Of a stretch of 64,000 nt of DNA, positions 1 to 64,000 are shown piece by piece. Where the stretch lies: the NCBI RefSeq assembly GCF_006345805.1, contig NC_043013.1, positions 49,724,001-49,788,000 on the forward strand, given 5' to 3'. A program made the position numbers and the translations under genes. The stretch is from Octopus sinensis (lineage: Eukaryota). The notes beneath the pieces were generated by a model. The model saw nothing but the letters and a program-made list of their open reading frames with translations. It searched no databases and had not been told where the DNA came from. The stretch's first letter is position 1; each line of letters begins with the position of its first letter.

Positions 1-45
1 ATACAGACAGGGACTATAATCGTCCGAAAATACCGTTCGAGAATT

Positions 46-94
46 CCTCATATTGGATTTAGTTTCGGCAATTTCAGTTGCCTCATCAGTAAAA
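46..94 (-). ncRNA. Degenerate hammerhead copy
   Basis: Core CTGATGA, stem II and GAAA intact. Stem I (TTTTA:TGAGG) is mostly G-U pairs and stem III is mismatched. Confidence 0.5.
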
Positions 95-408
95 ACTGGC
101 TCTACTTCGGCAGATTTCGGACTTAATTCTTTGTCTGTATAGGTTTTCATCATAAAAATCTAGGGATGGTTTAACGAATCGCTAATGTATATACCTAAAA
201 TTAAAGTAGACAGTAATGTCCAATGTCTTACCAAAAAGGAAAACTATAATTGTCACTAAATGTAACTAGGGTATTAGAAGCACCTACCTTCCTAAAAAAA
301 AGGGGGAGCTAAAATGCTCTAATGCTATAGTCAAAGCACATAATTGTTTACATATCTACATAATTATACATAATATACATAATCGTCCGAAAATACCGTT
401 CGAGAATT

Positions 409-457
409 CCTTATACTAAATTCAGTTTCGGCAATTTCCATTGCCTCATCAGTAAGG
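409..457 (-). ncRNA. Type I hammerhead ribozyme in Penelope pseudo-LTR
   Basis: Minus strand: CCTTA-CTGATGA-GGCAA(tggaaa)TTGCC-GAAA-CTGAATTTAG-TA/TAAGG. Stem I CCTTA:TAAGG, stem II 5 bp, stem III ~4 bp, GUA cleavage triplet. Confidence 0.8.
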
Positions 458-827
458 ACTGGCTCTACTTCCGCAGCTTTAAAGCATTTTAGCTCTTATT
501 TATCTAGCAATGTAGGTGCTTCCAAAGTGATCTTCATTATCTGAAAGTTGCCAAAATAAAAGTAACTATTCACGTACGTTTTCCAAGAAGCCATGTTCCG
601 CGCTAATCTGGGATCTGTGTACCGTCATCCTTTGGCGTACTGTTTTTAGTTTGACCAATATATTGTTCTCGACACCCTGAGCAAGTTAATACATATATTA
701 GGTTTTCCGAAGCACATGTGAAGTTGTTTTTCAGTGTAAAACGTTGATTGATTAGAACTGTAGCAGTAGAGTGGTTGAGAATAAACACAAGCCATACACT
801 ACTGTCCTAATGATTAGTTAGTCACTA

Positions 828-1220
828 GTGAAGACGCAATGGCCCAGTGGTTAGGGCAGCGGACTCGCGGTCATAGGATCGCGGTTTCGATTCCCAGACC
901 GAGCGTTGTGAGTGTTTATTGAGCGAAAACACCTAAAAGCTCCGCGAGGCTCCGGCAGGGGATGCTGGTGATCCCTACTGTACTCTTTCACCACAACATT
1001 CTTTCACTCTTACTTCCTGTTTCTGTTGTACCTGTACTTCAAAGGGCCGGCCTTGTCACTCTCTGTGTCACGCTGAATATCCCCGAGAACTACGTTAAGG
1101 GTACACGTGTCTGTGGAGTGCTCAGCCACTTACACGTTAATTTCACGAGCAGGCTGTTCCGTTGATTCGGATCAACCGGAACCCTCGTCGTCGTAACCGA
1201 CGGAGTGCTTCCAAAAAAAG
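828..1220 (+). mobile_element. tRNA-derived SINE with 11-bp TSD
   Basis: A box TGGCCCAGTGG, B box GTTTCGATTCC, short A tail. Flanked by gttagtcacta at 817-827 and 1221-1231. Confidence 0.85.
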
Positions 1221-2269
1221 GTTAGTCACTATAACTTTGAATAAAGATATAGCTGATTGAATTAGCCCTTCTTCATACATAGAACTTATTTATTTTATTA
1301 ACTTCGGAATTACGAAAAGTCAGCATAACGAGAACTGAGCTCATAATGTTGTAAAATGGAACTTTACATCATCTGCTCTTGTTTCGTCCGACTTTTGTTA
1401 CTTCACCAACATTGTATCAACTAAATAATAATGCTTGTTCTATCACTTTTTCTTCTGAAACATTCGATTTTTAACGTCAAGATTCAGAAATTGAATTATC
1501 TCAAAAATTTAATGTGATAGTACACGTAATACAGAGAGATATGAAACCTATTAATTATTTGTGGAAGTTCATGCTTGCATACAGCTGCATTCACTGCAAT
1601 GAATTTTGCTTTTATTTGCGCTTTTGTTTCTCCTCAGAAAATTAGCTGGATGTGACATTTCTTATCTAACTTCTGCCTTTTGCAAAAACTAGTGTTATCT
1701 CCTTCGAAATGGTTTCGGGATTGAAGGTTTTCTTGGATATCATTCAACAAAATGTCATGACCACGAATACATATTGGTATTTAAGTGATGTATTTGTTTT
1801 TAATAGTACTGTATATATTTACAGCTTAGTTTTTATTTGTTTGATAGCAGCATTAACGTTTTTTTTTTTTATCACATTTCTGTTTTGTGTATGGTTTGTA
1901 TTTAAAAGATACGAAACGAAAACAGGATAAAATATAAATATATTTTTGTGAAACTTATTCTACCAAATTTATGGTTTCAGCTATCTTTCAAAAAAATAAC
2001 ACGAATAGTACGAATCTGCAATACATATTATATCCGTTTATTAAATATTTTAATTCTATTTGTTACTTATTTCAATAATGCGACGAATGTTAATTTTGAA
2101 TTTTCAATTGTTATGATCATCATGACCGTCGTCCTCAAATAAAATATTTAATTTTCAAACGATTAATATTAAATTTGCATTGAATATAGCTTTCTCTTCC
2201 CGAAATTAAACATCCTTTCGATAAAAACATTACAAGAAACAACAATATTCTGAAAACTATTAGGAGTAG

Positions 2270-4800
2270 GAGTAGGGTAGGGTAGGGTGTTATCAATGAA
2301 GAGAAGAGGTGGTTAGGAGTGAAGAGAGGAAGTAGGTGTCAGATGAAGAGAGGAGAGGTGGTTAGGAGTGAAGAGAGGAGTGGAGTCGATGAAGAGAAGA
2401 GGGGAGTTGAGCCCGTGTGGAGCAAAAGAGCGACGAGAGAAGATTAATTTCTGTTCACGGCGAAGGCGGGAGTCCGGATGACTCCTGTACAAAGGCAGTC
2501 CGAACACAGACAGATGTTGTAGTGTATGACCGGTAGAGCGGAAATGGCACGAGAGACCGGGGTGTCATTGCCGAGTCTGATGTCTCGGAGGTGCTCCGCG
2601 AACCGGTCAACCAGGCGGCGTCCGGTATGACCGTTGCAGGAAGTGCAGGTAAAGGAGTCGGTGCTGTGATAAGGACGATGATGGGTGCCTGTGAGGATGG
2701 TGGTGTTGGAGAGGTAGGGGCAAGTACGGCAGCGTGGGCGGGAGCAGGGGAACGAGCTAGGCTGGGAGGGGGGGTTAGGGAAGAATTTGTGGACCAGGAT
2801 GTGACGCAGGTTGTGGGCTAGTTTGAAAGAGGGAAGGGGTAGTTTGGGGAAGATGTGCGAGGTGGAGAGGTTGGGCTGGAGTCGCCGGAAGGCTCGGAGA
2901 ATAGTGTGTTGGAGGGGTGACAGGTGGGGGAAAACGAGAGACGGACAACGGCGGAGCGGGTGCGTGGAGAAAGAGTAGACGCACGGTCTACAGAACGTGC
3001 CCTGGCAAGGGCAGTGTGGTTGGTAGTGAGAGGATATCCATGAAGGATGAAGTGGCGAGCCACAAGTTGTCATAAGAACCAGCGTAGACGGAGGAATAGG
3101 GAGTAGGGTATGGAGTGCTTGGTGTGTGTAGGGTGCGAGGAGGAAAAGTTAAGGTGTGAGTCGGTGTGCTTGTAGTGGATGGAGGTAGTGAGAGCGGAGT
3201 GGTATATATTGACAGAAATGTCGAGAAATGCGACGGAAGAGTTAGAAATAGTGCAGGAGAATTCGAGAGCAGGATGGAAGGATTGGACAAAAGGGAGGAA
3301 GGAGTTAGTTGTTCGTGGGAGAGTGAGATGTAACGACCCTATAATTCGGGAGTTGGACCTGTGAATCGGGAGAATATTTGGGCCTCAACGTAGCCAACGA
3401 TCAGTTTCGCTTAGTTGGGGACCTATTCTCGTTCCCATGGCCACTCCCGAATTGTGTTGGTAAAAATCCCCCGCGAACGAGAAGCCTTGAGGGAGAGAAC
3501 AAGCTCAGCCAGGCGAAGAAGTGTGGAAGTGTCAGGTTGGGGGGTTGGGTCGAAGGTCCAGAAAGTGTTTCAATGTAAGATGTCCTTCGTTGTGTGGTAT
3601 CACTGTATGTAAACTCTCGATACAAAGAGTAAAGAGAAGTTTAGAGGGGCCAGAAGGAAAGGAGAAAGAGATAAAGACACAGAAAGCAAGGTTAGTGTCG
3701 TGGATATGGGAGGGGAGGGAAGCCACTCGGGGCAAGGACAGAAACGTTAGAAACGAGCTGGCAGAAACGGTAGCACGTCGGGCGAAATGCTTAGCGGTAT
3801 TTTGTCTGCGTTACGTTGTAAGTTCAAATTCCGCCGAGGTCGACTTTGCCTTTCATCCTTTCGGGGTCGATAAATTAAGTACCAGTTACGCACTGGGGTC
3901 GATGTAATCGACTTAATACCTATGTCTGTCCTTGTTTGTCCGCTCTGTGTTTAGCCCCTTGTGGGTAGTAAAGAAATAGGTATTTAGAGACCAATTCCGT
4001 AAGGCAGTTGCAGGCAGAGACGATAGGGTGGCCTGGGTTGTTGGGCTTGTGGATTTAGGGAAGGAGGTAAATGGTGGGGGTGCGTGGAGTGCGGACGATG
4101 AGTATGGAGACGGTGGGAGGGAGACAGGAGGAGGAAATGAGGCCATGAATAGTGGGGGACACATTCTGTTTGTAGTTAGGCGTGGTGTTGGATAACAGAG
4201 GGCAATAGAAGGAGGTGTCTTGAAGTTGGCGGAAAGCTTCAGCCTTGTAGAGGATTGCGCGTCACACCACTACGGCTCCACCCTTGTCGGCCAGTTTTAT
4301 GATAATATCTTTGCGGCGTGCGAGACATCAGAGGGCCGAGGGTTCGGTCGGGGAGATGTTAAAATATCGGGGATACCTGCGAGTGTGGAACCGGTCTACG
4401 CAATGAATACGGAGATTAATACATCTGCATTTTTTTCTACAGTCAATTATACAACATATTTCACTTTAAGAATGTCCGACGTACGTTTCTGTTGCATGGA
4501 AAACTAGCAATTGCATTGGCATCCAGCAATTTCCGACTGGTTAGCAATCTATACAACTTTATTCAAGGTCTGTCCACAGATGTAGTTCAAAGAAAACTAA
4601 GTGTATGTAGGGAGAGTTTACGAAAAAAACAAAAGACGAAGACAGGTGGTGTACAAAACAAATAGATGTATTAGAATAACGCTCAGGAATAGAAAAATTC
4701 TTTTACGTTTCGAGCCTACGCTCTTCTACAGAAAAGGACACATAAAAAACAAGGAGAGAAAAAAATGTGTGTAGTGGCTAACGATCTATCATGGCGACTG
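2270..4800 (-). mobile_element. Decayed Penelope-like element (RT + GIY-YIG), interrupted by a SINE at ~3755-3985
   Basis: ORF 2444-3073 contains CSRPRCRTCPY...SFTCTS...TGRRLVDRFAEHLRDI. Upstream frames contain frameshifted RT-like segments. Hammerhead-like motif at 4700-4736. Confidence 0.8.
3755..3985 (+). mobile_element. tRNA-derived SINE, family C (central domain gaggtcgactttgcctttcatcctttcggggtcgat)
   Basis: A box ctggcagaaacg, B box gttcaaattcc. Same family at ~15295-15720, 26420-26620, 29097-30440, 30660-30895, 39395-39780, 54375-54570. The central domain resembles MetaSINE-type domains (from memory). Confidence 0.8.
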
Positions 4801-5076
4801 AGTGTATGTAGTCGTGGTTAACGTTATTTTGCTAGATTATTATAGTTTTTAAGAGAAAATAATGTGAGGGGAGATTTGGAAACTTGATATGGCTATAAAA
4901 CGTTATGTTTAAATTCGAAATGAGATTACTAAACCTTTAGGTAGGTCAAAGTGTACTTTTTCAAACCCTGGCCTTAAGGCTTGAAAACACAATATGAATT
5001 AATGACCTTCCGACATTGTGTACATCTACTAGCTATTAAATCAAAAATTGATTTCACTCACCAGATCGAGAGGCGC

Positions 5077-5121
<45 letters not shown>

Positions 5122-5557
5122 GAAATATATATATAGAAGAAATTAATATTAGAAGAAATTAATCATGTAAAAATGTTGTGTTGATTTTTAAAATGTTCAG
5201 TGATGTTGCGCGCGTAATACCGCAAGAGACAAACTGCGCCAATACCAACCAATCAGAGTAGTGGATACAACAGGGCCCAAGCAACCGAAGGTTAGCTGTT
5301 ATCTGCTACGTCCGTAATTATGTTATATATGACAGAGAGAGAGAGAAAATTTCACTAAGCGTCCGCTACAAGATTATAACAATACAAATACAATATCTCT
5401 TCTCAGCGACTTCTACGACAGTCGTCACAAAGTACCTGCACACACCACAATGTTGAAGTTTTTATTGCTCACAAGGGGCTAAACAAAGAAGGGACAACAC
5501 AGTACATTACACATGTAGGACCAAAATCGAATGAAACTGAAAAAGTAAAATGAATAA

Positions 5558-6037
5558 ATGAAAGGATGGAATGATGGTTACTGGCCGAATAAGGACGAGG
5601 ATATTGAAAAATTGGTGAAAGCCCGCAGGAGTTGTTCCCTGGCAACAAAGGCACCATCTATAAAAATTCAGCCTTGGCCCAACACTGACGTACTTTGGTC
5701 AAGATTACGCATACACTTCGCAGAACCGTTAAATAGCGGGTATTATCTAATAGTCGTGGATAGGGTTGACAAGATTCCTCCGGAAATGAAGGAGGAATGG
5801 ATAGCGGCGACAGTCCTATCCACTACAAAAGAAGAACCCAGCATTATGTCAGCTACAAGAACGCAGAAACTAAACTGCTGGGGATACGGCCTTGAGTTGT
5901 TGGTTCAGATAACTCTGGTCGATATGAACGAGATTCCAGAGGTAATTGAGTTCCCGAATGAAAAGAGAGGTATGGGTGGCTCGTCCCCGAAAACTTCCAA
6001 AAAGAAGAGGGAAATAACCCAAAAACAGCAGAGATAG
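5558..6037 (+). mobile_element. Non-LTR retrotransposon ORF1-like fragment
   Basis: Translation aligns by eye with ORF 7768-8265 (IPPE..EEWI.A...STTKEE; EIPEVI vs YPPEIRSVWLLAA...SIKEE; EIPEFI). Confidence 0.55.
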
Positions 6038-6109
6038 AAAGCGACACACCACAGCAAAGTAGCAAAGAGACTCCCAGCATGCAAGAAAAGAAAGAACAGC
6101 AGACCACGG

Positions 6110-6975
6110 ATAGGAAGGAAGAATATTTTCTTTTGTATGGCCGAAAATATGTAAATGCGGGAAGCCGACCTCCAAAGTAACGATGGAATTTCTGAACGAA
6201 CTTTTTGCGCGATATGGTGTCTGAGACACTATAGTGTCTGATAACGGAACACAGTTTATATCAAAGGAATGTAAAAACTTTCGCAAAATGCATGCAATAG
6301 AGCATATTACTATTCCGCCATACCATCCGAGATTGCATGGACTAGCAGAATGTTTCGTAGACACGTTTAAGAGGGCGCTGAAAAAATCTAGGAATGAACT
6401 ACTAGCTGATACTGCAATGATGCAATCCTTAAGTGTCTTCCCAATATCCCCTAACCCCAACACCACATCAGGTGTGTTGCCAGCTGAACTAATGTTCACC
6501 AGGAAAGTCAGGTCAGTGTTTGACAAATTACTACCGGGAAGAAAAGAAAAAAACGGAGAGAAACACCGAAAATAGGATGAAATGCTTCATGATGAAATAC
6601 ATAATAAGGTGAAACACTTTTAAAAAACCTTGCTTTTCTTTTTAAATATACAGAAACGGAAAGGAAAGTCGAGAAGAAGTTACAATAAGTAAACGTTTAG
6701 GAAAAATAACGTACATGTCAAAGAGGTCATACGTGGGAACACAAGAGACACATAAATCAACTGAAAAAAAGGTTTACCGAAGAAAGAATAAGACGTGGAA
6801 TGTCTTCATGGTATTTTTGACGTCCGGATACCTCAAGGAATAATCGAACCAACGAGTACAGCGACTAGGAAAAGAAAGCAAACAGAACTTTTGCAAGGAG
6901 AACCAAAACGAAAAAAAAAATATTCTAATTTCTTCCCGGGAAATTGAAAAAAAATGGGTGGGGGGAGAGGAGGTA
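6110..6975 (+). mobile_element. Gypsy/Ty3 integrase remnant
   Basis: SDNGTQF...HITIPPYHPRLHGLAECFVDTFKRALKK (rve core), followed by a purine tract ggggggagaggagg near 6958-6972. Confidence 0.85.
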
Positions 6976-6989
6976 ATAAATAAAAGAAA

Positions 6990-8770
6990 TGTATTTACTT
7001 GTCAACCCTTACTCTACCTATTCTTCTATCCAATTAAATTGGCAGGAGCCTTCATTCCTTATTTCCTATAGGTGCAGTGGAGTTCTTTACTGCTTTTTCT
7101 GTGAAGGCGAATCTTACCTCCACTGTACCGAATTGTTGTTGTGAAATCCTGACACCCCTGTGAGATAGCAAGTCAATTGTCCTAAACCGTATAAAGGTTA
7201 TGATAACTTGGATTTCAGACTGATAATTAATTGAATTGTAAAGAACAGTAAACGCGATTGCTTGAGGGTGGGGCTCAAACAAGGACTACCATCCCCTTTT
7301 TGTACATTTGTCATTTTTCATTCATCGTTGTATGTTTTATGTCCCCACTTGTACTGTCTTGTCTGTCCTTGTATCGTCCTTATCTGCGTCTGAGTCCTTA
7401 GTGGCTAATAAAGAATCAACAGTGTGCCGTGTTTCCTTGAGTTGCGGTTGGTTATTTGTTGTTTGACGTCGTTTTGTTGCAGTTGTTCCCATTGGGACCA
7501 CTCGTGTTCCCCCATTAGGGGTGAATTGTTTGCATTTTGTGTAGTAAATGAGCCCGCACAGAATGACTAATGATTTGTATGAAGTGTTGGAGTGACTCAG
7601 AAGAAAGTGTGGAAGGTTATGCAGCAGAGGTCGGTAAAAAGCAAAGAAGATACATCAGGCCAGAGGCCGTGAAAAAATTTCAACCATTTCTGCGGGAATA
7701 GGGAGCAAACGTGAAGAAACAAGAAAAAGAACAATAATTTATAAAACACTATCTTTTAAAACGAAGATTGGCGTCTACTGAAGAAGTTGAAAAGACCTTA
7801 AAGCCTATATTGTTCAAGGTGGCATTCATGAAAAGAGGAAAGAAATTCGGTACCATCGAGGTACAATTCAAGTCAGAATACGACGCTAGGGAGGATTCCG
7901 CGACCCTACACACAAACGAGCTGGCTCTTTTACCGTCATACCTTGGCAAAAGAACCACAAAAATCGCAATAGAAGGTTATCCACCCGAAATTAGATCGGT
8001 GTGGCTTCTGGCAGCCGCTTGCTCCAGTATCAAGGAGGAGGTGAAACTGCTGGAGTTCGAGGGGGAAAAAATGCAGAACTGGTGTGGTGGGAGTTTTCGG
8101 GCGACAATTCAAGACACACCAGCAGAATTGGAGGAAATTCCAGAATTTATAATTCTGCCTGATGAGACAAAACTGAGTCTCGGTCCAGAACAGAACCCCA
8201 AGATGTTTCTAGTGCGGACTGGAGGGACACATATGGAAAACGTGCCCCCAGATCCTTCAACCTGAAGCACAGGGGAAAAAACAGGATGAACAAAAGGAAC
8301 AGCAAGAAAAGCCTAACGAGGACGCTCCAGGTGAGGAGGTAGAGAAGCTGGAAGAGGCAGAGAAGACAGTGGAAGAGGATTGCGCCGGAGGAAGCTATAC
8401 CGTTCACATCTACCGAGGTAAGTGAGGAGGAATGGTCAGTTGCAAGGCGGAAGAAGAAACAAAATAAGTTCTCGTTCTCTTTCTCCAACAAACACAAAAG
8501 GTTTTAAAACGAATACAGAATGTATAAATTAAACAGCCACAGAGACATCACACAACTTTGTATTAACCCCACCTTCACATCAAACCACTTCACCAACCAC
8601 CCTAACGCACGCCCTGTTTTCTCTATAAAAATTTTGTACTGCCCTCAACAATCTACCATTTACATGCTTTCTAGATCCATAAAGGCCCAATTCACATCCT
8701 TCTCTTTTGCTAAAAATTTCTCACACATCTGCCTTGCTACAAATATTTGATCTGCACACCCCTCCCACTC
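6990..8770 (+). mobile_element. Non-LTR retrotransposon ORF1 remnant with CCHC zinc knuckle; 6990-7420 is an inverted related segment
   Basis: ORF 7768-8265. A shifted frame at ~8180-8250 reads RTPRCF*CGLEGHIWKTCP (CX2CX4HX4C). ORF 7052-7282 (-) shares the FGT.EV motif. Confidence 0.6.
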
Positions 8771-8869
8771 CTAAGTAAAAAGCAAACCTTTTTACCGGTT
8801 TTAATTTATAAATTATGCAACTGAATTATATAATTTATATTATATTCATTAATACAGGCATGTAAAGTA

Positions 8870-9432
8870 TTTTATTATTTATTTATTATTTATTGCGCTC
8901 AAATTTGATATGTAGATACCGACGGTATCAGGGCGTGTATAAGTCTTGAAAAAAATGCAAAAATCGATTCCAGATGAGAACGCGATCGATAAAGCCGTGG
9001 CAACGTGCATTTGTACGGGCGAGTACATCAGCTGGATGTACTTGCAGATGACGTTCTCGGGGCAAAAATTATCATGGGTCAAGGAGCAGGGGATGTTATT
9101 TTTATTTTCCTCATGCCATTGATTCCGTCGGACTGTGTTTACCCGATGAAACGCGTCCAATTCCCTATTCGCCTGAGCTTCGCGATGACCATCAACAAAG
9201 CACAGGGGCAGTCATTGAAAGTCGTGGGGCTGGACCTCAGCACTCCCTGATTTTCGCACGGACAACTGTATGTGGGCTGTTCGAGGGTTGGCTGTTCGAC
9301 AAACCTTTTCTACTACGCTCCTGGCGGAGTAGCAAGGAATGTGGATTACAAGGCTGCGCTCCACTAGCTTTTCCATGCCCTTGAACATCCCGTTAAATAA
9401 GTAAGCTTAAAATTAGTTACTTAATTTCCTAG
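8870..9432 (+). mobile_element. Helitron PIF1-like helicase C-terminal remnant
   Basis: QFPIRLSFAMTINKAQGQSLKVVGLDL..FSHGQLYVGCSRVG. Possible 3' hairpin then CTAG at 9429-9432. Confidence 0.85.
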
Positions 9433-10326
9433 GTTGCTGTTTTTCATCAAAAATTGCCCCAAGTTGATTTCCTACATGCTTTATCGGATAAACTTATTAT
9501 TGTCCCAGGTACATTCTCATAAATTCATCATGCTTTCCCATCTAGATTTACCTCCAGCTAACCAATTTGCATGCATCGTTTTTGTCCTGCTTTTCTTCCG
9601 TCAACCTGTACATAACTGCACTTTCTATTTTTTGTTTTTTGTACTGCTTAAAGGCACGTTTCTTTCCTGCCAAGCTTACTGTTTAAACCATGTTTGTGTT
9701 CTCCCAGTCAACAGCCTTATCATTACTGGTACTTTAAACACTTCGTTTCCATATTTGTGTGAATAAAACCGTTTTTCTTTGGAATAAAAAAAGTCTATCT
9801 TTATTTTTTTTTTTGCTGGTGTCTCAAATTTAGGTTACATCGGTGTTTCTCAAAGGGGAGACCTATGGGACAGTCGGACAAGTTGTTTTAAGAAAATTTG
9901 GTTTAAATGTTTGACAACTCAGCACCGTCCATTGGACGGTGGGGCGTTTTGCGCGCATATATATATAATTGCTGTTTGGGCGTATAGTCAACTCAAAAAT
10001 GACTCTTTCGAAAACATCTACAATTTCAATCAAAAAATGTTGACCACATCCAAACTACCATTCTTTAATAAACACAAAAGACCAAGACCTGGAAATGCAA
10101 TTAGAATCTTTACTGAAGAAAGTCAATTAAAACCTTGACCAATTTAAATAAAAAAAAATTCTTTTTCCTTCTCTTCTTTTTCCTCCTCCACCTTAAAAGG
10201 CCACTAAGTACTAAACAAACAAGTCTGACCATACAAAAGTCACGTCTCTTTACTTCCCCCTCCTTCTCAAAAATTTTTTTCTTCTTTCTTCTCCCTTGCT
10301 TGGAAAAAGTGCGTTTAATAACTCTT

Positions 10327-10699
10327 CATCAAACTTAGATGGACAGGTCAAAATTTCCATTTTTAAACTTGGCATACCAATCACAAGCGGTTCTTCCAGC
10401 TATGGCACCCTCTCCATACATAGCACAAATGTCTCCAGCAGCTTTTTCGGCCTTAGAACCTTGATTAAAAGCAAAAAGAAGGAGGTGTCGAAAATACTCA
10501 TTTTTCTTAACTTGACATTCCATTTTAATGATCTGAAAAAAAGGAAAAATTAACTAAAATTAACTAGAAAAAACAAAAACAAAATAAATTCCAAACTGTT
10601 TCAAAAATAGAATTCTCATAAAAAATAGATTCCAAAATTAAAAATGCAATAAATTCCAAAATTTAAAAAAACTGTTGGAACTTAGTTGCCAACCTAATA
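10327..10699 (-). mobile_element. Mariner transposon 5' end (TIR + HTH N-terminus)
   Basis: MECQVKKNEYFRHLLLFAFNQG...CDWYAKFKNGNFDL. TIR tattaggttggcaactaagttcc ending in TA near 10699. Confidence 0.85.
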
Positions 10700-11789
10700 C
10701 TATTGATAAGAGTATTGATTTGTCTGCATCATTATAGATTTACAGTTACTGTTTTATTACTTTACCAATTGCATTTGTGTGTAAATACTGAATGTTTGCA
10801 AGTCGTTTGAGACAATACAGTTATTGCATTGCAACTAATTTTGATTCTTTATTGTTTATAAAAACAATGAAAATAAATTGAACAAAAATTCTGATTTAAA
10901 ATTTCAAATACAATAAATGTGAAATTAATAGAGATTCTTACTTAAGATTTGAACACTGCTACAACTAAGGCTTATAGGAACTTAAGGAATTTAGTGTCTA
11001 AAGTGCAAAATGGCTAGGTAAAAATGATTTTTTCATGTTTGCTGTTTTTCTCAGCTGCTAGAGAGAAATATTTGATACATATTATATATCTGAGAAATTG
11101 GCCGATGAGAGCTAAAGACCTTTTTTTTTAAACATAAGCAGCTAATTGCAAAACAATCAACTTTGGTGAGTTAGATTTACAATAGAAACAAATGCGTGTG
11201 ACCTGGGTAGAATCAACATTCTGAAGACAGCTGGAACATTAACAATACCAAATAATAAGAAATACCAAATAATAGTAACACATTTTCAAAGTATTCATTC
11301 TTTAGATTCATGTGTACCACATTCCTGGCAATATTAATTAACCTGCTAGGATCACATTTAGCTACAGAGTAAAAACTGATTTCTTTTTCAACTGGATTAT
11401 GATGAAGACATTGCCAAGGAGGAGTTTCAAACAACTTAAATAATACAAATACTTAAATCGGAGAGTATAAATAGTAGAAACATACAATGTTTAATTAGAT
11501 TACTAAATTATGTGGGAAGCAGAAAAAAATTGAAACACAAAGGATATGTTTTGTCTCATATTTTATCAATGCTACTGCAGTTACTCCTAGTATTGCTGCT
11601 GCCCCCTGGTGATGATGAAGATGACATCAATGACAACAATGGCAAGGAGGAGAAAGGCTGCAGCACCGCAAAACAGATATTCAGGTTCTCAAGTAAACCA
11701 TCTTGAAAAGTGCTATTATTTCTATGAAGGTATGCAACAACTAGCTATTGAAGAAGAGACCTTCTTCAGCACAACTGAAGCACGCACAC

Positions 11790-11793
11790 ACAT

Positions 11794-11826
<33 letters not shown>

Positions 11827-11856
11827 TATTAATAAATATGTGCGTGGGTATGTATA

Positions 11857-11900
<44 letters not shown>

Positions 11901-11944
11901 CACATTCACACACACACACATAGATGTGTGTGTGTATATGTATG

Positions 11945-11998
<54 letters not shown>

Positions 11999-12002
11999 AA
12001 GG

Positions 12003-12062
<60 letters not shown>

Positions 12063-12129
12063 AAGGTAGATAGATAGATGGATACATAAATAGATAGATA
12101 GATAGATACATACATAGATAGATAGATAC

Positions 12130-12202
<73 letters not shown>

Positions 12203-12213
12203 CAGATATAGAG

Positions 12214-12258
<45 letters not shown>

Positions 12259-12285
12259 TAGAGAGATAGATAGATATAATCTTGG
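11790..12285. repeat. Compound microsatellite (TA)n,(TG)n,(CA)n,(TAGA)n
   Basis: Directly visible; explains ORFs 11722-12324, 11829-12131 and 11906-12115. Confidence 0.98.
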
Positions 12286-12774
12286 ACAGTGATGCTTAAT
12301 ATAATTATCTATGAACATTAACATGTGTCTCTCAAGCTGGATACCACTATGAAACTTCAGTTATATATTTTTGTAGTCTTTAGAATTTTCAGCTGTGCAT
12401 TCTCAGATGAGTAACTGAGCATAATGTGTGAAGCCTTAGTCTGAATAGTTTCATTACATCATCTGAGAATATGTTCCGACTCTTTTCAGTATGAAGTGTT
12501 CTTAAACAAGTATATTTGCTGGATTTTGCTATGGAAACTTCATCAGTAATAAAAAGAGATATGTTTATGTAGGCTTTCCATCCTACATTATCCAGAACAA
12601 CGGAAATTACTATTCCAGTGAAAATCCAGTGAAAGTTTTATTTATGATTAAAAATGTTCATTTTAGAAATAGAATATTTGGAATGTTGTTTTATGCTTTT
12701 ATTAGAAACTAATATTTTAACCTAAAATAAATTAGCATTTCAGATATTTAGAAAACTAAGTATTTTTTTTTTTT

Positions 12775-12990
12775 ACTTGTTTCAGTCATTTGACTGTGGC
12801 CATGCTGGAGCACTGTCTTTAGTCGAACAAATCAACCCCAGGACTTATTCTTTGTAACCCTAGTACTTATTCTATCGCTCTCTTTTGCCGAACCGCTAAA
12901 TTACGGATACATAAACACACCAACATCGGCTACCAAGCAATGATGGGTGGGGGGACAAACATAGAAATACAAGCATATATATATATATAT
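12775..12990 (-). mobile_element. SINE family A, 3' half
   Basis: tacttgtttcagtcatttgactgtggccatgctggagcac tail shared with ~15 other copies. Confidence 0.85.
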
Positions 12991-13467
12991 ATAACTTATA
13001 AAATAGGATATCAGCAATATCGGTGAGGAGGAGAAAATTCTTATGAATTAACTCTGAAATTGGGACCAATACGGTAATAATGGAATTTTTTAGAAATTTC
13101 TATCGGCTTGTTTCGAGACGCATAAATTATAATGGTTATTGACAATTTGTCTATTTTCGGCATATTTGGCATTAGAAATTTTCTTTTGCACTTATTTTAT
13201 AAGTTATTTATAAATTTAACTTTTAGAGGTATTTTTTAATATGCTGGCCATTGATTTTTACTCCCTGTAAACGGATATATAACCATTGAATAGTTTAAGC
13301 ATAGATATGACAAACCGAAATGTGGATTCACACAGTTCAACACTGTTAAATTTTGCCCATGAATCTCAAAAAGCCTCCTGCTCTAGGCTCTTGGGTTTGA
13401 TAAGCTATATGCTACAATAATTGATTGCAAAATTTATGTTATTATGAACATTAAAAAATCATTACTC

Positions 13468-13890
13468 GGATCTTTTCGGTTTGAACGGTAGTTTTTAACA
13501 TAATTTCTAGGTAACTAAAAAATTTTAAACTTCGTATACTGGTAGAATGTGTTTATAAAACATTTTTTTCTCTTGACTTTATTGAGAAAATTCTATAGTT
13601 TGTAAGATATTGTTGTTTTTTTTTCTTCAATTTCTGCAATTTCAACCAATCAATGACGTCCATTGAGGGAAACAACATTCTGTGCCGTATGAATTTGTCC
13701 CTCGTTTAAGAAACAGATTAGGTTTATTTACATTTGTGAAGAAAAAAAGATACCCTTCCCCCCACCCCTAACTCTAACCCTAACCCTAAAATAGATTGAA
13801 ATGCAATAGATCAATACTAGGGTCATAATTATGGGTGACAATTTCATATGACACCGCTAGAAAAAACTGCCGTTCAAACTGAAAAGATCC
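13468..13890. mobile_element. Non-autonomous DNA transposon (MITE), ~29-bp TIR, 8-bp TSD, internal TAACCC repeats
   Basis: GGATCTTTTCGGTTTGAACG...CGTTCAAACTGAAAAGATCC; TSD cattactc on both sides. Confidence 0.92.
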
Positions 13891-13899
13891 CATTACTCT

Positions 13900-14765
13900 A
13901 TTGGGTAAGAAAGAACAGTGATTAACTCTTCAGTGTCATGATAGGAAGCTACAATGGAGTTGAAGTCATTGATTTAGTTGGCTTGTTTATCTTATATAAG
14001 CTTAGCAATGATATAAATGAGGTCAACACAGGATTGTACAAGGATTACGGATTAGGGGCAGTACTTAAAAGTGGACACAATATCAATGTCAAAAGACAAA
14101 AATTAAATAGGATATTCACAAAATTTAACCTAAAGATTACAGTTAGCCCCTACCTCAAAACAGTCACTTATTTAGATATTAATATGAACGTTAGTGCAGG
14201 TAAATACCCACCCTTTCATAAACCAAACAGAAAAGCTACCTACATTAATAGAGATTCAAATTACCTAGCATCAGTTATCAAATAAATTACATCTCCCACC
14301 TCCCCTCAGATAAAGCAACAATCAATAGAAGTGATGTACTGGCCATTTGCATCATCACTATAATATTGCTCAAAGCTTCCTAACTCATTTTCCACATACT
14401 CATAAATGTTATAAAATACTCAACAGGAACACTACTAAATTTAGCTTTCGTTGCCTTCCAAACATACGTTGACTAATCTTCAGCCACAATAAAAATATAA
14501 TCCAAGTAACACTACTCAACAACTATGCAAATTCAGATCCCATAAAAAAACTTTCCTTTGGAAACAAATGCCTTGAGAAAGAACTGGTAAACAGAGCACC
14601 CCGATTCAGAAGGCATAATATAGCTTCATTCAAAGATAGAAACACGCATAATGTTGCATCACTCGCCAAGTTTGTACAGGTTCTAAAGGATTGTAGGATG
14701 GTCATAAACTGGAGGGTCATTATTAAAACTAACAAACTTAGTAGGTGCAACCTGTTTAATGCAGA
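13900..14765 (+). mobile_element. Penelope-like element RT/endonuclease remnant
   Basis: IGSYNGVEVIDLVGLFIL...GLYKDYGL...TYLDINMN...PFHKPN...YINRDSN matches the PLE RT C-terminus; decayed endonuclease-domain residues at ~14520-14760. Confidence 0.8.
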
Positions 14766-14935
14766 AAGGAGTGGCTGTGTGGTAAGTAGCTTGCTTATGA
14801 ACCACATGGTTCCGGGTTCAGTCCCATTGCGGGGCACCTTGGGCAAGTGTCTTCTACTATAGCCTCGGGCTGACCAAAGCCTTGTGAGTGGATTTGGTAG
14901 ACGGAAACTGAAAGAAGCCCGTTGTATATATGTAT

Positions 14936-14967
<32 letters not shown>

Positions 14968-15180
14968 TTGTGTGTCTGTGTTTGTCCCCTCAACGTCGCT
15001 TGACAACCGATGCTGGCGTGTTTACATCTCCGTAACTTAGCGGTTCAGCAAAAGAGACCGATAGAATAAGTACTAGGCTTCCAAAGAATAAGTCCTGGGG
15101 GTCGATTTCCTCGACTCAAGGCGGTGCTCCAGCATGGCCGCAGTCAAATGGCTGAAACAAGTAAAAGAGTAAAAAAGAGT
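14762..15180 (+). mobile_element. SINE family A (tRNA-like head, internal (TA)/(TG) microsatellite)
   Basis: ggagtggctgtgtggtaagtagcttgc...ggttcagtccca head; tail gactgaaacaagtaaaagag. Confidence 0.9.
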
Positions 15181-15294
15181 AGTAGTCAAAACACGTTGTG
15201 CATATACATCATTTGACATATATAGCCTGCAAAACATTTGTAGCAGCATCATATGTAGACACAGCAGTAATATATTCAAACACTTAAATTGTGG

Positions 15295-15720
15295 CAAGCT
15301 GGCAGAAACGTTAGCATGCTGGGCAAAATGCTTAGCGGTATTTCGTCTGTCTTTATGTTCTGAGTTCAAATTCCACCAAAGTTGACTTTGCCTTTCATCT
15401 TTTCGGGGTCGATAAATTAAGTACCAGTGATGCAATGGAGTCGATGTAATCGACGTAATCCGTTTGTCTGTCTTGTTTGTCCTCTCTGTGTTTAGCCCCT
15501 TGTGGGTAGTAAAGAAATAGGTATTTCGTCTGTCTTTAAGTTCTGAGTTCAAATTCTGCCAAGGTCGACTTTGCCTTTCATCCTTTCAGGGTTGATAAAT
15601 TAAGTACCAGTTGTGTACTGGGGTTGATAAATTAAGCACCAGTTGCATACTGGGGTCAGTCTAATCGACTGGTCCCCTCTCCCAAAATTTCAGGACTTGT
15701 GCCTAGAGTAGAAAAGAATA
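15295..15720 (+). mobile_element. SINE family C with partial internal tandem duplication
   Basis: Body repeats after gtagtaaagaaataggtatttcgtctg. Confidence 0.8.
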
Positions 15721-16585
15721 TATTCAAAACACTTTTGGTAGATACACAATTGATTAAGAAATTCAGTGAGTTGATATCTCCTTCAATTGGTGGAGTTGCA
15801 ACAAAGTTTTGGAATATTTCCTGCCAGTGTGGCCACTGTTGAGCAGCATGTGTATCATGGAGTTGGCATTTAAACGGTCAGGCAGAGGAACATTTCCATA
15901 ATAACACAAAGAATAAGATGACCTAAATTAAGACTAGTTTACCTTTCTCGAGTTTTATTCTCCTTTTAACCAAATATATAAAGTGCAGGCTACAAGCTGG
16001 AAGAAGGCCTCAATGTGAGACTGAATTATAAGGGCACAACAAAGAAGGTTACTTAAAAATCTGTTTGCAACAAAGTAATATTCATCGTACATATATGGTA
16101 TGCCATCAATAATGTATGCATATGCATGCACGTGTGTGCGTGTGTGTTGTCCAGTACATTTCTCAGGTGGTGTACTAATAAACAACTGGAAAACTACATC
16201 GTATTTTATACTTCAAATTTTTTGTCAAAATGTCACCAATCGGTGAAAGCAGACAACACAAAGGAAATAACCAGATCTTTAAACCCTTCTGTCTTTGTGT
16301 CATGAGTTACATTCTGACTGACAAAAATGGCTAAACTGCTAAATGTTATTCAAAGTATGACTGAACAAATGCAAATTTTATTTACATGAAGCCTGTGGCA
16401 TTGTATCAATAATGGTATTGGTATCGAGATGGAATTAAGGGAAACTTTATATGTAGCTTCTTAGATCAGGTGGCCACTGACATATTTCGTTCAAATATGA
16501 TTAGTTAAATGAAATAAGTAACGAGTAATCTTACAATTAAAGGGAAATAAATGAATTCATTACAGCACAAACGGTATTCAGCTGT

Positions 16586-16805
16586 TTAACCCTTAGTGTT
16601 TAAACTGGCCACATCCGGGCCGAATATTCTACATATTTTATATTTGAACTAGCCATGGTTCACACCTAACCTACATTGACATTCTAAGAATAAACAATCA
16701 GATCATTGAAACCTCAAAGCTAGAAGATAATGCATGATTAATTCAAAACAATTTGAGTGAAAAAGTATGACATTTAACAGAGTAATCTGAACACTAAAGG
16801 GTTAA
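16586..16805. mobile_element. piggyBac-type MITE (TTAA TSD, CCCTT termini)
   Basis: ttaacccttagtgtt...aacactaaagggttaa; related copies at 23169-23396 and 61967-62190. Confidence 0.8.
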
Positions 16806-16908
16806 AGTAATTATTCATCCACTAAAGCAATATTGATTACTCAGTTCCTAGTTTGTGTACACACACACACACACACACACATACTCAAAACAGATACTAT
16901 TTGTGCAT

Positions 16909-17320
16909 AGGCACAGGAGTGGCTGTGTGGTAAGTAGCTTGCTAACCAACCACATGGTTCCGGGTTCAGTCCCACTGCGTGGCACCTTGGGCAAGTGTCT
17001 TCTGCTATAGCCTCGAGCCGACCAATGCCTTGTGAGTGGATTTGGTAGACGGAAACTGAAAGAAGCCTGTCGTATATATGTATATATGTATGTGTGTGCG
17101 TGTGTTTGTGTGTCTGTGTTTGTCCCCCTAGCATTGCTTGACAACCGATGCTGATGTGTTTACGTCCTCGTCACTTAGCGGTTCAGCAAAAAAGAGACTG
17201 ATAGAATAAGTACTAGGCTTACAAAGAATAAGTCCTGGGGTCGATTTGCTCGACTAAAGGCGGTGCTCCAGCATGGCCGCAGTCAAATGACTGAAACAAG
17301 TAAAGAGAATAAAAGAGAAT
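16909..17320 (+). mobile_element. SINE family A
   Basis: Full head-to-tail match to family consensus. Confidence 0.9.
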
Positions 17321-17908
17321 ATACATGTACATATACATGGGTTTTCATAGGTGAATATCATGTTAACAACCACCCCATCAATCTCTGATGCACGTATACA
17401 ATTATGTGTATCTTCACATCTACATTGTGTGCATTTATGAATATATAAAGATCTCTATCTGTCTGTCTCCCCATCTATGTATGTATGTGTGTGTGAGTGT
17501 GCATGTGTATAGGAACAACTTCATTGAATCCCCTTTAGCAGAAGACCTCATTGATAATAAAATTATCACGGCTCCTGCAAGGAATGAAACAACTCCTGGG
17601 AGACAACACACTTCAGGAAGAAATATTTGAAACAACCATTTCTGAAGCTGTTGTCCCTCCACTGTGTAAGTTATTCCCACATTCACCAGGGAGTCTTCAT
17701 CTATTGAGGAGGTGGCTGAAGTGGCAGATAGAATTGTAAGAGGTTGCAACCCACTTTTTTAACCATTGCATCTTCCGCAAACCCTTTCACTTCAACTTCA
17801 ACTTCATATAGCTTGGAAGTTGTGAACCTGAGATCCTTAATGACATCCAAGGCATGCAGATTCAAATGTGTAGGGCACAAATTCAAACTTTGTCACTTTA
17901 CAACCCAC

Positions 17909-18327
17909 GGATCTTTTCGGTTTGAACGGCAGTTTTTAACATAATTTCTAGGTAACTAAAAAATTTTAAACTTCGTATACTGGTAGAATGTGTTTATAAA
18001 ACATCTTTTTCTCTTGGTTTTATTGAGAAAATTCAACAGTTTGTAAGATATTTGTTGTTTTTTCTTCAATTTCTGCAATTTCAACCAATCACTGACGTCT
18101 ATTGAGGTAAAAAAAAACATTCTGTGCCGTATGAATGTGTCCCTCGTTTAAGAAACAGATTGGGTTTATTTACATTTGTGAAGAAAAAAAAGATACCCTT
18201 CCCCCCACCCCTAACCCTAACCCTAAAAGAAATTAAAATGCAATAGATCGATTCTAGGGTCATAATTATGGGTGACAATTTCATATGACACTGCTAGAAA
18301 AAACTGCCATTCAAACCGAAAAGATCC
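17909..18327. mobile_element. 8-bp-TSD MITE, copy 2
   Basis: Same TIRs as 13468; TSD caacccac on both sides; (TAACCC)2 inside. Confidence 0.92.
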
Positions 18328-18689
18328 CAACCCACTTCAAAACAGCAACAGATGATCCTAGTCTATTTTTGTTGACAAATTCCTGACAAGTAGAAGTTCC
18401 TTCAGAATAGCCTAAGGGCAGCCACAGATCAAATTTGTGGCAAGTGCAAAGTTCCAGCCAGACTTAGGGTGACATGGTGGTGGAACAGTGTTCTGGACAG
18501 TGCCATACGAATGAAGAAACAGGCATGGAAGAACTGGAAGAGTGAGGTAAGAGAACACTTTCTATCTATTCATCTGCGTGCATATGTGTGTGTGTGTGTA
18601 TCTTTCTCTCTAACTTTCTCTTCTTTCTTATTCTACTGGGGTAGAGAAATACCTCTTTTATAGTAAGATACCAATTTCTATCTACTATA

Positions 18690-19140
18690 ACCCGTGGCCT
18701 CTATACATACCTTTCCTTCTTGGGACACAAAACTCTGCTTGCGAAGACCTGTTGAGGCAAGTAAAATCGGAATCGAAATCGAAATCGCTCAAAAATCAAT
18801 GGAAATTGTAGTTGTGATGCCAGTGCCAGTGGCATGTAAAAGGACCATCCGAACGTGGCCATTGCCAGCACCGCCCCGACTGGCCTCCGTGCCGGTGGCA
18901 CGTAAAAAGCACCAACCGATTGTGGCCATTGCCAGCCTCGCCTGGCACGTAAAAAGCACCCACTACACTCACGGAGTGGTTGGCATTAGGAAGGGCATCC
19001 AGCTGTAGAAACACTGCCAGATCAGACTGGGCCTGGTGCAGCCTTCTGGCTTCCCAGACCCCAGTCGAACCGTCCAACACATGCTAGCATGGAAAGCGGA
19101 TGCTAAACAATGATGATGATGATGATGATGATGATGATAT
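18690..19140 (+). mobile_element. SINE/LINE-tail family B ending in (GAT)n
   Basis: gttggcattaggaagggcatccagctgtagaaac...gctagcatggaaagcggatgctaaac(gat)n. Other copies at ~26775, 28830, 37930, 40675, 41760, 46570, 57045, 59570, 63137, 63715. Confidence 0.8.
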
Positions 19141-20564
19141 ACTTTAACCTCTCAACTGACACAAAGTCACTTCCCTCTGTACCACTTCCTCTCCTTAGTT
19201 GAGGAGTCTTTATCTTGCAAGTTACTTGGTGACCCCACTGGTGCTGGTGCCATTTAAAAATTAACCAGCTGTAGAAACCAAGCCAAAAAAAGACTACAGA
19301 ATCTGATGCAGTTCACAGGCTTGCCAGCTCCTGCCAAACCATCCAACCCATACCAGCATGGAAAGAGGACATTAAACGATGATGATGATGATGATAATGA
19401 TGATGATCTAAAACGTCTCTTTTATTCTATGCATACACACATGCACTGGAGGCTTATGCACACTCTCTACTCCTTGATACACTCTTTTTCATATTAATTG
19501 CTGGTGCTCAGTTCTAAAGAAAATCTGTAGAGATACTCTTTTTCATATGCACTCACCAGCATGATAAAAAGCAATTTGATTTTTCCCCCCCATCCTGTTG
19601 TCTTTTGTTGTCATTTAACTTACTGTAGCACAAATTTAACCTCCTGCAATCACTAGCATCTTGCAGTTTTCACTCACAATTACTGCACACAAATTGCTAT
19701 TTCTTTACATTCGAGGTTTTGCTACATACGTTCCATAAGAATAATTTTTTATTCAGCTAGTAGAGTTTTGTAAATAGCTTGGAAAGTGTGGAATCTTATC
19801 AAAATATTCTGTAGATGTGATGATGATGCCAGTAACAACTGACCTCTAAACAATCACACATCAAATTCTCTGAAAGATGGTAAAAATTCTAATAAATTCG
19901 AAATTGTTGATTGGAAATCAGTCAAGTGCTGATTAAGCAAATCACAGCTTATAAAAAGGTAGCAAACAACAAGTTAGATAGACATCATGTGGAGAAGAGA
20001 AAACAGAAGGTCATCAAAGAAAGCACAGAGTCAGACAGTCAGTCATATAGTGCTGGATGGACTGATAGAGGAGAGATGCTATCCATGTATTAAATTAGGT
20101 CAAGTTTTATGCCAACAACTAGACTGATCACTATGAACCATCTGCAGCTTAAAAAGCTCACCGTATACTCCAGTATATATACCACTTACTCCATTTCTCT
20201 TCTCTCTATTTCTTTTCCATCTACACTCCTTCACATAAGCGACTCAATTAAAATTATTAGACAAGTACGACATTCACTTACAGAAACAGGCTACAATATT
20301 AATTCTATTTTCTTCACTCTAGACTTAAGTTTGTCATAACTCCTTGGGAACAGGAATGGGATTTTGTTAAATTTCTTCCAACCCCTTGGAGAAATTCAAT
20401 AAGATCCAATTTTGCTGCTTTTTGCTAGCACGTTGAAAGACCACATAATAGTTTTGTGTGTGCTATTCCCAAGGGAGCTAACAGTCATGGCTTCCAATAT
20501 GTCTAGCAATGCAGGCTGTCAACTGGCTAAAATTGCATAATTTTAAATAGTTGTAACTTTAACC

Positions 20565-21150
20565 AACTGGAGATGTTCTCCTGGGGCTACAAGCTACAGT
20601 AACATCCACCCTTAGTGGTTAGCCATATTTAGATGGCAAATATACTTCACATTGTCGTGCAGTTACTGTCTATACTTTGTTCAGAGATTTATTATTGCTT
20701 GTTTACACTTTTTGAAGATCAGTGACGAAAAGTCACTGGAAAAAGGATATAAATATTTGCATTGGGACCCTTCCATCGAAAACTGGTGATTGTCGTGCAC
20801 TGATGATGGGTCAATACTCAGAAACTGCAGTCCCTATGTATCACTTAGGTTGACGGGGGAAGGATGACCTCCCTTTGCAAATACCAATAGGGCACAGAAA
20901 GTGTGTCAATAGCCAGCTGGAGAAGATGTTCTCCTGAGGCTACAAGCTACAGTAACACCCACCCTTAGTGGTTAGCCATATTTAGATGGCAAATATACCT
21001 CCCATTGTCGTGCAGTTACTGACAATACCTCGTTCAGAGATTTATTATTGCTTGTTTACATTTTTTCAAGATCAGTGACGAAAATTTACTGGAAAAAGGA
21101 AAGATGTATTTGCATTGGGACCCTTCCATTGAAAACCGTTCAGAGATTTA
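20565..21150 (+). mobile_element. ~350-bp tandem unit with hammerhead-like core (Penelope pLTR or retrozyme-like)
   Basis: Unit restarts at 20567 and 20917; CTGATGA-TGGGT(caat)ACTCA-GAAAC-TGCA-GTC at 20800-20832. Confidence 0.6.
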
Positions 21151-22284
21151 TTATTTTTTATTATAAATTTCTAGGAAAAAAGTGAATGTATCTTGCATCA
21201 TCAGAACTAATTTTTAAAAATAGTCTGATGAAAATTTGAAAAAATTCACCAAATCTTCCTTTAACTAAACCATAACATCTAAAAAAAAAAGAAAGAAAAA
21301 TGATACATTGTACCACACCATTGTTTCCACTGTTTGTTTCCTCAGTTGAAGCAAGCACATGTGTTGAGTGTTATCAATAACATTTTCATTAAAGTCAATC
21401 TCTACAGATGTAATTGTCCATCAAACTATCAAAACCCTTAAAACACTTACTGGACCCCACAGATTGACATTAAATGTACTTTCTCTTTTCTTATGATAAA
21501 AACTGTACAAATTCTAAAACAAAAAGATGATGGTGGTGGAGAAAGAATTAGGTATCAATGTTATTACTGTGTGAAGTATGGTGTTGATGATGGAACAGTT
21601 AAAGTTCCCAGATCACATCATACCAACAACACTCTGCCCAGACTATAGTGATCTTCTCAAATTTCCAGCTTGGAAACCAAAATTTCATAATGTAGATATT
21701 CCAAGAAGCAATCATGTTTTTCTTCTTTAAAAAATGCATGCAATTCCTTCTGGAGTTCACATATGCAATGTAGCACCTTACCTTTTGAGAGCCATCTGAC
21801 TTTTATGTGTAAAAGTAAGCGCTTGTGCTGGGAATCCATATCAACGCAAATTTGTTCAAATAAACATTTCATTAGCCTACTTTTAATATAATTAACCGTT
21901 TAATACTTGCTTTAGCTAGTGTTTTTGAAACTAGTACCTCACTATATAGGAAACAATGAGTACATTAGGATATTGCTGTTGTACGAGTGATACAAAACCT
22001 TGAATAGTGCCTGCCATAGATGGTGCCCCATCGGTACATGCTCCAACACATGAATTCCAGAATAAATTCCATTTCTCAAGGTAGGCAAATAAAATGTCAA
22101 AAATATCTTAACCTCTTGTAGTGAGTGGCATTTCTTCGCAACAAAAGAACTGATTCATGATTTGGTTACCATCGATAAAGAAAGTAAATGTAAGTAATTG
22201 TGCTTTGTTGCTAAAGTCAGTTGATTCGTCAACCTTTAGAGCAAATTATGAGTTCTGAAGTTTGTTTCTTTTTTGTTTTTCTTT

Positions 22285-22680
22285 TTACTTGTTTCAGTCA
22301 TTATGACTGTGGCCATACTGGAGCACCGCCTTTAATCAAGCAACTCGACCCCGGGACTTATTCTTTGTAAGCCCAGCACTTATTCTATCGGTCTCTTTTG
22401 CCGAACCGCTAAGTGACGGGGACATAAACACACCAGCATCGGTTGTCAAGAAATGCTAGGGGGACAAACACAGACACACAAACATACACACACATACATA
22501 TATATATATACATATATACAACGGGCTTCTTTCAGTTTCCGTCTACCAAATCCACTCACAAAGCTTTGGTCGGCCCGAGGCTATAGTAGAAGACACTTGC
22601 CCAAGGTGCCACACAGTGGGACTGAACCCAGAACCATGTGGTTGGTAAACAAGCTACTTACCACACAGCCATTCCTGTGC
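22285..22680 (-). mobile_element. SINE family A
   Basis: Reverse-complement match to family consensus. Confidence 0.9.
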
Positions 22681-23168
22681 CTGCACATTTCCAATGTTCT
22701 GCACATTTTCCTCTATATCACAAGATAAATCCATAATTCTCCTATAGACGATATTATTTGAGAGCAGAATCTTGCTTATTTCTTGCTCAGCTTCATCACC
22801 TAACATGGTTTTAACCATCTTTCTACAGCGGGTAAGATAATCGACTCAGCTAAAGTATGTGATTTCACTTGTAGTGCAACCATTTCAGTTATCTCAATAG
22901 ACATGACTTGAGCTTTTTCAGAAGCATTCATCCTTTTTCAAAATAGTTTCTTTGTTTAGATTGATGTTCTAGCAGTCTTTGGAAATAATTCAGATCTTTA
23001 CATTGAAAATGTGAGTGTTTAGTTGTAAAATGTCTTTTCAACTTGCTGGGCAACATGCCTTCGTTAGACATCTTTTCACCACAAACAACACACAGCAGAA
23101 GAGTTTGATCCTCGCTGCCAGTCCAATATTTACAACTGGGTCAAGCTTTCGCATTATCATCACTATGC

Positions 23169-23396
23169 TTAACACTTTAGTGTTCAGATTACTCTGTTAA
23201 ATGTAATACTTTTTTACTCAAATTGTTTTTAATTAATCATGCATTATCTTATAGCTTTCAGGTTTCAATGACGTGATTGTTTATTTTTATAATGTCTATG
23301 TAGGTTAGGTGTGAGAGCCCTGATCTGGACAGTTTAAACATAAAATAGGTAGAAAACTTTGACCGGATATGGCCAGTTTAAACACTAAAGGGTTAA
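23169..23396. mobile_element. piggyBac-type MITE
   Basis: TTAA flanks; inverse of 16586-16805. Confidence 0.75.
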
Positions 23397-23807
23397 TTGC
23401 TTTTGATGAACATTCACTTTCAGATTCATAATGGTCATAGTTATGTTTCTACTTAATAAACTTTTCCATTTTATGGGTAATTTGGTCTGTTAATATGAAT
23501 TGCCTCGCACAAAGAGCACAGATTACTAACAGAGTCAAACTGAGACTGACACAAGTGACCAGTGAGCTGTGAAAAGTGGCAGTGTGTCACATTTTATTGG
23601 ACTCTTTTGAGAAGTCTTTCAAAATTAATTGAAAAGATGAAAATTCTTGCCACTATATGAATGAAAAACATTGAAATTCAGCCAGAATATGTGAGGACAT
23701 GTTAAACGATTTAGTTCAACATCGTATATTTTAGTACAATAGCTTATTTTTTCATATTTATTATTGAAGTGAAAACTGCTGAGGCTACGACCGATATAAA
23801 CTGAAAC

Positions 23808-24225
23808 AGGCACAGGAGTGGCTGTGTGGTAAGTAGCTTGCTTACCAACCACATGGTTCCGGGTTCAGTCCCACTGCGTGGCACCTTGGGAAAGTGTCTT
23901 CTACTATAGCCTCGGGCCGACCAAAGCCTTGTGAGTGGATTTGGTAGACGGAAACTGGAAGAAGCTTGTCGTGTATATATGTATATATGTATATATATGT
24001 GTGTGTGTGTGTGTTTGTGTGTCTGTGTTTGTCCCCCTAGCATTGCTTGACAACTGATGCTTGTGTGTTTATGTACCCGTCACTTAGCGGTTCGGCAAAA
24101 AGAGACTGATAGAATAAGTACTGGGCTTACAAAGAATAAATCCCAGGGTCAAGTTGCTTGATTAAAGGCGGTGCTCCAGCATGGCCGCAGTCAAATGACT
24201 GAAACAAGTAAAAGACTAAAAGAGA
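23808..24225 (+). mobile_element. SINE family A
   Basis: Full match to consensus. Confidence 0.9.
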
Positions 24226-24825
24226 GAGAGAGAGAGAGCCATGCACAGAATATGCCCATAAGATATCAATTTCAAGGCTAGATTGATGCTAATTTAGTTC
24301 TTATCCTTATGAAATTTCAGATTCAAAATTGAATAACACTGTCATACCATAATTAACCTAAATGAATTAAATGACACAACCACCTCTCATTCTTAGTCTA
24401 GAACTTAGTATTTAGTTTTTTTTACCAATTTGACATTTATATATGAACTTTCTAGAGAATTTCAGTTTGTATTTTTCATATTTTGAAATATAATCTTACT
24501 TTTTCAAGACACACCAATTTACATCTTTCAGTGCACAGTTTGAGAACCACTGGTCAAGCCGCATACATTGTTTACATGAAATTATGGAATGTCACAGTTA
24601 TCACTTCTGGCTTCCATCACAATTTGCTTTAATTTATTTGGAACTTTTTTTTTTCCACTTTTTTTCAACAGTAAAATGTGTGCTCACCATTATTCTATGA
24701 TCTAAAACAAATCAAAAACTGCATTGGATTTTGTTGTTTCAGCCCCAGGACAGCATTGATCCTGCAGACTAGCTGCAATGCTTCAGGCAAAACACCTGTC
24801 TCTGTTTTGTAGCTATAATGTCATA

Positions 24826-25150
24826 TATACAGGGTATCCCAGAAAGACTTACCCATTGTTATTTCTTAATTATTCAAAATAAACTTAAGGTAGGATAATG
24901 AAATTTGGCACACACGTTCGAATGTAAATTGCCAATCAGTTGCAGTAATTACATTTCAAAATGACTACCTTTCACCTTGATCATAGCCTGCATTCAAGTG
25001 GTCACCGAGTTGCATGAGTGCTGTAGCACCTCTTCATCCAACTTGACCCATGAAGACAGAAGGGCTTTGTTCAGATCTGACACATTTGAATAGGAGTGAA
25101 CAGAAACATTACTCTCTAAGACAGACCAGATAATAAAAGTCCATGGGACT
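24826..25150 (-). mobile_element. Tc1/mariner 3' end remnant
   Basis: TA-CAGGGTATCCCAG terminus. Minus frame ...SPMDFYY.WSVLESNVSVHSYSNVSDLNKALLSSWVKLDEEVL resembles a mariner-type C-terminus. Confidence 0.65.
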
Positions 25151-25669
25151 GATGTCTGGGTTTGAGGGAGGTCATATCATCTTGTCTCAAAAACTGCTGA
25201 AACACTCTTTGCATCAAGTGGCATCTAGTGGCAGAAACCTGAACTACAACAGACTAGTTCCACAAAGAACATTTCCGGTTACTTTTGTGTACCCCCTTGT
25301 ATATGTATATAATTGTGTGTCTTTGTGTCTGTGTTTGTCGCCACTTCACAACTGGTGCTGGTGTGTTTATGTCCCCTTTTAACTTAGTAATTCTGCCAAA
25401 GAGACCAATCGGATAAATACCAAACTTAAAAGAAAAGTACCAGGGTCAATTCATTCGACTAAAAATTTATCAAGGCAGTACCCCAGTATGGCCACAGTGT
25501 AACGAGTGAAACAAGTAAAAAAAAAAAGAAGCCAGAATAACAGAGACCAATGATCTCTCTGTGGAATCAATTTAAAAATTCTTAATATTTTTCCAAGTGC
25601 AAAAATAAAATCAAAAAAAGTTCAAGGTAGGACTAAATAAATCATTTTTCAAACTGTACTTAACACACT

Positions 25670-26048
25670 GTAGGAGTGACTGTGTGGTAAGTAGCTTGCT
25701 TACCAACCACATGGTTCCGGGTTCAGTCCCACTACGTGACACCTTGGGCAAGTGTCTTCTACTATAGCCTCAGGCCGACCAAAGCCTTGTGAGTGGATTT
25801 GGTAGACGGAAACTGAAAAAAGCCCGTCGTATATATGAATATGTATATGTGTGTATATGTTTGTATGTCTGTGTTTGTCACCCCAACATCGCTTGACAAC
25901 CGGTGCTGGTGTGTTTATGTCCCCGTAACTTAGCAGTTTGGCAAAAGAGACCGATAGAATAAGGCTTACAAAGAATAAGTCCCGAGGTTGATTTGCTCGA
26001 CTAAAGGTGGTGCTCCAGCATGGCCACAGTCACATGACTGAAACAAAG
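25670..26048 (+). mobile_element. SINE family A
   Basis: Match to consensus. Confidence 0.9.
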
Positions 26049-26367
26049 AACTGTATGTTTATATTCAAACGGTGACTATCAGTCACTATTTCACTCAGAT
26101 CCTACTGTTTAGTTTATGTATGCATCTAAGTGTGAACACATGTATGTGTGCATGTGTGTATGTCTATGAGTTTGTGTATGTATATGTGTATGTGTGTGTA
26201 CATACACATGCATAGGTTTGGTAGAACAAGGAGGATAAAAAGAACTCAATACATGAATATATTATTATATTTTATTTTTATTGGCAAAAGTTACAAAGTA
26301 ACTCAAGTTTCATTCCACATACAAAATTCTCAGCCTTTGAATCGCTTTTTAATTTGTGCTAATAATA

Positions 26368-26409
<42 letters not shown>

Positions 26410-26616
26410 TAATAATAATAATAGCTTCAAATTTTGGCACAAGACCAGCAAGTTTGAGCGAGGGAGTAAGTCATTTACATCAACCCCAGTGATCAACTGG
26501 TACTTATCAACCTTGTAAGGATGAAAGGCAAAGTCAACCATGGTAGACGTAAGAACAGATGAAATGCCACCAAGCATTTTGTCTGGCATGCTGATGATTC
26601 TGCCAGCTCACTCCCT

Positions 26617-26672
<56 letters not shown>

Positions 26673-27189
26673 TATAAAACACACACATACACATGCATAT
26701 GTATATAGATATAACTACAGTTCAGTGCTCATGTGATCGCCCTCAAATTTGACCAATTTTTGCTTGCTGAATTTTGGCATTAGGAAGGGCATCCAGCTGT
26801 AGAAACCATGCCAAATCAGACTGGAACCTCATGCAGTTCTCTGGCTTACCAGTTCCAGTCGAATCATTGAACCCATTCCAGCATGGAAAGCTGACATTAA
26901 ATGATGATAATGATACCAATTTTGATGTAGTAGTCTGTATCAGAGTATTAGATACCCATCATTTAGATCATTCAAAATATTCAGGAAAGCTTAATTGTAC
27001 TAATTGTTTTTTTTAAATAATAATGAGTACTTAAATACAAATTATTTTGGCCTTACTTCCTCTCAGATTTCACCAATTTTTGCTCTGTATTTTACTACAA
27101 AACTAATCATAAGGGAGTTTACAGTGATAAATTCTCTCCATTGGATCTGTTGTTGCAGTGTAAACTGATACAAAAATAAACTAGATGCT

Positions 27190-27375
27190 GTTGTGAATGG
27201 AACTTATAGAGGCATCAAATTGTTGGACTAAGCTATGGAGGTTACAGAAGGAATCACAGCGCAATTAATCAGGAACAAAATAAACCTAGATGAGATGTAG
27301 GTCAGTTTTATGCCTCAAAGAAGACCATAGATATAATGTTCTTAGTAAGACAACTACAAGTGAAATACTTAGATA
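27190..27375 (+). mobile_element. RTE LINE reverse transcriptase fragment
   Basis: YRGIKLLD.AMEVTE.I.AQLIRNKINLDEM...FLVRQLQ.KYL; homologous to 60974-61213. Confidence 0.7.
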
Positions 27376-27857
27376 ACTGCAACAATGCGTCTTCTAAGGG
27401 AGGTGTTTAGGGGCTGCAATATTTATAACCCTACCAGTCCTTCATTTGTGGTCCCTCCCCTTACATCCTTGACCCATCTGCCTATTGCTTGACCCATTTT
27501 GCTTGTATACTTCTCACTCATAGCCCTCCAATGCTCATCTCCCCTCCATCCTCATCACTCTGCCCACTTGCTCTTCATCAGACCTATATATAGGAGACTG
27601 GATCAGGCCATCATCATCCTCTTTGTCCAGTACACTCGAATTTTACCATTCTGTGCTGCGAGCCACTACTCTCTGCTGAACCACCTCTATTGCCACCCCT
27701 AACCTACTCCCACATTTATCTCATTACCCTCCTCTACCTTTGTCCACCTACAATTACTAATCACTCTCTTCCCGCCAACCACCTCTACATATTTTGTTGC
27801 TGCCTTCCCCTCATACTCTTGTTCCTTCCACCCTCCCACCCATTCTGATTTGTCTGA

Positions 27858-28520
27858 TATTATTGTGAAGTATATTTGCCATCTCAGTATGGCTAACCAC
27901 TAAGGGTGGGTGTTACTGTAGCTTGTAGCCCAGGGAGAACACCTTCTCCAGCTGGCTATAGGCACATTTTCTGTGTCCTATCGGTATTTGCAAAGGGAGG
28001 TCATCCTTCCCTCGTCAACCTAAGTGTGTCAATAGCCAGCTGGAGAAGATGTTCTCCTGGGGCTACAAGATACAGTAACATCCACCCTTAGTGGTTAGCC
28101 ACATTTAGATGGCAAATATACTTCACATTGTCGTGCAGTTACTGTCTATACCTTGTTCAGAGATTTATTATTGCTTGTTTACACTTTTTCAAGATCAGTG
28201 ACGAAAAGTCACTGGAAAAAGGATATAAATATTTGCACTGGGACCCTTCCATCGAAAACTGGTGATTGTCATGCACTGATGATGGGTCAATACTCAGAAA
28301 CTGCAGTCCCTACGTATCACTTAGGTTGACGAGGGAAGGATGACCTCCCTTTGCAAATACGGATAGGGCACAGAAAGTGTGCCTATAGCCAGCTGGAGAT
28401 GTTCTCCTGGAGCTACAAGATACAGTAACATCCACCCTTAGTGGTTAGCCATATTTAGATGGCAAATATACTTCACATTGTCGTGCAGTTACTATCAATA
28501 CCTCGTTCAGAGATTTATTA
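27858..28520. mobile_element. Same ~350-bp unit as 20565: inverted partial copy joined to 1.4 direct copies
   Basis: 27858-28026 is the reverse complement of unit sequence. Direct copies restart at 28040 and 28393; hammerhead-like core at 28276-28308. Confidence 0.65.
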
Positions 28521-29096
28521 TTACTCTGATATTATTCTTTTCCTTTTTCCCCCTTACAATTCCCCTCTTCAGCCACCTGTACACACTGTAATTTAATCCC
28601 ATTTCCCCTCCTCTCAAATATCCATTTCTGGCTTTTCTGTAATCATTGTTCTTTCTCCAAATTTATATTTACTGTGTACAAGCCCCACTCCACCTGCTGT
28701 TCACACTATAATGGGGTTGGCTAAGTGAGCAGAGAAAATCATGAGGTCACCCTAGTCCTATTACACCAAGAACTATTCAGCTTATCTAGTGCTGATGCCA
28801 CTACAGAATGCATTCAATGCATTCTGTAAAATGGTTGGCATTAGGTAGGGCATCTAGCCATACAAACCCAGCCAAATGAGACTTATGAGTTCCAAGTCTT
28901 TGGAGGCAGCTCAAGCTGTGATAACTATCCAATCCAAGCATGGAAAGTTGATGTAAAATGACGATGACGACGACGATGATGATGATGATGGTAATACTGT
29001 ATGCACGAGTGTATGAGTGTGTTTCTGTCCCCTTGTCTTGACATTACACACAAATTGTAAACAAACCTTGCCATCATACAAATGGTGGTGTTTATT

Positions 29097-30440
29097 GAAG
29101 GCAGTGAGCTAGCAGAATCGATCGTTAGTACACCGGGCGAAATGCTTAGCAGTATTTCGTCTGCCGCTACGTTCTGAGTTCAAATTCCGCCGAGGTCGAC
29201 TTGGCCTTTCATCGTTTCAGGGTCAATTAAATAAGTACCAGTTACACACTGGGGTTGATGTAATCGACTTAATCCATGTGTCTGTCCTTGTTTGTCCCCT
29301 CTGTGTTTAGCCCCTTGTTGGTAGTAAAGAAATAGGTATTTCGTCTGCCGTTACGTTCTGAGTTCAAATTCCGCCGAGGTCGACTTTGCCTTTCATCCTT
29401 TCGGGGTCGATTAAATAAGTACCAGTTACGCACTGGGGTCGATGTAATCGACTTAATCCATGTGCATGTCCTTGTTTGTCCCCTCTGTGTTTAGCCCCTG
29501 TTGGTAGTAAAGAAATAGGTATTTCGTCTGCCGTTACGTTCTGAGTTCAAATTCCGCCGAGGTCGACTTTGCCTTTCATCCTTTCGGGGTCGATTAAATA
29601 AGTACCAGTTACGCACTGGGGTCGATGTAATCGACTTAATCCATGTGCATGTCCTTGTTTGTCCCCTCTGTGTTTAGCCCCTTGTTGGTAGTAAAGAAAT
29701 AGGTATTTCATCTTCCGTTACGTTCTGAGTTCAAATTCCGCCGAGGTCGACTTTGCCTTTCATCCTTTCGGGGGTCAATTAAATAAGTACCAGTTACGCA
29801 CTGGGGTCGATGTAATCGACTTAATCCATGTGTCTGTCCTTGTTTGTTCCCTCTGTGTTTAGCCCCTTGTGGGTAGTAAAGAAATAGGTATTTCATCTTC
29901 CGTTACGTTCTGAGTTCAAATTCCGCCGAGGTCGACTTTGCCTTTCATCCTTTCGGGGGTCGATAAATTAAGTACCAGTTACGCACTGGGGTCGATGTAA
30001 TCGACTTAATCCATGTGTCTGTCCTTGTTTGTCCCCTCTGTGTTTAGCCCCTTGTTGGTAGTAAAGAAATAGGTATTTCATCTTCCGTTACGTTCTGAGT
30101 TCAAATTCCGCCGAGGTCGACTTTGCCTTTCATCGTTTCAGGGTCAATTAAATAAGTACCAGTTACGCACTGGGGTCGATGTAATCGACTTAATCCATGT
30201 GTCTGTCCTTGTTTGTCCCCTCTGTGTTTAGCCCCTTGTTGGTAGTAAAGAAATAGGTATTTCATCTTCCGTTACGTTCTGAGTTCAAATTCCGCCGAGG
30301 TCGACTTTGCCTTTCATCCTTTCGGGGTCGATTAAATAAGTACCAGTTACGCACTGGGGTCGATGTAATCGACTTAATCCATGTGTCTGCCCTTGTTTGT
30401 CCCCTCTGTGTTTAGCCCCTTGTGGGTAGTAAAGAAATAG
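29097..30440 (+). repeat. SINE family C expanded into ~7 tandem ~184-bp units
   Basis: ggtattt junctions at 29335, 29518, 29702, 29887, 30072, 30256; single 5' head at ~29097. Confidence 0.95.
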
Positions 30441-31079
30441 TTGGTGTTTGTTTGCAATCTTCTATGGAAACACATCTAGAAATAGGTGAGAGTTTGTGCT
30501 AAGAAGGGGGCATCTGCCTCGATAAACCCTGTCAGACCTATGCAAGCATAGAAAAGTAAATGTGGTGGACGCCGACATCGACGATGACGAGGAGATGACT
30601 AAGACAACAACAGTGATGACAACATCAACAATGATGATGATGATGATGATATACATATTTATATATTTCTTTACTACCCACAAGGGGCTAAACACAGAGG
30701 AGACAAACAAGGACAGACAAAGGGATTAAGTCGATTACATCGACCCCAGTGCGTAACTGGTGCTTATTTAATTGACCCTGAAAGGATGAAAGGCAAAGTC
30801 AACCTCGGTAGAATTTGAACCCAGAGCATAATGGCAGACGAAACACGGCTGCGCATTTCACCTGGCATGCTAACGTTTCTGCCAGCTCGCCGCCCTTATG
30901 ATGATATACATACTTATATTTACACCATACATACAGTATTACATCATTAAGAGAAAGATGTCCAATACCTTGGGAAGAATTATGAGAGAACCCTGAAGCA
31001 TAACAACAGTCCTAAAGAAACCATGACCCAATTAAGCAAGTGGTTTAGAGTAGTTTACAACAGCCAGCTACTGGAGAAG

Positions 31080-31640
31080 TTTAAGGTGTAGCGCTTCCAG
31101 TATGGCATCATATCCAAAGTGTTGTGACCATTCCTGCTCTATGACTACTCCAAGACTCAGCAGGAGGCAATGGAGGGGTTGTACAAAAAGTTGGTATGGA
31201 CATTGTGGGATGTGTCCCCTAACTTTCATCTCAGTCAAACTTGATTGACCACTGTACTGAAGAAATCATTATAGTGGCTCATCTCTTGAGAATCATTGTA
31301 AAATATTCAGTGAAATACAACCACAAGTCCATCACAGGTTTCCAAACGTTGAGCGATTACTCAAGCTACTTTTAGTGTTTCAAACCAGTTCTTGCTAAGC
31401 TGAAAGATCTTTTAGCACTCTACAGAGACTCAAAACTTGGCTGTGACTGACCATGGCTCAGCAAAGGTTGAATCATATTCTAATATGCCATGTTCATAGA
31501 GATGTTTTGAAAAAGATTAGTTGCAAAGAAGCTGCTAAATTATTTATTAACAGCAACGATGCAAGATATATTTGGAAAGTTCTAAAAGACAATAAACTTT
31601 GCTTTATATTTTTTTATTCAGACATCAATTTTATTTGATA
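31080..31640 (+). mobile_element. hAT transposase C-terminal (dimerisation-domain) remnant
   Basis: MAQQRLNHILICHVHRDVLKKISCKEAAKLFINSNDAR resembles the ZMYM1/hAT TM.QERL.HL...H.H motif. Confidence 0.6.
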
Positions 31641-31989
31641 TAATAAATTCTTTTGAAGCTTATTTGATAGGGTCCAGGAAAGGCACCATAAACAATACTA
31701 ACGTGCTCCTTTAAGAATCAACAAATGTTGATTTGTTCCCCTCACATTTTTAAGGTAAACAAGGCCCCTACATGTTTGGACTAATACATAGGCCATTCGC
31801 TGTGTTTTGTCATGGTAAAAATTTCTAGCTGGTATGGATACACCTAGATCACTTCACAGCACCAGTGTATGGTAACTGAAATAGCATAAAAGAAACCTCT
31901 TTGATCAGTTCACAGCATCACCTGCCTGGTGTCTGTGAACGAAGAGGAGATAACTACGCCGAAATGCTGGCATCTCTAGGTAGATGACT

Positions 31990-32605
31990 CTGTGAATTGA
32001 TCTAATAATAATAATGAAATTATTGTATACAGTGCTCAGGTGCACCACAACTTGTTAGAAAGTGCGTATAAAGTATATGCAGTAATGTACAAATGTCTGG
32101 AAAGCGAACAGTGTATGAGTCAGATACATGCTTGCGTGTGTATGGAGGGGAGAAAGATCAGGTGTAGTGTTGGCAAATCTCAGAAAGCATGGAAGTTTTG
32201 AAGGATGCAGTGCTCTGACAACTAACAACTGAGGCCGGCAGTTTGTTCCATGCTTCAGTAACTCTCAGCGTGAAAAAATGTTTCCAAAAGTCATGGGAGT
32301 TGTGCTGTTTTCTGACTTTGTAAATGTGTCCACGGGTGTTAGACGGGTGGAGTTTGAAAAGGTGCTCAGAGTTGTTTGTGTGATGGTTAATAATTTTATG
32401 GGTGTCTGCCAAGTCAGCTGCCAGATGTCGGAGTTTCAATGTGTCCATGCCCAGGGAAGTTAGGCGTTCAGGATATGGCAAATGCCTGATGGAGGGTATT
32501 CTTTTGGTTGCACGTCGCTGAATGGCTTCCAGACAATTAATATCCTGGGCAAGATAGGAGTTCCAGACTGGTGATGCAAATTCCAATCTAAGTGTATCCA
32601 CACCA
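31990..32605 (-). mobile_element. CR1-clade LINE 3' fragment
   Basis: LEFASPVWNSYLAQDINCLEAIQRRATK...YPERL..LG...TRGH...FFTLRV..AWNKLP; (ATT)n tail. Confidence 0.9.
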
Positions 32606-32821
32606 TTTGTCTACAGCTAGAAATTTTCTCCATGGCAAAATACAGGGAATTGTTTGTTCACAAGTCCGAATGTGCTATTAGTATATTCAAACTGGTAATA
32701 ATATTACATTGTTGACTAAATTGTTTTATTCATTGATTTTTGGTCTCTTGAACCATTGGAATTGCCCTGCACCCTTAACAAGATTCCTGTACTCACCCAA
32801 AGAAGCAATACACTACAGCTA

Positions 32822-32854
32822 CTAATAAAAAACACAGGAAGTGGATTTTAACAA
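32822..32854 (-). CDS. Candidate terminal exon of Rheb-like gene (LLKSTSCVFY*), tentative
   Basis: Acceptor tattttatag; phase-0 reading ends in a CaaX-position Cys. Strong donor gtgagt at 32796 if the exon is read in the alternative frame. Confidence 0.3.
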   Translation of the reverse strand: MLKSTSCVFY

Positions 32855-33036
32855 CTATAAAATACTTGCAAGAGTGTGAATTTGCAGAGATATACAACCT
32901 ACACCAGCATAAAGCAATACACATAAAGATTATTTCTTTGCTGAGATAAATATATCCATGGCCTTTGCCATGGGTATGTGGGAAGCATTAGACAAAGTTT
33001 GCAAGACAATGAAACATTAGTGAAGTGTAAACTTAC

Positions 33037-33066
33037 CCGTGAGCCTTTGATATCTTTTGTAGTTAC
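33037..33066 (-). CDS. Candidate 30-nt exon (VTTKDIKGSR or NYKRYQRLT)
   Basis: Acceptor ctttctttaattttccag, donor CGG/gtaagt; open in two frames. Confidence 0.45.
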
Positions 33067-34415
33067 CTGGAAAATTAAAGAAAGCATCGAGATTACAATG
33101 GGACAAACATTGACAGTGGTGTCAACGGATTAATGGATGGAGAGATGAGGAGAAAAAGAAGGAGAGCTCTACAGGTGAAAAAGACTTTCAGGTGAGTGTC
33201 ATATCACTAAGGCAAGTTTGTTGGTGAGAAAAGATGTTAAAAGAGACAGGAAGAATTTAGTGGGAAAGATATTCTATAGCATAGAAGCCTTCATGTTAGA
33301 ATGTTTAATATTGTCCTCACTTATACAGAGGTATGGCATGTGTTTGGGGAAGAAGGGACAAAAAGGGGAAATAAGTGAAGGAAAAGATTGGGACATAACA
33401 AATGCAAATGGGAGTTAGAGTGGATGGGGTGAAGAAAGAAGGTCTGACTGAAAAAGCAAGATGATATTTTTATTTGTAATTTGGAAAGTATCAAATTTAT
33501 AGATGATGGGCAATTAAAATTTGAGACGAGATATGAAATTAATATCTTCTCAAATTACAGAATGAACCATTAGTCAAAACTAAAAACAGTAAAAGAATAA
33601 AGTTGAAGGGAAAATTATAGTAAATTTGTCAAGAATTAAGGCATTATAGAGACACGTATCTTCCACAGATCTTCAATTTCAACTCTTGTCACAGAAGCAG
33701 AAAAGACCAACTTTAAGAAAACTCTGGGATTTCTAAAACTCCTTTCTAACAAAGGAGCAAGCATTGAGAGGAAACGGGAGTTGCTTTAGTAATATAATAA
33801 AAACGAAACTGTTATACTAAAGTGCGCTTAAGTCACAGAGTTGGCCCAGCAACTAAACAGGACAAACGGTTTCTACAAAACAGGGCAAACTAAAAGATAT
33901 TTAACATTTCTGAAACAATCTTGAACTGTTTAACCTATTAATTACTATTCAATGAAAGAAAAAAAATGCTAAACATCACAAATATTATAATTAATATTCC
34001 CTTAGCAACTGAATTGTTGGAGTAGAACTGAAGATTTCTCTTCATAAAACGGTTTTAAAAAAGATGCTTTATTGAAGTGTTTCCCACTTGATTTTCTAGT
34101 ATCATGGAAGAATTAAAGCTCTACTAAATACTTATTAAATTACACAATGTTACATCTATCTAGCAAGCTATAATTCTAGTTTATAGCAAAGTATATTAGA
34201 TCAATGATGATAATGACACACCATGGATACAAGAAAATCATAGGTTGGCACTTCACTTGGCAGTGGCTCTCAGAGAATCTTAGTCCCACTTCAAAATATA
34301 TTCTTTACTGGTATTTGAAATCAATATGACTCATAATTCTTCTGGCCTTTGCAATTTCAAATATAATTGTTTTAATTGTTGTATTCACAATCATTATTAC
34401 CCGGTTCACTCTTAC

Positions 34416-34475
34416 CTTCCTTTGGACTACCAGCTTTCTTACCACCTCCCTTCTTAATCTTAGCTTGTGGTAGTT
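34416..34475 (-). CDS. Candidate 60-nt exon downstream of Rheb-like exon 7
   Basis: Acceptor tttgatctaag, donor AAG/gtaaga. Phase 0 NYHKLRLRREVVRKLVVQRK; phase 1 LPQAKIKKGGGKKAGSPKE. Confidence 0.4.
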
Positions 34476-34567
34476 CTTAGATCAAACAATGACTCCAGGT
34501 TTTAAGAAAATGGTATTGCATATGCAATAAGGAACTTTAAAGTTAAGAGAAATAAAAAAAAAATGAC

Positions 34568-34962
34568 CAGGCGCAGGCATGGCTGTGTGATAAGAAGCTT
34601 GCTACCCAACTACATGGTTCCGGGTTCAGTCCCACTGTGTGGCAACTTGGAAAAGTGTCTTCTACTATAGTCTCAGGCCAACCAAAGCCCTGTGAGATGA
34701 TTTGGTAGACAGAAACTGAAAGAAGCCCATCGTGTGTGTGTGTGTGTGTGCTTGTGTGCCTGTGTTTGCCCTCCACTACTGCTTGACAACTGATGTTTGT
34801 ATGATTTTTGTACCCGTAACTTAGCAGTTCAGCAAAAAGACACCAACAGAATAAATACTAGGCTTACAATGAATAAGTCCTGGAGTCAATTTGTTTGAGT
34901 AAAGGCAGTGCTCCAGCATGACCACAGTCAAATGACTGAAACAAGTAAAAGAATAAAAGAAT
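34568..34962 (+). mobile_element. SINE family A (diverged)
   Basis: Match to consensus. Confidence 0.85.
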
Positions 34963-35022
34963 ATGAGAGAATATTTTGATATATTGGTGAAAATAAGGAA
35001 TTAATATGGAACTGGAGATAAC

Positions 35023-35104
35023 CTCATCTGTTTTGGCAGATACTTCAAGAAAAGGAATTTCCCATTCGTCGGCAAGTTTTTTTCCGTCTTCCATTGTAAC
35101 TGCT
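35023..35104 (-). CDS. RHEB: Rheb-like small GTPase exon (equivalent to RHEB exon 7)
   Basis: tttcag/A GCA GTT...GAT GAG/gt: AVTMEDGKKLADEWEIPFLEVSAKTDE vs human VISYEEGKALAESWNAAFLESSAKENQ. 82 nt, phase 2 to 0, as in human RHEB (lengths from memory). G5 SAK present. Confidence 0.85.
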
Positions 35105-35261
35105 CTGAAATAGGGAAAAGCAGAGGATTAAAGAAGAACTTCAAAGTAACATACACTGTAATGAATCACTTTTGTGTAAACATATTGACAGAGAAGTAAA
35201 AGAAACTTCCACTCCTGCGTGTGGAAATACTGATAGAGGAACACAACAAAATATCCCTTAC

Positions 35262-37105
35262 TTCATGTGAACATGTGGGTGGAAGAGCACCAGAAACATC
35301 ACCTCCTCCATGTGATTAGGTTATTTGAGGAGTAATACAAACATCAACTCCTAGTGGAGAAGGACTAGAAACATTAACCCCTCCATGTGAATATAATGAA
35401 GGAGCACTACCAACATCATCAGTTCCACCATGTGAACATGTTGGTGGAAGAGCACCAGAAACATCACCTCCTCCATGTGAATAGGTTATTTGAGAGAGTA
35501 ATACAAACATCAACTCCTAGTGGAGAAGGACTAGAAACATTACCCCTCCATGTGAATATAATGAAGGAGCACTACCAACATCATCAGTTCACCATGTGAA
35601 CATGTTGGTGGAAGAGCACCAGAAACATCACCTCCTCCATGTGAATAGGTTATTTGAGGAGTAATACAAACATCAACTCCTAATGGAGGAGTACTAGAAA
35701 CATTAACCCCTCCATGTGAATATAATGAAGGAGCACTACCAACATCATCAGTTCCACCATGTGAACATGTTGGTGGAAGAGCACCAGAAACATCACCTCC
35801 TCCATGTGAATAGGTTATTTGAGGAGTAATACAAACATCAACTCCTAGTGGAGAAGGACTAGAAACATTAACCCCTCCATGTGAATATAATGAAGGAGCA
35901 CTACCAACATCATCAGTTCCACCATGTGAACATGTTGGTGGAAGAGCACCAGAAACATCACCTCCTCCATGTGAATAGGTTATTTGAGGAGTAATACAAA
36001 CATCAACTCCTAATGGAGGAGTACTAGAAACATTAACCCCTCCATGTGAATATAATGAAGGAGCACTACCAACATCATCAGTTCCACCATGTGAACATGT
36101 TGGTGGAAGAGCACCAGAAACATCACCTCCTCCATGTGAATAGGTTATTTGAGGAGTAATACAAACATCAACTCCTAGTGGAGAAGGACTAGAAACATTA
36201 ACCCCTCCATGTGAATATAATGAAGGAGCACTACCAACATCATCAGTTCCACCATGTGAACATGTTGGTGGAAGAGCACCAGAAACATCACCTCCTCCAT
36301 GTGAATAGGTTATTTGAGGAGTAATACAAACATCAACTCCTAGTGGAGAAGGACTAGAAACATTAACCCCTCCATGTGAATATAATGAAGGAGCACTACC
36401 AACATCATCAGTTCCACCATGTGAACATGTTGGTGGAAGAGCACCAGAACATCACCTCCTCCATGTGAATAGGTTATTTGAGGAGTAATACAAACATCAA
36501 CTCCTAGTGGAGAAGGACTAGAAACATTAACCCCTCCATGTGAATATAATGAAGGAGCACTACCAACATCATCAGTTCCACCATGTGAACATGTTGGTGG
36601 AAGAGCACCAGAAACATCACCTCCTCCATGTGAATAGGTTATTTGAGGAGTAATACAAACATCAACTCCTAGTGGAGAAGGACTAGAAACATTAACCCCT
36701 CCATGTGAATATAATGAAGGAGCACTACCAACATCATCAGTTCCACCATGTGAACATGTTGGTGGAAGAGCACCAGAAACATCACCTCCTCCATGTGAAT
36801 AGGTTATTTGAGGAGTAATACAAACATCAACCTAGTGGAGAAGGACTAGAAACATTAACCCCTCCATGTGAATATAATGAAGGAGCACTACCAACATCAT
36901 CAGTTCCACCATGTGAACATGTTGGTGGAAGAGCACCAGAAACATCACCTCCTCCATGTGAATAGGTTATTTGAGGAGTAATACAAACATCAACTCCTAG
37001 TGGAGAAGGACTAGAAACATTAACCCCTCCATGTGAATATAATGAAGGAGCACTACCAACATCATCAGTTCCACCATGTGAACATGTTGGTGGAAGAGCA
37101 CCACA
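35262..37105. repeat. 165-bp tandem repeat, ~11 copies, built from 45/45/30/45-bp subunits
   Basis: Identical marker gagaaggact at 35851 and 36181 (2x165); subunits begin CC(T/A)CCATGTGAA. Confidence 0.97.
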
Positions 37106-37111
37106 AACTTC

Positions 37112-37311
37112 TCTCTTTACTCTTTTACTTGTTTCAGTCATTTGACTGTGGCCATGCAGAAGCACCGCCTTTAGTCGAGCAAATCGACCCCAGGACTTAT
37201 TCTTTGTAAGCCCAGTACTTATTCTATCAGTCTCTTTTGCCGAACGGCTAAGTTACGGGAACATAAACACACCAGCATCGGTTGTCAAGCAATGCTAGAG
37301 GGACAAACACA

Positions 37312-37361
<50 letters not shown>

Positions 37362-37533
37362 CATATATATGACAGGCTTCTTTCAGTTTCCGTCTACCAA
37401 ATCCACTCACAAGGCTTTGGTCGGCCTGAGGCTATAGCAGAAGACACTTGCCCAAGATGCCGCGCAGTGGGACTGAACCCTGAACCATGTGGTTGGTTAG
37501 CAAGCTACTTACCACACAGCCATTCCTGCGCCT
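37112..37533 (-). mobile_element. SINE family A abutting the 165-bp array
   Basis: Reverse-complement match to consensus. Confidence 0.9.
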
Positions 37534-37842
37534 ATTTACATTACTGCGCCTTCATTTATATTATGTGAACTTGTTGCTTCAAAAAATACTAAGAATATGG
37601 AGAAAGAAAAAGATCCAGTTTGGTAAACCACATTGTAGCAGTAGTGGTAATGATTCATAAATTTGTAAATGTGAACATTGATTGTCAGCAGTAGGTGAAG
37701 TGTTGAGATAACTAAATAGCATACAACATATTTAGCAACAACAGTAAATAATGAGAGAGACTTGTTGCTTAATATGTAAAACAAACACATTGAGGTACAA
37801 CTTGAAATTATTCAAACAATATATTCAACAACATTCCTTCAC

Positions 37843-37890
37843 TGCTCTGACAACCCTAATGACCTTCCAATTAGAATTTTTGGGGATATC
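37843..37890 (-). CDS. Candidate in-frame exon 6 (6b) of Rheb-like gene
   Basis: tttatttgcag/G ATA TCC...GAG CA/gtgaag; 48 nt, phase 2-2. (W)ISPKILIGRSLGLSE(Q) vs human IPIMLVGNKKDLHME(R). Donor is weak and NKxD is absent. Confidence 0.35.
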
Positions 37891-38089
37891 CTGCAAATAA
37901 ATTTTTCCCACGGTTTAGATTTATCGTCACCATTGTTTAATATCCGTTTTCCATGCTGGAATGTGTTGGATGGGTTGACAAGAACCGATAAACCAGAAGA
38001 CTGTTCTAAGCTCCAATGTCTACCTTTGGTATGGCTTCCACAGTTAGATGCCCTTCCTAATGCCAACCACTTTACAAAGTGGTTCTCTC

Positions 38090-38478
38090 TTTTGCTCTTT
38101 CACTTGTTTCAGTCATTTGACTGCAGCCATGCTGGAGCACTGCCTTTAATCGAGCAACTCGACCCCGGGACTTATTCTTTTGTAATCCCAGTACTTATTC
38201 TATCAGTCTCTTTTGCCGAACCGCTAAGTAACGGGGACATAAACACACCAGCATCGGTTGTCAAGCAATGCTAGGGGGACAAATACAGACACACAAATAT
38301 ATACACACACACTTATATATATATATACATATATACGACAGGCTTCTTTTCAGTTTCCGTCTACCAAATCCACTCACAAGGCTTTGGTCGGCCCGAGGCT
38401 ATAGTAGAAGACACGTGTGTGGGACTGAACTCGGAACCATGAGGCTGGTAAACAAGCTAGTTACCACACAGCCACTCT
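38090..38478 (-). mobile_element. SINE family A
   Basis: Reverse-complement match. Confidence 0.9.
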
Positions 38479-38761
38479 TTTTTTCTTTTCTTTTTTTTTT
38501 TGTGGCATCAGCACTGATGAAGTCACCAAGTAACTTGTGAGACAAGATCTTTCAACTGATTGGGAGCACAGTCTTAAGATATGTGGCTTCATGCTATATC
38601 CCAGTAGAAAAGTAAGAGAGAGGATAGTGGTGATGCAATGTCAGGTCTAAAGTACAGGAAGGTGAATATAAGTGGAATAGAGGATCAGACAGGATGAGTA
38701 AGTGGCTAAGTTCAAAAGACTGTGAAAAGAAAGTAACAGATGAATAGCTATGGGGATTTAC

Positions 38762-39170
38762 AGCCACAGGAGTGGCTGTGTGGTAAGTAGCTTGCTAACC
38801 AACCACATGGTTCCGGGTTCAGTCCCACTACGTGGCATCTTGGGCAAGTGTCTTCTGCTATAGCCCCGGGCCGACCAATGCCTTGTGAGTGGATTTGGTA
38901 GACGGAAACTGAAAGAAGCCCGTCGTATATATGTATATATATGTGTGTATATGTGTGTATTTGTGTGTCTGTGTTTGTCCCCCTAGCATTGCTTGACAAC
39001 CGATGCTGGTGTGTTTACGTCCCTGTCACTTAGCGGTTCGGCAAAAGAGACCAATAGAATAAGTACTGGGCTTACAAAGAATAAGTCCCGGGGTCGATTT
39101 GCTCGACTAAAGGCGGTGCTCCGGCATGGCCACAGTCAAATGACTGAAACAAGTGAAAGAGTAAAAGAGT
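38762..39170 (+). mobile_element. SINE family A
   Basis: Full match. Confidence 0.9.
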
Positions 39171-39394
39171 ATGCGCAGATCTTGGTGGTAGTAGCAAATA
39201 AATGCTATGGAAGATGAACATGGGTGGGGGAATGTTCAGCGGTATCAGTTTTGAGTGGGGAGTGAAGGCAGGAGAAAATAGGAATTGGTTAGGTGGCAGC
39301 ACAGATGCGATGAAGTTTAAGTGGGATACAGGAGAGATGCACAGTGCTAGGGTAGATAGGGATGGAAATTATTATTTTTTTTTTTTTTACTCAA

Positions 39395-39780
39395 GGCACA
39401 AGGCTTGAAATTTTGGGGGATGGGCTAGTCGATTGGATTGACCCCAGTACATGACTGGTACTTAATTTATCGACCCCGAAAGGATGAAAGGCAAAGTCGA
39501 CCTTGACGGAATTTGAACTCAGAACGTAAAGATAGACGAAATACCTATTTCTTTATTACCCACAAGGGGCTAAACACAGAGGGGACAAACAAGGACAGAG
39601 AAAGGGATTAAGTCGATTACATCGACCCCAGTGCGTAACTGGTACTTAATTTATCAACCCCGAAAGGATGAAAGGCAAAGTCAATCTTGACGGAATTTGA
39701 ACTCAGAACGTAACTGCAGATGAAATACCGCTTAGCATTTCACCCAGCATGCTAACGATTCTGCCAGCTTGCCGCCTAAG
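39395..39780 (-). mobile_element. SINE family C, tandem dimer
   Basis: Two body units joined at the same atacctatttctttattacccac junction. Confidence 0.8.
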
Positions 39781-40259
39781 GGATGGAAATAATGATGGAC
39801 AAATGCAGTGTGAGCTGTCAATTGGAGAATAAGAGAGTGTACAAGGGAAAGGAGTGTGTGTGAAAGGGGCATTCAGTGGGAAATAATGTGATTAGGGGTG
39901 GTAATGATAATGTTTGTGATAAAAGGAAGTGGTTCTAGGGAGTGATAACTGGTAGCACAAAAGTGGAGATGAAATATGCGCAGTTCTGCTCTCATATAAT
40001 TGCATCAAGTGAGTGAATGTTCCGCCACCACATCATCTTTGGTCTGGCTGGAACTTTGTAGCAGCCACAAATTTGGTCTGTCTTCCTCAGTAGGTTGCCT
40101 TGTTGGAACTTCTAGTTATCTTCTATGTTTTACATCTCTAGCTCCCACTCCTTCTTGTCAACAGTGTTGATTAGAACTTCTCTAAATTTCTGACTGTTCA
40201 ACAGATCTTTAAATTTCCATATTATCTTTTGCCAAACTGTTTTTTTTTTACCTCTGAGT

Positions 40260-40670
40260 CCTTTTGGTACTGAGTCTGAAGATACCAACCACTAACATAA
40301 TCCAGGATTGGACTTCTACCATTTGTAAATATCTGCCTGTCCCTGTTTCTGGTGAGGCTGTAATGAATCCTATCAATCTGATATGCCTACCAGATTGAGA
40401 GATAATCAGGTGACCGGTTGGTTTCCTGAAATTGGTTCTGCACATCAACAAGTCATTAGTATCACAGAACTACAGCAGCCTTGTTCCCTCCTCATTTCTT
40501 GAACTAAAACCATACGTTTTACTGTACCCCATGAAATCCATTAGGATGCTATCCAACATGTTCGTTGAAATCAACAGCTACAATAATAAGGTCGTTGTTA
40601 TTCATGATCAAGGTAATCTGCAAAAATCCACATAAAAATGGTTCGATTGTCCATCTGCCGGTCTAGCATG
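40260..40670 (-). mobile_element. RTE LINE APE endonuclease remnant
   Basis: IVAVDFNEHVG...SRNEEGTRLL.FCDTNDLLMCRTNFRKPTGHLI.SQSG. Confidence 0.75.
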
Positions 40671-42797
40671 TGGATCATATCATCATCATCATCATCATTT
40701 AGCGTCTGTTTTCCATGCTAGCATGGGTTGGACAGTTCTACCGGGGTCTGGTAAGCTATGGAGGCTGCACCAGGCTCCAGTCTGATTTGGCAGTGTTTCT
40801 ACAGCTGGATGTACCACTCCATGAGTGTAGTGGGTGTTTTTTACGTGCCACCGGCACAGGAGCCAGCGCAGGCTGGCAAACGGCCACAATCGGTTGGTGC
40901 TTTTATGTGTCACTGACACGGACACTAGTCAGGTGGCGCTAGTAACTGCTACGGTCAAACGGTGCTCTTACGTATCACCAGCACTGGTGTCTTAACTACA
41001 ATTACCATTCGAATTTTTGATGTTGACGAACTTGACTCAACAGGTTTCCTCAAGAACAGCGGGTCACTCTACGATCCAAGGTTAGCACAGCAGAGAGAGA
41101 GATAAATGTTACTGTCATGTTTTCAACGACACACTTTGTGACTACCCTGGTCATATTATCTATCTATTTCTCTGCCAAACGTAGGTCCTCACCACCCACC
41201 ATAACTCTGCTACCTACTCAAAAGAATTTGAACCTATGTCTGTGCCTGTGAGGAGTCTAACCAAAGCTTCTCTCCATTTTTGCTATATACTATCCCCTCT
41301 CTCTCTTTCAGAGAGGCACTGAGCAGCTATACGCACGCATACACACACGGCAGTAACTTCCACCTACCGAGTTCAATCACAAAGCTTCGGTCGACTCGGG
41401 GCTATAGCGGAAGACACCTACCCAAAGTGCCACGCAGTGGGACTGAACCCGAAACCATGTAGTCGGGAAGCAAGCTTCCCAACCATACAGCCATGCCCGC
41501 GCCTACAATCACACATTTTTAGTTTCATAGTCTTGTATTCAAAAACTGGTATGGTTGTGGTTGTCCTGGTTTTTCAACATAGAGGAGTCAACACAAGTAT
41601 CAAATATAGGAAATAGTTGGTTTAATACATACGACTTTCCTCATGACACACCCTGTCTAATACCTCTTCCTCTCATGAGGCAAAATCTGGTGAATATAAG
41701 AAATGGACCAACAATTCTCAAGCAAACTCCGCTAATTTTTGTCAAGTGGCGAAAGAAACATGGGATCTACTGTTATCATCATCACCATCATCATCAACAA
41801 CATTTAACATCCATTTTCTATGCTGGCATGGGTTGGATGGCATGATAGGAGCTAGCAAGGCCAGGAGCCACACCAGGCAGAGTCCATTTTGCCTTGGTTT
41901 CTATTACTGCCCTTCCTAACACCAACCACACCCCCAGAGTGTGCTGGGTGCTTTTTACGTGGAGCCCACACTAATGCTTTTTGTGTGGCACCTTGGGTTT
42001 AGGATCTCAATTCTGTTGTGGTGGGCAGATCTTCTCAAGTACAGCAATGTGCTACATATCATAATGAAAAATAACACAGCTTCTCTTTGCTAATGCTGGA
42101 CGTTGGTATTGGACAGCAGAATCCAATTTACCCAACGTGTAAGCATTGGATCATTGTACTTGTAATTTGATTTTGTGTTAAAAACTCAAAAAACAACACA
42201 TTTATTCAACATCATTTGTTTTTGTCTTGAATGAAGACTTAATATAGGAAAAGCTAGAGTTGTTTCCCCTCGTTTACTCGTGATCTTTTTCTGTACAGTA
42301 CATATTTTTTTGATTATCAGATGGAATTTTTTTCCTTTTCTCAATAACGAAAGTGTGCTTTCTGGTTTTCCATTCTTATTATAAGTTACAAACAAAATTC
42401 TGAAAAAATTTGGTATTTCAAAACAGAGAAACCAATTCCTGCATTTATAAATGATTGTTTGGTTAATTAAAACATTACGCTTTAAATATGACAGTTGCAG
42501 CATGGAAGGTGTTTATAAGCCATTTCTGAAACACACAAAAACCGTTAGATTCACTTCAACATTTAAATTTCATTTGTCAAAATATTTTCGTCACTTTGAG
42601 ACCGTGACCTGTTCACTGACAAAGCTTTGTGCTGCATCTGATTTAAATATGTTGTTTCACATATTATGCAGGAAAAAACAAACTTCCCAGATAATTCGAT
42701 ATAATCATACAGAAGGTTAAATGTTTGGATGCACATCCACCATATCGACTATCAACAGTAAATAGAGACCAAATAAAATCCAACAAAAATAACTTAC

Positions 42798-42846
42798 ATG
42801 TCCTCTTCCAAGATCTCTTTTGCTTCGAACCATGACAATTGAAACT
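42798..42846 (-). pseudogene. Rheb-like exon 6 relic (6a), frame-disrupting
   Basis: ctgcag/A GTT TCA...GGA CAT/gtaagt: VSIVMVRSKRDLGRGH (G4-like SKRD). At 49 nt it breaks phase, and it creates TG/A stop when joined to the 57-nt exon. Confidence 0.55.
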
Positions 42847-44331
42847 CTGCAGCAATAAGATGAAATTGCTATAAAATATAACATACATAATATATCTCTA
42901 TGTATTTGTTTTGCAAGATATTGTTATACTTTAAGGATGGTCATCTTTTGTCATTCAAACACACCCACAGTTTAATCTTCACTTCAGATTTTATTCATAT
43001 TATTTGTACAGTAATATCAGCGCCAAGCAATGTTTAGGCATAAGTGAACTTTAGGTTAGTTAAAATATGTTTGTGACATATTTCAACTGCTGAAGGCAAA
43101 TACACGGCAATTACTATGGAGAAAAATGCTCTCTTACGGTAAAAAAAAATGGTGGAAAAATACTATATCTGTCTAGTGTCAGGTTCCCAGACACTGGTGT
43201 TTTGGGCTCAAATCCTAGCACAGATGTTCTTGTGCTCAGCCCCAAATGAGAGAACCTTTGATTAAAGGCATTTCACTTGTGACTATTTCAAGTATTTCCC
43301 AATTTTAAAGTACAGTGCATTGAGGACTACATTTACCAATGTGTCCTTTTCTAAGGTCATAGGGTAATTGAAAGGAGGGAGTATTTTTTGGCTGCCGTTT
43401 CTGATACATCAAATGATGGTGTAGAGGTTACCCCTAAAATAAGTGTCTTGACAACAAATGAAAACCAACAATTGTATCATTTAACATTGTCGTGTTTGAG
43501 GATGGTCATTTTGCCAATAAACACGTGCACTATTTGACTTTCACTTCAAATTATTATCATTAGTTATTGGTTATTTCATCAAAGCTCTTTCCTCACACAT
43601 TTTGTGACCTTCTCAATGACTATTTGTTGTCCTCCACTGTCTGGCCATATTTTCTTTGCTCCATCTTGTTTCTCTTACCTGCACATGCATTTGTGTCAGT
43701 ATCTGATCGTGTGTCTATGTGTTTGGTATGTGTATGTGTGTTTTGTTTAAGTGTGTGTGAGTTTGTATGCACTGTTTGTATTTGTGTTTACCTTTGTTTC
43801 GTTTTGTTTTGGTTTTTTTTTGTCTTTTTATTTTCTTCCTGAGCCCTATTCTGATTTCCGTTGTTAGGTTGTGGGGTTGAGATGTTACTATTCCATTTGT
43901 GTTTTGCTTTGAGGCTTGGTCTACCTTCTACAATGTATGTAGACTCCAAAATTTGAGTGGTGTGTCAGTCCCGTGTGTTAATATGATCTTAACAAAATAA
44001 CATAGAAGAATCTTCATAACATCAAGAATCTTGAAAAACAGATACAGAAAAGTATGATAAAAAAAAAGCACAATGAAATCATAACTTTCAATTTTCTTTA
44101 TAGAAACAAGCTCACTTTTTAGCCTTTGTCCACTCTATAATATTATATATTGAAAAATATTTCCTTTGATATATTCAGGTCATATATAAACCCATGAAAT
44201 CAAAACATCATATCAATATCTATGTTACTTGATAATTTCCAATTTCAAATCTATTACAAAGTAGGGCCAGATATTTATCTAGAATTCAGTAGTAAAAATG
44301 GAATTGTAGGAAAATAGAAACTTTTATAGCA

Positions 44332-44550
44332 TTAACCCTTTCATTACTGTATTTATTTTGAGATGCTCTGTGTTTCTCTCAATTACTTTAAATATAACAA
44401 AGAATTTAGTAAAATAACTTGGTTATCATTAAGCTAGTGTTGGGAACATAAATTGTGACTAAGGTTTGGTGGAAGATTTAAATTCAAAACAAGACATTTG
44501 TATTACGGAACCAGAGCCGGTTTCAGCCGGGTTGGTAACGAAAGGGTTAA
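44332..44550. mobile_element. piggyBac-type MITE (second family)
   Basis: ttaaccctttcattac...gtaacgaaagggttaa. Confidence 0.8.
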
Positions 44551-44557
44551 TACTTAC

Positions 44558-44614
44558 CATATTTTGCCTTTCATGTCACTTATCTTGTTGTAAATCAATT
44601 TGATAATATCAAGG
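44558..44614 (-). CDS. RHEB: Rheb-like small GTPase exon (equivalent to RHEB exon 5)
   Basis: cttcacag/C CTT GAT...ATA TG/gtaagt: LDIIKLIYNKISDMKGKI vs human FEVIKVIHGKLLDMVGKV; 57 nt, phase 2-2. Confidence 0.8.
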
Positions 44615-44835
44615 CTGTGAAGAAGACAAAAAGGATTATTATAAATTAACGAAACTGAAAATGTACAAAGGCTAACAATGTGCAAAATGAGTTAAATGCT
44701 TGCTATGCTAAGTGATTCGTTTAACTAGAGAGTAAAATACAAAATCCCATTGTTATTTGTCATAATATATTTATTTGTTTAGAAATATTGAATTTCTAAA
44801 TGACTCAGAGAGACATGAGCAGTGGTGGAGCGATA

Positions 44836-45212
44836 GAGTGGATGTATAAAGTCAACTTAACATGACAGTCTCATAAAGGGAATCACACCACCACTATTTA
44901 GCCCTAGGAAGCATCGATGCTTCTTGTCGGCTTTGACACATTTCCTGTGTCCTTATATATTTACGAAGGGGAAACAAGCACCCCCACCAGCTAGGCCTGC
45001 ATCCAGAGACATGCATGTTTCTGAGTTTTGCTCATCATCAGTCTGGAGTAGCATGGGCTGCTGTAGGGAGTGCTTGTCTCCCCTTCGCAAATATAAGGAC
45101 ACAGGAAATGTGTCAAAGCCGACAGGAAGCGTCGATGCTTCCTAGGGCTAAACAGCGGCGGTGTAATTCCCTTACGGGACTGTCACGTTATGTTGACAGT
45201 ATACAACCACTC
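44836..45212. mobile_element. Foldback element with ~155-bp inverted arms
   Basis: 44836-44990 is the imperfect reverse complement of 45060-45212. Confidence 0.88.
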
Positions 45213-45369
45213 CATTTATTTGTTTAAAATTCTATAATTCTCTCCAACTCTTAATTTCTAGTAGAGTGTGTATAAAGGGAGCTAAGTCAGTCCAAACTTG
45301 ATCAACTCTCTTCCATAACATGAAGTGCAGTGGTGTATTAAATACTGGAGACAGAAGAAGGTATATTAC

Positions 45370-45452
45370 AGGGGAGATGTTAATAACAGAGTCATATATA
45401 TGAAACCAATTGTTTCATTTTTCTTTACTCCTCTATGATGAAAAACCAGTTT
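45370..45452 (-). CDS. Candidate exon 4 of Rheb-like gene
   Basis: tttttgttcag/AAA CTG...CCC CT/gtaata; 83 nt, phase 0 to 2. KLVFHHRGVKKNETIGFIYMTLLLTSP has GFI in register with human GYI; similarity otherwise weak. Confidence 0.4.
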
Positions 45453-45584
45453 CTGAACAAAAAACCTATAAAAGACTACCAAATTAAAAACGTATGGTAT
45501 GTACCAGATGAAATTAATTAGTAAACAATATGAGATGTCGGCGTCATAATCAGTTTGTAAGGATTGGTTTTTTTGGGGGGTGTT

Positions 45585-45865
45585 CTTTTTTACTTGTCTC
45601 AATCATTAGACTGTGGCCATGCTGGAGCACCGCCTTTAGTCGAGCAAATTGACCCCGGGACTTATTCTTTGTAAGCCTAGTACTTATTCTATCGGTCTCT
45701 TTTGCCGAACCGCTATGTTACGGGGACATAAACACACCAACATTGGTTGTCAAGTGATGTTGGGGGCACAAACACAGACACACAAACATATACACACACA
45801 CATATATACGACAGGCTTCTTTGTTTCCGTCTACCAAATCCACTCACAAGGCTTTGGTCGGCCTG
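45585..45865 (-). mobile_element. SINE family A, 5'-truncated
   Basis: Reverse-complement match. Confidence 0.85.
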
Positions 45866-46105
45866 ATTTTTTTATGCGAATTCATGTATTGAAACAAATT
45901 TTGTTGTCTAGAGAGAGTCATTATACCAATATAATTAACACACACACTGGTTCAATCCCATTCCTTTATTATTAGTTAATTAGTTAAATATCCAACTAAC
46001 TAATTTGTTTTGTTTTTGTATGACAAAGTCCTTTCATTGCGACTTGCAACCTTTTCAATGACTATTAGTCTGTTATAGAGGCCACGTTTGTTTGAGATTT
46101 GTTAC

Positions 46106-46505
46106 AGGCGCAGGAGTGGCTGTGTGGTAAGTAGCTTGTCTACCAACCACATGGTTTCGGGTTCAGTCCCACTGCGTGGCATCTTGGGCAAGTGTCTTCT
46201 ACTATAGCTTCAGGCCGACCAAAGCCTTGTGAGTGGATTTGGTAGACGGAAACTGAAAGAAGCCCGTCGTATGTATGTATATATATATATATATATGCGT
46301 GTGTGTGTTTGTGTGTCTGTGTTTGTCCCCCTAGCATTGCTTGACAACCGATGCTGGTGTGTTTATGTCCCCGTTACTTAGCGGTTCGGCAAAAGAGACC
46401 GATAGAATAAGTACTGGGCTCACAAAAGAATAAGTCCCGGAGGTCGAGTTGCTCGATTAAAGGCGGTACTCCAGCATGGTCGCAGTCAAATGACTGAAAC
46501 TAATA
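46106..46505 (+). mobile_element. SINE family A
   Basis: Full match. Confidence 0.9.
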
Positions 46506-47124
46506 AAGGTGTAAAGTGTAAAAGTGTATGTGTGTGTGTGTGCCAGCATGCACATGTGCTTGTGTCTTTACATCATCATCATTTAGCGTCCGTTTTCCAT
46601 GTTTAACTGGGGTCTGTGAAGCCGGAAGGCTTCATCAGGCCCAGTCAGATTTGGCAGTGTTTCTACGGCTGGATGCCCTTCCTAACGCCAGGTACGTACG
46701 TATGTATTCTGCATATTCATGTACTTGTGCTTGTGTGTATATCTCTGCTTCTATGTGTATGTGTTTCAGTGTGTCCATGCATGAGTTTATGTGAGTATGC
46801 ACACATGCCTGTTACATATGCACGTGTACCTTTGTACCTTTTTGAGTATGCGTGTATATATGGTCACGTTTTTCTGTTTCCTTATGTGTGTGTATATGCT
46901 TGTCTGTCTGTATTACCTATGTACCTACTTACCTATATATCTATCAACCTACCTACCTACTTATTTATCTACCCATTAGTTTGCCTATCCTCCTACCTAC
47001 ATAATTAAATGACTAACAATCTATATAACTGACCTAACCACCTAAAACCTATCTACCTACCTACTTGACTGCCAACTTACAAATGTACCTATGTATGTAT
47101 ACCTTGTGGCGTTAGTGTATCTCT

Positions 47125-47600
47125 ACTTTCTACATGTATTTCCTATTTAGTGCAGGTGATGTTTCATTTATGAGGACATACCCTTGTATTTCTCTAAGTG
47201 TCAGGTCCTTTGAGCGCTTGGACAAAATGCGAATGTCAATTCGGCCCAGTGTACCCCCATGTTGATAGAGTATGGAGGACTGTTTCTTGTCATTATATTC
47301 TCTCCAATACACATCTAGTTTCTCTACTATACTCCTAGAGGTCTCACCATCCTATGTTATGTTTCTGACCATACAGACTCCTTCAATGCACCTTATGCAG
47401 TAGACTACGTTTCTAGTTTTACAGTTAATACCAGAGTTAATCCAAATACTATACAGTTCTCATTAGTGCATATTTTCAAAGGAGTACATCCTACATAACT
47501 GTGATCTGATGAAGCTCCCTGTCTTCTCAATGATCTTAATATTGAGTTTGGTGGCCTTCAGAGCCAGTTGAGTAGCTGAGTACAGAGTGGAATATGAAAT
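47125..47600 (-). mobile_element. Penelope-like endonuclease/C-terminal remnant
   Basis: RNVVYCIRC-like segment followed by YWREYNDKKQSSILYQH...LINETSPALNRK. Confidence 0.55.
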
Positions 47601-47689
47601 TAAATAAATGACAAAGGAACACAAAATTATATAATGTACAGCTGTTTCTATGATAAGATGTAGTGTTTTTGTTAGATGGACACATTGGC

Positions 47690-49975
47690 AATTGGGCACC
47701 CACTTCCATCCAGATAGCAATAAAACAAGACAGCTCCAATTCCAATGTTGGATGCATCACAAGCCAGTCCAAGAGGCTTGTCTGGGTCAAAATGTACAAG
47801 GACTTGATCTGAGGATAATAAGCTTTTCAACTGTTTAAACACTCTTTGCTACTCATCTCTCCACTTCTAAGGAGTTGCCTTCTTGGTTAAACAGTAAAGT
47901 GGCTCGGCCATAGTGGCCAGGTTTGGGATAAACTTCTTGTAGAACTGAACTACACCCAAGAAAGACTTTAAGCTTGAGACGTCTATAGGGAGTAGCATCT
48001 TCATGACTGCCTCAAATTTGGATCCCTTCGTGATTCCTTCTGGTGATATTCCACACTGGTTTGTGCAAACAAGCACTTTTCACAGCAACATCTGAGTCCT
48101 TTGTCATTCAGAGAAGAAAGCAAACGCCTCGGGTTGCTTAAGAGGTGATTTGCATCTTTCCCGCTGATGAGCATATCGTCTTGGAATACAGCAACTGCAG
48201 GTAGATTACTGGAAGTAACCAGGCACCAATTTGATTCTAAATGGGAGTCATTGCTGCAGGAGTCATTACAAAGTGAGTGCTGAGGGCTAGCCTTCATTGA
48301 CTCTCTGGTGCCAGTTTGATCTGGTTGTAGGCATCAGCAAGGTCAATTTTTGTATAACTACATGCACCTCCCAGCTTCTGCATCAGTTCCTCTGGGAGCG
48401 GCATTGGATGACGGTGTACTTCTAGTTGATTGTTGATACCAACTGAGTAGTCACCACAAACTCGTAACTTGGACTTCAGAGTGCCCAGATTATGTGCTTT
48501 GCGAATCGGTACCACTGGCATTCAGAATTCATTGAACTGGACTTGCTGCTAGACTCCTTTTGCGATACCTTCTTCATAACCTTTGGTCAGGTCAGCACGA
48601 AGAGCAAATGGAACTGGTTGTGCCTTGTGAAAAACCAGCTTTACATCAGACTTCAATTTTACTTCCAGTTTGAAATCCTCAAGACACCCCAATTCTTCTT
48701 TGAAAAGATCTGGAAACTCATCACAATGTCGTTTCAGGGAAGCATAAGGCTCATTAGAGGATTTAGGATGTGATGGTTCTGCACCCTTACTCTTGTCTTG
48801 ACTCTCTATGCACTTCAGTCCCAGAGTAGTGTCTATAGAAATTCCTAGTGTCTGAATAACATTTCATCCCAGCAAGTTCAAGGATCTTGGTGACAATGTA
48901 AGAAATACTGTTTTGTTTACCAGTCACTGGATCCTTGGTTTCAATCATGAAAGTTCCCAGCATGGGCAAGTCATACTTGCTGGCAGACTCATAGTGATAT
49001 CTGACATCATCCAGCTTCGGTTTCCTAACTCAGGGTCTGTAGAATTAGACTGCTAGTGGTTTATTCATTGACCCTTGTTCTGGGTTTGCTTGACCTTATT
49101 GACAGACCTGGTCTTCAAATCGTAGACAGTTTCATTGGCAACGTTTGCTGTGTCTTCGGTCTCAGTTGCATCTTGGACAGCATTGGCAAAGTCCAGCTCT
49201 GTGTCCTTGATCTTAAAAAGAGTCTTTAAGATAGCTTTATTGTTGACAACATATGAATCTCTACCTAAGAGCTTCATCTTGAGGGTCTGTGATAGAAGGA
49301 AAGTCACAGATAGCAGCATCTTGTTGTACATGCGCTGCCAGTTCCTGGAGAGTTTTGCCTGGCTTCTGTTGCATGTCACACCAGAACTTGAAATTGCCTC
49401 CATCGTTAGCTCATTAATATCCTTTGGCGGACTCTGTTGAATGGCCAGATTCACCAGTCATTTATAAACAGCAACGGTTTGATTTGTCACAAAAATTTGA
49501 GCCTTGCACTGGTCAGGCATAGCATTTGACCAGTAATCAGGCCACAATTCAGATGCTGAGTCGAAAGCAACAAATGATGGGACAGCAGTAGAAGATGGAA
49601 TATGGGGACTTGGACTAGAATCTTTTTCAGAAATTTGAACTTGAATCAGCCTTCTCAAACCTTCCATATCTCCTCCGTGCTGCTGCGTCTGCACCTCCAT
49701 TTGTTCTCTCTCACCGTTTTGTTTCGCCATTGTTATCAATGTAAAAATAGTTAAAATATTGTTTTATCTAGAATGGAGTTTATGTGCAAATCTGGTTGTT
49801 TACCTTTCAAATAACTATATCTGTATGTCGAGGTAAAAAGTCCACTCCACAAGAATAGTCTTTCATATCCTATCATAAGAAGTCCACTTCAAAAAAATGA
49901 TGACAGTATCTTATCAGCAACACCAATTTGTTATATTTCTCTTGTTTACTTACAAAGAATAAAGTAATAATACAG
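47690..49975 (-). mobile_element. Decayed Gypsy LTR retrotransposon (gag-PR-RT-RNaseH)
   Basis: LRVCGDYSVGINNQL...YTKIDLADAYNQI; FQDDMLISG; LKSFLGVVQFYKKFIPNLAT.AEPLY.L; LGLACDASNIGIGAVL; gag-like SELWPDYWS. Confidence 0.9.
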
Positions 49976-50265
49976 ACAGGTGTGTTGTCTGTGGCTCAGA
50001 CGCCGTGGTGATCTCATTCTTGCTCACAACATCATAAGCGGAAAGTGTAACCTCTCGAAAGAGCTGTTCTTCACTCCTGCTCCAGAGCGTAGGCTGCGGG
50101 GGTCACTCCGAAAAGCTCTATCTGCAACGATTTCATCTCAATCGAAGGAAAGGGGGCTTTCTCCGTCCAGGTTGCGGATCCGTGGAATAAGCTGCCGGAC
50201 GAGATAGTGAGGATGCCGACGACCGCTCGGTTCAAAGTCTCTCTTGACCAGAAATGGCCTGAACT
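49975..50265 (+). mobile_element. CR1-clade LINE 3' fragment
   Basis: RRRGDLILAHNIISG...LRGHSEKL...AFSVRVADPWNKLPDEIV. Confidence 0.85.
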
Positions 50266-50348
50266 CTTTGTACGAACACCCCTGTACATAACTCCATGCC
50301 CCGCTACATGGCCTTGCTTTCTGAGCCAAAAAATTAATTTAACTTACT

Positions 50349-50423
50349 TAACTTCTCTCGTTTACTTGCAAAGAAGAAAACACAGTGGTCCTCCAGATAG
50401 GTGTGAAGTCTGTTTATTCCAGC
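50349..50423 (-). CDS. Candidate upstream exon (exon 2-like) of the minus-strand gene, tentative
   Basis: ttttacag/CT GGA ATA...TTA A/gtaagt; 75 nt, phase 1-1; (A)GINRLHTYLEDHCVFFFASKREKL. Strong splice sites but little similarity to Rheb. Confidence 0.3.
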
Positions 50424-50734
50424 TGTAAAACTCAAGACTGTAATAATGTAAACAAAAATCGAAATGCCTTGTGAATGTTCTCATGAGTCCCAGAACTTTG
50501 AATTCTGTTGGCTAGCAACCTCCATAACAGTTTTCAGAGCTGCTGAGTGCTTGTGCATGAACTTAGAGATTCCTTTGAGGAAGCATGATACTGTATGTTC
50601 GCTAGATCCAGTCGGTGGGGAATTGAACCTTTGTCCCATTTTGCTATTGTTTATGCAATGCATAAGCTGCTCTAAATTAGCAGAGTTGGCGTAGGACACC
50701 TTCACTGTGTGCCAATTAAAAATGGCATGATACT

Positions 50735-51119
50735 CTTTTACTTGTTTCAGTCAACTGACTGCAGCCATGCTGGAGCACCGCCTTTAATCGAGCAACTCGA
50801 CCCCGGGACTTATTCTTTTGTAAGCCCAGTACTTATTCTATCGGTGTCTTTTGCCGAACCACTAAGTAACGGGGACATAAACACGCCAGCATCAGTTGTC
50901 AAGCAATGCTAGGGGAACAAACACAGACACACAAACACACATATATACATATATACGACGGGCTTCTTTCAGTTTCTGTCCATAAAATCCACTCAGAAGG
51001 CATTGGTCGGCATGAGGCTATAGTAGAAGACACTTGCCCAAGGTGCCACGCAGTGGGACTGGACCCGGAACCATGTGGTTGGTAGACAAGCTACTTACCA
51101 CACAGCCACTCCTGCGCCT
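50735..51119 (-). mobile_element. SINE family A
   Basis: Reverse-complement match. Confidence 0.9.
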
Positions 51120-51329
51120 GATTAGATTTAAGAAAACATTTGTCCAAAGCAGGAAAATATTTTCTAGCAATCCTGGTTGAAACATGCAAACCGAAAATCA
51201 GGTTGAACCAGAGGAGATCCTGATTCCTATATCAGCTGTTAGGCTTATTTGATTGTGTTGAACAGGATTGGATTAAGCCGTTGGATTACTATGTCCCATG
51301 TGTCTGAGTTTTCGTTGGTAGTTCATTGA

Positions 51330-51575
51330 CAGGACCTATTCTTCCTGGTCCGTATTCCCTATCTGAGTGATGGTGTACAATGTGTATTACAACTGGAGGA
51401 ATTACCAGTGTTGTGTACGCTTGTTTCTTGTATATATTGAATTTTTTCACAGTTCCCAGGCCTAGCTAGAGCAGCATTATAATAAGTTGCATGTAATTTG
51501 AAAATGTTATTATTAGAGGATAATCTAGAAATTCTTGTAGAAATATTCTGAGCTAATCTCCATATTATCAAGGGT
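51330..51575 (-). mobile_element. Penelope-like RT C-terminal fragment
   Basis: NISTRISRLSSNNNIFKLHATYYNAAL...EKIQY. Confidence 0.65.
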
Positions 51576-51774
51576 GGATGCTATATACTATATTAATGTA
51601 CTAAATATGAAATGGTTCAAATAATCCAGTATAAAGACAGAAGGTAGCGTCAAGAAAATTCACTCCGTGAGGGATCAATTAAACTGCCTGATGTGTCGAA
51701 ACAACTGTTATGGTTAATAATAAATTCTCGTATATTCCATCTTCCATTTGCCATATATATATATATATATATAT

Positions 51775-52107
51775 ACTCTTTTACTCTTTTACTTGTTTCA
51801 GTCATTTAACTGCGGCCATGCTGGAGCACCGCCTTTAATCGGGACTTATTCTTTGTAAGCCCAATACTTATTCTATCGGTCTCTTTTGCAGGGGACAAAT
51901 ACAGACACACAAACACACACACGCATATATATATATATACATATATACGACGGACTTCTTTCAGTTTCAGTCTACCAAATCCACTCACAAGGCTTTGGTC
52001 GGCCCGAGGCTATAGTAGAAGACACTTGCCCAAGGTGCCACGCAGTGGGACCGAACCCGGAGCCATGTGGTTGGTAGACAAGCTACTTACCACACAGCCA
52101 CTCCTGC

Positions 52108-52110
<3 letters not shown>
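51775..52110 (-). mobile_element. SINE family A with internal deletions
   Basis: Reverse-complement match. Confidence 0.85.
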
Positions 52111-52172
<62 letters not shown>

Positions 52173-52651
52173 CAGGGTGTTTGGACTAAATTTGATTGTA
52201 CATAAAAGGAAAAGAAAACAGTATGCCTTCCAAAAATAATATATTTAAAAAAATCAAAATATATCAACTAATTTGTGGCTGGGAGATAACAGTTTACTTG
52301 AAGTGGATTCAGAAAAAGAAAGTTTAAGGATAGAAAGTGAAGGAAAGGGTCTGGATAGTGTACTTTGCGATGATGGTTCAATGAATCGAGGTGTATAACT
52401 TTAGGGACAGAGAGAGGGCAGTGATGTTATATGCAAAGAAACAAAATATTTATTTAACTCTGTAGGGAAGAAATAAGGAGGTCTATAACAAGGTGGAAGA
52501 AGGAGAGAAATTGGTAATCGTTAAGTGCTAAGACAACTCTAAATAGTGTACTTCATGTAAGTTCAAAAAAATCGAAATATATACGTAACTTTAAGAATGT
52601 TCAGAGAGAGAAAGTAATTGCAAATTGACATGCAAATTCCAAACCAATTTC

Positions 52652-53069
52652 GGATCTTTTCAGTTTGAACGGCAGTTTTCAACATAATTTCTAGGTAACT
52701 AAAAAATTTTAAACTTCGTATACTGGTAGAATGTGTTTATAAAACATCTTTTTCTCTTGGCTTTATTGAGAAAATTCTATGGTTTGTAAGATATTTGCTG
52801 TTGTTTTTTCTTCAATTTCTGCAATTTCAACCAATCAATGACGTCCATTGAGGTAAAAAAAAAACATTCTGTGCCGTATGAATATGTCCCTCGTTTAAGA
52901 AACAGATTGGGTTTATTTACATTTGTGAAGAAAAAAAAAAGATACCCTTCCCCCACCCCTAACCCTAAAACAGATTGAAATGCAATAGATCGATTCTAGG
53001 GTCATAATTATGGGTGACAGTTTCATATGACACCGCTAGAAAAAACTGCCGTTCAAACCGAAAAGATCC
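52652..53069. mobile_element. 8-bp-TSD MITE, copy 3
   Basis: Same TIRs; TSD ccaatttc/caaatttc (1 mismatch). Confidence 0.9.
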
Positions 53070-53867
53070 CAAATTTCTCTTACCTATCAAATATTTTTGT
53101 TTAATTTTCGGAGCTGTCAATTTGCAATTACGGAAAGACTTCCGTCCGTCCCCACTACCCAAATTTGTTTATTTTATTATTATTTTTTTTTACCAAAATT
53201 TCCCGTTTTCGGATACGGAGGTTTCGTAAAATTGCCAAAAATCGGCATTGTGAAATTCCACCCACCCACCACAACTTATTCAATTTTGACTTGTTTCCCT
53301 AACACTAAACCCTAACCCTAAAACACTAACCGTAAGTACAGAAATGTTTTGAAATTTTCATCCGAATCATAATGTCCGTATTTTTCCGCATATTTTGAAA
53401 AAAAAAAAAATTCTTTAAAAATTCTGAAAAAAGTGAAAAAAAGGAAGGAAATGGGGATGGGGTGGTGATAATTTAGAAATGTCGATTTTTGCCATTTTTT
53501 TTTTTTTTTTCAGATTCGTATTCCCCGTGGCCGAAAAGTGTGTGGGGGGATTCGAAATACGATGCACTCTTCATAAATTAATGCTCTTGGGAAATTAAAA
53601 CAAATAAATCACTTATAATGATCTTTTAACAACTATTTTTAAGCATTAAGTTGCTCGTTTCGCTACTGTAGTCTTATTTTTGTACATTCCCAGTAACATT
53701 TTTTAATTTCACTTTTAATCCCATTCTTACAATATTCCCTAAAATGAAAAATCGCTAAGTTTAGCTGGTGAAAGCGATTAGGCATGTTTCGATTTTGTTA
53801 TATTTCAGTTGGCAAGACCAAGATAATAATCAGTAATATAAAGGAAAGTAGTCACAGAACAAAGTCG

Positions 53868-54171
53868 GGTACTACTAGCGAACAGTGGTCCCGGTGTGCG
53901 CCCTCGCGTACCCGTGCCAGCTAGTCATAACTAGTCGATCCTTTGTGTTTTTGAGTTATTTACTTTGTTTAAAAAATTATTTACTTTGTGTTTTTGTGTT
54001 TTATTTACTTTGTTTAACAAAAGTTATTTAATTTGTGTAAAAAAATTATTTATTTTGTGTTTTATTTACTTTGCTAAGTAGTCGTTGTGGGATCGACTAC
54101 TTACGACTAGCTAGCTCGGATGCGCGACTGCGCGTGTGCGCGCACCGGGACCACTTTTCGCTAGTAGTACC
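53868..54171. mobile_element. MITE with GGTACTACTAGCGAA termini and 8-bp TSD
   Basis: ~35-bp TIRs; caaagtcg at 53860-53867 and 54172-54179; AT-rich internal subrepeats. Confidence 0.9.
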
Positions 54172-54282
54172 CAAAGTCGCTGAAAGAAATTACGTTAGGG
54201 GAATATTTTGTCTACTAAATAATAACACATATACTACAATCTCAGTAAACTTATCCTTGGCAAATCAAAAGATAAAACTCAC

Positions 54283-54370
54283 CGTAGGAGTATCCACTCA
54301 TCCAAATTTTGGTAAATAAGGACAATGCAGTTTGAAGTGGATCTTGTGTTTGAAGCTTTCTGGTGAAAAC
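54283..54370 (-). CDS. Candidate first exon of the minus-strand gene, tentative
   Basis: Strong donor TACG/gtgagt; frame ...FTKIWMSGYSY loosely like RHEB KIAILGYRSV. Upstream end interrupted by a SINE. Confidence 0.25.
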
Positions 54371-54589
54371 GGCCTGCCGTTACGTTCTGGGTTCAAATTC
54401 CGCCGAGGTCGACTTTGCCTTTCATCCTTTCGGGGTCGATTAAATAAGTAACTGTTACGCACTGGGGTTCGATTAAATAGGTACCAGTTACGCACTGGAG
54501 TCGATGTAATCGGCTTAATCCCTTTGTCTGACCTTGTTTGTCCCCTTGTGGGTAGTAGAGAAATAGATATTTTTTCCATCTCGAACTCC

Positions 54590-54962
54590 GAGCCCTAGAA
54601 GTACCCGAGTGACTGGGAATAATAACGTTATGCTGGATACCTATGGACTATCAGAATACTTGGAAGTTTGACAAGACCTTCTTCTGCCTCGTGGATCCTC
54701 CTGCAACGGCTTTCCGGAACGTCTTCCTACTGCCGGCATCAGTTGTTAGTTGTCGGAGCAGTGCATCCTTCAAAACTTCCATGCTTCCTGTGAGATTCGC
54801 CAACACTACACCTGATCTTCTCCCCTTCATACACACGCAAGCATGTATCTGACTCGTACACTGTTCGCTTTCCAGACATCACTGCATATACTTTATACGC
54901 ACTTTCTGACAAGTTGTGGGGCACCTGAGCACTGTATGCAATAATTTCATTATTATTATTAT
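54590..54962 (+). mobile_element. Short element with CR1-derived 3' tail
   Basis: 54728-54960 matches the reverse complement of 31990-32260; (ATT)n tail. Confidence 0.75.
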
Positions 54963-54964
54963 TC

Positions 54965-55396
54965 TCAAAGCATCGTTTCATTTTCAGGGACCCGGAAATG
55001 AAAAAAGAGTCAAGGTTTCCTGAACCTTTATGAAAGATTTTGGATGATTTACGAAAAACAGTAAGATTTTAATAGGGGTTCTGGCGATCTTACGGAGGTT
55101 TCCCCTGTAATTTTTATATCGATTCCCAAGAATTAAATTTGCTGCTCAAAATCTGGGAAATATTTACAATTCCGGTTCATAAAAATTCGAGTTAAGCTAG
55201 GATGTTTATATTCGTAAACGAAATAATTTCCTAAAAATATATATCGGGTAAAAACGTATAACATATTATAATTAAATATAAAAAATAATATTGGTATTAT
55301 TTACTTGAAGAAATATTTATTTGATGATCGTATTTTCATTGTTATTATTTTTGCTATAGTTGGTTTAAAAAGGAAACAAGCTGAGCTGACAACAAA
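54965..55396. promoter_or_regulatory. Putative ATG12 promoter/5'UTR, possibly bidirectional
   Basis: Unique, CpG-containing DNA directly upstream of the ATG12 start; ETS-like CCGGAAAT at 54992-54999. Position-based inference only. Confidence 0.4.
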
Positions 55397-55511
55397 ATGT
55401 CGGAAAGTGAAACTGTTGAAAACTTGGAGACGACCACATCACCTGTTGTCCACGCAGTGGCTGACACAGGCGCCCCTCCACAGAGTCCTTCACACCAGAC
55501 TAAAGTTAAAG
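55397..55511 (+). CDS. ATG12: Ubiquitin-like protein ATG12, exon 1
   Basis: aacaaaATG; MSESETVENLETTTSPVVHAVADTGAPPQSPSHQTKVK + G/gttagc (phase 1) joins the next exon in frame. Low-complexity N-terminus ending in K is typical of ATG12. Confidence 0.8.
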
Positions 55512-56217
55512 GTTAGCTGCTAATTACTATTTATTCCCTTAAGGTATACATAAGGTCTTGTGAATTTGCTGGAGCCCGATGTCTCTTCGACGTTCAGTTT
55601 ATGCGATGTAACCCAGGCATCGATTCTTGATCGATACTGCTTAGACATGTCTAATGATTTCCAGATGATGAGTATGCCACACCGTTCTATATATTGCAAG
55701 GCATTAAACAGACTGGTATATGTATTTAGATAAGGTGTGCTGTGAGAGAAATAAACGATTAGTGAAGGATTCCTTCAACACTGCTACGGGAAATTTTAAT
55801 ATGGACAAATATGTTTTATTGTATGTATTGGAATACGTTTGACATTCATAAAGGTCCACTCGGACTATTTCACTGGAATTGTTATAACTCAGATGTCAAT
55901 CTTACTCAGTACTTGTCTGTCTGTGTGTCTATGTTTTTTTTTTGTTTTGTTTTACGCTTTTAATCTTTTTACTCGACCGATTTCTGTACACTTTGTATAC
56001 TTTTGTATATTTATCTATCTTTCCGTTCGTTTTTTTTCTTCTATGTTTCTACGATGTTGTGTCCCGTTGTCTATCGATTTATATGACTTATAATTTATCT
56101 GCATTTATATACCTGTCTGTCTACCTAATTATGATTTTCTGTTTCTTTCCATTACCCCACCCCCTTCTCATACACACACATTTATCTATTTTTCTATTGA
56201 ATTCATCCATGCTATAG

Positions 56218-56354
56218 TCGATGTACTTTTGAAACCTGCTGGCGATGCTCCTATCATGAAAAAGAAGAGATGGGCTGTCGAACGGAGTATGAAAGTCGCC
56301 TCAATATGTGAATTTATAAAGAAATATATCAAGTGTGATCCCGCCGACTCTATG
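56218..56354 (+). CDS. ATG12: ATG12 exon 2
   Basis: tatag/TC GAT...ATG/gtatgt; 137 nt. VDVLLKPAGDAPIMKKKRWAVERSMKVASICEFIKKYIKCDPADSM vs human [40 protein letters not shown]. Confidence 0.96.
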
Positions 56355-56879
56355 GTATGTAATTACTCATTCTATGTCCTTCATGGTAATGAAAAATATC
56401 CACCACGTAGTTGATGTCACTGGGTTATTATGTTACATAGTTTGTAACAGTCAGAGCAGTCCATGTTCCCAACCTACAACACTACAAGCCACTTCTCAAT
56501 TTGCAATGCTATCCCTACACTGCAGTATCCAATTTTAACAGTTGATAGGTTTGTTTCACTGTGCAGTTGAAAGGCTAAAACCCCAACATCTCAATTGATT
56601 GTCTCAAGTACATTAATCACCTATGTTTATTCCACCCAATGGTCTTGAGTTCAAAGCCTTTGTGTCTTCTGAAGAACACAACAAAAGTATGTTTAGTTGT
56701 GATGGGGAGAAAAATATTTCAAATTTGGAGAGGCAGTGTTCTCTAAGTCTACAGATTATATCTGCTTGTTTCAACATGCATGACAGTTGAGATGTTAATA
56801 GCAGGAACAATAATATCCCACAGGATCCTGCAGTTCGTATACAAAATATCTAAAATTTGTAAAAGTATGAGTAAATTAA

Positions 56880-57636
56880 GGATCTTTTCTGTTTGAACAG
56901 CAGTTTTTAACATAATTTTTAGGTAACTAAAAAATTTTAAACTTCGTATACTGGTAGAATGTGTTTATAGAACATCTTTTTCTCTTGGCTTTATTGAGAA
57001 AATTCTATAGTTTGTAAGATATTTGTTGTTTTTTTCTTCAACTGGCTTTTTTTTTCTTCGACTGGCGTCCATGCCGGCGGCACGTAAAAAGCACCATCCG
57101 AATCGTGGCCGAAGCCAGTGCCGCCTCGACTGGCTTCCGTGCCGGTGGCATGTAAAATGCACCAATCCGACCGTGGCCGATGCCAGCCTCGCCTGACACC
57201 TGTGCAGGTGGCACATAATAAGCACCCACTACACTCACGGAGTGGTTGGCATTAGGAAGGGCATCCAGCTGTAGAAACATTGCCAGATAAGAATGGAGGC
57301 TGGTGCAGACTTCTGGCTTCCCAGATCCCCGGTCGAACCGTCCAACCCATGCTAGCATGGAGAATGGACGTAAACGATGATGATGATGATTTCTGCAATT
57401 TCAACCAATCAGTGACCGTCTATTGAGGTGAAAACATTCTGTGCCATATGAATATGTCCCTCGTTCAAGAAACAGATTGCGTTTATTTACATTTGTGAAG
57501 AAAAAAAATGCCCTTCCCCCCACCCCTAACCCTAACACAGATTGAAATGCAATAGATCGATACTAGGGTCACAATTATGGGTGGCAATTTCATATGACAC
57601 CGCTAGAAAAAACTGCCGTTCAAACCGAAAAGATCC
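56880..57636. mobile_element. 8-bp-TSD MITE, copy 4, with a family-B SINE nested at ~57045-57390
   Basis: TSD taaattaa on both sides; MITE sequence resumes (ttctgcaatttc) after the (GAT)n tail. Confidence 0.9.
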
Positions 57637-58413
57637 TAAATTAATGTGCCCTTACATCTTTTGGATTTAGAGGACTTTTGAATTAGTGTGGGAAAAGGCC
57701 ATTTTTCCGTGATAAATAGGAGTCAAGTGGTTTGTATGTTTTTAGATATTATTTTGTTGAGAATTCCTCCTGAAACATTTTGTTGAGATGAGGTCTCACA
57801 CAAATTTTTATGTGATATAAATTAGTTTTAGAGTGCAATACTGCGTCATAGAATTGGGTTCCAGTCATACCGGACTGTCTTATTGCTTCCAGGATGTGAC
57901 CATTACAATGGGTCTGATGGTAGCCAAATATTATATACTAGCACTATGATCCAGCAACGCCGGGTCATAGTGCTAGTGCATGCATTTACAGCTGTGTGCG
58001 TGCGTGCGCACATACACACGAGTACTGTCCAAACCTCCAACCAATCACACACAGCTAACTGGCATTCAATTGGCGTATCAAGTTTCGGGCATTCTGATTG
58101 GGTTTTGGATAGAAAATTCACAAAAAAAGTCACTTCTATTGATTTTTTTAATGGCTTTACGGGGTGACTGGGGAAATGTAAAGATGTGCACGACCACCTT
58201 TGGACGGTTTTGAATGACCATAGAAAGTGCGAGCCCTTTAACTGGAAAATTGTGGATTTGTATAAAGGACACACACACATTTTGCCGTTTATATATAGAA
58301 AGATTAGTAACTGTGTTATAAACTAACTGTAGGAAGGACAAATAGCTGTATGTGGAATCTTGTATCACCAATATTTGTTGATTAATGTTATTTTTTTTGG
58401 TTTGTTTTGACAG

Positions 58414-58476
58414 TTCCTGTATGTGAGGCAGTCATTTGCACCCTCTCTAGACACATCTGTTGGCATATTGTTTGAT
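58414..58476 (+). CDS. ATG12: ATG12 exon 3
   Basis: ttttgacag/TTC...GAT/gtaagt; 63 nt. FLYVRQSFAPSLDTSVGILFD vs human [21 protein letters not shown]. Confidence 0.96.
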
Positions 58477-58724
58477 GTAAGTTACATAGTTTTCTTGCTT
58501 TCCTATTTCTACAATTTATCTCTCATATATCCAGCATGGATAAATAGAGTTTATACTAGATATAGTTAGTCAGATTATGTAATTCATAGATTCCGTTTAT
58601 CCCAAGATTGATAAGATAATGAGCAATAATATGTTGAGTCTATGTGTTAATATGTGCATGCACACACACACACACACACACAAATAAACTTACACAAAAT
58701 GAAAATTTCTACAAACAAACAATT

Positions 58725-58945
58725 ACTCTTTACTCTTTTACTTGTTTCAGTCATTTGACTGCGGCCATGCTGGAGCACCGCCTTTAGTCGAGCAAATCGA
58801 CCCCAGGACTTATTCTTTGTAAGCCCAGTACTTATTCTATTGGTTTCCTTTGCCGAACCGCTAAGTGACGGGGACGTAAACACACCAGCATCGGTTGTCA
58901 AGCTAGGTGGACAAACACAGACACACAAACACTCACATATATATA

Positions 58946-58994
<49 letters not shown>

Positions 58995-59155
58995 TATACA
59001 ACGGGCTTCTTTCAGTTTCCGTCTATCAAATCCACTCACAAGGCATTGGTCGGCCCAGGGCTATAGCAGAAGACACTTGCCCTAAGTGCCATGCAGTGGA
59101 ACTGAACCCGGAACCATGTGGTTGGTTAGCAAGCTACTTACCACACAGCCACTCC
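58725..59155 (-). mobile_element. SINE family A
   Basis: Reverse-complement match. Confidence 0.9.
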
Positions 59156-59799
59156 ATACAGATTGTATGTGTTTGCATGATATATTGCATTTGGATCACA
59201 TTAAATATCTTCCAGTAACTTGAAGTTTTTCAAATTTTTACCAGATTATTTTTTAACAAAATGTATTACTAAAGTAATTTTCCTTGCTAATGATGAAAAA
59301 TGGATTCATTTTTTTTCCTAGCAATTAGGAAGTTACAAGCATTTAAAGTTATGTAATTTTAGCTAATTGAAAGTGTCTATTATTATTGTTTATGACATGG
59401 AAATCAGCACATGTGAAATATTTATGTTGTCTCTTGACCTGCTAGAAATAGCAGCCCAGTCTTCCTTAAACTACACCATAACATCTAAAAAAACAAAAAG
59501 GATGAAACATTGTATCACAGCACTGTTTATTTCTTTGCTCAAGGCAGACTCAAGTGCTTTCCACTTCATCAATCATCATCAACATTTCATGTCTATTTTC
59601 CGTGCTGGCATGGATTGGACAGTTTGACTGGAACCAACCAGCTGCAGAGCTGCCCAGGGGCCGGTTGTCTGTTTTGGCATTGTTTCTACAGCTGGATGCA
59701 CTTCTTAATGCCAACCATTTCACAGGGTGTACTGGGCGCTTTTACATGGCACCAGTACAGAAGCATTTACATGGCACCAGAACTTGTAAGCCCTCAAAG

Positions 59800-61240
59800 C
59801 AGAGGACATCTCAGCTAAAACAGAGAGACATAGAGGACATACATGTGTGTATGGACAGCCACAGATTTACTTAGCTTGACAGGTTTCCTCAAGCACAACA
59901 AACCACCAGAAGTTTCAATCCCTTGTCATCTCTATGAGCCTCAACACCTGAAGATCCTTTTTCACCACTTCATCCCACGTCTTCTTTGCTTTACCTCTTC
60001 CACAAATTTCCTCCACAATTACAAATCAGCACTTCTTTATGCAACTGTCTGCATCCATATGCATTGCATGATCATACCAGCACAATCTTCTCTCTTGCAC
60101 ATTTGCCTCTTATACCCAATTTCTCTCTTAACTCAATTACACTCTGTCGTACATGCACACTGACATTACTCATCCAGAGGAATATACTGGCTTCACCTTT
60201 TTTCAAGCCTTTGCATGTCATAGCCCGTGTTTCACTACCATGCAGCATAGCTGTATACACACGGGCATCATACAATCTGCCTTTCACTCTTATGGAAAGG
60301 CCTTTTGTTACCAACAAAGATAGCAGATCTCTGAACTTGGCCCACCCTGTTCTTATTCTAGCAGCCAAGCTTTCATAACTTCCTCCTCTAATGCTAACTT
60401 GGTTGCCTAGATAACAGAAGCTATCTGCTACTTCTAAGGATCCTCCCAGACACTTGAGGAAGTCTATTCTCTGTACATTCCTAACTTTTATTGTACCTGC
60501 ACATCTACCACACACAAAGATTATTTTGTTAACCTTCCTGTGATACCACTGCACCCTTTGAGTCCATAGCTGAGTACATTGTATGGAGTTTCTACCAACA
60601 CCTTTCCTCCATATTGTGTAGGATATCATCTCCCTGAAGGGATTTGAAATTTGTCTGTTTTCCCACTTACTAGGACTTTGGTCTTTGCTAAATTAACTCT
60701 AAGGTCCTTCAATTCCAGACCTCATTTCCATGCCTCTTCTCTAGTTCTGGTAGTGATTCAGCAATAAGAACAAGGTCATCAGCATAGAGGAGCTCCCAAG
60801 GGCAACCAGTCTTAAATTCCTGTTATGGCCTGGAGGACTGATAAACAAGAAGGGGCTGAGAATCAATCCTTGGTGAAATCCTTCTTGTTCACTAAATTCA
60901 TTGCCAACCTTCACCTTACTAACAGCATCCTTGTACATGGTTTGTACAGCTCTCACCAACCACTCACCTATCCCTAGCTTCTGCACTCACTACCAATTAA
61001 GGGAGCACAGGACTCTACCAAAAGGCTTTCTTCAGGCCTGCAAAAGCCAAATACAGAGGTTAAATATTTCTCCTGCAGTTGCCTTGCAAAGAAGATAGCA
61101 TTAGTAATGCATTTCCTTGGCACAAAACCAAATTGCATTTCATCCAGGTTAACTCTCTTCTTAATTATTTGAGTTATAACTCTCTCTGTAACTTTCATGA
61201 CCTGGTCCAACAATTTGGTATCGTTGTAATTATTTCTGTG
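59800..61240 (-). mobile_element. RTE LINE reverse transcriptase remnant
   Basis: LDEMQFGFVP...QKLGIGEWLVRAVQTMYKDAVSKVKVG...HQG.ILSPFLF...FCYLG...ARIRTGWAKFRDL. Confidence 0.88.
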
Positions 61241-61379
61241 TAAGAAATAATTAATATTTTAAACATCTGATGGATCGTGTGTTTTCCCTGTCTTCATATC
61301 CTTAATTGCTTTATCTACCAAGTGCTGTCGATTTGGATAGCTGGTCCCTCAGTTGGGTCTACATTAGGCAGACTCTCCT

Positions 61380-61790
61380 TCTTTGATTCTTACTTGATTA
61401 TTGTCTACTTTGTTGTTGGTGATACACTCGCCTCCTTATGAGAGCTCAAAATCTCTCGTGGAAGCGCCATCCAACCAAAATGCAAATATATGGGAAACTA
61501 CCACCTGTGTCATCTCTTGTGAAAGGTAGGAGAGTCCAGTTTGCTGGACATTGTTGTAGAGCTGGAAACGAGGCAATTTCTACTCTTCTCCTCTGGAAGC
61601 CATCTACTCACGATGCCAGAGGGCGCACACTCTCCTACCCTGATGTAATCTCCAAGGATACAGGCATCCAGCAACAGGACCTCCGTAATGCCATGATGGA
61701 CCGTGAAGTCTGGCGTAGCATGGTAAATTCCATTGTCTCGACCACGGTCGAACAATGATGATGATGATGCAGTGGTTTTCTTGTTAGCCT
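61380..61790 (+). mobile_element. RTE-like LINE 3' end with (GAT)n tail
   Basis: RRVQFAGHCCRA...LLLWKP...RGRTLSYPDVISKDTG...AMMDREVWR. Confidence 0.8.
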
Positions 61791-61966
61791 ACCACACCCT
61801 TTATTTCTTCTTCTAATAACATATGATGGATGACAGTGGCAACGTCAGAGGGCACCTTTTTGATGCAAGTGCCACATTAATGTATAAAACAAGAAATATT
61901 ATATAACTTTTTATATGGGACTTTTGCATGCAGTGTTGTTAATAAAGGAGCAGTACCAACTGGTCA

Positions 61967-62190
61967 TTAACCCTTTAGCATTTAAACTGGCCATGTCCGG
62001 CCCAAATTTTCTACTTCTTTTATGTCCAAACCACCAGATCTGGCCTCTCACTCATATCCTACAATGTCATCCTCAATATAAACCATCACATCATCAAATT
62101 CTCAGAGCTACAAGATAATGCAGGATTAATTGAAAACAATGTGAATGAAAAAACATATTTGACAGAGTAATCTGGACGCTAAAGGGTTAA
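61967..62190. mobile_element. piggyBac-type MITE
   Basis: ttaaccctttagc...gctaaagggttaa. Confidence 0.8.
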
Positions 62191-62469
62191 AGATGTACTA
62201 AACTCTTTCTTTGTTTTCTTACTTGGATTATATACATGTTTGTGTGTATACATACATAATTATACACACACACACACACTCACATCTATTTAAGAATTGG
62301 GATTCAAAAATCAAACAGAGCTCACAGTAAGCTCCCCGTCTGGTACATGACTATCAAGAAATGACATAGTTATGGCTGGGATATAGCCACACCACTGTTC
62401 TCAAAATCCAGGAATTGCAATGGTGAAGAGTATAAAAATTGACCAGATATACTCTTTTTTTTTTTTTTT

Positions 62470-62676
62470 GACTCTTTTTACTTGTTTCAGTCACTTGACT
62501 GCGGCCATGCTGGAGCACCGCCTTTAATCGAGCAACTCGACCCCGGGACTTATTCTTTGTAAGCCCAGTACTTATTCTATCGGTCTCTTTTAGCCGAACT
62601 GCTAAGTGACGGGGACATAAACACACCATCGGTTGTCAAGCGATGTTGGATGGGACAAACACAGACGCACAAACAT

Positions 62677-62707
<31 letters not shown>

Positions 62708-62875
62708 TATTTATATATATACGACGGGCTTCTTTCAGTTTCCGACTACCAAATCCACTCACAAGGCTTTGGTTGGCCTGAGGTTGTAGTAGAAGACACT
62801 TGCCCAAGGTGCCACGCAGTGGGACTCAACCCGGAACCATGTGGTTGGTAAACAAGCTACTTACCACACAGCCAA
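62470..62875 (-). mobile_element. SINE family A
   Basis: Reverse-complement match. Confidence 0.9.
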
Positions 62876-63714
62876 TGAGAAGTGAAGTGAAAGAATTGAT
62901 GCTTATTCTATTAGTTTACAGCTGTTTTGTAATCTCTGTTTGGTACATAAGTGACACTACATCATCCATCACACATATATAAATAAATAAATATACTTAT
63001 GAATTTATACACCCATAAATATAAATGCGTTGTAACATAATGAACAGACTACACTTCAGAACATTTCATAGCAGGTTAAAACATCAGACCCTGCTGTGGA
63101 TAGTAAATTGTTTCATTTTATAGTTAGAGACAATAAATCATCATCATCATCATCATTATCATCGTTTAGCGTCCGCTTTCCATGCTGGCATGGGTTGGAC
63201 GGTGCAACTGGGGTCTGGGAAGCCAGAAGGCTGCACCAGGCCCAGTCTGATCTGGCAATGTTTCTACAGCTGGATGCCCTTCCTAATGCCAACCACTCCG
63301 TGAGTGTAGTGGGTGCTTTTTATGTATTCGGTTATTGTAGAAGACTCTTGCCCAAGGTGGCATGCATTGGTACTGAACCTGAAACGACCTGGTTGGAAAA
63401 CAAGCTTCCTAACCATGCAGCCATGCCTGCATATATTATTCTTGTATCTGGGGCACTACCTTGAATGAATCAACCCTAGCACTTATCTGTTTTAAGTTTA
63501 GTACTTATTCTATTGGTCTTTATTGCCAAACCTCTAAGTTACAGCAGGGACCTTTTTGTCTGCATGTTGTGTATTGAGATTGATTGTTATTTGAAGTCTT
63601 ATGCCCTTTAAGATTTTTGTTTTTCACATTTTTCTATTTTTTTCTGTAACCTTGTCATACATGTATTTATGCACAACTGTCTTTTGCATACATACATACA
63701 TACATATATATATC

Positions 63715-64000
63715 ATCATCATCATCATTTAACGTCCGCTTTCCATGCTGGCATGGGTTGGACGGTTCAACTGGGGTCTGGGAAGCCAGAAGGCTGCACC
63801 AGGCCCAGTCTGATCTGGCAGTGTTTCTACAGCTGGATGCCCTTCCTAACGCCAACCACTCCGTGAGTGTAGTGGGTGCTTTTTATGTGCTACCAGCACA
63901 GGTGCCAGACGAGGCTGGCAAACGGCCACGATCGGATGGTGCTTTTTACGTGCCACCAGCACAGGTGCCAGACGAGGCTGACAAACGGACACGATCGGAT
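63715..64000 (-). mobile_element. SINE family B with ~62-bp internal tandem subrepeat
   Basis: (CAT)n tail; ggtgctttttacgtgccaccagcacaggtgccagacgaggct unit repeated to the window end. Another copy at 63137-63325. Confidence 0.8.

Follow-up and report, generated by a model that had tools for sequence, protein, structure and literature searches.

Upstream of ATG12 in Octopus sinensis, does the minus strand encode a living Rheb-like protein, or does it carry the remains of a Rheb gene? The window, by which we mean the whole stretch of 64,000 nucleotides of contig NC_043013.1 that was analysed, contains minus-strand segments of 83, 57, 48 and 82 nt with AG...GT borders that join into a spliced open frame, just as quoted in the initial annotation. 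They were read there as exons 4–7 of a divergent Rheb paralogue that might be a pseudo-GTPase, and that might compete at the TSC/mTORC1 interface, with a transcribed pseudogene as the alternative. The answer turns on how much of Rheb is really present.

Three exons of Rheb origin

The order and phases of the four segments had been assigned to human RHEB. As reference gene structure we took rheb of the salmonid Salvelinus fontinalis, mapped exon by exon. Its coding exons are 52, 72, 68, 83, 57, 48, 82 and 93 nt in length, of which exons 4–7 start in phases 0, 2, 2 and 2, and the assigned order and phases equal those of its exons 4–7. The octopus exons of 57, 48 and 82 nt, each in phase 2 at its start, correspond exactly to exons 5–7 of the fish gene.

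Each of these three is similar to Rheb above chance, whereas the fourth, the putative exon 4, is not. The exon-7-like segment includes the G5 SAK motif (FLEVSAKT), is bordered by the acceptor ctattTCAG and the donor GAG/GTTATC, and overlaps no repeat within the window. It is 45% identical to human RHEB (tblastn, E = 1.6e-4) and scores 83 in register, where the runner-up among 142 same-shaped AG..GT open segments of the window scores 2. The exon-5-like segment (acceptor ttcttcaCAG, donor ATG/GTAAGT) is 43% identical to human RHEB, a match that is weak when taken alone (tblastn, E = 0.12). Its in-register score is 49 against a runner-up of 5 from 172 same-shaped AG..GT segments in the window, and it is the sole significant match to the Rheb HMM on the minus strand between 44.5 and 55.4 kb (E = 0.0027). 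The exon-6-like segment, undetected by HMM search on its own, has a gapped score of 31, the highest of 212 same-shaped segments (runner-up 22), and this score was reached in 7 of 1500 shuffled introns (p ~0.005). It keeps the beta5 strand, reads RSLG at the NKxD (G4) position (ILIG-RSLG-L), and has a second in-phase donor after 27 nt (AAG/GTCATT). The three exons contain neither stop codons nor frameshifts, all six splice dinucleotides are intact, and the polypyrimidine tracts are good at the exon-5-like and exon-7-like segments.

Table 1. Features of the locus. Positions are those of the window; a slash marks a splice border.
Feature	Position	Strand	Length, sequence or remark
Exon-7-like	35023..35104	-	82 nt, takes 2 nt from preceding exon; (Q)AVTMEDGKKLADEWEIPFLEVSAKTDE
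Exon-6-like	37843..37890	-	48 nt; (W)ISPKILIGRSLGLSE(Q)
Exon-5-like	44558..44614	-	57 nt; (L)LDIIKLIYNKISDMKGKI(W)
Proposed exon 4	45370..45452	-	83 nt, KLVFHHRGVKKNETIGFIYMTLLLTSP; length, phase and splice dinucleotides right; homology not demonstrable
Proposed exon 2	50347..50422	-	AGINRLHTYLEDH...; rejected
Proposed exon 1	54283..54301	-	ATG AGT GGA TAC TCC TAC G/GTGAGT, MSGYSY; rejected as coding
SINE-like repeat copy	34561..34970		begins ~50 nt 3′ of exon-7-like
Minisatellite	35264..37108		165-bp x 11.2, 98% identity between copies (Tandem Repeats Finder)
Reverse-transcriptase fragments, LTR-retrotransposon type	48004..48521	-	Pfam RVT_1
ATG12 exons 1-3	55397-55511, 56218-56354, 58414-58476	+	head-to-head with Rheb-like exons

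Which member of the Ras superfamily do these exons come from? With phmmer against the PDB, the spliced peptide of 90 aa and that of exons 5–7 only gave E-values of 5e-9 and 1.3e-8 to Rheb, 1.4e-5 and 4e-5 to Rap2A, and 3e-5 and 6e-5 to RhebL1. In bits the scores are 37.8–39.4 for Rheb, 27–28 for Rap2A and 26–27 for RhebL1, with the other Ras families at least 10 bits lower. The spliced peptide matches the Pfam Ras family with E = 5e-6, and among 1.84 billion representatives its best true matches are to ordinary Rhebs, with 38–41% identity. The recognisable part corresponds to alpha3-beta5-alpha4-beta6 of the G domain, approximately residues 92–154 of 184. Like Rheb, the mTORC1-activating small GTPase, it has the alpha3 signature (IK.I..K..DM.GK), E-G..LA..W and F.E in addition to beta5 and SAK, yet the three exons are only 37–46% identical to any Rheb. 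Sixteen of the 24 Rheb-conserved columns are kept, and the non-conservative losses cluster on the N, K and D of G4, a pattern that looks like selection on an altered protein rather than random decay.

Together with the intron positions, phases and exon lengths, these comparisons support a derivation from Rheb, not from another Ras-family gene. The description of the locus as a divergent Rheb paralogue is supported in so far as it is Rheb-derived and not an ordinary Rheb gene. Because its introns lie at the ancestral Rheb positions it is a DNA-level duplicate and not a retrocopy. In this it resembles RhebL1, the vertebrate Rheb-family paralogue, which also arose by DNA-level duplication but retains all five G motifs and the CAAX box. 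At 37.8 bits with Rheb against 26.3 bits with RhebL1, the octopus peptide is nearer to the former, and is therefore an independent, lineage-specific copy.

The missing parts of the GTPase

Around the three exons the remainder of Rheb is absent from the sequence covered. Scans with motifs and the Rheb HMM of the minus strand from 44.6 to 64 kb found no G1 (GxxxxGK[ST]), G2/switch I (YDPTIEN) or G3 (DTAGQ), so that the reported failure to find exon 3 is borne out, and no 68-nt exon-3-shaped segment has a plausible Rheb match. By tblastn there are no Rheb G1–G3 exons either in the searched stretch of chromosome CM016875.1, which matches the window at 100% and extends to ~74 kb on the window's numbering. 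For at least 29 kb on the upstream side G1–G3 exons are lacking, and what is found there is transposon debris, ATG12 and a WD40 gene. The reported loss of G4 and retention of G5 are likewise correct; RSLG replaces NKxD, and no [NT][KQ]xD exon candidate exists elsewhere in the 9.4-kb intron. On the 3′ side of the exon-7-like segment the window contains no exon in phase 0 that combines alpha5-like sequence with a CAAX stop, the best candidates being at chance level. Since the P-loop, switch I, switch II/G3 and CAAX exons are absent and NKxD is replaced, the locus cannot encode a GTPase.

Three further segments had been put forward as N-terminal exons. The 83-nt exon 4 has an in-register score of -13, which places it 28th among 118 segments of that shape. 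When the upstream interval is shuffled, its full score is reached in 75% of cases and the score of its C-terminal half in 9%, and it adds only ~1.5 bits to the Rheb match; its similarity to the Rheb exon is at chance level. A weak in-register match of GFIYM to GYILVY can be seen within it.

The candidate P-loop GYSYAGIN was made by joining MSGYSY/GTGAGT (54283-54301) to the AG/CTGGAATAAAC... segment that runs downward from 50422. As a Rheb exon 2 the latter fails on length, there being no GT 72 nt past the acceptor where Rheb exon 2 is 72 nt, and on sequence, with no similarity to Rheb residues 18–41; a 72-nt segment that overlaps it comes 83rd out of 126. The MSGYSY stretch is identical in O. 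vulgaris, but the O. bimaculoides copy has 46 bp inserted after ATGAGCGG, which introduce an in-frame TAA. It lies ~1.1 kb upstream of the ATG12 start codon, within one of several conserved non-coding blocks; similar blocks with at least 94% identity occur at 53.2–55.2 kb. We reject GYSYAGIN as a P-loop on these grounds.

What is left of the pseudo-GTPase model? The N-terminal half on which it was built (P-loop, exons 1, 2 and 4) is without statistical or comparative support. Pseudo-GTPases such as CENP-M and the pseudo-GTPase domains of p190RhoGAP keep a complete G-domain fold. The octopus locus shares with them the loss of a nucleotide-specificity motif in a G-domain-derived sequence, but shows only the C-terminal part of the fold, the equivalent of Rheb residues 92–154; beta1-beta3/alpha1 were not found. 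Structures of Rheb–mTORC1 show that the surfaces of Rheb that meet mTOR and TSC2 are switch I and switch II, encoded by exons 2–4. The suggested competition at that interface has no footing in the octopus sequence, because these parts are missing or unconserved in it.

The setting of the locus

The exons are embedded in mobile and repetitive sequence. Broken reverse-transcriptase fragments and SINE copies fill the region from 45.5 to 52 kb, in agreement with the debris first described there. The RVT_1 matches (E 0.005-0.0075 on two adjacent frames, under the gathering score) sit where Rheb exons 1–3 would have to be. The minisatellite fills much of the intron between the exon-6-like and exon-7-like segments; its 303-aa minus-strand open frame has no Pfam match. 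The SINE-like repeat is present in 16 copies in the window (self-BLAST), and read-through from the exon-7-like segment enters the nearest of these and meets a stop at 34864.

The ATG12 exons, which when spliced translate into residues 1–105 of O. vulgaris/O. sinensis ATG12, bound the space left for 5′ Rheb exons. In Argonauta, oyster and chiton no Ras-family gene lies next to ATG12, so the octopus placement is derived. Between 45.4 and 55.4 kb O. sinensis has no called protein-coding gene, and none of the proteins in 5.8 billion clusters has three 5-mers in common with the peptide. The protein collections searched include the O. vulgaris, O. sinensis, O. bimaculoides and Argonauta proteomes, and no gene model or predicted protein in the four octopod annotations carries the peptide; such absence is weak evidence.

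Relic or gene?

We consider the locus to be, with a probability of about 0.6, a partial DNA-level duplicate of Rheb that is now a truncated relic, an unprocessed pseudogene fragment upstream of ATG12. A Rheb gene would have been partly duplicated, introns retained, into this site; only exons 5, 6 and 7 would have stayed recognisable, the P-loop, switch I, switch II/G3 and CAAX exons being lost and NKxD replaced, and the remnant would be embedded among SINE, retrotransposon and minisatellite insertions. The copy is probably non-functional today. An intact parental Rheb is to be expected elsewhere in the genome, because Rheb is, to our knowledge, near-universal in animals. In its homology to a functional gene, retained introns, lost essential exons, non-ancestral site, invasion by transposons and a minisatellite, and absence from proteomes, the locus resembles other unprocessed pseudogenes and gene relics. 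It is atypical of a long-dead one in having no stop, frameshift or broken splice site despite its divergence. Candidate disabling lesions are the absence of exons 1–3 and 8 from the sequence covered and the loss of G4; the three kept exons are free of stops, frameshifts and splice-site damage.

How could frames stay open over such a divergence? In a simulation of neutral decay starting from a real Rheb coding sequence, the probability that no stop arises and the splice sites remain intact is ~2–3% at the required divergence; indels add a further factor of 1–2%, giving a joint probability of ~1e-3 to 1e-4 with an indel-to-substitution ratio assumed to be 0.1. Intact frames and splice sites at ~60% divergence are thus very unlikely under pure neutral decay, which argues for long coding constraint. 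We infer that selection acted on this copy as coding sequence through most of its history, and that the 5′ part was lost fairly recently.

The same improbability of neutral decay speaks for a living, unannotated and fast-evolving Rheb-like gene, whose N-terminal part would come from novel exons or from exons diverged beyond recognition, possibly including 45370–45452, and whose product would be a nucleotide-independent Rheb-derived protein lacking G4. Frames and splice sites are intact and exon lengths are exactly those of Rheb despite ~60% divergence; the residues that determine the fold are preserved, and it is specifically NKxD that has been replaced; and the 83-nt segment, besides its weak GFIYM/GYILVY match, is right in length, phase and AG/GT borders. 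Nonetheless we regard such a gene as unlikely. Only about one-third of the G domain is recognisable, and half a domain would be unlikely to fold alone; there is no N-terminal homology in at least 29 kb upstream, and the exon 4 candidate is at chance level; the proposed exon 1 is broken in O. bimaculoides and no terminal exon was found; and the peptide is missing from the gene models and predicted proteins of four octopods. A more specific form, in which an octopod-specific Rheb-derived gene with NKxD changed to RSLG had its N-terminal half swapped for unrelated exons, was long selected and was missed by annotation, seems a long shot. Its product would be predicted to be a pseudo-GTPase-like or adaptor protein without guanine-nucleotide specificity.

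It is also rather improbable that the locus is a transcribed pseudogene or non-coding RNA arising by divergent transcription from the region upstream of ATG12, with no functional protein. The head-to-head arrangement with ATG12, the intact splice sites of exons 5–7 and the conserved non-coding blocks at 54.28–54.38 kb, with their conserved GTGAGT donor, are consistent with such a transcript. However, the conserved block, as one of several in the promoter region of ATG12, can be accounted for without a transcript, and a non-coding use would not hold frames open.

An ordinary Rheb gene with its remaining exons overlooked would share the structure of exons 5–7, but is most improbable. Identity is only ~40%, where the vertebrate Rhebs retrieved with human RHEB are 73–100% identical to it; NKxD is absent with no alternative exon, there are no G1–G3 exons in the window or in the searched stretch of CM016875.1, and the upstream space is taken by ATG12 and the WD40 gene. 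Chance similarity in AT-rich intronic or intergenic DNA, which the weak exon-5-like match and the exon-6-like segment missed by HMM search might each suggest if taken alone, can be dismissed given three collinear same-strand matches that follow the Rheb exon order, agree exactly with its lengths and phases and are bordered by AG/GT sites, a combined E against the PDB of 1e-8, and null tests that agree.

Implications

If the locus is a relic it is a routine item of annotation, a partial Rheb duplicate beside ATG12 that should be marked in Octopus genomes as a pseudogene fragment, which would stop homology-based gene finders from building chimeric models. For octopods it would also serve as a dated marker of segmental duplication and of invasion by transposons. 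Only one feature is unusual, namely that frames and splice sites are intact at ~60% divergence, and it makes the locus an inexpensive and clearly defined test of whether cephalopods carry a selected protein derived from Rheb that does without guanine-nucleotide binding. Such a protein is hypothetical, but if it exists it would be of real interest for the biology of mTORC1.

Predicted exons derived from Rheb

The minus strand of the window carries four open segments that the initial annotation had assigned to exons 4 to 7 of Rheb. Their lengths are as it described, each is bounded by AG...GT, and none of the four lies inside a repeat within the window. The assignment in order and phase holds for exons 5 to 7, while the homology of the supposed exon 4 does not rise above chance.

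In tblastn the human RHEB sequence used, 99% identical to the protein P0001, matches the 82-nt segment at 45% identity (E 1.6e-4) and the 57-nt segment at 43% identity (E 0.12). Compared with all PDB chains the spliced peptide of 90 amino acids finds Rheb first (E 5e-9, 39 bits), followed by Rap2A (28 bits) and then RhebL1 (27 bits), and in Pfam it matches the Ras family (E 5e-6). The peptide of exons 5 to 7 alone again places Rheb first in the PDB (1.3e-8, 37.8 bits); the 83-nt segment contributes only ~1.5 bits to the Rheb match.

The rheb gene of Salvelinus fontinalis was mapped exon by exon until its spliced product was identical to the protein P0042. Its coding exons are of 52, 72, 68, 83, 57, 48, 82 and 93 nt, of which exons 4 to 7 begin in phases 0, 2, 2 and 2. 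This mapping shows that the octopus segments of 57, 48 and 82 nt have the exact lengths and phases of Rheb exons. We compared each segment with all open, AG...GT-bounded segments on either strand of the window that share its length and phase. Exons 5 and 7 stand far apart from all others when scored in register. Exon 6 requires one internal insertion and one deletion to align with Rheb, and its gapped score was reached by 7 of 1500 shuffled introns. The score of the 83-nt segment was reached by 75% of shuffles, and that of its C-terminal half by 9%. Judged against segments of the same shape, therefore, the predicted exons 5, 6 and 7 are real and Rheb-derived, and exon 4 is unproven.

Features of the window, with scores against Rheb where segments of equal length and phase were compared (add 49,724,000 for coordinates in the record CM016875.1)
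Feature	Position	Strand	Description	Score	Next best	n
Supposed exon 4	45370-45452	minus	83 nt, open, AG...GT-bounded	-13 (in register)	rank 28/118	
Exon 5-like	44558-44614	minus	57 nt, open, AG...GT-bounded	49 (in register)	5	172
Exon 6-like	37843-37890	minus	48 nt, open, AG...GT-bounded	31 (gapped)	22	212
Exon 7-like	35023-35104	minus	82 nt, open, AG...GT-bounded	83 (in register)	2	142
ATG12 exon	55397-55511	plus				
ATG12 exon	56218-56354	plus				
ATG12 exon	58414-58476	plus				
Conserved blocks	53200-55220		several of 50-90 nt, at least 94% identity between O. sinensis and O. bimaculoides (8340-10000 of the O. bimaculoides locus, L003)			
80-aa gene of O. vulgaris	~49461-49700	minus	single exon, annotated at 4083-4325 (minus) of the O. 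vulgaris locus, L001			
RVT_1	48004-48521	minus	broken fragments			
165-bp minisatellite	35264-37108		11.2 copies, 98% identity			
184-bp array	29152-30440		seven units in tandem, 96% identity			
(GATA)84 microsatellite	11945-12276		long spurious minus-strand ORFs, e.g. 11722-12324			
Mariner HTH_48	10374-10553	minus	Mos1 type, E 2e-13			
Integrase core, rve	6225-6572	plus	fragment, E 1e-5			

The retained G motifs

The G5 motif is kept in exon 7 as FLEVSAKT, and G4 is lost, both as first proposed. At the position of G4, exon 6 reads PKILIG-RSLG-LSE, compared with P.(I/V)LVG-NKxD-L in Rhebs, and the 9.4-kb intron contains no alternative exon with [NT][KQ]xD. Splicing from a second in-phase donor, 27 nt into exon 6, would remove the whole G4 loop, so that G4 is lost with either donor. 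Among 13 diverse Rheb-like proteins, 24 columns are conserved in 84% or more of the sequences; the octopus peptide is identical at 16 of these, and the N, K and D of G4 are all among the losses.

The missing exons

We sought exons 1 to 4 and 8 by tblastn, by two Rheb HMMs run on all six-frame fragments, by motif expressions and by scans for exon shape. None was found by these searches, the Rheb signal being limited to exons 5 to 7. Upstream of exon 5 the minus strand has no GxxxxGK[ST], YxPT[IL] or credible DxxG, and between 44.5 and 55.4 kb the two HMMs find exon 5 alone (E 0.0027; next match E 1.9), in agreement with the earlier failure to find an exon 3. Thus this is not an ordinary Rheb gene: G4 is lost, and G1 to G3 were not found upstream. 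The O. sinensis ATG12 locus (L002, from assembly GCA_006345805.1) is 100% identical to 45397-64000 of the window over 18,604 nt and extends to ~74 kb in window terms, through which tblastn of Rheb reveals no further exons. The expected site of exons 1 to 3 is occupied by SINE copies and broken reverse transcriptase fragments. Downstream of exon 7, where a SINE copy begins after ~50 nt, no exon in phase 0 that has an alpha5-like sequence or ends in a CAAX stop was found within the window.

Two candidates were rejected as chance. VGQVQRSAIFVGNKRPFH (60292-60345) is in the wrong order, and lies in another frame of an ORF that by eye resembles a retroelement reverse transcriptase tail, with no Pfam match. 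VDVFERVIFE (9992-10021), close to the mariner HTH, ranks first among 1006 phase-0 candidates by a margin of only one point and lacks a CAAX.

The P-loop GYSYAGIN that had been proposed joins MSGYSY|GTGAGT (54283-54301) to a segment beginning at 50422, and neither piece survives inspection. The second has no GT 72 nt downstream, the length of Rheb exon 2, and no similarity to Rheb residues 18-41. In O. bimaculoides the first is broken by an insertion of 46 bp, which contains a TAA in frame. The nucleotide conservation flanking MSGYSY is common to several other blocks upstream of ATG12, and requires no coding explanation. One such block (54288-54375) spans the supposed exon 1 and retains the GTGAGT motif. 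The surroundings of the blocks align at only ~83-86% with large indels, and the blocks are probably promoter or regulatory elements of ATG12.

The ATG12 neighbourhood

The Rheb-like exons and ATG12 are oriented head-to-head. The spliced ATG12 exons encode residues 1-105 of P0165, the ATG12 of O. vulgaris and O. sinensis, and the last exon (CYGSDGKLVLHYCKTAAWG) falls just past the end of the window; identity is 95% with O. bimaculoides and 83% with Argonauta hians. ATG12 is paired tail-to-tail with a WD40-repeat gene, also present in L002, and the pair is kept in octopus, oyster and chiton (L002, L006 and L007). The upstream neighbours differ, being Snf7 and PIG-X in oyster and a sacsin-like gene of 2870 aa in Argonauta, with none called in Octopus. 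No Ras-family gene lies within 10 kb of ATG12 in Argonauta, oyster or chiton, and ancestral synteny of Rheb and ATG12 finds no support in oyster or chiton. The Rheb-like exons therefore occupy a derived position, and not the ancestral Rheb locus.

The loci reached through ATG12 in O. vulgaris, O. bimaculoides and Argonauta either end before the Rheb-like exons or are not collinear with the window: that of O. vulgaris starts at window position ~45525, just short of exons 5 to 7, and that of O. bimaculoides is not collinear. The 80-aa gene annotated in O. vulgaris has no Pfam match and sits among broken retroelement ORFs; several residues differ in its O. sinensis counterpart, which carries no gene call.

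Annotation and relatives

The O. sinensis annotation has no protein-coding gene at 45.4-55.4 kb. The protein collections searched include the proteomes of O. vulgaris, O. sinensis, O. bimaculoides and Argonauta. Among 5.8 billion clusters no protein shares three 5-mers with the peptide of exons 5 to 7, and when all 1.84 billion representatives were scanned with HMMER the best true matches were ordinary Rhebs at 38-41% identity, with no orthologue of the peptide. P0121, which ranks first in that scan, matches through low complexity and is an artefact; P0122 is a multi-Ras protein from a protist. The exact products of three ORFs of the window, including one reading through exon 7, are absent from the record, and a metagenome scan with the exon 7 peptide recovered no DNA that encodes it. 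The window gave no match to Rfam and no tRNA, and literature searches that paired Rheb with either Octopus or pseudoGTPase returned nothing relevant.

Repeats

No intact transposable element was seen in the window; a SINE-like family gives up to 67 matches, and the 184-bp array is apparently a SINE-derived satellite built from this scattered sequence. The 165-bp minisatellite lies inside a Rheb-like intron. Its minus strand is open for 303 aa because 165 nt is 55 codons. This Gly/Ser/Pro-rich frame has no Pfam match, and so is probably incidental to a young repeat.

Origin and interpretation

The intron positions are those of Rheb, and thus the copy arose by duplication of DNA and not by retroposition. 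The locus encodes roughly a third of a G domain; it lacks the half that binds nucleotide, the switches that bind effectors and the signal for lipidation. No GTPase can therefore be made from it, and half a G domain is unlikely to form a stable protein. We consider the locus to be a truncated duplicate of Rheb, most likely a relic (a probability of roughly 0.6), and its class is most likely that of a partial unprocessed pseudogene. Of the two readings first offered, the pseudogene is plausible, and the pseudo-GTPase loses its basis with the P-loop and exon 4.

The exons might still be used in an unannotated transcript. Exons 5 to 7 have only 37-46% identity to any Rheb, and despite this their exact lengths, open frames and six splice dinucleotides are all kept. 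In a simulation, exons 5 to 7 of a real Rheb gene were left to evolve by neutral substitution. With 58-65% of ancestral residues left, the probability of no stop and 12 intact splice nucleotides is 2-3%, and that of no indel is 1-2%, assuming an indel-to-substitution ratio of 0.1. Most of the divergence therefore probably occurred under coding constraint. We nevertheless regard a living Rheb-like gene as unlikely, and a transcribed pseudogene or non-coding transcript as more doubtful still. Competition at the TSC/mTORC1 interface, as had been suggested, needs the switch I and II surfaces, as established for Rheb with mTOR and TSC2; it has no support in the sequence, since exons 2 to 4, which carry the switches, are absent or unconserved.

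For the truncated duplicate that we favor, an old and divergent paralogue of Rheb that was truncated recently would be one account of intact frames at such high divergence.
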